The notes under the pieces were generated by a model. The model had not been told where the DNA came from. It saw only the letters and a list, made by a program, of their open reading frames with translations, and did not search any database. A program made the position numbers and the translations under genes. A DNA stretch of 64,000 nucleotides, taken from Dendrobates tinctorius (taxonomy: Eukaryota). Shown piece by piece: positions 1 through 64,000 of the stretch (the first letter of the stretch is position 1; every line of letters begins with the position of its first letter). The stretch covers positions 8,060,001 through 8,124,000 of the forward strand of contig NW_027361869.1 in assembly GCF_039654945.1 (NCBI RefSeq), read 5' to 3'.

Positions 1-660
1 TACCTCCTCAACCATTTCCTCCCTGTTTATAAGGATTAGATCCAAGGTAGCAGATCCCCTTGTTTTCTCCCTTACCTTTTGGAAGATAAAGTTGTCAGCA
101 AGAGAGGATAAGAATTTCCTTGACCTGTTAGTTTTGCCTGAGAGAGATTCCCAACAAATGTCTGGATAGTTGAAATCTCCCATGACAACTATGTCATATT
201 TTTTGGAGAACTTGGCCATTTGATGCATAAAGAGTTCATCCATATCTTCAGCTTGCACAGGCAGCCTGTAGTAAATGCCTACAATGGTGTCCTTTCCATT
301 GTTCTGTCCTTGTATTCTTACCCAAACAGTTTCCACAGAACTCCCAGTCTCTGAAGCTTCAATCTCTGTGCAGATATACGCGTTTCTAACATACAATGCG
401 ACACCCCCTCCTCGTTTATCAAGTCTGTTTCTTGCAAATAAGTTGTATCCTTCTAGTCTTGTATTCCAATCATGTGTATTGTCCCACCAAGTTTCAGTAA
501 TTCCAATGACATCATATTTCTTTTCCTGTGTTAGTAGTTCCAATTCTCCTTGTTTGTTGCCCATGCTTTGTGCATTAGTATAGAAACATTTTAGTTTGTG
601 ATTGGTTTCTCTTTCTCCAATATTTTTATTAATTAGATTCTTTTGTCTTTGTTCTTCCTT
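1..660 (-). CDS. CR1 ORF2 N-terminal APE endonuclease (partial)
   Basis: Manual minus-strand translation below the stop at 661-663 gives [21 protein letters not shown], typical of CR1 ORF2; true start uncertain. Confidence 0.75.
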
Positions 661-743
661 TTAACTTCTAATAGCAGAGTTCTCAATAGCATTTGTCAGA
701 TGTATGGCTTTTTCTGGTCTTTTGCTTCCCTTCCCATGTTGTT

Positions 744-1706
744 CTAGTTTAAAGCTCTCCTTACAAGTGTAGCAAGGCGACTTCCAAATACATGCTTTCC
801 AGTCTTCGTAAGGTGCACCCCATCTCTAGCAAGTAGTCCATTGTATAAGTAGTTCACTCCGTGATCCAGAAATCTAAATCGTTTCTGACGGCACCATCGA
901 CGTAGCCAGTTGTTCACCTGCAGAATCTTATTCCACCTCCTTGTTCCATGGCCATCCACTGGGAGGATGGAAGAGAAGACCACCTGCGCTCCCAGTTCTT
1001 TCACTTTCTTGCCTAAGTCTTCAAAGTCTCTGCAGATGGTTTCCAGGTCGTTTCTTGCGGTGTCATTTGTCCCCACATGTAGTAGCAGGAATGGGTAGTC
1101 ATCTGTAGGTCTGAAGAGTCCTGATATCCTGTCAGACACATCTTTAATTTTTGCACCTGGAAGACAGCACATTTCTCTTGAAGTTATATCCGGTCTGCAG
1201 ATAGCGGCCTCTGTTCCTCTCAACAGGGAATCCCCCATGACCACCACTCTCCGTTTCTTCTTCACAACATTTTTCTTTCTCCATCCAAGAGGACTCTGAA
1301 GGCGTACAAGGTTGCTGTTTGTTGGCAAAGTCTTATCCTGATGTATTTCTTCATCGTTTTCCTGCGTGAGAGCCTGGTACTGGTTTCTGAGCAGTATGGG
1401 TGCTGACTGCCTCCTGATCCTCCTGCTTCTCTGGGTTACATGTCTCCATTCCTCTGTTTCTTCAGGTGCACTTCGAATTTCTTCTCTTTCTGTAACATGA
1501 AGAGATAATTCTGCTCTGTCCAAGAACTCTTCACCTTCCTTAATGATCTTCAACGTAGCTAACCTCTCTTCGAGATTTTGCAACTTTTCCTCCAACAGGG
1601 ACACAAGCTTGCATTTGTGGCATGTGAAGTTTGGCTTTTCCACTGGTAAATCTGTGAACATGTAGCAAGAAATGCAGCTCACCAAATGGCTCCTGGCCTC
1701 TTCCAT
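744..1706 (-). CDS. CR1 ORF1p (zinc finger, coiled coil, SGNH esterase)
   Basis: CISC..CHKC, VVMGDSLLRG, CCLPGAKI, LHVGTND, DGVHL motifs; likely ATG at 1706 (MEEARS). Confidence 0.88.
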   Translation of the reverse strand: MEEARSHLVSCISCYMFTDLPVEKPNFTCHKCKLVSLLEEKLQNLEERLATLKIIKEGEEFLDRAELSLHVTEREEIRSAPEETEEWRHVTQRSRRIRRQSAPILLRNQYQALTQENDEEIHQDKTLPTNSNLVRLQSPLGWRKKNVVKKKRRVVVMGDSLLRGTEAAICRPDITSREMCCLPGAKIKDVSDRISGLFRPTDDYPFLLLHVGTNDTARNDLETICRDFEDLGKKVKELGAQVVFSSILPVDGHGTRRWNKILQVNNWLRRWCRQKRFRFLDHGVNYLYNGLLARDGVHLTKTGKHVFGSRLATLVRRALN

Positions 1707-1744
1707 CTTGAGATTTCTTAAAAACGATGAAAGATGAGCCAAAA

Positions 1745-1996
1745 TTTTCCGATTTCCTCTTTTCAGCTGCAACGGCCAAAACCCAGTGATCGTTGAGCTC
1801 GCGGAGACTCTTCACTTATCCCAGAAGGGACTGGGAATATGCAAATGATCTCCTCAAGACTCTTCCCCTCGTTTTCCGATTTCCTTTTTTCAGCTGCAAC
1901 GGCCAAAACCCAGTGATCGTTGAGCTCGCGGAGACTTTTCACTTATCCCAGGAGGCACTGGGAATATGCAAATGATCTCCTCAAGACTCTTCCCCT
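1745..1996. repeat. Two tandem ~127-bp units in the CR1 5'UTR, each with an octamer ATGCAAAT
   Basis: 1745-1869 is nearly identical to 1873-1996; octamers at 1839-1846 and 1966-1973. Confidence 0.9.
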
Positions 1997-1999
1997 GGA

Positions 2000-2132
2000 G
2001 ATGTGCTCCAAATGTACAGGGAGTAGATGTATATAAATGTCTTACCTGTCTCCTGCCCTGTCTAACTGCCATGCTATAACTGACAGTAGTACTTTGATGC
2101 ATGTACTTCGATTACATGTGCATAAATGCCAC
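2000..2132 (-). mobile_element. 5' end of the L2 element belonging to the upstream histone unit
   Basis: Near-identical to 50827-50959 (offset 48827). Confidence 0.85.
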
Positions 2133-3657
2133 CACTGATCATACAACTCTGCGGGGACAGGGTGGTGGTACTGATAATACAGCTCTGCAGGGAGGAGGTG
2201 GTGGTGCTGAACATACAGCTCTGCAGGGAAAAGGTGGTGGCACTGAACATACAGCTCAGCGTGGACAAGGTGGTGGTACTAATCAGACAGCTCTACAGGG
2301 AGGAGGTGGTGGCACTGAACATACTTGTTTGCAGTGATGAGGTAGTGGCACTGATCATACAGCTCTGCAGGGATGAGGTGGTGGCACTGAAGATACAGCT
2401 CTGCAGTGATGAGGTGGTTGCACTGATCATACAGCTCTGTGGGGAGGAGGCGGTGGCACTGATCATAAGGCTCTGCAGGGACAAGGTTGTGTCACTGATC
2501 TTACAGCTCTGTAGGGATGAGGTGGTGGCACTGATCATACAGTTCTGCGGGGAGGAAGTGGTGGCACTGATCATACAGCTCTTCAGGGAGGAGGTGGTGG
2601 CACTGATCATACAGCTCTTCAGGAATGAGGTAGTGGCACAGATCATACAGCTCTGCAGAGAGGAGGTGGTGGCACTGATTATACAGCTTTGCAGGGATGA
2701 GGTAGTGGCACAGATCCTACAGACCTGCAGGGACAAGGTGGTGGCACTGATCATACAGCTCTGCATTGACAAGGTGGTGACACTGATCATACACCTCTGC
2801 GGCGATAAGGTGGTGGTACTGATCATACAGCTCTGCAAGGACCAGGTGGTGGCACTGATCATACAGCTTTGCGGGGACAATGTGTTTGCACTGATTATAC
2901 ATCTCTTAAGGTATAAGTTGGAGGCACTGATCACACAGGTCTGCAGGGAAAAGGTGGTGTTATTGAACATACAGCTCAGCGCGGACAAGGTGGTGGCACT
3001 GATCAGACAGCTCTACAGGGAGGAGGTTGTGGCACTAAACATACTGGTTTGCAGGGATGAGGTTGTGGCACTGATCATACAGCTCTGCAGGGAGGAGGTG
3101 GTGGCACTGATCATACAGCTCTGCAGGGAATAGGTGGTGGCACTGATCGTACAGCTCTGCTGGGACAAGATGGTGGTACTGATCATAAAGCTCTGCAGGG
3201 ATGATGTAGTGGCACTGATCATACAGGTCTGCAGAGACGAGGTGGTGGCACTGATCATACAACTTTTCGTGGACAAGGTGGTGGCACTGATCAGACAGCT
3301 TTGCGTGTACAAGGTGGTGGCACTAATCAGGTAGCCCTGAGGGGATGACGTGGTGGCACTGATCAAAAAGCTCTGCAGGGATTAGGTGGTGGCACTGATC
3401 ATACAGCTCTGCAAGGAGTAGGCGGTGGCACTGATCATACAGCTTGCGTTGACAATGTGGTGGCACTGATTATACAGTTCTGCGGCGAAAAGGTGGTGGC
3501 ACTGATCATACAGCTCTGCATGTAAAGGTGGTGGCACTGAACATACAGGTCTGCAGGGAAAAGGTGGTGGCACTGAACATACAGGTCAGCAGGGACGAGG
3601 TGGTGGCACTCATTATAGAACTCTGCAGGGGTGAAGTGGTGGCACTGATCATACAGG
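2133..3657. repeat. 36-bp satellite array (~42 monomers), consensus GGTGGTGGCACTGATCATACAGCTCTGCAGGGAGGA
   Basis: Clear 36-nt periodicity. Confidence 0.97.
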
Positions 3658-4676
3658 CCAAAAATGGGGGACGGGGTATGGAGTATGGCATGCGGATGGA
3701 GAGCACATTGATGCTGGAACCAGCGCGTCGCCTATCACGCTCCCCCATTAGTACATAGGCTTTCATCTGTGCTTTTTTTTTTAGTAATTACAGAAAAGCA
3801 GGAGGATTTGTGGTTTATTGGCTTCATTAATTTTCTTCTGTTACATAATATTTGTTCAGTGAACCTGCGGATAATTACACTACACTAATGTGGGGTTAAC
3901 CCGCTGTGTAGCTCTAGGACTTTTCACCAATGATGGCAATTAGCTCGATCTGCACGTGCCGCAATCTCCTCAGTCACTTACAGTATTATCGGGACTCCCA
4001 GCTGTTTCTGCACTGATTACAGGGGGCTATAAGCAGCAGATGTTCTCGAGGAGCCCGATGTGAGATGAAGGTGGCGCATCTGTGAACACTGGTAAATAAG
4101 AGGGGATCAGCAGGAACAAGGCAAGTAAGAGGTTAAACAGAGGAGGAAAGGCGTCTATGTACATCACTGAAGGCTGAGGGCGGCGCTTAACCGAGGATTC
4201 CCGCTCATTGTCTGATCGCAGGATCCGTTTGGGGATTTGAACTTCCCGCTCTTCTTCCGCCGAGGATTATTAGCGGACATCACAATCCGGTCACACAGAG
4301 AACCGCGCAGAGTCCGGCCCTCCAGAGCCGCCATCACGGGATCGCCCTCCGGGAGGAGCAGCAGTCACTGATGTGGACAATCACCGGCCGCCATCCCCCG
4401 ATACTCCGGGACGTGATAACCGCATGTAATCTCCACAGCGGAGTCAGGGGCCCGAGTATCAAGACATTCACTAATGAGGGACATTTCCTGTGACTATTCG
4501 AGGACTCCTCTCCCCACACAGGTCTGAGGCTTCATGTGATAACCCAGACATGGGCATCCTCAGTGTTTTGTGTTGAACCCCGGAATCAAGTGTGTATGGG
4601 CACCAACCTACAAACTGGTGGCGGCAGCCCGTGGTTTCTAACGTCAGTCCCATGTGAGCACGCAGAGATCAGCGGC

Positions 4677-4719
4677 GTCAGCTCTTGTGGCGACGGTGTG
4701 GGTGGCTCTTAGAAGAGCC
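4677..4719 (-). terminator. H2A 3' stem-loop (GGCTCTTCTAAGAGCC, 4704-4719), ACCCA and HDE (AAGAGCTG)
   Basis: Reverse complement reads CCAAAGGCTCTTCTAAGAGCCACCCA...AAGAGCTG. Confidence 0.92.
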
Positions 4720-4752
4720 TTTGGTGTTGTGGACAGAGATCGGCGGCAGCGC

Positions 4753-5840
<1,088 letters not shown>

Positions 5841-5874
5841 TCTGCTCAGTCTGCTGCTCCGCCATCACCCCAAA

Positions 5875-5913
5875 GGCTCTTCTAAGCCACCACCCCATCT
5901 CCATCAGAGCTGT
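5875..5913 (+). terminator. H2B stem-loop with a 2-nt deletion (GGCTCTTCTAAGCC) and HDE CAGAGCTGT
   Basis: The paralogous copy at 61741-61756 reads GGCTCTTCTAAGAGCC. Confidence 0.85.
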
Positions 5914-7591
5914 GGCTGCTCCTGTGTCCTTTCCCGTCTCCCCGAGTTGTCTGCTCCACCGCCTGCGTCTCTGCGTCTAGTGACGGGAAGTGACAGGTGA
6001 AGGAAGTAGGGATGATGAATGCTACCAAGGAGATTGTGAGAACCGAGGACCTTCTAAATAATAACCTGGTCACTTCTCCATAAGTTGCTCTGTGTTCAGG
6101 GATTACTCTTTAACCCCTTGCTCCACAGATCTTGATATTCTGGGGTCTCATTCATTTGGTATAACATGATTCGGTTTAGTTCATGATACACCATGATGAC
6201 TAATAACACTTTCTAAGCCGGGATGCTTTGAGACTGAATTTTCTACCCCATGCAGCACCAGACAGTGAGCTGACGATTTTCCTCTCTGCACTTAGTTCAT
6301 GATTCTCGTGTTTTTCCTCAAATAACAGGAGACATTTGTAGTCGGTGCAGTTTTATCTAGAGATTATGCTGGAGTCTTCACTGTAAAGGGAAGCGGTGAC
6401 GACATTTTAGAAGCAGCGGGAAATTCAAACCCCCTAACCGTCCTGTGTTCAGCCAATCCGCAGAGGGAGGGGAGGAGCTAATGTTCCCAATGGTTGACAC
6501 GTTTGCAGTTCCCGCTTTTTCTGTTCTTTGTCTCCATATAACGCGCGGTCCCAGGACGGAGCGATGTCGGGGAATCTGCAGGTGTTGAGAGGTCGCTGGT
6601 CGCTTACATCCCATACAGGAGTCTGCAGCTGTTCCTGGTTAGAGAATGAATCCGCGTTAGGCAGATGCTGTGATGCCCCGTGTGTCTGACCTGCAGGCGA
6701 TCACATCTCCCTTTCTCGTCATAATCAGTATTGTGGAGACAATATATTGGCTAGAGATGTATCCTACAAGAGACATTTCAGGGGAGACCAATTCTGCTCT
6801 TCCAAGCAGATCCCACCTGCAGCTCCAGGCAGGAGGTCTGTGATGGGAAATGTGCGATCATGTAGAGAAGATTGCCGAGAGCTCAGTGCACAATACATTA
6901 CACTGTGATGTGAGGATCCTCTAGGTCAGACATGTCATGACATCATCTCCCATCACATCCTCCTCACAGATGTTTTTTAAATAATTACTGCAGGATATGG
7001 GGCGATATTGGCGGCTGGGATCAGTCAGGATCACTGCTGAGCTCTGATTTTCAGCCTTTTCTGTCATTATGTTAATAATTGTTTTTCCTAATTAATTGTA
7101 GCTGACAGCAGGTCCCTACTCTGCAGCAATGTGAGCTATGATGTGGTGGAAAAAAGAATCATTGCCAGGGGAAGAAGAAAACACAAATATAAGGACAATA
7201 GTGTCATAATTGCCCGAAGTAATGATGACTCCTATCATAGCACAAATGTCCCTAATGCGGGAATATAAGACCTGAATAAAGGCAGAGAGGGCTTAGCCCT
7301 GGGGTTAATATAAATGTAATATTCTCTATGAAAACCGGAGATCCTGTGATTACTGAGGACTGAGCCTTATATCAGGCAGTGTATCTACCGGTGTGAGATC
7401 CCCTGGGCGGCTGCCTGTAATATCTGTGGTTACAGTCTGTTCTGTCCTCCTGACATATACTGGGGCCGTGTCTGCTCCCCTCTATTTGTGCTGCCCATTT
7501 ATCTATAGGCTGAATCTGGAATAATTCTCATCACAGGGGAAGAAGTGACATTATATTACAAGCTGGAAAGAAAAGGGAAACTGAACAATGA

Positions 7592-7733
7592 GCGGGAAAT
7601 TCAAACTCTCCAACAGTTCTGTGCTCAGCCAAACAGCAGAGGAAGGGAGGAGCTCATGTGGATTCTGTAAGCCCCGCCCTGGGGCGCGTCATCTCTGCAG
7701 TTCTCTCTCTGGTCCGTCTCTCCTGTATATAAA
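7592..7733 (+). promoter_or_regulatory. H4 promoter
   Basis: GCGGGAAATTCAAA 7592-7605, GC box 7672-7679, H4 GGTCC element 7711-7715, TATATAAA 7726-7733. Confidence 0.82.
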
Positions 7734-7754
7734 GGAGGGGTCGTTCGGTTTTAG

Positions 7755-8093
<339 letters not shown>

Positions 8094-8120
8094 TTGTATT
8101 TTCTGTGCTGATAACCCAAA

Positions 8121-8136
8121 GGCTCTTTTCAGAGCC
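8121..8136 (+). terminator. H4 histone stem-loop
   Basis: CCAAA GGCTCTTTTCAGAGCC ACCCA, followed by purine-rich GAGAGGCT. Confidence 0.97.
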
Positions 8137-9784
8137 ACCCACATCTTCTACCTGAGAGGCTACGATTTCCTATTCCTGCATTCTGGTGCCTGTAAGTATA
8201 CTAGTTGTCACAGCCTGGCATGTGTCTTGCACTTTCCTCCTTCCATACTGGAGCTGGCACCGCGGACTTGGGGTGATGTGGTTTATTCTCCTTGATCTAT
8301 AATATACAGCTGCCAGGTTCTGGGGGCATACAGTATATCCGCACTGTGCAGCACAGACATCTCTGCACCACAGTACATACCTCGCTGTGATGTGGTCACT
8401 ACAGAGCAGAAATCCAAGTTCTGCCGTGAGATGAACGTGATTCTGCTACAGGTCTTCCTGATCAGATCAGTGTGTGTGTCAGGAGGCAGCGAATACTCCC
8501 GGGGATTGTCGCTGGATAGATGCGCCTCCCCCAAAGGCTCCTATCAGAGCCGCACACATGTGTTCTACAATTCCTGATATTTGATGACTGCGGTGATGGA
8601 GTCTGGTCAGATCCTATTTCTCAGGATTGGTGTAAATCCAGTGAGGAGCGGTCACATCCTGTACCGGTAACTGCTCCCCCTTGTTAGTGGCGGCTCCCCG
8701 GTATGTCCAGCGCCTGCATCTCATCACTACCACCCTCCTCATTTACCATCTACATGTGGCCACTGATTGTGACCTCCTGACTGCTCCTAATAACATGGAC
8801 TGGAGCTACAGCCGGCAGCGGTCTCCTGTGCTCGGGCTGATGGATGAAGCCGCTCCCTCCCCGCAGCCGGACATTAGCGGCTCGTTCCCCTCATGACGGG
8901 GAGGTTTCTGGTGTCTTATCCTATTTATCAGTAGTCGGAGCCAGAAGAGAGAACAGAGTCCGCACCCCGAATGTACAGCGCCGTCATCCGAGCCTGGCGG
9001 ACCATAGCGAGGACTGGAGATGAGGCGGCTCCGGAGCCTGTGTATTTCTGAGTGCGGAGAGCGCCATCCCTCCAGAGGAGAAAAAGTCTCGCATACAAGA
9101 TAACTGCATAAATGTGGTTGGTGAGATAATGAGCAGCGGCCACCGTTCTGGGGATTGAGGGGTTAATACAATCTCACTTTACCACATGATCTGCAGGTAT
9201 AATGGCCGCTTACTCCTGACAGTGATTGGGAAATGATGTCTCTTCCACAAGCAGAGAACAGTCACTGAAGGGTTAATGATCGAGGGCCGAGAGCACGACT
9301 GAGCGGGAGATTCAAACCATCAAACGGTTATAAAGCTCCGCCCACAGGAACCGACCAATCGATAGACGTGCTTCCTCCTCCGTTTAACTCCTTATTGCCC
9401 TTCTACCTGCTGCTCCTCATGTACACGTGTTCTCCCGGCAGCGCTCAGCACATCGGGCTCCTCCTGGTAGAACATGTGCGGATTGTATCATCCGATCTGT
9501 GCTAGATGCGGCCTCCTGTGATCAGTGCGGACCCCACACGGAGACGCCCAGATATAACGTTACCGGGTCTCCGTGTGGGGTCCGCTCCGATCACTGCTGG
9601 AAGTGGAGTTGAGACTGATCAGCCCTGGAGCTGCAGGCAATGTATACACACCCCGTACGGTGCTGCACATCCTCCATACCACCTACTGGGTGGTATACAG
9701 CACTACAAAGCCTACGTGTGCTGTATACTCCCCATCTAGTGCTGCAGACACAAATCCGAGAGCATCTGTTCTATATAAGCCTGA

Positions 9785-9973
9785 ATCATGGAATGTTCCA
9801 GCTCAGTGCAAGATTCATTAAATCCTCCCAGACGGATGTCTGTCCAGCCTCTGTTTGAAGACTTCCATTGAAGGAGAACTCAACACCTCCAGTGGCAGCC
9901 TGTTCCACTTATTGATCATCCTCACTGTCAAAAAGTTCTCTTTAATATCTAATCCGTGTCTCCTCCCATTCAG
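9785..9973 (-). mobile_element. CR1 LINE 3'-terminal fragment
   Basis: Minus strand translates ENFLTVRMINKWNRLPLEVLSSPSMEVFKQRLDRH (CR1 ORF2 C-terminus) and ends in ATTCCATGATTC, resembling the CR1 3' octamer repeat. Confidence 0.8.
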
Positions 9974-9984
9974 AATCATCTACA

Positions 9985-10345
9985 GAATACCCCCATATAG
10001 TGCTGTAAACCCCAAATAGCTATTGTATGTATAGGCTCACATAGTGCTGGATACCCTCCATATAGTGACATGAGCATAAGGTAGTGCTGATACCTACATA
10101 TTGCTGAATACTCTGCACAAAGTGCTGTGGGCCCTCCATATTGTTCTATATAACATCATATGTGGCTGTATACCCCCATATAGTGCTGTAAGCTGCCAAA
10201 TACTGTTGTATACGGACACATTGTGCAGTATACCCTTCAAGTAGTATTATATATCTCCATATAGTGCTGATAATCCAACATATAGTATTTTATAGTTGAA
10301 TATCCTGTATCCATACAGTGCTGTATACTCCCCATATATTCGTGC
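9985..10345. repeat. Degenerate ~20-22-bp minisatellite (CCCCATATAGTGCTGTATAC-like)
   Basis: Recurrent CATATAGTGCTG variants; related units at about 9640-9745. Confidence 0.6.
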
Positions 10346-10509
10346 ACACCCTCATGTATTATGGATTCACGGCAAGGCCTGCCCTGCTACCAAGTCATAT
10401 GCACCCCAATAACTCCAATCCCCCCTTGGAATAAAATATAGAGGGCCTTTTAAAAAATGTCTCATTAAAAAAAGAACCAGATCTCCTAGACTTGTAATGC
10501 CCATACACT

Positions 10510-11125
10510 AAGTGTGTTGGCTGGCAAACATGTTGCCCTGTGGGTTACACCTCAACCTTTTCCATAACCAGTATTTTACGCCCAGCAAAACCACCCACCC
10601 TTGTTCGTGTGAGGACTCCTGGAGTGGACCCTCTGGGCCATGATTCCAACCCACCCTGGGCGAGCTGACCTGGTAAGGACCACCCAGGGATACAGGAAGC
10701 ATCAGAACGCCCTGGGAAATAAAGTACCATGACTGCTGGAACCAGGTGGCAGGCTCGAAGGAGGCACAAGAGACAGTGTTTAGCAGGATGAAGTGGTGGA
10801 TGATATAGTAACTGACCCAAGCTAGCAGGAGGACATGCAAAGTGAGGACAGCAGCATAGGGGGAGGGAGGCATAGCGCCCCAACAGCCAGGAAGAAGCAG
10901 TGTGGTTGCCGCAGACAGAAGGCCGGCGACTATTAACAGTAACACCAACATGATGGAAGTTGCCTGTCCATCTGTTAGGCCTTCTCAAGTCTAGTTGTTT
11001 TTTAATACTCTGCCCATAACCCCAAAAAAGGTCATTTGCACCACCTGCCATGCCAGCATCAGCAGGGGTAGCAAAACTACCAGCCTCACCACCACGAGCA
11101 TGATCAGGACCATGGTTGGTAGCAA
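10510..11125 (+). mobile_element. Decayed hAT-like DNA transposon fragment with a BED zinc finger
   Basis: FF..KKVICTTCHASISRGSKTTSLTTTSMIR resembles zf-BED; acidic region upstream; boundaries approximate. Confidence 0.55.
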
Positions 11126-11150
11126 AGCCGGCAGTATTAAAGGTCAGGAA

Positions 11151-11193
11151 TTCGCTCTTCTTGAGGGAGGATTGGGTGGCTCTGAAAAGAGCC
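11151..11193 (-). terminator. H3 stem-loop (11178-11193), ACCCA and HDE (AAGAAGAGC)
   Basis: Reverse complement GGCTCTTTTCAGAGCCACCCAATCCTCCCTCAAGAAGAGC. Confidence 0.95.
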
Positions 11194-11224
11194 TTTGTGT
11201 TGCAGTCAGGTGGGCAGGACAGAT

Positions 11225-11796
<572 letters not shown>

Positions 11797-12107
11797 CACT
11801 GTACAGAGAAGGCTCAACCTGACTCACAGTTCAGCTATCACCCACTGCTCTGATACACAGGGTCACATCCAATCTCCAGGCGGCTTCTACAGCGGAAGCT
11901 CCGATTCTATATTCCCAGTACCCAGAGCGGTACAGCAGCTCCTCTATAATCAGTCACTGACGCTCCAACTCTCACATCGGAGTTATAACCTCACACCACT
12001 CTTACTAAGATGTGGGTTACAGGTGGTGATAATTAGGATGATGGAAGTAACGTGATTTCTGCTGCACATCGGCCCCTTCCCTCCATTACACAGAACTGTC
12101 ACCTGAA

Positions 12108-12578
12108 GGCACCGATCATACAGCTCTGCGGGGAGGAGGTGGAGGCACTGATCATACAGCTCTGCGGGGAGGAGGTGGAGGCACTGATCATACAGCTCTG
12201 CGGGGACAGGGTGGTGGCACTGATCATACAGCTCTGCGGGGAGGAGGTGGAGGCACTGATCATACAGCTCTGCGGGGAGGAGGTGGAGGCACTGATCATA
12301 CAGCTCTGCGGGGACAGGGTGGTGGCACTGATCATACAGCTCTACGAGGACAGGGTGGTGGCTCAGATCATACAGCTCTGCGGGGACAGGGTGGTGGCAC
12401 TGATCATACAGCTCTGCGGGGACAGGGTGGTGGCACCGATCATACAGCTCTGCGGGGACAGGGTGGTGGCACTGATCATACAGCTCTACGAGGACAGGGT
12501 GGTGGCACCGATCATACAGCTCTGCGGGGACAGGGTGGTGGCACCGATCATACAGCTCTGCGGGGACAGGGTGGTGGC
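12108..12578. repeat. Homogeneous 13-copy 36-bp array fused to the H1 stem-loop
   Basis: 13 units; the last unit GGGTGGTGGC continues directly into TCTGAAAAGAGCC. Confidence 0.97.
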
Positions 12579-12591
12579 TCTGAAAAGAGCC
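12576..12591 (-). terminator. H1 histone stem-loop; its cleavage site and HDE form the first satellite monomer
   Basis: Reverse complement ACAAA GGCTCTTTTCAGAGCC ACCAC CCTGTCCCCG CAGAGCTGTA. Confidence 0.95.
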
Positions 12592-12618
12592 TTTGTGTAA
12601 AAGAACTGGGTCCGCAAC

Positions 12619-13236
12619 TTATTTCTTGGCCGCGGGCTTCTTGGCTTTCTTAGCCGGACTCTTGGCAGCTTTAGGTTTGGCCGCCTTTTTAGCCGGACTC
12701 TTCGTCGCCTTCTTAGGCTTGGGAGCGGCTTTCGACTTCTTGGGGCTCTTGGCCGCTTTCTTGGCAGCTGCGGGCTTCTTGGCCTTTTTCGGGCTCTTCT
12801 TGGCCGTGGTCAGAGCCTTCTTGGGCTTCTTCGGAGATTTGGCGGCTTTCTTAGCAGCAACGGGTTTCTTGGGCTTGGCTGCTGACTTCTTGGCCACTTT
12901 AGTCTCCTGCTTCTTGTTGAGTTTGAAGGACCCGGAGGCGCCGCTGCCCTTCACCTGGAGGAGGGTGCCCTTGGTGACCAGAGACCTGACGGCCAGCTTC
13001 AGGCGGCTGTTGTTCTTCTCTACATCGTACCCTCCGGCAGACAGCGCCTTCTTCAGGGCGGCCAGAGACACCCCACTGCGCTCCTTAGAGGCTGACACGG
13101 CTTTCACGATCAGCTCGGAGACGCCAGGACCGGAGGATTTCTTGCTGCTCTTGGCGGCGGATTTCTTTGGCTGCTTCTTGGACTTGGCAGCCGGTTCTGC
13201 GGGAGGGGGAGCGGCGGCTGGCGCGGTCTCTGCCAT
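12619..13236 (-). CDS. H1: Linker histone H1 (somatic), 205 aa
   Basis: Globular domain [26 protein letters not shown]...[13 protein letters not shown]-rich tail with SPKK motifs. Confidence 0.99.
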
Positions 13237-13307
13237 CCTGTGCTACGGAGCCAAAACACAAAAATCTCCCGATAGGAAAACACTAAGGCCGGAGCTGGAG
13301 GAGTCTG

Positions 13308-13442
13308 TTATATGTACAGGCTTACTGTGCACTGATTGGCTGCTGAGCTACACCGTCCTGAGCATCTATTGGCTGACACTGCATACATGCCCCGCCTCTT
13401 CCCAGCTGAGAACGAGTGAAGCTCCGCTCTCCCCTTGTGCTT
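13308..13442 (-). promoter_or_regulatory. H1 promoter
   Basis: TATA-like CATATAA at about 13308-13314, CCAAT at 13335 and 13368, GC box at 13390, AC-box variant AAGCACA at 13436-13442. Confidence 0.7.
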
Positions 13443-16400
13443 CCCTGCCCGGAATAAAAGCCCTTTACCGGCTGACACCGGACAGCAGAGCGCGCTTCCT
13501 CCGCCGCTTCTTCTTCGCCATCTTCTCCACCGACCGTCTGTAGCTGTCACTAGCAGAGACGCCGGGGAAGAGCGGAGAGGAGGTCCCGGGATCATCGCCG
13601 TCGTCCTCCAGATCTGCACATCGCTGTGTATCCGGGAAGATACATCTGCTGGGGGAACTCGTTCCTCCTGTTCCCGGCTCCTGTCACCATCACAGGGATC
13701 TTTACTACAATGTCTATCGTACAGGACGCTGATTGTACGATGTGGGGACGACCTGGAGCTGCTGAGAGCCCAGAAGGGTAACACAGGCGATGGCTCCGCT
13801 GACTGCCGCCTCCCTGACCTGTGACCTCCCTGTACCCCGTATGTGCGGAGTATTGGGGGTGACAGATGCTCCACATCAGGAGATGATCCACATCGGCGGC
13901 TGATTGCAATGACCTGCTAAAATCTGGTCTCACCCATTGTGGAGCTGTGACCGCTGAGGCCTGTAATGGTGGAAGAGAACTGATAAGGGGCAGCTTCATA
14001 ATGCGACTCACTCCCCAACCAGACGCATCTCCGGGGAGAAAACTGTGAGATATTCCTGGATTTATGTGACCCAACTATTGTGCAAAAGGGGAATATTGGG
14101 AGAAAAGAGGAGACACAAAATGCAATTTCTACACACAGAGCACAGCTGTATAGGGATGAGGTGGTGGCACTGATCATAAAGCTCTGCAGGGATGATGTGG
14201 TGGCACTGATGATACAGGTGTGCAGGGACGAGGTGGTGGCACTGATCATACAGCTCTGCAGGGATGAGGTTGTGGCACTGATCATACAGCTCTGCAGGGA
14301 TGAGGTTGTGGCACTGATCATACAGCTCTGCGGCGACAAGGTGGTGGTACTGATCATACAGCTCTGCAGGGAATGTGTGGTGGCACTGATCATAAAGTTC
14401 TGCAGTGACGAGTTGGTAGCACTAATCATACTGCTTTTCAGGGAGGAGGTGGTGGCACTGATCATACAGCTCTGAAGGGAATGTGTGGTGGCACTGATCA
14501 TAAAGTTCTGCAGTGACGAGTTGGTAGCACTAATCATACTGCTTTTCAGGGAGGAGGTGGTGGCACTGATCATACAGCTCTGCAGGAATGAGGAGGTGGC
14601 ACTGATCATACAGCTCTGCGGGGACAAGGTGGTGACACTGATAATACACCTCTGCGGCGACAAGGTGGTGGCACTGATCATACAGCTCTGCGGGGACAAG
14701 GTGTTGGTACTGATCATACAGCTCTGCAAGGACCAGGTGGTGGCACTTATCATACAGCTCTGCAGAGAGGAGGTGGTGGCACTGATCATACACCTCTGCG
14801 GCGACAAGGTGTTGGTACTGATCATACAGCTCTGCAAGGACCAGGTGGTGGCACTTATCATACAGCTCTGCAGAGAGGAGGTGGTGGCACTGATCATGCA
14901 GCTCTGCTCGGACAATGTGGTGGCACTTATGTTACAGCTTTGCGGGGACAAGGTGGTGGCAGTGATAATACAGCTCTACAAGGATGAGGTGGTGGTACTA
15001 ATCATACAGCTCTGCAGGGAGGAGGTGGTGGCACTGATCATACAGCTCTACGGGGACAAGATGGTGGCACTGATCATAAAGCTCTGAGGGGATGACGTGG
15101 TGGCACTGATCAAATAGCTCTGCAGGGATTCGGTGGTGGCACTGATCGTACAGCTCTGCAAGGAGTTGGCGGTGGCACTGATCATACAACTTTGCGGCGA
15201 CAAGGTGGTGGCACTGATCATACAGGTCTGCAGGTAAAAGGTGGTGGCACTGAACATACAGCTCAGCGCGGACAAGATGGTAGCACTGATCAGACAGCTC
15301 TACATGGAGGAGGTTGTGGCACTGAACATACTGGTTTGCAGGGATGAGGTAGTGGCACTGATCATACAGCTGTGCCTGGATGAGGTGGTTGCACTGATCA
15401 TACAGCTCTGCAGGGAAAAGTTGGTGACACTGATCATACACCTCTGCAGCAACAAGGTGGTGGTACTGATCATACAGCTCTGCGGGGACAAGATGGTGGC
15501 ACTGATCATAAAGCTCTGCAGGGATGATGTGGTGGCACTGATCATACAGGTCTGCAGGGATGAGGTGGTAGCACTCATCATACATCTCTGCAGGGACGAG
15601 GTGGTGGCACTGGTCAAATAGCTCTGCAGGGATTAGGTGGTGGCACTGATCTTACAGCTCTGCAAGGAGTAGGCAGTGGCACTGATCATACAGCTCTGCG
15701 GGGACTAGGTGGTGGTACTGATCATACAGCTCTGTGCTGACCAACTGATGGCACTGATCATACAGCTTTGCGGTGACAATGTGGTGGCACTGATTATACA
15801 GTTCTGCGGCGACAACGTGGTAGTACTGATCATACAGCTCTGCATGGAAAGGTGGTGGCACTGCACAAGCAGCTCTGCAGGGAAACGGTGGTGGCACTGA
15901 ACATACAGCTCAGCGCGGACAAGGTGGTGGCACTGATCAGACAGCTCTACAGGGAGGAGGTGTTGGCACTGTACATACTTGCTTGCAGGGATGAGGTAGT
16001 GGCACTGATCATACACCTCTGCAGGGATGAGGTGATGGCACTGAAGATACAGCTCTGCAGGGATGAGGTGGTTGCACTGATCATAAGGCTCTGCAGGTAC
16101 AAGGTTGTGTCACTGATCTTAAAGCTCTGCAGGGATGAGGTGGTGGCACTGATCATACAGTTCTGCGGGGATCAGGTGGTGGCACTGATCATACAGCTCT
16201 GTGTGGATAAGATGGTGGCAATGATAATACAGCTCTGCAGGGAGGAGTTGGTGGCACTGATCATACAGCTCTGCAAGGATGAGGTGTTGGAACTGATCAT
16301 ACAGCTTTGCGGGGACAATGTGGTTGCACTGATTATAAATCTCTTTAGGGATAAGTTGGAGGCACTGATCATGCGGTTCTGCAAGGATGAGGTTGTGGCA

Positions 16401-17170
16401 CTGATCATACAGCTGTGCGGGGACAAGGTGGTGGTACTGATCATACAGCTCTGCAGGGAGGAGGTGGTGGCGCTGAACATACAGCTCTGCAGGGAAAAGG
16501 TGGTGGCACTGAACATACAGCTCAGCTTGGACAAGGTGGTGGTACTGATCAGACAGCTCTACAGGGAGGAGGTGGTTGCACTGATCATACACCTCTGTGG
16601 GGAGGAGGCGGTGGCACTGATCATAAGGCTCTGTAGGGACAAGGTTGTGTCACTGATCTTACAGCTCTGCAGGGATGAGGTGGTGCACTGATCATACAGT
16701 TCTGCGGGGAGGAGGTAGTGGCACTGATCACACAGATCTGCAGGGAGGAGTTGGTGGCACTGATCATAAAGCTCTGCAGGGAAAAGTTGGTGGCACTAAT
16801 CATACAGCTCTGTAGGGACGAGGTGTTGGCACTTATCATACAGCCGTGCACAGACAAGGTGGTTGCACTGATCATACATCGTTACGGGGACAATGTGGTT
16901 GCACTGATTATACATCTCTTTAGGGATAAGTTGGAGGCACTGATCATCCATTTCTGCAGGGATGAGGTTGTGGCACTGATCATACAGCTCTGCAGGGATG
17001 AGGCAGTGGCAGTAATCATACAGCTCTGCAGGGGCGAGGTGGTGGCACTGATCATACTTCTTTGTGGTGACTAGGTGGTGGTACAGATCATACAGGTCTG
17101 CAGGGATGTGTTGGCAGTACTGGTCATACTGCTCTGCAGGGAATAGATGGTGGCACTGATCATACAGTTC

Positions 17171-17422
17171 TGATGATATTGGAGACTGCGGACAGACAGT
17201 CACTGGCGTTCTGTATTACAGAGGGGTAAGGTCAGGGGAAGACGTATACAGTTGTGTGTCATCAGCATAAAGATGGTACCGAAAGCCAAATTTGCTGATG
17301 GTCTGTCCAATTGGGGCTGTATAGAGAGAGAAGAGATGGGGGCCAAGGACTGAGCCCTGAGGTACCCAGACAGCAAGAGGAAGAGGAAATGAAGTGGAGC
17401 CAGAGAACAAAACACTGAAGAA
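17171..17422 (-). mobile_element. L2 RT core fragment, copy 1
   Basis: [16 protein letters not shown]...[11 protein letters not shown]. Confidence 0.85.
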
Positions 17423-17621
17423 CTCTGCAGGGACGAGGTGGTGGCACCGATCATACAGGTCAGCAGGGACGAGGTGGTGGCACTCATTATAGAACTCTGC
17501 AGGGATGAAGTGGTGGCACTGATCATACAGCTCTGCGGGGGAGGAGGAGGTGGCACTGATCATACAGGCCAAAAATGGGGGACGGGGTATAGCATGCAGA
17601 TGGAGAGCACATTGATGCTGG

Positions 17622-17764
17622 AAAGAGCCTTTGTGTTGCAGTCAGGTGAGCAGGACAGATCTAAGCTCTCTCCCCACGGATCCAGCGGGCTAGCTGGATA
17701 TCTTTGGGCATGATGGTGACCCTCTTAGCGTGGATCGCGCACAGATTTGTGTCCTCAAACAGCC
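17622..17764 (-). pseudogene. H3: H3 3' fragment, copy 1 (33 codons, 3'UTR, half stem-loop)
   Basis: Matches 11186-11328; [33 protein letters not shown]. Confidence 0.93.
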
Positions 17765-20700
17765 AAGATGGTGGACTGATCATACAGCTCTGTAGTGACG
17801 AGGTGGTGGCACTGATCATGCAGTTCTGCAGGGATGAGGTTGTGGCACTGATCATACAGCTCGGCAGGGATGAGGTAGTGGCACAGATCATACAGCTCTG
17901 CAGGGAGGAGAGGAGGTAGTGGCACAGATCATACAGCCCTGCAGGGATGAGGTGGTGGCACTGATCATACACCTCTGCGGCGACAAGGTGGTGGCACGGA
18001 TCCTACAGCTCTGCGAGGACCAGGTGGTGGCACTGATCGTAAAGCTCTGCAGAGGTGGTGGTGGCACTGATTAGACAGCTTTGCAGGGAGTAGGTGGTGG
18101 CACTGATCATACAGCTCTGCGGGGACAAAGTGGTGGCACTTATGTTACAGCTTTGCGGGGAAAAGGTTGTGGCACTGATCATACAGCTCTGCAGGGAGGA
18201 GTTGGTGGCACTGATCATACAGCTCTGTGCTGACCAACTGGTGGCACTGATCATGCAACTTTGCGGTGACAAGGTGATGGCACTGATTATACAGTTCTGC
18301 GGTGACAAGGTGCTGGCACTGTTCATACAGGTCTGAAGGGAAAAGGAGGTGACACTGAACATACAGCTCAGCGCGGACAAGGTGGTGGCACTGATCAGAC
18401 AGCTCTACAGGGAGGAGGTGGTGGCACTGATCATACAGCTCTGTGCTGACCAACTGGTGGCACTGATCATGCAACTTTGCGGTGACAAGGTGATGGCACT
18501 GATTATACAGTTCTGCGGTGACAAGGTGGTGGCACTGATCAAACAGCTCTGCAGGGATTAGGTGGTGGCACTGATCATACAGCTCTGTGCTGACCAACTG
18601 GTGGCACTGATCATGCAACTTTGCGGTGACAAGGTGATGGCACTGATTATACAGTTCTGCGGTGACAAGGTGGTGGCACTGATCATACAGGTCTGCAGGG
18701 AAAAGGTGGTGGCACTGAACATACAGCTCAGCACGGACAAGGTGGTGGCACTGATCAGACAGCTCTACAGGGAGGAGGTTTTGGCACTGAACATCCTGGT
18801 TTGCAGGGATAAGGTAGTGGCTCTGATCATACAGCTCTGCAGGTATGAGGTGGTGGCACTGAAGATTCAGCTCTGCAGGGATGAGGTGGTTGCAATGATC
18901 ATACAGCTCTGTGGGGACAAGGTTGTGTCACTGATCTTACAGATCGGCAGGGAGTATGTGGTGGCATTGATCATTCAGCTCTGTGTGGATAAGATGGTGG
19001 CACTGATAATGCAGCTCTGCAGGGAAGAGGTGGTGACACTGATCATACAGCTCTGCAAGGACGAGGTGTTGGCACTGATCATACAGCTTTGCGGGGACAA
19101 TGTGGTTGCACTGATTATACATCTCTTTAGGGATAAGTTGGAGGCACTGATCATGCAGTTATGCAGGGATGAGGTTGTGGCACTGATCATACAGCTCTGA
19201 AGGGATGAGGTAGTGGCACAGATCACACAGCTCTGCAGGGATGAGGATGTGGCACTGATCATACAGCTCTGCGGGGACAAGGTGGTGACACTGATAATAT
19301 ACCTCTGCGGCGACAAGGTGGTGGTACTGATCATACAGCTCTGCAGAGAGGAGGTGGTGGCACTGATCATACAGCTCTGAAGGGAATAGGTGGTGGCACT
19401 GATCATAAAGTTCTGCAGTGACGAGTTGGTGGCACTAATCATACTGCTTTGCAGGGAGGAGGTGGTGGCACTGATCATACAGCTTTGCGTGGACAAGGTG
19501 GTGGCACTGATCATATAGCTCTGAGGGGATGACGTGGTGGACTGATCAAATAGCTCTGCAGGGATTAGGTGGTGGCAATGATCATACAGCTCTGCAAGGA
19601 GTAGGCGGTGGCACTGATCTTACAGCTCTGTGCTGACCAACTGGTGGCACTGATCATACAACTTTGTGGTGACAAGGTGGTGGCACTGATTATACAGTTC
19701 TGCGGCTACAAGGTGGTGGCACTGATCATACAGCTCTGCAGTGACGAGGTTGTGGCAATGATCATGCAGTTCTGCAGGGATGATTCAGTAGCACAGATCA
19801 TACAGCCCTGCAGGGATGAAAGGGTGGCACTGATCATAGAGCTCTGCAGGGAAAAGTTGGTGACACTGATCATACACCTTTGTGGCGACAAGGTGATGGT
19901 ACTGATCATACAGCTCTGCAAGGACCAGGTGGTGGCACTGATCATAAAGCTCTGCAGGGATGAGGTGGTGGCACTGATCATACAGCTCTGCAGAGAGGAG
20001 GTGGCGGCACTGATCATACACCTCTGCAGCAACAAGGTGGTGGTACTGATCATACAGCTCTGCGGGGACAAGATGGTGGCACTGATCATAAAGCTCTGCA
20101 GGGATGATGTGGTGGCACTGATCATACAGGTCTGCAGGGATGAGATAGTGGCTCAGATCATACAGCTCTACAGGGACGAGGAGGTGGCACTGATCATACA
20201 CCTCTGCGGGGACAAGGTGGTGACACTGATTATACACGTCTGTGGCGACAAGGTGCTGGTACTGATCATACAGCTCTGCAGGGAGGAGGTGGTGGCACTG
20301 ATCATACAGCTCTGAAGGGAATAGGTGGTGGCACTGATCATAAAGTTCTGCAGTGACGAGGTGGTGGCACTAATCATACTGCTTTGCAGGGAGGAGGTGG
20401 TGGCACAGATCATACAGCTCTGCAGAGAGGAGGTGGTGGCACTGATTATACAGCTTTGCAGGGAGGAGATGGTGGCACTGATCATACAGCTCTGCAGGGA
20501 GTAGGTGGTGGCACTGATCATACAGCTCTCCCGGGACAATTTGATGGCACTGATCATACAGCTCTGCTCGGACAAAGTGTTGGCACTTATGATACAGCTT
20601 TGTGGGGACAAGGTGGTGGCACTGATCATACAGCTCTGCAGTGACGAGGTCGTGGCACTGATCATGCAGTTCTGCAGGGATGATTCAGTAGCACAGATCA

Positions 20701-21328
20701 TACAGCCCTGCAGGGATGAAGTGGTGGCACTGATCATACAGCTCTGCAGGGAAAAGTTGGTGACACTGATCATACACCTCTGTGGCGACAAGGTGGTGGT
20801 ACTGATCATACAGCTCTGCAAGGACCAGGTGGTGGCACTGATTATAAAGCTCTGCAGGGATGAGGTGGTGGCACTGATCATACAGCTCTGCAGAGAGGAG
20901 GTGGTGGCACTGATTATACAGCTCTACAGGGAGGAGATGGTGGCACTGATCATACAGCTCTGTGTGGACAATTTGATGGCACTGATCATACAGCTCTGCT
21001 CGGACAAAGTAGTGGCACTTATGATACAGCTTTGCGGGGACAAGGTGGTGGCACTGAACATATAGCTCAGCGTGGACAAGGTGGTGGCTCTGATCTTAAA
21101 GCTCTACAAGGATTAGGTGGAGGTACTAATCATACAGCTCTGCAGGGAGGAGGTGGTGGCACTGATCATACAGCTCTGCGGGGACAAGATGGTGGCACTA
21201 ATCATAAAGCTCTGCAGGGATGAGGTGGTGGCACTGATCATACAGCTTTGCGTGGACAAGGTGGTGGCACTGATCATGTAGCCCTGAGCGGAGGACGTGG
21301 TGGCACTGATCATACAGCTCTGCAAGGA

Positions 21329-21499
21329 AAAAATAACTCAAAGATGGATGGGAATGAGAAATCCCACAGGATAAAAAAGATGCTACATGAATGATAAAAA
21401 TAATAACAATGATAATAATAAATGGCACAATTTTTATTTTTTTAAATAAAGATGCCTTTATTAAAATATTGACACAACAATTAAGTGCATTAAAAAAAA

Positions 21500-21543
<44 letters not shown>

Positions 21544-21850
21544 GTATACAATCACATTAGCCAAAACCAATCCATATCAAAAAGGCTTAATTAATGAACC
21601 AGGTACAAAAATGCATATATATAGTGACACAAGGATAATTACATAAAAAGAAAATAAATTTATGTATAATGAATGTGCCCAAAGTGCAGAGGTGCAGCTG
21701 TGCAAAAAATTCAAATCGCACTAAGGCGTGTGCAACAAAACACAAAGTGTAAAATACCTGTAAGCCGATTGACTCTATGTGAGTTGTATAAGAACATGCC
21801 CCGACGGGCGTTTCGGAAATAAATCTCCTTCGTCAGGTGGATAGATACGC
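21329..21850 (-). mobile_element. AT-rich insertion with (TA)n and hammerhead-like core, Penelope-like/retrozyme relic, copy 1
   Basis: Flanked by the direct repeat CTGCAAGGA; minus strand has CTGACGA-stem-GAAAC..GTC. Confidence 0.6.
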
Positions 21851-24800
21851 CTGCAAGGAGTAGGCGGTGGCACTGATCATACAGCTCTGCGGGGACTAGG
21901 TGGTGGCACTGATCATACAGCTTTGCGGTGGCAATGTGGTGGCACTGATTATACAGTTCTGCGGCGACAAGGTGGTGACACGGATCATACAGCTCTGCAT
22001 GGAAAGGTGGTGGCACTGAACAAACAGCTCTGCAGGGAAAAGGTGGTGGCACTGATGAGACAGCTCTACAGGGAGGAGGTGGTGGCACTGAACATACTTG
22101 ATTGCCGGGAAGAGGTAGTGGCACTGATTATACAGCTCTGCAGGGATGAGGTGGCGGCACTGAAGATACAGGTCTGCAGGGATGAGTTGGTTGCACTGAT
22201 CGTAAGGATCTGCAGGGACAAGGTTGTGTCACTGATCTTAAAGCTCTGCAGGGATGAGTTGTCACTGTTCATACAGTTCTGCAGGGAGGAGGTGGTGGCA
22301 CTGATCATACAGCTCTGTGTGGATAAGATGGTGGCAATGATCATACAGCTCTGCAGGGAGGAGGTGGTGGCACTGATCATACAGCTCTGTGTGGATAAGA
22401 TGGTGGCAATGATCATACAGCTCTACAGGGAGGAGGTGGTGGCACTGAACATACTTGTTTACAGGGATGAGGTAGTGGCACTGATCATACAGCTCTGCAG
22501 GGATGAGGTGGTGGCACTGACGATACAGCTCTGCAGGGATGAGGTGGTTGCACTGATCATAAAGCACTTTGGGGAGGAGGCGGTGGCACTGATCATAAGG
22601 CTCTGCAGGGACAAGGTTGTGTCACTGATCTTACAGCTCTGCATGGATGAAGTGGTGGCACTGATCATACAGTTCTGCAGGGAGGAGGTGGTGGCACTGA
22701 TCATACAGCTCTTCAGGGAGGAGGTGGTGGCACTGATCACACAGCTCTGCAGGGAGTAGGTTGTGGCACTGATAATACAGCTCTGTGTGGCTAAGATGGT
22801 GGCACTGATCATACAGCTCTGCAGGGAGGAGTTGGTGGCACTGATCATACAGCTCTGCAGGGAAGAGGAGGTGACACTTATCATACAGATCTGCAAGGAT
22901 GAGGTGTTGGCACTGATCATACAGCTTTGCGGGGACAATGTGGTTGCACTGATCATACACCTCTGCGGTGACAAGGTGGTGGTACTGATCATACAGCTCT
23001 GCATGGAGAAGGTGGTGGCACTGATCATACAGTTCTGCAGTGACGATTTGGTGGCACTAATGGTACAGCTCTGCAGGGATGAGGTAGTGGCACAGATCAT
23101 ACAGCTCTGCGGGGACAATGTGGTGACACTGATCATAGAGCCCTGCAAGGGCCAGGTGGTGGCACTGATCATAAAGATCTGCAGGGAAGAGTTGGTGGCA
23201 CTGATCATACAGCTCTGCGGGGACAATGTGGTGACACTGATCATAGAGCCCTGCAAGGGCCAGGTGGTGGCACTGATCATAAAGATCTGCAGGGAAGAGT
23301 TGGTGGCACTGATCATACAGCTCTGCAGGGACGAGGTGTTGGCACTTATCATACAGCCTTGCGCAGACAAGGTGGTGGCACTGATCATACATCTTTACGG
23401 GGACAATGTGGTTATACTGATTATACATCTCTTTAGGGATAAGTTGGAGGCACTGATCATGTGGTTCTGCAAGGATGAGGTTGTGGCACTGATCATACAG
23501 CTCTGCAGAGAGGAGGTGGTGGCACTGATCATACAGCACTGTGTGGACAATTTGATAGCACTGATCATACATCTCTGCTCGGACAAAGTGGTGGCACTTA
23601 TGATACAGCTTTGCGGGGACAAGGTGGTGGCACTGATCTTATAGCTTTGCAAGGATGAGGTGGAGGTACTAATCATACTGCTCTGCAGTGAAGAGGTGGT
23701 GGCACTGATTATACAGCTCAGCGCGGACAAGGTGGTGGCACTGATCAGACAGCTCTACAGGAAGGAGGTGGTGGCACTGAAAATACTTGTTTGCCGGGAT
23801 GAGGTAGTGGCACTGATTATACAGCTCTGCAGGGGTGAGGTGGTGGCACTGAAGATACAGTTCTGCAAGGATGAGGTGGTTGCACTGATCATAAGTCTCT
23901 GCAGGGACAAGGTTGAGTCACTGATCTTAAAGCTCTGCAGGGATGAGGTGGTGGCACTGATCATACAGTTCTGCGGGGAGGAGGTGGTGGCATTGATCAT
24001 ACAGCTCTGCAGGGAGGAGGTGGTGGCACTGATCACACAGCTCTGCAGGGAGTAGGTGGTGGCACTGATCATACAGCTCTGTGTGGATAAGATGGTGGCA
24101 ATGATCTTGCAGCTCTGCAGGGAGGAGTTGGTGGCACTGATCATACAGCTCTGCAAGGATGAGGTGTTGGCACTGATCATACAGCTTTGCGGGGACAATG
24201 TGGTTGCACTGATTATATATCTCTTTAGGGATAAGTTGGAGGCACTGATCATGCGGTTCTGCAGGGATGAGGTTGTGGCACTGATCATACAGCTCTACGG
24301 GGACAAGGTGGTGGTACTGATCATACAGCTCTGCAGGGAGGAGGTGGTGGCGCTGTACATACAGCACTGCAGGGAAAGGTGGTGGCACTGAACATACAGC
24401 TCAGCGTGGACAAAGTGGTGGTACTGATCAGACAGCTCTACAGGGAGGAGTTGGTGGCACTGAACATACAGCACTGCAGGGAAAGGTGGTCGCACTGAAC
24501 ATACAGCTCAGCACGGACATAGTGGTGGTACTGATCAGACAGCTCTACAGGGAGGAGGTGGTGGCACTGAACATACTTGTTTGCAGGGATGAGGTAGTGT
24601 CACTGATCTTACAGCTCTGCAGGGATGAGGTGGTGGCACTGAAGATACAGCTCTGCAGGGATGAGGTGGTTGCACTGATCATACAGCACTGTGGTGAGGA
24701 GGCGGTGGCACTGACCATAAGGCTCTGCAGGGACAAGGTTGTGTCACAGATCTTACAGCTCTGCAGGGATGAGGTGGTGGCACTAATTATACAGTTCAGC

Positions 24801-27800
24801 AGGGAGGAGGTAGTGGCACTGATCATACAGCTCTTCAGGGAGGAGGTGGTGGCACTGAAAACACAGCTCTGCAGGGAGAAGTTGGTGGCACTGATCATAC
24901 AGCTCTGCAGGGAAGAGGTGGTGACACTGATCATACACCTCTGCGGCCACAAGGTGGTGGTACTGATCATACAGCTCTGCAGGGAGGAGGTGGTGGCACT
25001 GATCACACAGCTCTGAAGGGAATAGGTGGTGGCACTGATCATACAGTTCTGCAGTGACGAGGTGGTGGCACTAACCATACAGTTCTGAAGTGACGAGGTG
25101 GTGGCACTAATCATACAGCTTTGCAGGGATGAGGTAGTGGCACAGATCGTACAGCTCTGCAGGGAAGAGGTGGTGACACTGATCATACAGTTTTGCAAGG
25201 ATGAGGTGTGGCACTGATCATACAGCTTTGCGGGGACAATGTGGTTGCACTGATTATATATATATATCTTTAGGGATAAGTTGGAGGCACTGATCATGCG
25301 GTTCTGCAGGGATGAGGTTGTGGCACTGATCATACAGCTCTGCGGGGACAAGGTGGTGACACTGATCATACACCTCTGCGGCGACAAGGTGGTGGTACTG
25401 ATCATACAGCTCAACAGGGAGGAGGTGGTGGCACTGATCATACAGTTCTGCAGTGATGAGGTGGTGGCACTAATCATACAGTTCTGCAGTGACGAGGTGG
25501 TGGCACAGATCATACAGCCCTGCAGGGACGAGGTGGTGGCACTGATCTTATAGCTCTGCGGGGACAAGGTGGTGACACTGATCATACACCTCTGCGGCGA
25601 CATGGTGGTGGTACGGATCATACAGCTCTGCAGGGAGGAAATGGTGGCACTGATCATGCAGCTCTGCTCGGACAAAGTGGTGGCACTTATGTTACAGCTC
25701 AGCGTGAACAAGGTGGTGGCACTGATCTTAAAGCTCTACAAGGATGAGGTGATGGTTCTAATCATACAGCTTTGCAGGGAGGAGGTGGTGGCACTGATCA
25801 TACAGCTCTGCGGGGACAAGATGGTGGCACTGATCATAAAGCTCTGCAGGGACGAGGTGGTGGCACTGATCATACAGCTTTGCGTGGACAAGGCGGTGGC
25901 ACTGATCATATAGCTCTGAGGGGATGACGTGGTGGCACTGATCAAATAGCTCTGCAGGGATTAGGTGGTGGCAATGATCATACAGCTCTGCAAGGAGTAG
26001 GCGGTGGCACTGATCATACAGCTCTGCGGGTACTAGGTGGTGGTACTGATCATACTGCTCTGTGCTGACCAACTGGTGGCACTGATCATACAACTTTGTG
26101 GTGACAAGGTGGTGGCACTGATTATACAATTCTGCGGCTACAAGGTGGAGGCACTGATCACACAGGTCTGCAGGGAAAAGGTGGTGGCACTGAACATACA
26201 GCTCAGCACGGACAAGGTGGTGGCACTGATCAGACAGCTCTACAGGGAGGAGGTTGTGGCACTGAACATACTAGTTTGCAGGGATGAGGTAGTGGCACTG
26301 ATCATACAGCTCTGCAGGTATGAGGTGGTGTCACTGAAGATACAGCTGTGCAGGGATGAGGTGGTTGCACTGATCATGCAGCTCTGTGGGGAGGAGTTGG
26401 TGGCACTGATCATGCAACTCTGCAAGGACGAGGTGTTGGCACTGATCATACAGCTTTGCGGGGACAATGTGGTTGCACTGATTATACATCTCTTTAGGGA
26501 CAAGTTGGAGGCACTGATCATGCAGTTCTGCAGGGATGAGGTTGTGGCACTGATCATACAGCTCTACAGGGATGAGATAGTGGCTCAGATCATTCAGCTC
26601 TGCAGGGACGAGGAGGTGGCACTGATCATACACCTCTGCGGGGACAATGTGGTGACACTGATTATACACGTCTGTGGCGACAAGGTGCTGGCACTGATCA
26701 TACAGCTCTGCAGGGAGGAGGTGGTGGCACTGATCATACAGCTCTGCAGGGAGGAGGTGGTGGCACTGATCATACAGCTCTGAAGGGAATAGGTGGTGGC
26801 ACTGATCATAAAGTTCTGCAGTGACGAGGTAGTGGCACTAATCATACAGCTCAGCAGGGAGGAGGTGGTGGCACTGATCATACAGCTCAGCAGGGAGGAG
26901 GTGGTGACACTGATTATACAGCTCTGCAGGGATGAGGTAGTGGCACAGATCCTACAGACCTGCAGGGACAAGGTGGTGGCACTAATCATACAGCTTTGCG
27001 GGGACAATGTGGTTGCACTGATTATACATCTCTTTAGGTATAAGTTGGAGGCACTGATCATGCGGTTCTGAAGGGATGAGGTTGTGGCACTGATCATACA
27101 GCTCTGCAGGGATGAGGTAGTGGCACAGATCATACAGCTCTGCAGGGATGAGGTAGTGGCACAGATCATACAGCTCTGCAGAGAGGAGATGGTGACACTG
27201 ATTATACAGCTTTGCAGTGAGGATATGGTGGCACTGATCATACAGCTCTGCGGGGACAATTTGATGGCACTGATCATACAGCTCTGCTCGGACAAAGTGT
27301 TGGCACTTATGATACAGCTTTGTGGGGACAAGGTGGTGGCACTGATCATACAGCTCTGCAGTGACGAGGTCGTGGCACTGATCATGCAGTTCTGCAGGGA
27401 TGATTCAGTAGCACAGATCATACTGCCCTGCAGGGATGAAGTGGTGGCACTGATCATACAGCTCTGCAGGGAAAAGTTGGTGACACTGATCATACACCTC
27501 TGTGGCGACAAGGTGGTGGTACTGATCATACAGCTCTGCAAGGACCAGGTGGTGGCATTGATCATAAAGCTCTGCAGGGATGAGGTGGTGGCACTGATCA
27601 TACAGCTCTGCAGAGAGGAGGTGGTGGCACTGATTATACAGCTTTACAGGGAGGAGATGGTGGCACTGATCATACAGCTCTGTGGGGACAATTTGATGGC
27701 ACTGATCATACAGCTCTGCTTGGACAAAGTAGTGGCACTTATGATACAGCTTTGCGGGGACAAGGTGGTGGCACTGAACATATAGCTCAGCGTGGACAAG

Positions 27801-28048
27801 GTGGTGGCTCTGATCTTAAAGCTCTATAAGGATTAGGTGGAGGTACTAATCATACAGCTCTGCAGGGAGGAGGTGGTGGCCCTGATCATACAGCTCTGCG
27901 GGGACAAGATGGTGGCACTAATCATAAAGCTCTGCAGGGATGAGGTGGTGGCACTGATCATACAGCTTTGTGTGGACAAGGTGGTGGCACTGATCATGTA
28001 GCCCTGAGCGGAGGACGTGGTGGCACTGATCATACAGCTCTGCAAGGA

Positions 28049-28215
28049 AAAAATAACTCAAAGATGGATGGGAATGAGAAATCCCACAGGATAAAAAAGA
28101 TGCTACATGAATGATAAAAATAATAACAATGATAATAATAAATGGCACAATTTTTATTTTTTTAAATAAAGATGCCTTTATTAAAATATTGACACAACAA
28201 TTAAGTGCATTAAAA

Positions 28216-28262
<47 letters not shown>

Positions 28263-28588
28263 GTATACAATCACATTAGCCATGTGTTTATGGATAATGG
28301 AAAACCAATCCATATCAAAAATTCTTAATTAATGAACCAGGTACAAAAATGCATATATATAGTGACACAAGGATAATTACATAAAAAGAAAATAAATATA
28401 TGTATAATGAATGTGCCCAAAGTGCAGAGGTGCAGCTGTGCAAAAAATTCAAATCGCACTAAGGCGTGTGCAACAAAACACAAGGTGTAAAATACCTGTA
28501 AGCCGATTGACGCTACGTGAGTTGTATAAGAACATGCCCCCACGGGCGTTTCAGAAATAAATCTCCTTCGTCAGGTGGATAGATACGC
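28049..28588 (-). mobile_element. AT-rich hammerhead-like insertion, copy 2
   Basis: Near-identical to copy 1, same flanks. Confidence 0.6.
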
Positions 28589-29524
28589 CTGCAAGGAGTA
28601 GGCGGTGGCACTGATCATACAGCTCTGCGGGGACTAGGTGGTGGTAATGATCATACAGCTCTGTGCTGACCAACTGGTGGCACTGATCATACAGCTTTGC
28701 GGTGACAATGTGGTGGCACTGATTATACAGTTCGGCGGCGACAGGGTGGTGACACTGATCATACAGCTCTGCATGGAAAGGTGGTGGCACTGAACAAACA
28801 GCTCTGCAGGGAAAAGGTGGTGGCACTGAACATACAGCTCAGCGCGGACAGGGTGGTGGCACTGATCAGACAGCTCTACAGGGAGGAGGTGGTGACACTG
28901 AACATACTTGTTTGCCGGGATGAGGTAGTGGCACTGAACATACAGCTCAGCGAGGACAAGGAGGTGGTACTGATCAGACAGCTCTACAGGGAGGAGGTGG
29001 TGGCACTGAACATACTTGTTTACAGGGATGAGGTAGTAGCACTGAACATACAGCTCTGCAGGGATGAGGTGGTTGCACTGATCATACAGCTCTTTGGGAA
29101 GGAGGCGGTGGCACTGATCATAAGGCTCTGCAGGGACCAGGTTGTGTCACTGATCTTACAGCTCTGCATGGATGAGGTGGTGGCACTGATCATACAGTTC
29201 TGCAGGGAGGAGGTGGTGGCACTGATCATACAGCTTTGCGGGGACAATGTGGTTGCACTGATTATATATGTCTTTAGGGATAAGTTGGAGGCACTGATCA
29301 TGCGGTTCTGCAGGGATGAGGTTGTGGCACTGATCATACTGCTCTGCGGGGACAAGGTGGTGACACTGATCATACACCTCTGCGGCGACAAGGTGGTGGT
29401 ACTGATCATACAGCTCTGCAGGGAGGAGGTGGTGGCACTGATCACACAGCTCTGAAGGGAATAGGTGGTGGCACTGATCATACAGCTCTGCAGGGAATAG
29501 ATGGTGGCACTGATCATAGAGTTC

Positions 29525-29776
29525 TGATGATATTGGAGACTGCGGACAGACTGTCACTGGCGTTCTGTATTACAGAGGGGTAAGGTCGGGGGAAGACGTA
29601 TACAGTTGTGTGTCATCAGCATAAAGATGCTACCGAAAGCCAAATTTGCTGATGGTCTGTCCAATTGGGGCTGTATAGAGCAAGAAGAGATGGGGGCCAA
29701 GGACTGAGCCCTGAGGTACCCAGAAAGCAAGAGGAAGAGGAGATGAAGTGGAGCCAGCGAACAAAACACTGAAGAA
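29525..29776 (-). mobile_element. L2 RT core fragment, copy 2
   Basis: Paralog of 17171-17422. Confidence 0.85.
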
Positions 29777-29974
29777 CTCTGCAGAGACGAGGTGGTGGCA
29801 CCGATCATACAGGTCAGCAGGGACGAGGTGGTGGCACTCATTATAGAGCTCTGCAGGGATGAAGTGGTGGCACTGATCATACAGCTCTGCGGGGAGGAGG
29901 AGGTGGCACTGATCATACAGGCCAAAATTGGGGTACTGTGTATGGCATGCGGATGGAGAGCACATTGATGCTGG

Positions 29975-30133
<159 letters not shown>

Positions 30134-33100
30134 TCATACAGCTCTGCATTGACGAGGTGGTGGAACTGTTCATGCAGTTCTGCAGGGATGAGGTTGTGGC
30201 ACTGATCATACAGCTCTGCAGGGAGGAGAGGAGGTAGTGGCACAGATCATACAGCCCTGCAGTGACGAGGTGGTGGCACTGAACATACTTGTTTGCCGGG
30301 ATGAGGTAGTGGCACTGATTATACAGCTCTGCAGGGATGAGGTGGCGGCACTGAAGATACAGGTCTGCAGGGATGAGTTGGTTGCACTGATCATAAGGAT
30401 CTGCAGGGACAAGGTTGTGTCACTGATCTTAAAGCTCTGCAGGGATGAGGTGGTGGCACTGTTCATACAGTTCTGCAGGGAGGAGGTGGTGGCACTGATC
30501 ATACAGCTCTGTGTGGATAAGATGGTGGCAATGATCATACAGCTCTACAGGGAGGAGGTGGTGGCACTGAACATACTTGTTTACAAGGATGAGGTAGTGG
30601 CACTGATCATACAGCTCTGCAGGGATGAGGTGGTGGCACTGACGATACAGCTCTGCAGGGATGAGGTGGTTGCACTGATCATACAGCTCTTTGGGGAGGA
30701 GGCGGTGGCACTGATCATAAGGCTCTGCAGGGACAAGGTTGTGTCACTGATCTTACAGCTCTGCATGGATGAAGTGGTGGCACTGATCATACAGTTCTGC
30801 AGGGAGGAGGTGGTGGCACTGATCATACAGCTCTTCAGGGAGGAGGTGGTGGCACTGATCTCACAGCTCTGCAGGGAGTAGGTTGTGGCACTGATAATAC
30901 AGCTCTGTGTGGCTAAGATGGTGGCACTGATCATACAGCTCTGCAGGGAGGAGTTGGTGGCACTGATCATACAGCTCTGCAGGGAAGAGGAGGTGACACT
31001 TATCATACAGATCTGCAAGGATGAGGTGTTGGCACTGATCATACAGCTTTGCGGGGACAATGTGGTTGCACTGATCATACACCTCTGCGGTGACAAGGTG
31101 GTGGTACTGATCATACAGCTCTGCATGGAGAAGGTGGTGGCACTGATCACACAGCTCTGAAGGGAATAGTTGGTGGCACTGATCATACAGTTCTGCAGTG
31201 ACGATTTGGTGGCACTAATGGTACAGCTCTGCAGGGATGAGGTAGTGGCACAGATCATACAGCTCTGCGGGGACAATGTGGTGACACTGATCATAGAGCC
31301 CTGCAAGGGCCAGGTGGTGGCACTGATCATAAAGATCTGCAGGGAAGAGTTGGTGGCACTGATCATACAGCTCTGCGGGGACAATGTGGTGACACTGATC
31401 ATAGAGCCCTGCAAGGGCCAGGTGGTGGCACTGATCATAAAGATCTGCAGGGAAGAGTTGGTGGCACTGATCATACAGCTCTGCAGGGACGAGGTGTTGG
31501 CACTTATCATACAGCCTTGCGCAGACAAGGTGGTGGCACTGATCATACATCTTTACGGGGACAATGTGGTTGTACTGATTATACGTCTCTTTAGGGATAA
31601 GTTGGAGGCACTGATCATGTGGTTCTGCAAGGATGAGGTTGTGGCACTGATCATACAGCTCTGCAGAGAGGAGGTGGTGGCACTGATCATACAGCTCTGT
31701 GTGGACAATTTGATAGCACTGATCATACATCTCTGCTCGGACAAAGTGGTGGCACTTATGATACAGCTTTGCGGGGACAAGGTGGTGGCACTGAACATAT
31801 AGCTCAGCATGGACAAGGTGGTGGCTCTGATCTTATAGCTTTGCAAGGATGAGGTGGAGGTACTAATCATACTGCTCTGCAGGGAAGAGGTGGTGGCACT
31901 GATTATACAGCTCAGCGCGGACAAGGTGGTGGCACTGATCAGACAGCTCTACAGGAAGGAGGTGGTGGCACTGAAAATACTTGTTTGCCGGGATGAGGTA
32001 GTGGCACTGAATATACAGCTCTGCAGGGGTGAGGTGGTGGCACTGAAGATACAGTTCTGCAAGGATGAGGTGGTTGCACAGATCATAAGTCTCTGCAGGG
32101 ACAAGGTTGAGTCACTGATCTTAAAGCTCTGCAGGGATGAGGTGGTGGCACTGATCATACAGTTCTGCGGGGAGGAGGTGGTGGCATTGATCATACAGCT
32201 CTGCAGGGAGGAGGTGGTGGCACTGATCACACAGCTCTGCAGGGAGTAGGTGGTGGCACTGATCATACAGCTCTGTGTGGATAAGATGGTGGCAATGATC
32301 ATGCAGCTCTGCAGGGAGGAGTTGGTGGCACTGATCATACAGCTCTGCAAGGATGAGGTGTTGGCACTGATCATACAGCTTTGCGGGGACAATGTGGTTG
32401 CACTGATTACATATCTCTTTAGGGATAAGTTGGAGGCACTGATCATGCGGTTCTGCAGGGATGAGGTTGTGGCACTGATCATACATCTCTGCGGGGACAA
32501 GGTGGTGGTACTGATCATACAGCTCTGCAGGGAGGAGGTGGTGGCGCTGAACATACAGCACTGCTGGGAAAGGTGGTGGCACTGAACATACAGCTCAGCG
32601 TGGACAAAGTGGTGGTACTGATCAGACAGCTCTACAGGGAGGAGTTGGTGGCACTGAACATACAGCACTGCAGGGAAAGGTGGTGGCACTGAACATACAG
32701 CTCAGCACGGACATAGTGGTGGTACTGATCAGACAGCTCTACAGGGAGGAGGTGGTGGCACTGAACATACTTGTTTGCAGGGATGAGGTAGTGTCACTGA
32801 TCTTACAGCTCTGCAGGGATGAGGTGGTGGCACTGAAGATACAGCTCTGCAGGGATGAGGTGGTTGCACTGATCATACAGCACTGTGGTGAGGAGGCGGT
32901 GGCACTGACCATAAGGCTCTGCAGGGACAAGGTTGTGTCACAGATCTTACAGCTCTGCAGGGATGAGGTGGTGGCACTAATTATACAGTTCAGCAGGGAG
33001 GAGGTGGTGGCACTGATCATACAGCTCTTCAGGGAGGAGGTGGTGGCACTGAACACACAGCTCTGCAGGGAGAAGTTGGTGGCACTGATCATACAGCTCT

Positions 33101-33710
33101 GCAGGGAAGAGGTGGTGACACTGATCATACACCTCTGCGGCCACAAGGTGGTGGTACTGATCATACAGCTCTGCAGGGAGGAGGTGGTGGCACTGATCAC
33201 ACAGCTCTGAAAGGAATAGGTGGTGGCACTGATCATACAGTTCTGCAGTGACGAGGTGGTGGCACTAACCATACAGTTCTGAAGTGACGAGGTGGTGGCA
33301 CTAATCATACAGCTTTGCAGGGATGAGGTAGTGGCACAGATCGTACAGCTCTGCAGGGAAGAGGTGGTGACACTGATCATACAGTTTTGCAAGGATGAGG
33401 TGTGGCACTGATCATACAGCTTTGCGGGGACAATGTGGTTGCACTGATTATATATATCTTTAGGGATAAGTTGGATGCACTGATCATGCGGTTCTGCAGG
33501 GATGAGGTTGTGGCACTGATCATACAGCTCTGCGGGGACAAGGTGGTGACACTGATCATACACCTCTGCGGCGACAAGGTGGTGGTACTGATCATACAGC
33601 TCAACAGGGAGGAGGTGGTGGCACTGATCATACAGCTCTGAAGGGAATAGGTGGTGGCACAGATCATACAGCTCTGCAGGGAATAGATGGTGGCACTGAT
33701 CATACGGTTC

Positions 33711-33962
33711 TGATGATATTGGAGACTGCGGGCAGACAGTCACTGGCGTTCTGTATTACAGAGGGGTAAGGTCGGGGGAAGACGTATACAGTTGTGTGTC
33801 ATCAGCATAAAGATGGTACCGAAAGCCAAATTTGCTGATGGTCTGTCCAATTGGGGCTGTATAGAGAGGGAAGAGATGGGGGCCAAGGACTGAGCCCTGA
33901 GGTACCCAGACAGCAAGAGGAAGAGGAGATGAAGTGGAGCCAGCGAACAAAACACTGAAGAA
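33711..33962 (-). mobile_element. L2 RT core fragment, copy 3
   Basis: YADD-containing paralog. Confidence 0.85.
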
Positions 33963-34201
33963 CTCTGCAGGGACGAGGTGGTGGCACCGATCATACAGGT
34001 CAGCAGGGACGAGGTGGTGGCACTCATTATAGAGCTCTGCCGGGATGAAGTGGGGGCACTGATCATACACCTCTGCAGCGACAAGGTGGTGGTACGGATC
34101 ATACAGCTCTGCGAGGACCAGGTGGTGGCACTGATCATAAAGCTCTGCAGAGAGGAGGTGGTGGCACTGATTAGACAGCTTTGTAGGGAGGAGATGTTGG
34201 C

Positions 34202-34985
34202 TGTTGTGAGTTCATTTTCCCCTTCACTACTGAGGCCCAATGAACTCCCTCTTCTGGTAAAGAAAGGTAGTGAGCCTGATTATCAAACACCTGAGCCTAA
34301 TGATGATGACTGGCTGGTGGAGTTACTGACTGGATATAAGGCCGCCGACGCCCTTCTGCCCTGCGGGTGATTTCTCTGTGGGATCCTTGGAAACCAGTCT
34401 GAATTCCTGGTCTTCTAAAGCTAAGTTTTTTGCATTTGTGCTTTGACTTTGTTTTGCTTTGTTTTTCTGGATTTCTGCCATTCCCTGCTGGGGTGAGCTG
34501 AATTCCTTTAGCTCTGTCTTCTGAAAATACCTGAGTGCTGATTTAGTTTTTGAAGCCTAGCTGCTTCAGGGTCTTTTTCCATATAAGCTTGTTGGCTTAT
34601 GTCTTTGATATGGTTTTGGCAGATTGCAGACAGCAACCTTCCTTTCCTGTTCTGTTTAGTTAGCTTGGGCCCCATCGTTTGCTCAGCCTATCTTTCTATC
34701 TGTGTGAGTGTTTTTTCATCTTGCTTCACCGTCATTATATGTTGGGGGCTGCCTTTTACTTTGGGGTCTGCTCTGGGGCAGTTTAGATTTCCTTTTCTGT
34801 CTTTAGGCTATTTAGCTCTCCGGCTGTGATCGAGGGGTCTAGGGCACCGTAGGAACCCCCCACGGCTGCTGCTAGTTTTGTTGATAGGTTCATGGGTCTG
34901 CAATCTGATAGTTGCCAACTTCTCTGGTTTTCTGGACGTAGCTTCTATTTTTGTGTCTGCCTCCTACGCTGACTCAATCATAACA
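34202..34985 (+). mobile_element. Solo LTR of the Gypsy element
   Basis: TGTTGTGA...TCATAACA, flanked by GTTGGC on both sides; homologous to 40217-41013. Confidence 0.93.
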
Positions 34986-37391
34986 GTTGGCACTGATCAT
35001 ACAGCTCTGCAGGGAGTAAGTGGTGGCACTGATCATACAGCTCTGCGGGGACAAAGTGGTGGCACTTATGTTACAGCTTTGCGGGGACAAGGTCGTGGCA
35101 CTGATCATACAGCTCTGCAGGAAGGAGTTGGTGGCACTGAACATACAGCTCAGCGTGGACAAGGTGGTGGCACTGATCTTAAAGCTCTACAAGGATGAGG
35201 TGGTGGTACTAATCATACAGCTCTGCAGGGAGGAGGTGGTGGCATTGATCATACAGCTCTGCGGGGACAAGATGGTGGCACTGATGATAAAGCTCTGCAG
35301 GGATGATGTGGTGGCACTGATCGTACAGGTCTGCAGGGATGAGGTGGTAGCACTCATCATATAGCTCTGCAGGGACAAGGTGGTGGCACTGATCATACAG
35401 CTTTGCGCGGACAAGGTGGTGGCACTGATCATATAGCTCTGATTGGATGACGTGGTGGCACTGATCAAATAGCTCTGCAGGGATTAGGTGGTGGCAATGA
35501 TCATACAGCTCTGCAAGGAGTAGGCGGTGGCACTGATCATACAGCTCTGCGGGTACTAGGTGGTGGTACAGATCATACTGCTCTGTGCTGACCAACTGGT
35601 GGCACTGATCATACAACTTTGTGGTGACAAGGTGGTGGCACTGATTATACAATTCTGCGGCTACAAGGTGGTGGCACTGATCACACAGGTCTGCAGGGAA
35701 AAGGTGGTGGCACTGAACATACAGCTCAGCACGGACAAGGTGGTGGCACTGATCAGACAGCTCTACAGGGAGGAGGTTGTGGCACTGAACATACTAGTTT
35801 GCAGGGATGAGGTAGTGGCACTGATCATACAGCTCTGCAGGTATGAGGTGGTGTCACTGAAGATACAGCTGTGCAGGGATGAGGTGGTTGCACTGATCAT
35901 GCAGCTCTGTGGGGAGGAGTTGGTGGCACTGATCATGCAGCTCTGCAAGGACGAGGTGTTGGCACTGATCATACAGCTCTACAGGGATGAGATAGTGGCT
36001 CAGATCATACAGCTCTCCAGGGACGAGGAGGTGGCACTGATCATACACCTCTGCGGGGACAATGTGGTGACACTGATTATACACGTCTGTGGCGACAAGG
36101 TGCTGGTACTGATCATACAGCTCTGCAGGGAGGAGGTGGTGGCACTGATCATACAGCTCTGAAGGGAATAGGTGGTGGCACTGATCATAAAGTTCTGCAG
36201 TGACGAGGTGGTGGCACTAATCATACAGCTCAGCAGGGAGGAGGTGGTGGCACTGATCATACAGCTCAGCAGGGAGGAGGTGGTGACACTGATTATACAG
36301 CTCTGCAGGGATGAGGTAGTGGCACAGATCCTACAGACCTGCAGGGACAAGGTGGTGGCACTGATCATACAGCTTTGCGGGGACAATGTGGTTGCACTGA
36401 TTATACATCTCTTTAGGTATAAGTTGGAGGCACTGATCATGCGGTTCTGAAGGGATGAGGTTGTGGCACTGATCATACAGCTCTGCAGGGATGAGGTAGT
36501 GGCACAGATCATACAGCTCTGCAGGGATGAGGTAGTGGCACAGATCATACAGCTCTGCAGAGAGGAGATGGTGACTCTGATTATACAGCTTTGCAGTGAG
36601 GATATGGTGGCACTGATCATACAGCTCTGCGGGGACAATTTGATGGCACTGATCATACAGCTCTGCTCGGACAAAGTGTTGGCACTTATGATACAGCTTT
36701 GTGGGGACAAGGTGGTGGCACTGATCATACAGCTCTGCAGTGACGAGTTCGTGGCACTGATTATGCAGTTCTGCAGGGATGAGGTAGTTTCACCGATCAT
36801 ACAGCTCTGCAGGGATGATTCAGTAGCACAGATCATACAGCCCTGCAGGGATGAAGTGGTGGCACTGATCATACAGCTCTGCAGGGAAAAGTTGGTGACA
36901 CTGATCATACACCTCTGTGGCGACAAGGTGGTGGTACTGATCATACAGCTCTGCAAGGACCAGGTGGTGGCATTGATCATAAAGCTCTGCAGGGATGAGG
37001 TGGTGGCACTGATCATACAGCTCTGCAGAGAGGAGGTGGTGGCACTGATTATACAGCTTTACAGGGAGGAGATGGTGGCACTGATCATACAGCTCTGTGG
37101 GGACAATTTGATGGCACTGATCATACAGCTCTGCTCGGACAAAGTAGTGGCACTTATGATACAGCTTTGCGGGGACAAGGTGGTGGCACTGAACATATAG
37201 CTCAGCGTGGACAAGGTGGTGGCTCTGATCTTAAAGCTCTATAAGGATTAGGTGGAGGTACTAATCATACATCTCTGCAGGGAGGAGGTGGTGGCCCTGA
37301 TCATACAGCTCTGCGGGGACAAGGTGGTGGCACTGATCATGTAGCCCTGAGCGGAGGACGTGGTGGCACTGATCATACAGCTCTGCAAAGA

Positions 37392-37564
37392 AAAAATAAC
37401 TCGAAGATGGATGGGAATGAGAAATCCCACAGGATAAAAAAGATGCTACATGAATGATAAAAATAATAACAATGATAATAATAAATGGCACAATTTTTAT
37501 TTTTTTAAATAAAGATGCCTTTATTAAAATATTGACACAACAATCAAGTGCATTAAAAAAAAAA

Positions 37565-37615
<51 letters not shown>

Positions 37616-37952
37616 TATATATTAGAGTATACAATCACATTAGCCATGTGTTTATGGATAATGGAAAACCAATCCATATCAAAAATTCTTAATTAATGAA
37701 CCAGGTACAAAAATGCATATATATAGTGACACAAGGATAATTACATAAAAAGAAAATAAATATATGTATAATGAATGTGCCCAAAGTGCAGAGGTGCAGC
37801 TGTGCAAAAAATTCAAATCGCACTAAGGCGTGTGCAACAAAACACAAAGTGTAAAATACCTGTAAGCCGATTGACGCTACGTGAGTTGTATAAGAACATG
37901 CCCCCACGGGCGTTTCGGAAATAAATCTCCTTCGTCAGGTGGATAGATACGC
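37392..37952 (-). mobile_element. AT-rich hammerhead-like insertion, copy 3
   Basis: Near-identical to copy 2. Confidence 0.6.
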
Positions 37953-39283
37953 CTGCAAGGAGTAGGCGGTGGCACTGATCATACAGCTCTGCGGGGACTA
38001 GGTGGTGGTAATGATCATACAGCTCTGTGCTGACCAACTGGTGGCACTGATCATACAGCTTTGCGGTGACAATGTGGTGGCACTGATTATACAGTTCGGC
38101 GGCGACAGGGTGGTGACACTGATCATACAGCTCTGCATGGAAAGGTGGTGGCACTGAACAAACAGCTCTGCAGGGAAAAGGTGGTGGCACTGAACATACA
38201 GCTCAGCGCGGACAAGGTGGTGGCACTGATCAGACAGCTCTACAGGGAGGAGGTGGTGGCACTGAACATACTTGTTTGCCGGGATGAGTTAGTGGCACTG
38301 ATTATACAGCTCTGCAGTGAGAGGTGGTGGCACTGAAGATACAGCTCTACAGGGATGAGGTGGTTGCACTGATCATAAGGATCTGCAGGGACAAGGTTGT
38401 GTCACTGATCTTAAAGCTCTGCAGGGATGAGGTGGTGGCACTGATCATACAGTTCTGCAGGGAGGAGGTGGTGGCACTGATCATACAGCTCTGTGTGGAT
38501 AAGATGGTGGCAATGATCATACAGCTCTGCAGGGAGGAGTTGGTGGCACTGATCATACAGCTCTGCAAGGATGAGGTGTTGACACTGATCATACAGCTTT
38601 GCGGGGACAATGTGGTTGCACTGATTATATATCTCTTTAGGGATAAGTTGGAGGCACTGATCATGCGGTTCTGCAGGGAAAAGGTTGTGGCACTGAACAT
38701 ACAGCTCAGCGAGGACAAGGAGGTGGTACTGATCAGACAGCTCTACAGGGAGGAGGTGGTGGCACTGAACATACTTGTTTACAGGGATGAGGTAGTAGCA
38801 CTGATCATACAGCTCTGCAGGGATGAGGTGGTTGCACTGATCATACAGCTCTTTGGGAAGGAGGCGGTGGCACTGATCATAAGGCTCTACAGGGACCAGG
38901 TTGTGTCACTGATCTTACAGCTCTGCATGGATGAGGTGGTGGCACTGATCATACAGTTCTGCAGGGAGGAGGTGGTGGCACTGATCATACAGCTTTGCGG
39001 GGACAATGTGGTTGCACTGATTATATATGTCTTTAGGGATAAGTTGGAGGCACTGATCATGCGGTTCTGCAGGGATGAGGTTGTGGCACTGATCATACTG
39101 CTCTGCGGGGACAAGGTGGTGACACTGATCATACACCTCTGCGGCGACAAGGTGGTGGTACTGATCATACAGCTCTGCAGGGAGGAGGTGGTGGCACTGA
39201 TCACACAGCTCTGAAGGGAATAGGTGGTGGCACTGATCATACAGCTCTGCAGGGAATAGATGGTGGCACTGATCATAGAGTTC

Positions 39284-39535
39284 TGATGATATTGGAGACT
39301 GCGTACAGACTGTCACTGGCGTTCTGTATTACAGAGGGGTAAGGTCGGGGGAAGACGTATACAGTTGTGTGTCATCAGCATAAAGATGGTACCGAAAGCC
39401 AAATTTGCTGATGGTCTGTCCAATTGGGGCTGTATAGAGCAAGAAGAGATGGGGGCCAAGGACTGAGCCCTGAGGTACCCAGAAAGCAAGAGGAAGAGGA
39501 GATGAAGTGGAGCCAGCGAACAAAACACTGAAGAA
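39284..39535 (-). mobile_element. L2 RT core fragment, copy 4
   Basis: YADD-containing paralog. Confidence 0.85.
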
Positions 39536-39733
39536 CTCTGCAGAGACGAGGTGGTGGCACCGATCATACAGGTCAGCAGGGACGAGGTGGTGGCACTCAT
39601 TATAGAGCTCTGCAGGGATGAAGTGGTGGCACTGATCATACAGCTCTGCGGGGAGGAGGAGGTGGCACTGATCATACAGGCCAAAATTGGGGTACTGGGT
39701 ATGGCATGCGGATGGAGAGCACATTGATGCTGG

Positions 39734-39892
<159 letters not shown>

Positions 39893-40216
39893 TCATACAG
39901 CTCTGCATTGACGAGGTGGTGGAACTGTTCATGCAGTTCTGCAGGGATGAGGTTGTGGCACTGATCATACAGCTCTGCAGGGAGGAGAGGAGGTAGTGGC
40001 ACAGATCATACAGCCCTGCAGTGACGAGGTGGTGGCACTGATCATACAGTTCTGCAGGGACAAGGTGGTGACACTGATCATACACCTCTGCAGCGACAAG
40101 GTGGTGGTACTTATCATACAGCTCTGCGAGGACCAGGTTGTGGCACTGATCATAAAGCTCTGCAGAGAGGAGGTGGTGGCACTGATTAGACAGCTTTGCA
40201 GGGAGGAGATGTTGGC

Positions 40217-43200
40217 TGTTGTGAGTTCATTTTCCCCTTCACTACTGAGGCCCGATGAACTCCCTCTTCTGGTAAAGAAAGGTAGTGAGCCTGATTATCA
40301 AACACCTGAGCCTAATGATGATGACTGGCTGAGTGGAGTTACTGACTGGATATAAGGCCGCCGACGCCCTTCTGCCCTGCGGGTGATTTCTCTGTGGGAT
40401 CCTTGGAGACCAGTCTGAATTCCTGCTCTTCTAAAGCTAAGTTTTCTGCTCGGCTTTTTGCATTTGTGCTTTGACTTTGTTTTGCTTTGTTTTTCCGGAT
40501 TTCTGCCATTCCCTGCTGGGGTGAGCTGAATTCCTTTAGCTCTGTCCTCTGAAAATACCTTAGTGCTGATTTAGTTTTTGAAGCCTAGCTGCTTCAGGGT
40601 CTTTTTCCATATCAGCTTGTTGGCTTATGTCTTTGATATGGTTTTGGCAGATTGCAGACAGCAACCTTTCTTTCCTGTTCTGTTTAGTTAGCTTGAGCCC
40701 CATTGTTTGCTCAGCCTATCTTTCTATCTGTGTGAGTGTTTTTTCATCTTGCGTCACCGTCATTATATGTTGGGGGCTGCCTTTTACTTTGGGGTCTGCT
40801 CTGGGGCAGTTTAGATTTCCTTTTCTGTCTTTAGGCTATTTAGCTCTCCGGCTGTGATTGAGGGGTCTAGGGCACCGTAGGAACCCCCCACGGCTACTGC
40901 TAGTTGTGTTGATAGGTTCAGGGGTCTGCAGTCTGATAGTTGCCAACTTCTCTGGTTTTCTGGACGTAGCTTCTATTTTTGTGTCTGCCTCCTACGGTGA
41001 CTCAATCATAACAGAATCACCCGCCATACCGCAGATCCTAGGGTACTCAATAGCAGGAAAGAATTGTAAAAAAAAAAAAAAAAAGTGTGTATATTTTTTC
41101 CTCTATATCTCTGAGGCCGTAGGGGGATTTTTTTTTTTTCTCTCAATGGAGATAAAGCAATTGTCTGATCGTGTGGAGCAGCTCGCTGCGGAAGTGCGTG
41201 GAATTTCCGCCTACCTTGCTCATTCACATGCTGCTGAACCAAAGATTCCTACACCTGATGTATTTTTTGGGGATCGGTCTAAATTTTTGAATTTCAAAAA
41301 TAATTGTAAATTATTTTTTGCCTTGAAGCCTAACTCGTCAGGGAGCTCCGCGCAGCAGGTTAAAATTGTCATCTCTTTGCTGCGTGGCGATCCCCAGGAT
41401 TGGGCGTTTTCTTTGAAACCAGATGATCCTTTTCTGACTAATGTGAACGCATTTTTTCAAGCCTTGGGGTTGTTGTATGACAAACCTAATGCCATTGATC
41501 AGGCTGAAAAGACCCTGCTGGCATTGAACCAGGATCGAGATTCTGCAGAATTGTACTGTCAAAAATTCCGAAAATGGGCAGTACTTACTACCTGGAATGA
41601 TAATGTCTTGGCTGCTCTCTTTCGGAAGGGGTTGTCAGAAGCCGTAAAAGATACTATGGTGGGATTTCCTGTTCCCTCTGGTCTTGACGATTCTATGTCA
41701 TTAGCTATTCAGGTTGATCGGCGTTTGCGCGAACGCAAAACTGCACGAGAGGTGTTGCCACCTGTTGAACAAATGTCTGAACCTATGCAATGTGATAGAG
41801 TTTTGTCCAGAGAGCAGCGTCAGGAGTTCAGAAGGCGTAATAAGTTGTGTTTTTTTTCTGTGGAGATGCCTCGCATGTTATTTCTGTCTGCCCTAAACGA
41901 GAGAAACGCTTTGCACACACGTTTTCTGTTGGTAGTGTTCAACCTAAGTTTCTTCTGGCTATTACTCTGATCTGCTCCCTGTCCACATTTTCCGCCAAGG
42001 CTTTTGTGGATTCGGGAGCAGCCCTAAACCTAATGGACTTGGATTTTGCTAAACGTTGTGGATTTCCGATGACACCTCTGCAGACGCCTATCCCTTTGAG
42101 GGGGATTGATGCTACTCCTTTGGCTAAAAATAAACCTCAGTTTTGGACCCAGGTGGTAATGCGGGTCGCCCCAGACCATCAAGAAAATTGCAGATTTTTG
42201 GTGTTGCATAATCTGCATGATACTATTGTTCTGGGGTTTCCCTGGTTACAAATTCATAATCCAGTTTTGGATTGGAAATCTGTGTCTATGGTGAGTTGGG
42301 GTTGTCGGTGTGCCTTTAGTGAGGCTCCGGTGTTTTCCACCTCTCCTCAGTCGCATGATGTTCCTGATTATTTGGCGGACTTTTATGATGTATTTAGTGA
42401 GAATGAGTCTGCGTCTCTGCCTCCTCATAGGAGTTATGACTGTGCAATTGAACTGAGCCCGGGGTGTAAATTTCCCAAGGGTCGGCTCTTCAATTTATCT
42501 GTACCCGAGCATGAGGCTATGCGATCCTATATTAAGGAGGCGTTGGAGAAGGGTCATATTAGACCATCCTCGTCACCCTTAGGTGCCGGTTTTTTTTTGT
42601 AGCCAAAAAGGATGGATCATTAAGACCTTGTATTGATTATCGTGCCCTCAACAAAATTACTGTTAAATATCAGTATCCGTTACCCCTGATTTCTGATCTA
42701 TTCTCCAGAGTTAAAGGTGCTTGCTGGTTTACCAAGCTTGACCTCAGGGGGGCGTATAATCTTATTCGCATTAAGCATGGGGATGAATGGAAGACGGCGT
42801 TTAATACTCCGGAGGGACATTTTGAGTACCTGGTGATGCCTTTTGGGCTCACTAATGCCCCTTCTGTCTTCCAGTGCTTCATGAACGATATTTTCCGAGA
42901 TTTTGTCGATAAATTTTTGATTATCTATCTGGATGATATTTTGATCTTCTCCAAGGACTGGGATTCTCATGTGGAACATATTCGGACTGTGTTCCGGATC
43001 TTGAGGGAGAATTCCCTGTATGTCAAAGGATCTAAATGCCTTTTTGGAGTACAGAGGATTTCTTTTTTGGGATTTATTTTGTCCCCGTCAACTATTGAAA
43101 TGGACCCGGCCAAGGTACAGGCCATTTACGATTGGGTTCAGCCCACTTCATTGAAGGCCCTCCAGAAGTTTTTGGGTTTTGCTAATTTTTATCGGAAATT

Positions 43201-45998
43201 TATAGCAAAATTTTCTAGTATTGCCAAGCCATTGACTGATTTGACTAAGAAGGGTGCTGATGTGTTAAATTGGTCTCCGGAGGCTGTTTCTTCCTTTCAG
43301 GAGCTGAAGCGAAGATTCACCTCCGCCCCGGTTTTGCGGCAACCTGATGTCTCACTTCCGTTCCAGGTAGAGGTGGATGCTTCTGAGATTGGTGCAGGAG
43401 CTGTTTTGTCCCAAAAGGATCCTGTAACATCTAAAATTAATCCCTGTGCTTTCTTTTCCCGAAAGTTCTCTCCATCTGAACGTAACTATGATGTGGGGAA
43501 TCGGGAACTGTTGGCCATGAAAGGGGCATTTGAGGAGTGGAGACATTGGTTGGAGGGAGCTAAGCATCAAGTCGTGGTCCTCACTGACCACAAGAATTTG
43601 ATTTACCTAGAGTCGGCTAAGCGCTTGAGCCCTAGACAGGCTAGGTGGGCTTTGTTTTTTTACACGTTTTGATTTTGTGGTTTCTTTTCTTCCTGGAACT
43701 AAGAATGTCAAGGCAGACGCCCTCTCTAGGAGCTTCTTTGCTGATTCTCCTGTGGTGACCAAGCCTGCTACCATCTTAGGCGAAGGGGTAGTTCTTTCTG
43801 CCATCTTGCCCGATTTGAGACGTGCTCTGGAAGAGTTCCAGGAGGACAAACCTGAGCGTTGTCCCAGTGGAAAGTTGTATGTTCCTGACCAGTGGAAGAA
43901 GAGAGTGATGTCTGAAGTTCATTGCTCTGCTTTGGCTGGTCATCCAGGTATTTTTTTTACTAGACATCTGGTGAGTCGATCTTTTTGGTGGCCCTCCTTG
44001 TCTCGTGATGTCAGGAATTTTGTGCAGTCCTGTGGGACGTGCTCCCGGTCTAAATCGTGTTCTCGCTCTAGTGGGTTGTTGATGCCTTTGCCTGTCCCCA
44101 AGAGGCCATGGACCCATATTTCAATGGATTTCATCTCTGATATGCCTGTCTCTCAAAGGATGACTGTTATTTGGGTGATTTGTGATAGGTTCTCTAAGAT
44201 GGTTCATCTTGTACCACTCCCTAAGTTGCCGTCTTCCTCTGAGTTGGTGCCCCTGTTTTTGCAACAGGTGGTTCGCTTGCAAGGGATTCCTGAGAACATT
44301 GTATCTGACAGAGGAGTTCAGTTTGTGTCTAGATTTTGGAGAACTTTCTGTTCCAAGCTGGGAATTCAGTTGTCCTTCTCCACTGCTTTTCACCATCAGA
44401 CCAATGGGCAGACAGAGAGAACAAACCAGACCTTTGAGTCATATTTGAGATGTTTTATTTCTGCTGATCAGGATGATTGGGTTTCATTTTTGCCCTTGGC
44501 CAAATTTGCTTTAAATAATGGAGCTAGTTCTGCCACTTTGATGTCACCTTTTTTTGTAACTTTGGGTTTCATCCTCGATTTTCTTCAGGGCAGGTGGAGC
44601 CCTCTGCCTGCCCAGGTGTTGACACTGTGGTGGAGAGAATGCACCAGATCTGGGACCAAGTGGTGGATAAGTTATCTCTCTCCCAGGAAAAGGCCCAGCG
44701 GTTTTCCAACCGACATAGGACCATTGGTCCCCAGTTTAAGGTTGGTGATATGGTGTGGTTATCATCAAAAAATATTGCTATGAAGGTGGCTCCTCCTAAG
44801 TTTAAGCCTAGATTTATTGGACCTTACAAGATTTTGGAGATTATTAATCCGTTCTCTTTTCGTTTGGCTCTTCCTGTCACATTTAAAATCCATAATGTGT
44901 TCCATAAATCTTTGTTGAAGAGGTTTGTTGAACCTGTTGTTCCGGGGGTGGCACCTCCAGACCCTGTATTGGTTGAAGGTAACATGGAATATGAGGTAGA
45001 GAAAGTACTGGATTCCCGTCTGGCTAGACGGAGACTCCAGTATTTGGTTAAGTGGAAGGGTTATGGTCAGGAGGATAATTCCTGGGTCTCTGCCTCTGAT
45101 ATTCATGCCAAAAGATTGGTGCGTGCCTTTCATCGGTCTCACCCGGATCGCCCTGGTGGCATGGATGAGGGTTCGGTGACCCCTCCTCAAGGGGGAGGTA
45201 CTGTTGTGAGTTCATTTTCCCCTTCACTACTGAGGCCCGATGAACTCCCTCTTCTGGTAAAGAAAGGTAGTGAGCCTGATTATCAAGCACCTGAGCCTAA
45301 TGATGATGACTGGCTGAGTGGAGTTACTGACTGGATATAAGGCCGCCGACGCCCTTCTGCCCTGCGGGTGAATTCTCTGTGGGATCCTTGGAGACCAGTC
45401 TGAATTCCTGCTCTTCTAAAGCTAAGTTTTCTGCTCGGCTTTTTGCATTTGTGCTTTGACTTTGTTTTGCTTTGTTTTTCTGGATTTCTGCCATTCCCTG
45501 CTGGGGTGAGCTGAATTCCTTTAGCTCTGTCTTCTGAAAATAACTGAGTGCTGATTTAGTTTTTGAAGCCTAGCTGCTTCAGGGTCTTTTTCCATATCAG
45601 CTTGTTGGCTTATGTCTTTGATAGGGTTTTGGCAGATTGCAGACAGCAACCTTTCTTTCCTGTTCTGTTTAGTTAGCTTGGGCCCCATCGTTTGCTCAGC
45701 CTATATTTCTATCTGTGTGAGTGTTTTTTCATCTTGCTTCAGCGTCATTATATGTTGGGGGCTGCCTTTTACTTTGGGGTCTGCTCTGGGGCAGTTTAGA
45801 TTTCCTTTTCTGTCTTTAGCCTAATTAGCTCTCCGGCTGTGATCGAGGGGTCTAGGGCACCGTAGGAATCCCCCACGGCTACTGCTAGTTGTGTTGATAG
45901 GTTCAGGGGTATTCAATCTGAGAGTTGCCAACTTCTCTTTTTTTCTGGACGTAGCTTCTATTTTTGTGTCTGCCTCCTACGGTGACTCAATCATACCA
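40217..45998 (+). mobile_element. Full-length Ty3/Gypsy chromovirus (Tf1/sushi-like) LTR retrotransposon
   Basis: 797-bp LTRs at 40217-41013 and 45202-45998, flanking GTTGGC repeat, PPT AAGGGGGAGGTAC, domain order gag-PR-RT-RH-IN-chromo. Confidence 0.96.
41146..45200 (+). pseudogene. Frameshifted gag-pol
   Basis: CCHC knuckle CFFCGDASHVISVC, protease VDSGA, RT YLDD, RNase H DAS, integrase GHPG/SDRG/TER, chromodomain YEVEKVLDSR..YLVKWKGY. Confidence 0.93.
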
Positions 45999-47257
45999 GT
46001 TGGCACTGATCATACAGCTCTGCAGGGAGTAGGTGGTGGCACTGATCATACAGCTCTGCGGGGACAAAGTGGTGGCACTTATGTTACAGCTTTGCGGGGA
46101 CAAGGTGGTGGCACTGATCATACAGCTCTGCAGGGAGGAGTTGGTGGCACTGAACATACAGCTCAGCGTGGACAAAGTGGTGGCACTGATCTTAAAGCTC
46201 TACAAGGATGAGGTGGTGGTACTAATCATACAGCTCTGCAGGGAGGAGGTGGTGGCACTGATCATACAGCTCTGCGGGGACAAGATGGAGGCACTGATGA
46301 TAAGGCTCTGCAGGGATGATGTGGTGGCACTGATCGTACAGGTCTGCAGGGATGAGGTGGTAGCACTCATCATACAGCTTTGCGTGGACAAGGTGGTGGC
46401 ACTGATCATATAGCTCTGAGGGGATGACGTGGTGGCACTGATCAAATAGCTCTGCAGGGATTAGGTGGTGGCACTGATCATACAGCTCTGCAAGGAGTAG
46501 GCGGTGGCACTGATTCAACAGCTGTGCGAGGAGTAGGCAGTGGTACTGATCATACAGCTCTGTGCTGACCAACTGGTGGCACTGTTCATGCGGTGACAAG
46601 GTGGTAGCACTGATTATACAGTTCTGCGGCGACAAGGTGGGGGCACTGATCATACATGTCTGCAGGGAAAAGGTGGTGGCACTGAACATACAGATCAGCG
46701 CGGACAAGGTGGTGGCACTGATCAGACAGCTCTACAGGGAGGAGGTTGTGGCACTAAACTGGTTTGCAGGGATGAGGTAGTGGCACTGATTATACAGCTC
46801 TGCAGTGAGAGGTGGTGGCACTGAAGATACAGCTGTGCAGGGATGAGGTGGTTGCACTGATCATACAGCTCTGCAGGGAGTAGGCGGTGGCACTGATCAT
46901 ACAGCTCTGCGGGGACTTGGTGGTGGTACTGATCATACAGCTCTGTGCTGACCAACTGGTGGCACTGATCATACAACTTTGTGGTGACAAGGTGGTGGCA
47001 CTGATTATACAGTTCTGCGGCTACAAGGTGGTGGCACTGATCATACAGGTCTGCAGGGATGAGTTGGTGGCACTGATCATGTAGCCCTGAGGGGATGACG
47101 TGGTGGCACTGATCAAATAGCTCTGCAGGGATTAGGTGGTGGCACTGATCTTACAGCTTTGCGGGGACAATGTGATGGCACTGATTATATATCTCTTTAG
47201 GGATAAGTTGGAGGCACTGATCATGCGGTTCTGCAGGGATGAGGTTGTGGCACTGAT

Positions 47258-50200
47258 AATGATAATAATAATAATAATACAAAATTTTATTTTTATAGCG
47301 CCGACATATTCCGCAGCACTTTACATTTCAAAGGGGATTTGTACAGACAATAGACATTACAGCATAACAGTAATCACATACAGTAGATTATAACAAATAC
47401 CAAGAGGAAAGAGGGCCCTGCTCGCAAGTTTACAGTCTATGAGGAAAGAGGTAGACACGAAAGGTGGGTGGTAACAGTTGCCCTGATTGTAGGAACCAGC
47501 CATACTGTTAGGTATGTGACAGTACGGACACAGAGGGCTAATGGATGCATAAAACATGTGAGAACATGATGCGGGAAAACTGCTTATGGTAAAACTTTTG
47601 GCTGTGCCACACGGGGATAGATTAGGTTAATGTGTTGAGGCGATAGACCAGTCTGAATAAATGCGTTTTCAGGGCACGCTTAAAATTGTGGGGATTGGGG
47701 ACTAATCGTATTGACCTGGGAAGTGCATTCCAAAGAATTGGCGCTGCACGTGTAAAGTCATGGAGACGGGAGTGGGAGGTTCTGACTATTGAGGATGCTA
47801 ACCTCAGGTCATCAGCAGAACGGAGGGCGCGGGTAGGGTGGTATACTGAAACAAGGGAGGAGATGTAGGGTGGTGCTGAGCCATGGAAGGCTTTGTGGGT
47901 GAGGGTAAAAGGTTTATACTGAATTCTGGAGTGGATGGGTAGCCAGTGTAATGACTGGCACAAGGTAGAGGCATCGGTGTAACGATTGGTGAGGAATATA
48001 ATCCTGGCTGCAGCATTCAAGACAGATTGGAGGGGGGAGAGTTTGGTAAGAGGGAGACTGATTAGAAGAGAGTTACAATAGTCGAGAGGAGAATGAATAA
48101 GGGAAACAGTAAGAGCTTTTGCAGAGTCAAAAGTAAGAAAAGGTCGAATTCTAGAAATGTTTTTGAGGTGCAGATGACAAGAGCGAGCCAGTGATCGAAT
48201 GTAGGGGGCAAAGGAAAGCTCGGAATCAAGTATGACCCCAAGACAGCGGGCCTTTTACTGGGGAGTAATAGTGGAACCACACACAGAAATAGCAATGTTG
48301 GGTATAGGTACATTAGTAGAGGGAGGAAACATCAGGAGTTCAGTCTTTGACAGGTTCAGTTTCAGATATAGTGAGGACATGATATTAGACACAGTGTTTA
48401 GACAATCGCCGGTGTTTTCTAGAAAGGCTGGCGTGATGTCAGGAGAAGAAGCGTATAATTGGGTGTCATCAGCATAGAGATGGTACTGGAAACCAAATCT
48501 ACTGATTGTTTGACCAATAGGGGCAGTGTACAAGGAGAAGAGGAGAGGGCCTAGAACCGATCCTTGGGGGACCCCAACAGTAAGGGGAAGGTGAGAGGAG
48601 GAGGAACCGGCAAAAGATACAGTAAAGGAGCAGTCAGAGAGATAGGAGGAGAACCAGGAGAGAACGGTGTCCTTGAGGCCAATGGAACGGAGCATAGTGA
48701 GGAGGAGCTGATGATCCACAGTGTCGAATGCTGCAGAGAGATCCAAGAGAATTAGCATGGAGTAATGACCATTTGATTTAGCTGTTAGCAGATCATTATA
48801 GACTTTAGTGAGGGCAGTTTCAGTGGAGTGTACAGAACGGAAATCGGATTGGAGAGGGTCGAGAACAGAGTTTTCTGAGAGATAGCGGATAAGACGGGAG
48901 TGGATCAGGCGTTCCAGGAGTTTAGAGATGAAGGGAAGATTAGAGACAGGTCTATAGTTAGCGGCACAGTTTTGGTCGAGGGATGGTGTTTTAAGTAGTG
49001 GATGTTTGATGGCAAACTTAAATGTGGAGGGAAAAATACCTGAAGAGAGAGAGGTTAAATAGTTTAGTTAGGTGAGGGGTGACAGCAGGGGAAAGGGACT
49101 GGAGGAGATGTGACGGAAATGGGTCACTGGTGCAAGTAGTTGGGCGAGAAGATGCAAGGAGCCTGCTTACTTCTTCTTCTGTGACTGGTTCAAAATCAGA
49201 GAGTGAGCTAGATGCAGTGGGGGAGGGAGGACAGTGCATGGTATGAGGTGATTGGGAGATAATTTCCTGTCGGATCTGGTCAATTTTTTCTTTGAAGTAA
49301 TTGGCCAGATCGTCAGCTCGGAGCTCCGAGGTTGGGGCCTGTACTCTTGGGTTGAGAAGAGAATGAAAAGTGTCAAAGAGACGTTTCGAGTTATTGGACA
49401 GTGAGGTGATGAGGGTGTTGAAATAGGTTTGTTTGGAGAGGTGAAGGGCAGTGTTGTATGTTCAAAGCATAAACTTATAATGGATGAAATCTTCGTGTAG
49501 ATTGGATTTTCTCCACAGACGTTCGGCGCACCTGGAGCACCGCTGCAGGAAACGTGTTTGGGAAACGTGTTTGCACCGTGTGCCAGGGTTGTCGCCGTCT
49601 GTGTTGTGGTGTTCTAGTTATAAGGGGTGCAAATTCATCCAGGGCACTTTGAAGTGTTTCATTGTAATGCTTCAATGCAGAATCAGGGCATGAGAGGGAG
49701 GAGATAGGGGCCAATGAAGACTGCAAGTTCTTCGTAAGTTTCTGGGTGTTAATGGCCTGTATGTTTCTATAAGTCTGGACAGTGGGGGTGACCTGAGCAG
49801 CCTGGCAGTTCTTGATAGAGAATGAAAGAAGATTGTGGTCAGAGAGCGGGAGAGGGGAGTTTGCAAAATCATCCACTGCACAAAGCCGAGAGAAGACCAA
49901 GTCGAGGGAGTTTCCGACTTCATGCGTTGGAGAATTAGTAAGCTGCGAAAGGCCAAATGAGGAGGTTAGAGATAAAAGGTGAGCAGCAGATGGTGAGAGG
50001 GGAAGAGCAATGGGAATGTTGAAATCTCCCATGATGAGGGTAGGGATGTCACAGGAGAGAAAATGTGGAAGCCAAGTGGCAAAATGATCCAGGAACTGAT
50101 GGGAGGGGCCGGGAGGACGATACACCACCGCCACTCGCATGGAGAAGGGGGTGTAGGGTCTGACGGCATGGACCTCAAAAGAAGGGAAGACAAGTGAGGG

Positions 50201-50959
50201 TACTTGAGGGATAACCTGAAAGGTACATTTTGGTGATAGGAGCAGACCAACGCCTCCACCTGCTCTACTGTCTGATCTTGGGGTATGAGAGAAGTGTAGC
50301 CCCCCGTATGAAAGAGCAGCAGCAGCGGTAGTGTCTGACTGCTGGATCCAGGTTTCAGTAAGAGCCAGAAGGTTAAGAGAATTAGAAAGGAAGAAGTCAT
50401 GGATGAAGGAGAGTTTGTTACAAACTAAGCGAGAATTCCAAAGTGCACAATTAAGAGAGACAGATGGCATGCAGGGAATATTAATAAGATTAGAGGGGTT
50501 TCTAAGTGTAGCAGTTGGGGGGTTTGACTTTCTATAACATGGGGGACCAAGGTTGGGAGCAATGTCTCCTGCGACTAGGAGAAGGAGGATAGAAAGAGTG
50601 AGCAGATTGTTAAGTGATTTGTGAGAGCGTCTCTGATGTTGAATGGTGGGACTGACTGGATCTGTGCAATTTAACAATGTGAAAAGAGCGTGAGTGCTAT
50701 ACATAGGAGAGGAAAGGAGCGAGGGGCCGATATGGATGGAGTGTAGAGAGTTAATGCAAGGGCGGTGGATGTGTGTGAATGCAGCGGCCAGGATATAAAT
50801 TATACAAATGCTTATGGTATATATTTGATGTGCTCCAAATGTACAGGGAGTAGATGTATATAAATGTCTTACCTGTCTCCTGCCCTGTCTAACTGCCATG
50901 CTATAACTGACAGTAGTACTTTGATTCATGTACTTCGATTACATGTGCATAAATGCCAC
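47258..50959 (-). mobile_element. L2-clade LINE (ORF2 endonuclease and RT, disrupted) with (TTA)n tail
   Basis: CALWN..LTETW..GGGVG..YRPP..GDFN..SDHN; [26 protein letters not shown]; tail at about 47258-47279; probable TSD CACTGAT (47251, 50960). Confidence 0.9.
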
Positions 50960-53900
50960 CACTGATCATACAACTCTGCGGGGACAGGGTGGTGGTACTG
51001 ATAATACAGCTCTGCAGGGAGGAGGTGGTGGTGCTGAACATACAGCTCTGCAGGGAAAAGGTGGTGGCACTGAACATACAGCTCAGCGTGGACAAGGTGG
51101 TGGTACTAATCAGACAGCTCTACAGGGAGGAGGTGGTGGCACTGAACATACTTGTTTGCAGTGATGAGGTAGTGGCACTGATCATACAGCTCTGCAGGGA
51201 TGAGGTGGTGGCACTGAAGATACAGCTCTGCAGTGATGAGGTGGTTGCACTGATCATACAGCTCTGTGGGGAGGAGGCGGTGGCACTGATCATAAGGCTC
51301 TGCAGGGACAAGGTTGTGTCACTGATCTTACAGCTCTGTAGGGATGAGGTGGTGGCACTGATCATACAGTTCTGCGGGGAGGAGGTGGTGGCACTGATCA
51401 TACAGCTCTTCAGGGAGGAGGTGGTGGCACTGATCATACAGCTCTTCAGGAATGAGGTAGTGGCACAGATCATACAGCTCTGCAGAGAGGAGGTGGTGGC
51501 ACTGATTATACAGCTTTGCAGGGATGAGGTAGTGGCACAGATCCTACAGACCTGCAGGGACAAGGTGGTGGCACTGATCATACAGCTCTGCAGTGACAAG
51601 GTGGTGACACTGATCATACACCTCTGCGGCGATAAGGTGGTGGTACTGATCATACAGCTCTGCAAGGACCAGGTGGTGGCACTGATCATACAGCTTTGCG
51701 GGGACAATGTGTTTGCACTGATTATACATCTCTTAAGGTATAAGTTGGAGGCACTAATCATGCGGTTCTTCAGGGATGAGGTTGTGGCACTGATCATACA
51801 GCTCTGCAGGGATGAGGTAGTGGCACAGATCATACAGCTCTTCAGGAATGAGGTAGTGGCACAGATCATACAGCTCTGCAGAGAGGAGGTGGTGGCACTG
51901 ATTAAACAGCTTTGCAGGGATGAGGTAGTGGCACAGATCCTACAGACCTGCAGGGACAAGGTGGTGGCACTGATCATACAGCTCTGCAGGGACAAGGTGG
52001 TGACACTGATCATACACCTCTGCGGCGATAAGGTGGTGGTACTGATCATACAGCTCTGCAAGGACCAGGTGGTGGCACTAATCAAACAGCTCTGCAGAGA
52101 CGAGGTGGTGGCACTGATTATACAGCTCTGCAGGGAGGAGATGGTGGCACTGATCATACAGCTCTGCAGGAAGTAGGAGGTGGCACTGATTATACAGCTC
52201 TGTGTGGATAAGATGGTGGCACTGATCATACAGCTCTGCAGGGAGGAGTTGGTGGCACAGATCACACAGCTCTGCAGGGACGAGGAGGTGGCACTGATCA
52301 TGCAGCTCTATAGGTAAGAGGTGATGTCACTGATCATACTGCTCTGCAGGGAAGAGGTGGTGACACTGATCAAACAGCTCTGCAAGGACGAGGTGTTGGC
52401 ACTGATCATACAGCTTTTCGGGGACAAAGTGGTTGCACTGATTATACATCTCTTAAGGTATAAGTTGGAGGCACTGATCATGCGGTTCTTCAGGGATGAG
52501 GTTGTGGCACTGATCATACAGCTCTTTAGGGATGAGGTAGTGGCACAGATCATACAGCTCTGCAGAGAGGAGGTGGTGGCACTGATTATACAGCTTTGCA
52601 GGTAGGAGATGGTGGCACTGATCATAAAGCTCTGCAGGGAGTAGGTGGTGGCACTGATCATACAGCTCTGCGGGGAGAATTTGATTGCACTGATCATACA
52701 GCTCTGCGGGGAGAATTTGATTGCACTGATCGTACAGCTCTGCTCGGACAAAGTGGTGGCACTTATGATACAGCTTTGTGGGGACAAGGTGGTGGCACTG
52801 ATCATACAGCTCTGCAGTGGCTAGGTTGTGGCACTGATCATGCAGTTCTGCAGGGATGAGGTAGTGGCACAGATCATATAGCTCTGTAGGGATGAGGTAG
52901 TGGCACAGATCATACAGCTTTGCAGGGAGGAGATCGTGGTACTGATCATAAAACTTTGCAGGGAGTAGGTGGTGGCACTGATCATACAGCTCTGCGGGGA
53001 CAATTTGATGGCACTGATCATACAGCTCTGCTCGGACAAAGTGGTGGCACTTATGATACAGCTTTGTGGGGACAAGGTGGTGGCACTGATCATACAGCTC
53101 TGCAGTGACTAGGTTGTGGCACTGATCATGCAGTTCTGCAGGGATGAGGTGGTGGCACTGATCATACAGCTCTGCAGGGAAAATTTGGTGACACTGATCA
53201 TACACATCTGCGTCGACAAGGTGGTGGCACTGATCATAAAGCTCTGCAGAGAGGAGGTGGTGGCACTGATTATACAGCTTTGCAGAGAGGAGATGGTGGC
53301 ACTGATCTGTGGGGACAATTTGATGGCACTGATCAAACAGCTCTGCTCAGACAAAGTGGTGGCACTTATGATACAGCTTTGCGGGGACAAGGTGGTGGCA
53401 CTGAACATATAGCTCAGCGTGGACAAGGTGGTGGCTCTGATCTTAAAGCTCCACAAGGATGAGGTGTAGGTACTAATCATACTGCTCTGCAGGGAGGAGG
53501 TGGTGGCACTGATCATACAGCTCTGCGGGGACAAGATGGTGGCACTGAACATGAAGATCTGCAGGGATGATGTGGTGGCACTGATGATACAGTTCTGCAG
53601 AGATGAGGTGGTAGCACTCCTCATACAGCTTTGCAGGGACGAGGTGGTGGCACTGATCATACAGCTTTTCATGGACAAGGTGGTGGCACTGATCAAACAG
53701 CTCTGCAAGGACGAGGTGTTGGCACTGATCATACAGCTTTGCGGGGACAATGTGGTTGCACTGTTTCTACATCTCTTTAGGTATAAGTTGGATGCACTGA
53801 TCAGGGATGATGTTGTGGCACTTATCATACAGCTCTGCAGGGATGAGGTAGTGGCACAGATCATACAGCTCTGCAGAGAGGAGGTGGTGGCACTGATTAC

Positions 53901-56900
53901 ACAACTTTGCAGGGAGGAGATGGTGGCACTGATCATACAGCTCTGCTCGGACAAAGTGGTGGCACTTATGATACAGCTTTGTGGGGACAAGGTGGTGGCA
54001 CTGATCATACAGCTCTGTAGTGACGAGGTTGTGGCACTGATCATGCAGTTCTGCAGGGATGAGGTAGTGGCAGCGATCATACAGCTCTGCAGGGATGATT
54101 CAGTAGCACAGATCATACAGCCCCGCAGGGATGAGGTGGTGGCACTGATCATACAGCTCTGCAGTGAAAAGTTGGTGACACTGATCATACACCTCTGCGG
54201 CGACAAGGTGTTGGTACTGATCATACAGCTCTGCAAGGACCAGGTGGTGGCACTGATCATAAAGCTCTGCAGAGAGGAGGTGGTGGCACTGATTATTCAG
54301 CTTTGCAGGGAGCAGATGGTGGCACTGATCATACAGCTCTGTGGGGACAATTTGATGGCACTGATCATACAGCTATGCTCGGACAAAGTGGTGGCACTTA
54401 TGATACAGCTTTGCGGGGACAAGGTGGTGGCACTGAACATATAGCTCAGCGTGGACAAGGTGGTGGCTCTGATCTTAAAGCTCTACAAGGATGAGGTGGA
54501 GGTACTAATCGTACAGCTCTGCAGGGAGGAGGTTGTGGCACTGAGCAAACAGCTCTGCATGGAAAGGTGGTGGCACTGAACATACAGCTCAGCGTGTACA
54601 AGGTGGTGGCACTGATCAGACAGCTCTACAGGGAGGAGGTTGTGGCACTGAACATACTGGTTTGCAGGAATGAGGTAGTGGCACTGATCATACAGCTCTA
54701 CAGGTATGAGGTGATGGCACTGAAGATACAGCTCTGCAGGGATGAGGTGGTTGAACTGATCTTGCAGCTCTGCAGGGAGTAGGTGGTGGCACTGATCATA
54801 AAGCTCTGCGGGGACAATTTTATGGCACTGATCATACAGCTCTGCTCGCACAAAGTGGTGGCACTTATCATACAGCTTTGTGGGGACAAGGTGGTGGCAC
54901 TGATCATGCACTTCTGCAGGGATGAGGTAGCGGCACCGATCATACAGCTCTGCAGGGATGATTCAGTAGCACAGATCATACAGCCTGCAGGGATGAGGTG
55001 GTGGCGTGTCACTGATCATACAGCTCTGCAGGGAAAAGTTGGTGACACTGATCATACACCTCTGCGGCGACAAGGTGGTGGTACTGATCATACAGCTCTG
55101 AAGGGAATAGGTGGTGGCACAGATCCTACAGACCTGCAGGGACAAGGTGGTGACACTGATCATACGTCTCTGCGGTGACAAGGTGGTGGTAATGATCATA
55201 CAGCTCTGCAAGGACCAGGTGGTGGCACTAATCATACAGCACTGCAGAGACGAGGTGGTGGCACTGATTATACAGCTCTGCAGGGATTAGATGGTGGCAC
55301 TGATCATACAGCTCTGCAGGCAGTAGGAGGTGGCACTGATTATACAGCTCTGTGTGGATAAGGTGGTGGCACTGATCATACAGCTCTGCAGGGAGTAGTT
55401 GGTGGCACTGATCATGCAGCTCTGCAGGTAAGAGGTGGTGTCACTGATCATACAGCTCTGCAGGGACAATGTGGTTGCACTGATTATACATCTCTTTAGG
55501 TATAAGTTGGAGGCACTGATCATGTGGTTCTGCAGGGATGAGGTTGTGGCACTGATCATACAGCTCTGCTCGGACAAAGTGGTGGCACTGATCATACAAC
55601 TTTGCGGTGACAAGGTGGTGGCACTGATTTACAGTTCTGTGGCGACACGGTGGTGGCACTGATCATACAGGTCTGCAGGGAGGAGGTTGTCGCACTGAAC
55701 ATACTGGTTTTCAGGGATGAGGTGGTGGCACAGATCATACAGCTCTGCAGAGAGGAGGTGGTGGCACTGATTATACAGCTTTGCAGGGAGGAGATGGTGG
55801 CACTGATCATACAGCTCTGCAGGGAGTAGGTGGTGGCACTGATCATACAGCTCTGCGGGGACAATTTGATGGCACTGATCATACAGCTCTGCTCGGACAA
55901 AGTGGTGGCACTTATGATACAGCTTTGTGGGGACAAGATGGTGGCACTGATCATACAGCTCTGCAGTGACGAGGTTGTGGCACTGATCATGCAGTTCTGC
56001 TGGGATGAGGTAGTGGCACAGATCATACAGCTCTGCAGGGATGTTTCAGTAGCACAGATCATACAGCCCTGCAGGGATGAGGTGGTGGCACTGATCATAC
56101 ACCTCTGCGGCGACAAGGTGGTGGTACTGATCATACAGCTCTGCAAGGACCAGGTGGTGGCACTGATCTTAAAGCTCTGCAGGGATGAGGTGGTGGCACT
56201 GATCATACAGCTCTGCAGAGAGGAGGTGGTGGCACTGATTATACAGCTTTGCAGGGAGGATATGGTAGCATTGATCATTCAGCTCTGTGTGGATAAGATG
56301 GTGGCACTGATCATACAGCTCTGCAAGGACGAGGTGTTGGCACTGATCATACAGCTTTGCGGGGACAATGTGGTTGCACTGATTATACATCTCTTTAGGG
56401 ATAAGTTGGAGCCACTGATCATGCAGCTCTGCAGGGATGAGGTTGTGGCACTGATCATACAGCTCTGCAGGGATGAGTTAGTGGCTCAGATCATACAGCT
56501 CTGCAGGGATGAGGTAGTGGCACAGATCACACAGCTCTGCAGGGACGAGGAGGTGGCACTGATCATACAGCTCTGTGGTGAGGAGGCGGTGGCACTGATC
56601 ATAAGGCTCTGCAGGGACAAGGTTGTGTCACTGATCTTACAACTCTGCAGGGAGTAGGTGGTGGCATTGATCATTCAGCTCTGTGTGGATAAGATGGTGG
56701 CACTAATCATGCAGCTCTGCAGGTATGAGGTGGTGTCACTGATTATACAGCTCTGCAGGGAAGAGGTGGTGACACTGATCATACAGCTCTGCAAAGACGA
56801 GGTGTTGGCACTGATCATACAGCTTTGTGGGGACAATGTAGTTGCACTGATTATACATCTCTTTAGGGATAAGTTGGAGCCACTGATCATACAGCTCTGC

Positions 56901-59900
56901 AGGGACGAGGAGGTGGCACTGATCATACAGCTCTGTGGAGACAAGGTGGTGGCACTGATAATACACCTCTGCGGCGACAACGTGGTGGTACTGATCATAC
57001 AGCTCTGCAGAGAGGAGGTGGTGACACTGATCATACAGCTCTGAAGGGAATAGGTGGTGGCACTGATGATACAGCTCTGTAGGGATGAGGTGGTTGCACT
57101 GATCATACAGCTCTATGGGGAGGAGGCGGTGGCACTGATCATAAGGCTCTGTAGGGACAAGGTTGTGTCACTGATCTTACAGCTCTGCAGGGAGTAGGTG
57201 GTGGCATTGATCATTCAGCTCTGTAGGGAAGAGGTGGTGACACTGATCATAAAGCTCTGCAGGGATGAGGTAGTGGCACAGATCACACAGTGCTGCAAGG
57301 ACCAGGTGGTGGCACTGATCATACAGCTCTGCAGGGACGAGGAGGTGGCACTGATCATACAGCTCTGCAGGGACAAGGTGGTGGTACTGATCATACAGCT
57401 CTGCAGAGAGGAGGTGGTGGCACTGATCATACAGCTCTGAAGGGAATATGTGGTGGCACTGATCATAAAGTTCTGCAGTGACGAGGTGGTGGCACTAATC
57501 ATACTGCTTTGCAGGGAGGAGGTGGTGGCACTGATCATACAGCTCAGCAGGGAGGACGTGGTGGCACTGATTATACAGCTCAGCAGGGACAAGGTGGTGG
57601 CACTGATCATACAGCTTTGCGGGGATAATGTGGTTGCACTGATTATACATCTCTTTAGGGATAAGTTGGAGGCACTGATCATGCAGTTCTGCAGGGATGA
57701 GATAGTGGCTCAGATCATACAGCTCTGCAGGGACGAGGAGGTGGCACTGATCATACACCTCTGCGGCCACAAGGTGGTGGTACTAATCATACAGCTCTGC
57801 AGTGACGAGGTCGTGGCACTGATTATGCAGTTCTGCAGGGATGATGTAGTGGCACCGATCATACAGCTCTGCAGGGATGATTCAGTAGAACAGATCATAC
57901 AGCCCTGTAGGGATGAGGTGATGGCACTGATCATACAGCTCTGCAGGGAAAAGTTGGTGACACTGATCATACAGCTCTGCTCGCACAAAGTGGTGGCACT
58001 TATGATACAGCTTTGTGGGGACAAGGTGGTGGCACTGATCATGCAGTTCTGCAGGGATGAGGTAGTGACACCGATCATACAGCTCTGCAGGTATGATTCA
58101 GTAGCACAGATCATACAGCCTGCAGGGATGAGGTGGTGGCACTGATCATACACCTCTGCGGCGACAAGGTGGTGTTACTGATCATACAGCTCTGCAAGGA
58201 CCAGGTGGTGGCACTAATCATACAGCTCTGCAGAGACAAGGTGGTGGCACTGATTATACAGCTCTGCAGGGAGGAGGTTGTCGCACTGAACATACTGGTT
58301 TGCAGGGATGTGGTGGTGGCACAGATCATACAGCTCTGCAGAGAGGAGGTGGTGGCACTGATTATACAGATTTGCAGGGAGGAGATGGTGGCACTGATCA
58401 TACAGCTCTGCAGGGAGTAGGTGGTGGCACTGATAATAGAGCTCTCCCGGGATAATTTGATGGCACTGATCATACAGCTCTGCTCGGACAAAGTGGTGGC
58501 ACTTATGATACAGCTTTGTGGGGACAAGATGTTGGCACTGATCATACAGCTCTGCAGTGATGAGGTTGTGGCACTGATCATGCAGTTCTGCAGGGATGAG
58601 GTAGTGGCACCGATCATACAGCTCTGCAGGGATGTTTCAGTAGCACAGATCATACAGCCCTGCAGGGATGAGGTGGTGGCACTGATCATACAGCTCTTCA
58701 GGGAAAAGTTGGTGACGCTGATCATACACCTCTGCGGCGACAAGGTGGTGGCACTGATTATACAGTTCTGCGGCGACAAGGTGGTGGCACTGATCACACA
58801 GGTCTGCAGGGAAAAGGTGGTGTTATTGAACATACAGCTCAGCGCGGACAAGGTGGTGGCACTGATCAGACAGCTCTACAGGGAGGAGGTTGTGGCACTA
58901 AACATACTGGTTTGCAGGGATGAGGTTGTGGCACTGATCATACAGCTCTGCAGGGAGGAGGTGGTGGCACTGATCATACAGCTCTGCAGGGAATAGGTGG
59001 TGGCACTGATCGTACAGCTCTGCTGGGACAAGATGGTGGTACTGATCATAAAGCTCTGCAGGGATGATGTAGTGGCACTGATCATACAGGTCTGCAGAGA
59101 CGAGGTGGTGGCACTGATCATACAACTTTTCGTGGACAAGGTGGTGGCACTGATCAGACAGCTTTGCGTGTACAAGGTGGTGGCACTAATCAGGTAGCCC
59201 TGAGGGGATGACGTGGTGGCACTGATCAAAAAGCTCTGCAGGGATTAGGTGGTGGCACTGATCATACAGCTCTGCAAGGAGTAGGTGGTGGCACTGATCA
59301 TACAGCTTGCGTTGACAATGTGGTGGCACTGATTATACAGTTCTGCGGCGAAAAGGTGGTGGCACTGATCATACAGCTCTGCATGTAAAGGTGGTGGCAC
59401 TGAACATACAGCTCTGCAGGGAAAAGGTGGTGGCACTGAACATACAGGTCAGCAGGGACGAGGTGGTGGCACTCATTATAGAACTCTGCAGGGGTGAAGT
59501 GGTGGCACTGATCATACAGGCCAAAAATGGGGGACGGGGTATGGAGTATGGCATGCGGATGGAGAGCACATTGATGCTGGAACCAGCGCGTCGCCTATCG
59601 CGCTCCCCCATCAGTACATAGGTTTTCATCTGTGCTTTTTTTTTTTTTAGTAATTACAGAAAAGCAGGAGGATTTGTGGTTTATTGGCTTAATTAATTTT
59701 CTTCTGTTACATAATATTTGTTCAGTGAACCTGCGGATAATTACACTACACTAATGTGGGGTTAACCCTCTGTGTAGCTCTAGGACTTTTCACCAATGAT
59801 GGCAATTAGCTCGATCTGCACGTGCCGCAATCTCCTCAGTCACTTACAGTATTATCGGGACTCCCAGCTGTTTCTGCACTGATTACAGGGGGCTATAAGC

Positions 59901-60569
59901 AGCAGATGTTCTCGAGGAGCCCGATGTGAGATGAAGGTGGCGCATCTATGAACACTGGTAAATAAGAGGGGATCAGCAGGAACAAGGCAAGTAAGAGGTT
60001 AAACAGAGGAGGAAAGGCGTCTATGTACATCGCTGAAGGCTGAGGGCGGCGCTTAACCGAGGATTCCCGCTCATTGTCTGATCGCAGGATCCGTTTGGGG
60101 ATTTGAACTTCCCGCTCTTCTTCCGCCGAGGATTATTAGCTGACATCACAATCCGGTCACACAGAGAACCGCGCAGAGTCCGGCCCTCCAGAGCCGCCAT
60201 CACGGGATCGCCCTCCGGGAGGAGCAGCAGTCACTGATGTGGACAATCACCGGCCGCCATCCCCCGATACTCCGGGACGTGATAACCGCATGTAATCTCC
60301 ACAGCGGAGTCAGGGGCCCGAGTATCAAGACATTCACTAATGAGGGACATTTCCTGTGACTATTCGAGGACTCCTCTCCCCACACAGGTCTGAGGCTTCA
60401 TGTGATAACCCAGACATGGGCATCCTCAGTGTTTTGTGTTGAACCCCGGAATCAAGTGTGTATGGGCACCAACCTATAAACTGGTGGCGGCAGCCCGTGG
60501 TGTCTAACGTCAGTCCCATGTGAGCACGCAGAGATCAGCGGTGTCAGCTCTTGTGGCGACGGTGTGGGT

Positions 60570-60585
60570 GGCTCTTAGAAGAGCC
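60570..60585 (-). terminator. H2A stem-loop, unit 2
   Basis: Reverse complement GGCTCTTCTAAGAGCC. Confidence 0.92.
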
Positions 60586-60618
60586 TTTGGTGTTGTGGAC
60601 AGAGATCGGCGGCAGCGC

Positions 60619-61706
<1,088 letters not shown>

Positions 61707-61740
61707 TCTGCTCAGTCTGCTGCTCCGCCATCACCCCAAA

Positions 61741-61756
61741 GGCTCTTCTAAGAGCC
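61741..61756 (+). terminator. H2B stem-loop, unit 2 (intact)
   Basis: CCAAA GGCTCTTCTAAGAGCC ACCAC, then HDE CAGAGCTGT. Confidence 0.95.
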
Positions 61757-63620
61757 ACCACCCCATCTCCATCAGAGCTGTGGCTGCTCCTGTGTCCTTT
61801 CCCGTCTCCCCGAGTTGTCTGCTCCACCGCCTGGGTCTCTGCGTCTAGTGACGGGAAGTGACAGGTGAAGGAAGTAGGGATGATGAATGCTACCAAGGAG
61901 ATTGTGAGAACCGAGGACCTTCTAAATAATAACCTGGTCACTTCTCCATAAGTTGCTCTGTGTTCAGGGACTACTCTTTAACCCCTTGCTCCACAGATCT
62001 TGATATTCTGGGGTCTCATTCATTTGGTATAACATGATTCGGTTTAGTTCATGATACACCATGATGACTAATAACACTTTCTAAGCCGGGATGCTTTGAG
62101 ACTGAATTTTCTCCCCCATGCAGCACCAGACAGTGAGCTGACGATTTTCCTCTCTGCACTTAGTTCATGATTCTCGTGTTTTTCCTCAAATAACAGGAGA
62201 CATTTGTAGTCGGTGCAGTTTTATCTAGAGATTATGCTGGAGTCTTCACTGTAAAGGGAAGCGGTGACGACATTTTAGAAGCAGCGGGAAATTCAAACCC
62301 CCTAACCGTCCTGTGTTCAGCCAATCCGCAGAGGGAGGGGAGGAGCTAATGTTCCCAATGGTTGACACGTTTGCAGTTCCCGCTTTTTCTGTTCTTTGTC
62401 TCCATATAACGCGCGGTCCCAGGACGGAGCGATGTCGGGGAATCTGCAGGTGTTGAGAGGTCGCTGGTCGCTTACATCCCATACAGGAGTCTGCAGCTGT
62501 TCCTGGTTAGAGAATGAATCCGCGTTAGGCAGATGCTGTGATGCCCCGTGTGTCTGACCTGCAGGCGATCACATCTCCCTTTCTCGTCATAATCAGTATT
62601 GTGGAGACAATATATTGGCTAGAGATGTATCCTACAAGAGACATTTCAGGGGAGACCAATTCTGCTCTTCCAAGCAGATCCCACCTGCAGCTCCAGGCAG
62701 GAGGTCTGTGATGGGAAATGTGCGATCATGTAGAGAAGATTGCCGAGAGCTCAGTGCACAATACATTACACTGTGATGTGAGGATCCTCTAGGTCAGACA
62801 TGTCATGACATCATCTCCCATCACATCCTCCTCACAGATGTTTTTTAAATAATTACTGCAGGATATGGGGCGATATTGGCGGCTGGGATCAGTCAGGATC
62901 ACTGCTGAGCTCTGATTTTCAGCCTTTTCTGTCATTGTTAATAATTGTTTTTCCTAATTAATTGTAGCTGACAGCAGGTCCCTACTCTGCAGCAATGTGA
63001 GCTATGATGTGGTGGAAAAAAGAATCATTGCCAGGGGAAGAAGAAAACACAAATATAAGGACAATAGTGTCATAATTGCCCGAAGTAATGATGACTCCTA
63101 TCATAGCACAAATGTCCCTAATGCGGGAATATAAGACCTGAATAAAGGCAGAGAGGGCTTAGCCCTGGGGTTAATATAAATGTAATATTCTCTATGAAAA
63201 CCGGAGATCCTGTGATTACTGAGGACTGAGCCTTATATCAGGCAGTGTATCTACCGGTGTGAGATCCCCTGGGCGGCTGCCTGTAATATCTGTGGTTACA
63301 GTCTGTTCTGTCCTCCTGACATATAATGGGGCCGTGTCTGCTCCCCTCTATTTGTGCTGCCCATTTATCTATAGGCTGAATCTGGAATAATTCTCATCAC
63401 AGGGGAAGAAGTGACATTATATTACAAGCTGGAAAGAAAAGGGAAACTGAACAATGAGCGGGAAATTCAAACTCTCCAACAGTTCTGTGCTCAGCCAAAC
63501 AGCAGAGGAAGGGAGGAGCTCATGTGGATTCTGTAAGCCCCGCCCTGGGGCGCGTCATCTCTGCAGTTCTCTCTCTGGTCCGTCTCTCCTGTATATAAAG
63601 GAGGGGTCGTTCGGTTTTAG

Positions 63621-63959
<339 letters not shown>

Positions 63960-64000
63960 TTGTATTCTTTTCTGTGCTGATAACCCAAAGGCTCTTTTCA

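Follow-up and report, generated by a model that had tools for sequence, protein, structure and literature searches.

The histone repeat and its satellite

The window analysed here, 64,000 nucleotides of Dendrobates tinctorius DNA, spans one full histone gene repeat unit of about 56 kb and the start of a second, with second copies of H2A, H2B and H4 from position 60619 onward (Table 1). The H1 gene is intact, and its closest proteins are dendrobatid H1s at 91-94% identity (Ranitomeya variabilis, 94%; Phyllobates terribilis, 91%). Its exact protein is encoded on assembly GCA_039654945.1, which serves as the D. tinctorius reference in a preprint (10.1101/2025.06.11.659201); for this accession, the species table of PMC12822217 appears misaligned. 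A 3' untranslated region (3'UTR) of 27 nt leads from the stop codon to the canonical stem-loop, which fits the consensus exactly and which the Rfam Histone3 model (RF00032) places at 12550-12596 with a score of 35.9 bits (gathering score, 34). Three histone stem-loops in the window exceed that gathering score; they lie behind H4, H3 and H1. In the first H2B copy, the stem-loop is damaged (5873-5886, GGCTCTTCTAAGCC), its 3' arm being two bases short; the stem-loop of the second copy (61741-61756) is intact at 16 nt and has the same flank as the first.

Table 1. Histone genes, processing elements and satellite blocks in the window
Feature	Position	Strand	Basis or remark
H2A	4753-5157	minus	ORF list
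H2B	about 5460-5840	plus	central part masked (N)
H4	7782-8093	plus	ORF list
H3 gene and stem-loop	11178-11635	minus	CDS 11225-11635, stem-loop 11178-11193; next gene downstream of the H1-proximal array
Units 2-13 of the H1-proximal array	12108-12539	minus	TRF and minus-strand reading
First 36-nt unit, putatively the gene's own processing signal	12540-12575	minus	homologous to the single-copy outgroup H1 flank
H1 stem-loop GGCTCTTTTCAGAGCC (SLBP site)	12576-12591	minus	exact pattern match and Rfam RF00032
H1 CDS	12619-13236	minus	intact ORF, 205 aa, stop codon 12619-12621
Bulk satellite downstream of H2A	2131-3640	minus	last unit, 2131-2166, is of CTG type
Bulk satellite upstream of H1	14166-40213	minus	interrupted; same orientation as the H1 array
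Bulk satellite between retroelements	46002-47248	minus	
Bulk satellite downstream of the next unit's H2A	50958-59503	minus	terminal unit, 50958-50993, is of CTG type

The DNA that follows the H1 stem-loop is organized as 13 ungapped 36-nt units, which run on the minus strand from 12575 to exactly 12108 in register with the stem-loop. TRF gives the array a period of 36, 13.2 copies and 93% matches, and so bears out the preliminary description, which had read the 36 nt after the stem as a 13-fold in-register repeat. The unit is laid out as ACCACC, a pyrimidine-rich spacer, GCAGAGCTGTATGATC and then (A/G)GTGCC; AGAGCTGTATGATC is present in 13 of 13 units. Two unit types make up the array, nine of the 13 units beginning ACCACCCTG and four beginning TCCACCTCC. 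Among units 2-13, those of CTG type occupy 12288-12539 and 12180-12215, and those of TCC type 12216-12287 and 12108-12179. Eight positions vary among the 13 units, all of them outside positions 17-30 (P = 0.011); the invariance of that stretch could reflect constraint on the extra HDEs (histone downstream elements), or descent from a few recent founders. Some 470 nt of unique spacer, the H3 promoter included, separate the array from H3.

The same 36-bp unit recurs far outside this array: 927 units were located in the window, all on one strand, and about 900 of them belong to the bulk arrays. The arrays reported by TRF comprise 13 to 695 copies, arranged head to tail in one orientation and with variant subfamilies, as befits a satellite. 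The word AGAGCTGTA occurs 357 times in the window, on the minus strand only, against 0.99 occurrences expected. A protein search with an ORF encoded by the satellite, made to learn its taxonomic spread, gave no match.

The largest bulk block, upstream of H1, is broken by 3' fragments of H3, by a fragment of non-LTR reverse transcriptase and by AT-rich insertions. The H3 pieces contain C-terminal coding sequence together with half a stem-loop (17590-17770, 29940-30125 and about 39700-39885); they are fused to sequence that also borders the arrays on their upstream side at 3640 and 59503, and have been copied with the satellite. The reverse transcriptase fragment, about 250 bp long (...YADDTQLY...), is found four times (17190-17440, 29545-29795, 33730-33980 and 39305-39555), and its recurrence within the satellite points to large-scale duplication of array segments. 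The AT-rich insertion appears in the bulk array three times with identical borders (21340-21870, 28060-28600 and 37400-37970). Between satellite blocks lie, in addition, an LTR-type gag-pol element on the plus strand (40858-45340) and a LINE-like ORF of 484 aa on the minus strand (47622-50929).

The unit as a 3'-processing signal

The first unit carries the elements of a histone 3'-processing signal in their proper order: the stem-loop lies upstream, ACCACC follows at 12570-12575 (with the cleavage region, ACCAC, at 12571-12575), then come a spacer rich in pyrimidines and, at a set distance (12551-12559), the HDE core AGAGCTGTA, followed by TGATCGGTGCC. The core occupies +17 to +25 relative to the stem and is the 9-nt complement of UACAGCUCU in the human and mouse U7 RNAs, the sequences of which are printed in PMC7026596. 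Read on the plus strand, the satellite therefore displays TACAGCTCT, a stretch identical to part of human and mouse U7 (PMC7026596); the statement of the preliminary description that this strand reproduces U7, with 9 complementary bases, holds against the mammalian sequences.

The neighbouring genes have the same element at much the same place. Each of the five histone classes present in the window has a core AGAGC that starts between +17 and +20 after the stem: H1 reads AGAGCTGTA, H2B AGAGCTGTG, H2A AGAGCTGA, H3 AGAGCG and H4 AGAGGCTA. The shared core complements ACAGCUCU, which the U7 RNAs of human and mouse carry in their 5' end. Mammalian U7 and this core common to five classes are the basis on which we infer that the first unit is used by the U7 snRNP of D. 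tinctorius. Rfam finds no U7 gene in the 64-kb window. The calculated duplex between unit and U7 amounts to −14.0 kcal/mol for the sense unit and −14.5 for an antisense dimer; it beats shuffled sequences (fraction 0.004-0.009), but because the antisense dimer scores equally well, duplex energy is set aside as a test. The H2B block downstream of the second copy's stem-loop (61757-61785, ACCACCCCATCTCCATCAGAGCTGTG) closely resembles the H1 block (12547-12575) up to the HDE, a likeness that suggests either shared constraint or exchange between the signals of the two genes.

Spacing allows a prediction of the cleavage site. In the mouse H2a substrate, GAG lies at +20 to +22, and cleavage follows a ruler mechanism (PMC7026596). 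The GAG of the H1 core lies at +18 to +20, 2 nt nearer the stem than in mouse H2a; under the same ruler, cleavage would thus be expected near +3/+4. Two contigs from run X17, which stems from the same species, cover the H1 3'UTR with its stem-loop and stop at 12573, that is, at +3. The depth of this run is RNA-like, about 1000 in the H1 3'UTR and 29 a short way before the expected start. As its library type is unrecorded and these are contigs and not reads, their ends are consistent with the end of the H1 mRNA and do not prove it. A further X17 contig (depth 18.8) joins 12568, in the first unit, to 13212, at the start of the H1 coding region, and leaves out the 643 nt between; a chimera or an unusual copy may account for it.

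Layout in other dendrobatids

Short tandem repeats are often mis-assembled, and one might ask whether the array is merely a repeat collapsed or expanded by the assembler. Several observations speak against this. Independent runs of D. tinctorius contain 60-77% of the junction words, other histone units of the D. tinctorius genome have the same layout, and the junction recurs outside the species, in a contig of another species and in a gene model of Ranitomeya imitator. An artefact is accordingly so improbable that it hardly enters the account.

The R. imitator model (P0011, CAJ0937837.1) reads past the H1 stop through the stem-loop (KGSYKS), HH and unit-derived residues to PPPPPRRAV; its read-through corresponds to a first unit of TCC type and then a second unit in another frame. 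In a second model of this species, P0023, H1 is fused to the neighbouring H3. Both models are annotation artefacts of the locus structure seen here. The contig from the other species (run X24) matches 12538-12597 at all but 2 positions, and the 3'UTR into which it runs on from there is a different one. Within D. tinctorius, H1 and H3 lie exactly 72 nt closer together in another histone unit of assembly GCA_039654945.1, from which 11 units in place of 13 can be deduced. The junction in R. imitator and in the X24 contig, together with the difference between 11 and 13 units, indicates that the layout is common to dendrobatids and that copy number drifts.

Descent of the satellite from the H1 flank

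Direction of descent can be judged from frogs whose H1 loci lack the array. The H1 loci of outgroup species were read over 3.7-4.9 kb of DNA per species, and no 36-bp array was found within the stretches read. Each of three families has instead a single copy of the sequence, 36-38 nt long, directly after the H1 stem-loop. Leptodactylus fuscus (Leptodactylidae) matches the first unit at 31 of 36 positions, and over 3'UTR, stem-loop and unit together it agrees with the window at 84% over 100 nt (E = 7e-25). Rhinoderma darwinii (Rhinodermatidae) agrees at 94% over 53 nt (E = 2e-18), with likeness extending to the unit end (ATGATCACTGGCC against ATGATCAGTGCC). The homology in Mixophyes fleayi (Myobatrachidae) is looser but recognizable (flank ...CTCGGTCTCGACAGAGCTATATAG...). 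The HDE is kept in all three families. The flank of the distant outgroup Spea bombifrons is not homologous and has only a generic AAAGAG element. Two other sources were of no help here: the Eleutherodactylus coqui locus has a truncated H1 with no 3' end, and a Logan contig reached from a close H1 protein match encodes a fish-like H1 and is uninformative.

All 13 units match one and the same interval of the outgroup flank, where it is present once. Beyond about +38, homology is lost, between the window and the outgroups and between L. fuscus and R. darwinii alike. Homology thus ends at about the end of the monomer, and the unit coincides with the selected block downstream of the H1 stem-loop. 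Since the outgroup flanks are single-copy, in register and free of a 36-bp array, descent runs from gene flank to satellite. On these alignments, it is strongly supported that the monomer represents a conserved H1 processing block and that the satellite derives from the gene. Two proposals of the preliminary description stand on this footing: that the monomer is the H1 3'-processing signal, which agrees with the single-copy outgroup flank and with the common core at a common distance in five histone classes, and that the satellite arose from the H1 downstream element, which alignment of the monomer to array-free H1 loci supports through the homologous flanks of L. fuscus, R. darwinii and M. 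fleayi. An unrelated H1 flank in related species, raised in advance as part of a case against this descent, is not what these three families show; the one non-homologous flank is that of the distant outgroup Spea.

The opposite history would have the satellite predate its link with H1: recombination would have brought it to the stem-loop in place of the original HDE, leaving the outgroup flanks as its solitary remnants. A recombination substrate might be seen in the unit end, whose consensus TCAGTGCC matches the 3' side of the stem, TCAGAGCC, at 7 of 8 positions, a resemblance noted at the outset and confirmed here. Such a history would nevertheless have to leave exactly one copy in three outgroup families, in register and at the very position where any histone gene requires an HDE. 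That copy is, moreover, the sole conserved part of the intergenic DNA in the 3.7-4.9 kb read per outgroup, whose histone spacers hold unrelated tandem repeats; an older satellite is for these reasons very improbable. The data fit an origin of the unit's last 8 nt in the old flank and one in the 3' side of the stem equally well.

The outgroup spacer repeats deserve mention on their own account. Short tandem repeats lie upstream of H1 in R. darwinii (L005:1-988, 30 bp) and in L. fuscus (L002:4-339, about 29 bp); neither is related to the HDE unit. Among hyloid frogs, the presence of a satellite in the histone spacer may be a state that recurs.

Decay, turnover and the seed locus

The preliminary description took the homogeneous array behind H1 for the seed locus of the family. 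The variants say otherwise. At positions 7-9, bulk units read TTG (242), TCA (207), TCC (162) or TCG (60); at positions 13-16, they read CTGC (415), CCGC (134) or CCAC (36). This profile is that of two decaying CpGs, and leads back to a founding unit ...ACCACCTCGTCCCCGCAGAG.... Position 7 is T in the outgroups Leptodactylus and Rhinoderma, and Mixophyes reads TCG at 7-9, so that CTG, the prevailing form in the array next to H1, is a derived state. It is nearly confined to that array, the main exceptions being the two end units of bulk blocks listed in Table 1 and three scattered units. The older TCG/CCGC state has been retained in the bulk satellite, where it is now decaying at its CpGs; CCGC is kept by the H1-proximal array and lost in most bulk units. 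The homogeneity of the H1-proximal array is accordingly better explained by recent local amplification and replacement, including that of the unit used by the gene, than by antiquity. With a derived CTG variant next to H1, a first unit of TCC type in R. imitator and the older TCG in the bulk, the seed-locus claim is not sustained.

One way to bring these observations together, to which we assign a probability of roughly 85%, supposes that the H1 processing block was duplicated into a neutral, gene-derived satellite, of which the first unit is still the signal. The 36 nt 3' of the H1 stem-loop make up a conserved processing block, in which the cleavage region with its ACCA comes first, then a spacer, then the HDE for U7 binding, AGAGCUGUA, and last about 11 more nt. 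In a dendrobatid ancestor, head-to-tail copies of this block would have arisen, with slippage or unequal exchange as the probable mechanism, one that we infer; the ...GCC/ACC... that closes both stem and unit is a plausible microhomology for the event. The first unit would continue to work as the real signal of H1, presumably through the U7 snRNP, while units 2-13 would be duplicates under local turnover, so that copy number differs among histone repeat units. From there the unit would have spread into the spacers of the roughly 56-kb repeat as the 36-bp satellite, and the spread copies would decay as methylated, unconstrained DNA does.

Neutrality of the extra copies is the most likely state of affairs. 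Mean conservation in the bulk is 0.894 at positions 17-25, 0.923 at positions 26-36 and 0.868 at positions 1-6, and the 9-mer is intact in 38% of bulk units. The HDE core thus shows no higher conservation than the remainder of the bulk unit, as neutral decay predicts.

A second perspective gives the extra units a job. Tandem U7 sites might provide back-up cleavage or termination before the next promoter, or might concentrate U7 snRNP; in a variant of this idea, the satellite organizes a histone locus body or 'sphere', or acts as a U7 sponge. Sense RNA made of tandem HDEs, produced by read-through from H1 and H2A, would then bind U7 snRNP en masse, cleave or terminate as a fail-safe, and serve as a scaffold tethering the 'sphere' to the cluster; we regard this chain of events as doubtful. 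There is nonetheless something to be said for function. Every array is HDE-sense and lies downstream of H1 or H2A; the ACCA-to-HDE spacing of the real site is kept in each unit; the 13 proximal units share the invariant stretch described above; and the junction of stem-loop and unit is kept in at least three species. In human cells, U7 regulates repeats with U7-complementary motifs (PMC11417402). Satellite words are, further, very abundant in the RNA-like run X17, and in an RNA run from another species (X2) they are deeper than the H1 coding region, although carry-over of DNA is possible in both cases; RNA run X1 of D. tinctorius contains none of them. Against a function stand, besides that absence, the fact that bulk units have lost the HDE no more slowly than their other positions, the lack in units 2-13 of a stem-loop, which is normally needed for efficient processing, and the variation of array length among histone units, as neutral turnover expects. 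A functional role for the extra units is, on balance, unlikely, and duplication into a neutral satellite remains the preferred account.

Comparison with known systems

A full-text search of the literature found no description of a satellite derived from an HDE. The locus can nevertheless be set beside several systems that share one or another of its features. The nearest is the canonical histone 3' signal itself, in which a stem-loop with SLBP acts together with an HDE bound by the U7 snRNP. The frog sequence resembles it in its 16-nt stem-loop, its ACCA, its U7-complementary purine core and the usual distance between them; it differs in that the whole downstream block stands 13 times behind one stem-loop and recurs in hundreds of copies that have no gene.

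Histone clusters of the newt Notophthalmus viridescens are said, in work of Stephenson, Erba and Gall and of Diaz et al., both of 1981 and both among the references of PMC2114352, to be embedded in satellite DNA. Read-through from the newt histone genes reportedly yields satellite transcripts on lampbrush loops, and U7-rich spheres are said to be bound at these loci. In both amphibians, then, histone clusters are separated by tens of kb of tandem satellite. The newt unit, however, measures a few hundred bp and the frog unit 36 bp, and the frog case is known from its DNA arrays; we know of no derivation of the newt satellite from a histone processing signal. The 64 kb around the frog histone cluster offer potential U7 snRNP sites by the hundred. 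These sites bear on three questions: titration or recruitment of U7 by repeats of this kind, a contribution to termination of histone transcription, and the reason why amphibian histone loci have U7-rich nuclear bodies.

A parallel in mode of origin is the PcP190 satellite, which derives from 5S rDNA. Here too, a functional multicopy gene contains the segment to which the satellite monomer is homologous. The source in the dendrobatid frog differs, being a 36-nt cis-acting RNA-processing element and not an RNA gene, with the founder in place and presumably used. The birth of this satellite can be followed, base by base, back to a short cis-acting RNA-processing signal of which the founding copy is presumably still at work, and it offers a rare, clean example of how satellites start. 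PcP190 itself occurs in leptodactylid and hylodid frogs (PMC4201667).

Finally, the human LTR12 repeats contain HDE-like motifs that are bound by U7 snRNA and act on NF-Y-dependent transcription (PMC11417402). Both cases present repetitive DNA with motifs matching the 5' end of U7. LTR12 elements are dispersed retroviral LTRs, in which the motif is a matter of chance or co-option; in the frog, by contrast, a genuine HDE would have been amplified in tandem where the histone genes themselves lie.

What the first reader, a model, noticed from the sequence alone, without database searches (positions are those of the whole stretch)
14141..59519. Hundreds of tandem HDE-like U7 sites between histone units: candidate U7 sponge, fail-safe terminator or histone-locus-body scaffold
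Seen: about 32 kb of the same monomer, all in one orientation. The HDE-sense strand is the minus strand, which is the strand of H2A (pointing into the array from about 1.1 kb away), H3 and H1. Monomers keep the ACCAC-spacer-CAGAGCTG geometry but lack a complete stem-loop, so they offer no SLBP site. Known: in newts, histone clusters are separated by satellite tracts that are transcribed by read-through on lampbrush loops, and U7-rich bodies attach at histone loci. Inference: read-through RNA here would be a multivalent U7 snRNP ligand that could nucleate the locus body, titrate U7, or trigger SLBP-independent cleavage and termination. + strand RNA would be antisense to histone HDEs. Function is hypothetical.
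Basis: partly seen in the sequence, partly recalled or inferred. Interest (0 to 1): 0.88.

Follow-up and report, generated by a model that had tools for sequence, protein, structure and literature searches.

The report
Satellite made of histone U7 sites
The 45-kb spacer between two histone gene clusters is a 36-bp satellite copied from the histone H1 mRNA 3'-end signal, so it holds hundreds of potential U7 snRNA binding sites, but these sites decay like the rest of the repeat, which points to a neutral satellite rather than a selected U7-binding device.

Summary
Between 14142 and 59519 lie 31.9 kb of one 36-bp monomer (872 complete copies, all in one orientation). It is interrupted by 13.5 kb of transposons and fossil histone fragments.

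The monomer is the 3' half of the histone stem, ACCACC, a spacer and the HDE CAGAGCTGTA. A 13-copy array starts in phase at the real H1 stem-loop, so the first monomer is H1's own processing signal. No monomer in the array has a complete stem-loop.

With mouse U7 as proxy, the consensus pairs as well as the H1 HDE (9 bp, -14 kcal/mol). 56% of monomers reach -10 kcal/mol, about the level of the weakest genuine HDEs here (H4 -9.9, H3 -10.6).

The functional reading is not supported by sequence:
- The HDE core is no better conserved than the rest (0.891 vs 0.896).
- Pair-breaking transitions outnumber wobble-preserving ones.
- CpGs have decayed.
- Monomers are only about 79% alike, while the gene units are 99.5% alike.

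Public read data are contigs without strand and could not show transcription.

Best reading: a neutrally evolving satellite born from the H1 3' signal, with U7 affinity as a by-product. A collective U7 or locus-body role is not excluded. The scan's unchecked notes report the same satellite at other histone loci of this genome.

The parts
14142..59519 (-). Main 36-bp satellite array, HDE-sense on the minus strand. The satellite blocks are 14142-17172, 17423-17567, 17766-21328, 21845-28048, 28583-29526, 29777-29920, 30119-33712, 33963-34201, 34988-37387, 37947-39285, 39536-39679, 39878-40216, 46001-47260 and 50960-59519. They hold 31.9 kb and 872 complete monomers.
12108..12583 (-). Mini-array of 13 monomers directly behind H1. 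The first monomer (12583-12548) is the 3' half of the H1 stem-loop, ACCACC and the genuine H1 HDE. All 13 keep AGAGCTGTATGA.
   Evidence: Rfam Histone3 hit 12550-12596
2133..3656 (-). H2A-proximal end of the preceding array (42 monomers). It is 94.4% identical, together with the spacer, to 57997-59519.
12619..13236 (-). Histone H1 gene. Its 3' signal is the source of the monomer.
60619..61023 (-). Histone H2A gene of the next unit. It is transcribed towards the array, which begins 1,100 bp downstream. The copy in the first unit is at 4753-5157.
11225..11635 (-). Histone H3 gene (stem-loop 11178-11193), downstream of the mini-array.
40217..46000 (+). Ty3/gypsy-type LTR retrotransposon inserted in the array. 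It encodes protease, RT, RNase H and integrase. Its LTRs are 798 bp and 97.1% identical.
34202..34987 (+). Solo LTR of the same element (95-96% identical to the LTRs).
47261..50959 (-). LINE fragment (endonuclease and reverse transcriptase) inserted in the array.
17568..17765 (-). Fossil of a collapsed histone unit. It consists of 147 bp of the H3 3' end (96.6% to 11182-11328), broken inside the stem-loop, then about 50 bp of junction sequence that is also found at 3657-3720. Further copies lie at 29921-30118 and 39680-39877.
17173..17422 (-). 250-bp LINE reverse-transcriptase fragment. Further copies lie at 29527-29776, 33713-33962 and 39286-39535 (97-99% identical).
21329..21844 (.). AT-rich insertion with a (TA)n run. 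Further copies lie at 28049-28582 and 37388-37946 (92-95% identical).

Best explanation
This is a satellite DNA that arose by tandem duplication of a 36-bp piece of the histone H1 3'-processing signal. That piece runs from the 3' arm of the stem-loop through the ACCACC cleavage region and a pyrimidine spacer to the U7-binding HDE CAGAGCTGTA.

The satellite grew by unequal exchange into the roughly 45-kb spacer of a 55.9-kb histone repeat unit. It has since evolved without detectable selection on its U7-complementary core. It accumulated methyl-CpG decay, transposon insertions, multi-kb internal duplications and collapsed histone units.

Shown: the origin, anatomy, orientation and decay pattern. 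Inferred: any minus-strand read-through RNA from H2A, or from H1 through its mini-array, would carry many 9-bp U7-complementary sites with no SLBP site. These would bind U7 snRNP weakly, and that affinity is a by-product of ancestry rather than a maintained function.
For: Origin:
- The H1 stem-loop GGCTCTTTTCAGAGCC is followed in phase by 13 monomers, and the first HDE is H1's own.
- The main-array consensus matches the H1 cassette at 32 of 36 positions.
- The H2B and H1 HDEs share CAGAGCTGT at 15-16 nt from the stem.

No constraint on the HDE:
- Conservation of the core AGAGCTGT is 0.891, against 0.896 for the other non-CpG positions. Compared base by base there is no excess either.
- The best-kept block is TGATCAGTG, not the HDE.
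- Pair-breaking transitions sum to 0.388, against 0.081 for G.U-preserving ones. G>A and T>C are at least as frequent inside the core as outside.
- Neither identity nor U7 pairing energy changes with distance from the genes.

Neutral-DNA signatures:
- CG is kept in only 7% of monomers at positions 16-17 and 20% at positions 22-23; TG or CA replaces it.
- Monomers are about 79% identical pairwise with no short higher-order repeat. The gene part of the unit is 99.5% identical and the array edge 94% identical between neighbouring units.
- An LTR element, a solo LTR, a LINE and fossil H3 ends are tolerated inside the array.

Weak biochemical expectation: reducing the U7 duplex to 9 bp gives under 5% cleavage even with a stem-loop and none without it in mouse extract (PMC7026596).

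Transcripts: RNA runs of the same species hold 0.00-0.01 of the satellite words.
Against: - With hundreds of redundant sites, selection on each single site would be too weak to see. Lack of per-site constraint therefore does not exclude a collective function.
- 38% of monomers still pair with the U7 proxy as well as the H1 HDE (-14 kcal/mol), and 56% reach -10 kcal/mol, about the level of the H3 and H4 HDEs.
- All 13 monomers behind H1 keep positions 25-36 intact while 8 other positions vary. The nominal p is 0.02-0.15, depending on how the block and the events are counted.
- The minus-strand RNA is not more folded than shuffles, so the sites would be accessible.
- By unchecked notes, the satellite stays with histone loci across the genome. 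A related species holds the same junctions.
- In runs guessed to be RNA from that relative, the spacer downstream of the mini-array has 4-5 times the depth of the H1-upstream spacer. This fits read-through but is not proof of it.
Confidence: 0.7

Rival explanations
1. Multivalent U7 snRNP ligand. Read-through RNA from H2A, as on oocyte lampbrush loops, carries hundreds of HDEs per unit. It would concentrate U7 snRNP at the locus and so seed or anchor the histone locus body ('sphere'), or it would buffer free U7.
For: - About 490 of 872 monomers reach -10 kcal/mol or better with the U7 proxy, against 9% of shuffles.
- All sites are in the sense of H2A, H3 and H1.
- The RNA is not strongly self-folded.
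- Amphibian spheres contain U7 snRNP and sit at histone loci, and newt intercluster satellite is transcribed by read-through.
- Notes say the satellite follows histone loci genome-wide.
Against: - The U7-complementary core is not preferentially conserved, and pair-breaking changes dominate.
- CpG decay suggests methylated, mostly silent DNA.
- Same-species RNA runs hold almost none of the satellite.
- A 9-bp duplex without SLBP is weak.
- One AATAAA lies between H2A and the array.
Confidence: 0.15
2. Back-up processing and termination device. If cleavage at the genuine site fails, U7 snRNP bound at later monomers cuts at the retained ACCA-to-HDE spacing. This gives entry to a 5'-3' exonuclease that stops Pol II. 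The extended H1 mRNA is then trimmed back to the SLBP-protected stem-loop. This reading applies chiefly to the 13-copy array behind H1.
For: - The mini-array starts at the H1 signal, and all 13 copies keep the HDE and the 36-nt spacing.
- 95% of all monomers have no indel, so the cleavage-to-HDE spacing is kept.
- Strong HDE-U7 duplexes can be cleaved without SLBP.
- An H1 contig of the related species runs about 32 nt past the stem-loop into satellite.
Against: - The duplex is only 9 bp, a strength that gave under 5% cleavage with a stem-loop and none without it.
- Notes give a copy number behind H1 of 13 to about 100 between loci, which suggests drift.
- The homogeneity of the mini-array can be explained by youth.
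- The first monomers met after H2A are degenerate (-6 kcal/mol).
Confidence: 0.1
3. A DNA-level role unrelated to U7. The array would act as spacer chromatin or as a protein-binding repeat, since the best-conserved block is TGATCAGTG with the palindrome TGATCA. It could insulate histone units or set replication or recombination behaviour.
For: Positions 1, 4, 5, 15 and 18 are 97-99% conserved, higher than any HDE position. The 36-nt length is kept in 95% of monomers.
Against: The best-kept positions are mostly T, with one G, and T is the base that mutates least here (transition frequency 0.008). The pattern can therefore be mutational. No factor is known, and nothing was tested.
Confidence: 0.04
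4. A repeat-protein gene. Because 36 is a multiple of 3, the array contains long open frames ([12 protein letters not shown]..., [12 protein letters not shown]...).
For: ORFs of up to 407 aa occur on both strands.
Against: Three of the six frames are open simply because the monomer lacks stops in them. The frames break every 90-400 aa, and there is no gene structure.
Confidence: 0.01

Closest known systems
Newt (Notophthalmus viridescens) satellite 1 between histone gene clusters (Stephenson, Diaz, Gall and co-workers 1981; cited in PMC5615363 and PMC12046345)
   Same: Histone quintets of about 10 kb are separated by tens of kb of one satellite. The genes point into the satellite. In the newt, the satellite is transcribed by read-through on lampbrush loops, and U7-containing spheres sit at the histone loci.
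   Different: From my own knowledge, the newt unit is about 222 bp and has not been described as derived from the histone 3' signal. Here the unit is 36 bp and demonstrably is the H1 cleavage-site plus HDE cassette. Transcription here is not shown. Sequence relatedness could not be tested.
Canonical replication-dependent histone 3'-processing signal (stem-loop with SLBP, plus HDE with U7 snRNP)
   Same: The same HDE core as H1 and H2B of this window, the same ACCACC and the same spacing. The predicted duplex with U7 (9 bp, -14 kcal/mol) equals that of H1.
   Different: The monomers have no 5' arm of the stem, so there is no SLBP site. They are repeated about 900 times per unit. The core is not under detectable constraint.
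Satellites born from gene fragments (for example the 5S-rDNA-derived PcP190 satellite of frogs; from my own knowledge)
   Same: A short functional gene segment was amplified into a long tandem array that then evolves as satellite DNA.
   Different: The source here is an RNA-processing signal, so the by-product is an array of snRNA-complementary sites rather than of promoter or RNA-gene pieces.
Architectural or sponge RNAs from repeats (satellite III in stress bodies, NEAT1; histone pre-mRNA as a seed of locus bodies)
   Same: The hypothetical RNA would be multivalent for one RNP.
   Different: No expression, binding or site constraint has been shown here.

Membership tests
Histone downstream element (functional U7 snRNP site) | Core complementary to the 5' end of U7 snRNA | tested here: met
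   The consensus AGAGCUGUA forms 9 Watson-Crick pairs and -14.0 kcal/mol with mouse U7 (sequence from PMC7026596, used as a proxy), equal to the H1 HDE. 38% of monomers reach -14 or better and 56% reach -10 or better, against 9% of shuffles.
Histone downstream element (functional U7 snRNP site) | Fixed distance downstream of an ACCCA/ACCAC cleavage site | tested here: met
   The spacing is the same as in H1 (the core starts 17 nt after the stem position). 95% of monomers have no indel.
Histone downstream element (functional U7 snRNP site) | SLBP-binding stem-loop immediately upstream | tested here: not met
   No stem-loop pattern with up to 1 mismatch occurs in 14141-59519, and no Rfam Histone3 hit falls there. 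Only the first monomer behind H1 has one.
Histone downstream element (functional U7 snRNP site) | Binds U7 snRNP and directs cleavage | not testable with these tools
   This needs CLIP, pull-down or in vitro processing. Literature on 9-bp duplexes predicts weak activity.
Satellite DNA | Long head-to-tail arrays of one monomer in one orientation | tested here: met
   872 complete monomers, 31.9 kb, with strand counts of 373 vs 0.
Satellite DNA | Present at many loci or in many copies in the genome | tested here: inconclusive
   Three arrays lie in this window. Unchecked scan notes place the satellite at other histone loci. No genome-wide search was possible.
Newt-type intercluster histone satellite | Separates tandem histone quintets by tens of kb | tested here: met
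   The unit period is 55,866 bp, made of roughly 10.5 kb of genes plus 45.4 kb of array.
Newt-type intercluster histone satellite | Transcribed by read-through from histone genes | tested here: inconclusive
   Only unstranded contigs were available. Runs of a relative guessed to be RNA hold the satellite and the spacers, but DNA carry-over is not excluded. Same-species RNA runs hold about 0.
Newt-type intercluster histone satellite | Sequence homology to newt satellite 1 | not testable with these tools
   No newt satellite sequence was available. A full-text search for the monomer found no paper on it; the only hit was a 15-mer in an unrelated abalone paper.
Sponge or architectural RNA | Binding sites kept by selection | tested here: not met
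   Core conservation is 0.891 against 0.896 for the rest, and pair-breaking transitions exceed pair-preserving ones.

The most novel reading that the evidence does not exclude
In oocytes and early embryos, H2A and H1 read-through transcribes the arrays. The resulting RNA carries hundreds of U7-complementary sites per unit, over many units. It acts collectively as the tether that concentrates U7 snRNP at the histone locus. This would give a sequence-level explanation for why amphibian 'spheres' (histone locus bodies) attach to histone loci, and a natural case of a satellite RNA serving as an snRNP scaffold or buffer.
Probability: 0.15. Interest if true: 0.85.

Novelty: new variant of a known kind. 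Interest (0 to 1): 0.55.

Why it matters
Satellites between amphibian histone clusters, and U7-rich bodies attached to those loci, have been known since the 1980s, but there has been no sequence link between the two. Here the intercluster satellite is itself made of the U7 target site of histone pre-mRNA.

This gives a clean, datable example of a satellite born from an RNA-processing signal. It also makes one idea directly testable: whether read-through satellite RNA recruits or titrates U7 snRNP. The tests are stranded oocyte RNA-seq, RNA-FISH with U7 or Lsm11, and CLIP.

The present sequence evidence argues that the sites are not individually maintained. The default expectation is therefore a neutral by-product.

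Tried and rejected
- Coding reading of the long ORFs. Rejected: 36 is a multiple of 3, so three stop-free frames stay open by construction.
- Hidden stem-loops in the array. None found. The H3 fossils break inside the loop.
- Short higher-order repeat. None found: identity by lag is flat at 0.78-0.80, with only multi-kb segmental duplications at 84-93%.
- Gradient of site quality towards the genes. None found.
- Unusual RNA self-structure of the minus-strand transcript. None found: the minimum free energy is within or above the shuffle range in 3 of the 4 places tested and about 1.7 sd below the shuffle mean in the fourth.
- A dedicated promoter for the array (the 'orphan H4 promoter' at about 4200). 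Only 31 nt at 84% and one 14-mer match the H4 promoter, which is too weak to count.
- Read evidence. Both run searches and the single read-laying run are spent. The runs are contigs without strand, and their library types are guessed or unknown. Satellite depths are sums over multi-mapping contigs and cannot be compared with single-copy depth.
- Literature. No paper in the library holds the monomer in a relevant context (the only hit was a 15-mer in an unrelated abalone paper), and none describes an HDE-derived satellite.
- Species identity. The Atlas look-up of H1 gave only 'Chordata'.
- The N runs in H2B (5561-5697, 61428-61563) were left untouched.


Full report
**What is in the window**

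The window holds one complete histone quintet and the first three genes (H2A, H2B, H4) of the next unit. The first unit has H2A (4753-5157, minus), H2B (to 5840, plus; partly N-masked and left so), H4 (7782-8093, plus), H3 (11225-11635, minus) and H1 (12619-13236, minus). H2A, H2B and H4 recur 55,866 bp further on.

Between the units, Tandem Repeats Finder reports one 36-bp repeat. I aligned the whole window to the cyclic minus-strand consensus TCAGTGCCACCACCTCGTCCCTGCAGAGCTGTATGA with a wrap-around repeated-match alignment. This gave 31,906 bp of satellite in 15 blocks inside 14142-59519. It also gave a 476-bp array at 12108-12583 and the end of the preceding array at 2133-3656.

The main array holds 902 monomers, of which 872 are complete. 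Of the complete ones, 95% are exactly 36 nt, and there are 526 distinct sequences. Orientation is uniform: diagnostic words occur 178-393 times in minus sense and never in plus sense.

**What the monomer is**

Read on the minus strand, the H1 3' end is GGCTCTTTTCAGAGCC-ACCACC-CTGTCCCCG-CAGAGCTGTATGA. It is followed without a break by TCGGTGCC-ACCACC-CTGTCCCCG-CAGAGCTGTATGA, and so on for 13 copies. Rfam places the histone stem-loop at 12550-12596.

The monomer is therefore the 3' arm of the stem, the cleavage region, the spacer and the HDE. The first monomer is the genuine H1 signal.

The real HDEs of the window are:
- CAGAGCTGT for H1 and H2B, 15-16 nt after the stem
- CAAGAGCTG for H2A
- AAGAAGAGC for H3
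- GAGAGGCT for H4

The main-array consensus differs from the H1 cassette at 4 of 36 positions. One of these is the decay of CCCCG to CCCTG. No complete stem-loop exists in the array.

**U7 pairing**

The species' own U7 is not in the window. I used the mouse U7 5' end printed in PMC7026596 as a proxy.

| Sequence | Duplex energy with U7 proxy (kcal/mol) |
|---|---|
| Consensus monomer | -14.0 (9 Watson-Crick pairs) |
| H1 HDE | -14.0 |
| H2A HDE | -15.0 |
| H2B HDE | -18.8 |
| H3 HDE | -10.6 |
| H4 HDE | -9.9 |

Of the 872 monomers, 56% reach -10 or better and 38% reach -14 or better. Of shuffles, 9% reach -10 and 2.6% reach -12. Minus-strand RNA of five consecutive monomers is not more folded than shuffles in three of the four places tested (about 1.7 sd below the shuffle mean in the fourth), so the sites would be accessible.

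Against efficient cleavage stands the same paper. A substrate reduced to 9 uninterrupted pairs is cut by less than 5% even with its stem-loop, and not at all without it. Only strong duplexes (15-16 bp) are SLBP-independent.

**Test of constraint**

- Per-position conservation is 0.891 for AGAGCTGT, against 0.896 for the other non-CpG positions.
- Base by base there is no excess in the core. G is 0.840 inside vs 0.889 outside, and T is 0.919 vs 0.921.
- The best-kept positions are T1, G4, T5, T15 and T18 (0.97-0.99). The best-kept block is TGATCAGTG.
- Within the core, transitions that would keep pairing through G.U sum to 0.081, and those that break it sum to 0.388. G>A and T>C are at least as frequent inside the core as outside.
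- CG survives in 7% of monomers at positions 16-17 and in 20% at positions 22-23.
- Identity to the consensus (0.86-0.88), core integrity and pairing energy are flat along the array. The first two monomers met after H2A are degenerate.

Only the 13-copy array behind H1 keeps all HDEs. It is young: TRF reports 93% matches between adjacent copies. The absence of variants from the HDE block is at best nominally significant.

**History**

Monomers are about 79% alike pairwise, with no short higher-order period. The gene part of neighbouring units is 99.5% identical, and the array edge plus H2A spacer is 94.4% identical. The 55.9-kb unit was therefore copied as a whole long after the monomers had diverged.

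Inside the array lie:
- a Ty3/gypsy-type LTR element with 97.1% identical LTRs
- a solo LTR
- a LINE
- a 250-bp LINE fragment in four copies
- an AT-rich insert in three copies
- three 198-bp modules made of an H3 3' end, broken inside its stem-loop, fused to the junction sequence that also borders the array on the H2A side. These are collapsed histone units.

Multi-kb internal duplications at 84-93% identity show growth by segmental exchange.

**Transcription**

Satellite words are held only by runs of the same species whose kind is unknown. RNA runs of that species hold 0.00-0.01 of them.

Laid on 11650-14600, two runs of a related species that are guessed to be RNA gave these depths:

| Region | Run X1 | Run X4 |
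|---|---|---|
| H1 | 758 | 711 |
| Spacer downstream of the mini-array | 83 | 20 |
| H1-upstream spacer | 15 | 5.5 |

Satellite contigs also appear at high summed depth. One H1 contig runs about 32 nt past the stem-loop into satellite.

These are unstranded contigs. DNA carry-over cannot be excluded, and satellite depths are sums over multi-mapping contigs. The result therefore shows that the relative shares the arrangement, but it does not show transcription.

**Context**

The literature confirms that newt satellite transcripts on lampbrush loops were ascribed to read-through. It also confirms that spheres, now called histone locus bodies, contain U7 snRNP and sit at histone loci. No paper in the library describes an HDE-derived satellite or holds the monomer in a relevant context.

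Unchecked notes of this scan report the same or a 30-bp variant of this satellite behind H1 at several other histone loci of the genome, in 13 to about 100 or more copies.

**Verdict**

The anatomy and origin are firm. The array is a satellite made of the H1 cleavage-site and HDE cassette, with several hundred still-plausible U7-complementary sites per unit on the sense strand of H2A, H3 and H1.

The functional proposals (sponge, fail-safe terminator, locus-body scaffold) remain hypotheses. The sequence gives no sign that the U7 sites are maintained, and biochemical precedent predicts weak binding without SLBP.

Because the sites are massively redundant, a collective role cannot be excluded by conservation alone. 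Stranded oocyte RNA and U7 or Lsm11 binding data would decide it.

Noticed in passing
window 5875-5888 vs 61741-61756: The H2B stem-loop of the first unit lacks 2 nt (GGCTCTTCTAAG--CC), while the second unit has the intact GGCTCTTCTAAGAGCC. The first copy may be poorly processed.
   Followed up: partly
window 17568-17765, 29921-30118, 39680-39877: Three fossil H3 3' ends (147 bp, 96% identical to 11182-11328) are broken inside the stem-loop. Each is fused to about 50 bp that also form the H2A-side junction of the array (3657-3720). These are collapsed histone units inside the satellite.
   Followed up: yes
window 5698-8131 vs 61564-64000; 2133-5560 vs 57997-61426: The gene part of neighbouring units is 99.5% identical, the array edge plus spacer 94.4%, and monomers about 79% among themselves. 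The unit was duplicated or homogenised as a whole long after the monomers diverged.
   Followed up: yes
monomer positions 34-36 and 1-6 (TGATCAGTG), throughout 14142-59519: The best-conserved block of the monomer is the junction TGATCAGTG with the palindrome TGATCA (0.91-0.99), plus T15 and T18, and not the HDE. This may be mutational (T positions mutate least) or a protein site.
   Followed up: partly
window 40217-46000, 34202-34987, 34201-36257 vs 45201-47257: A full Ty3/gypsy-type LTR element (LTRs 97.1% identical) and a solo LTR. The solo LTR and its flanking array are an 88% duplicate of the 3' LTR and its flank.
   Followed up: partly
window 21329-21844, 28049-28582, 37388-37946: An AT-rich insertion of 516-559 bp with a (TA)n run, in three copies (92-95% identical).
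   Followed up: partly
window 4198-4257 (minus sense): The 'orphan H4 promoter' pointing into the array matches the H4 promoter over only 31 nt at 84% plus one 14-mer (ACAATGAGCGGGAA). This is weak.
   Followed up: partly
window 3814-3819 (minus sense): A single AATAAA lies about 160 bp before the array, downstream of H2A. It could polyadenylate misprocessed H2A transcripts before they enter the satellite. One such hexamer in 1.1 kb is near chance expectation.
   Followed up: no
window 744-1772 (minus): An ORF with GDSL-lipase/OSK-like domains next to LINE sequence. From my own knowledge it is probably an esterase-type LINE ORF1.
   Followed up: partly
window 11650-14600, runs X1 and X4: Contigs of a related species bridge the H1-upstream/array junction and the H1 stem-loop/array junction, with 5-6% divergence in the unique spacers. 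The arrangement therefore predates the split of the two species.
   Followed up: partly
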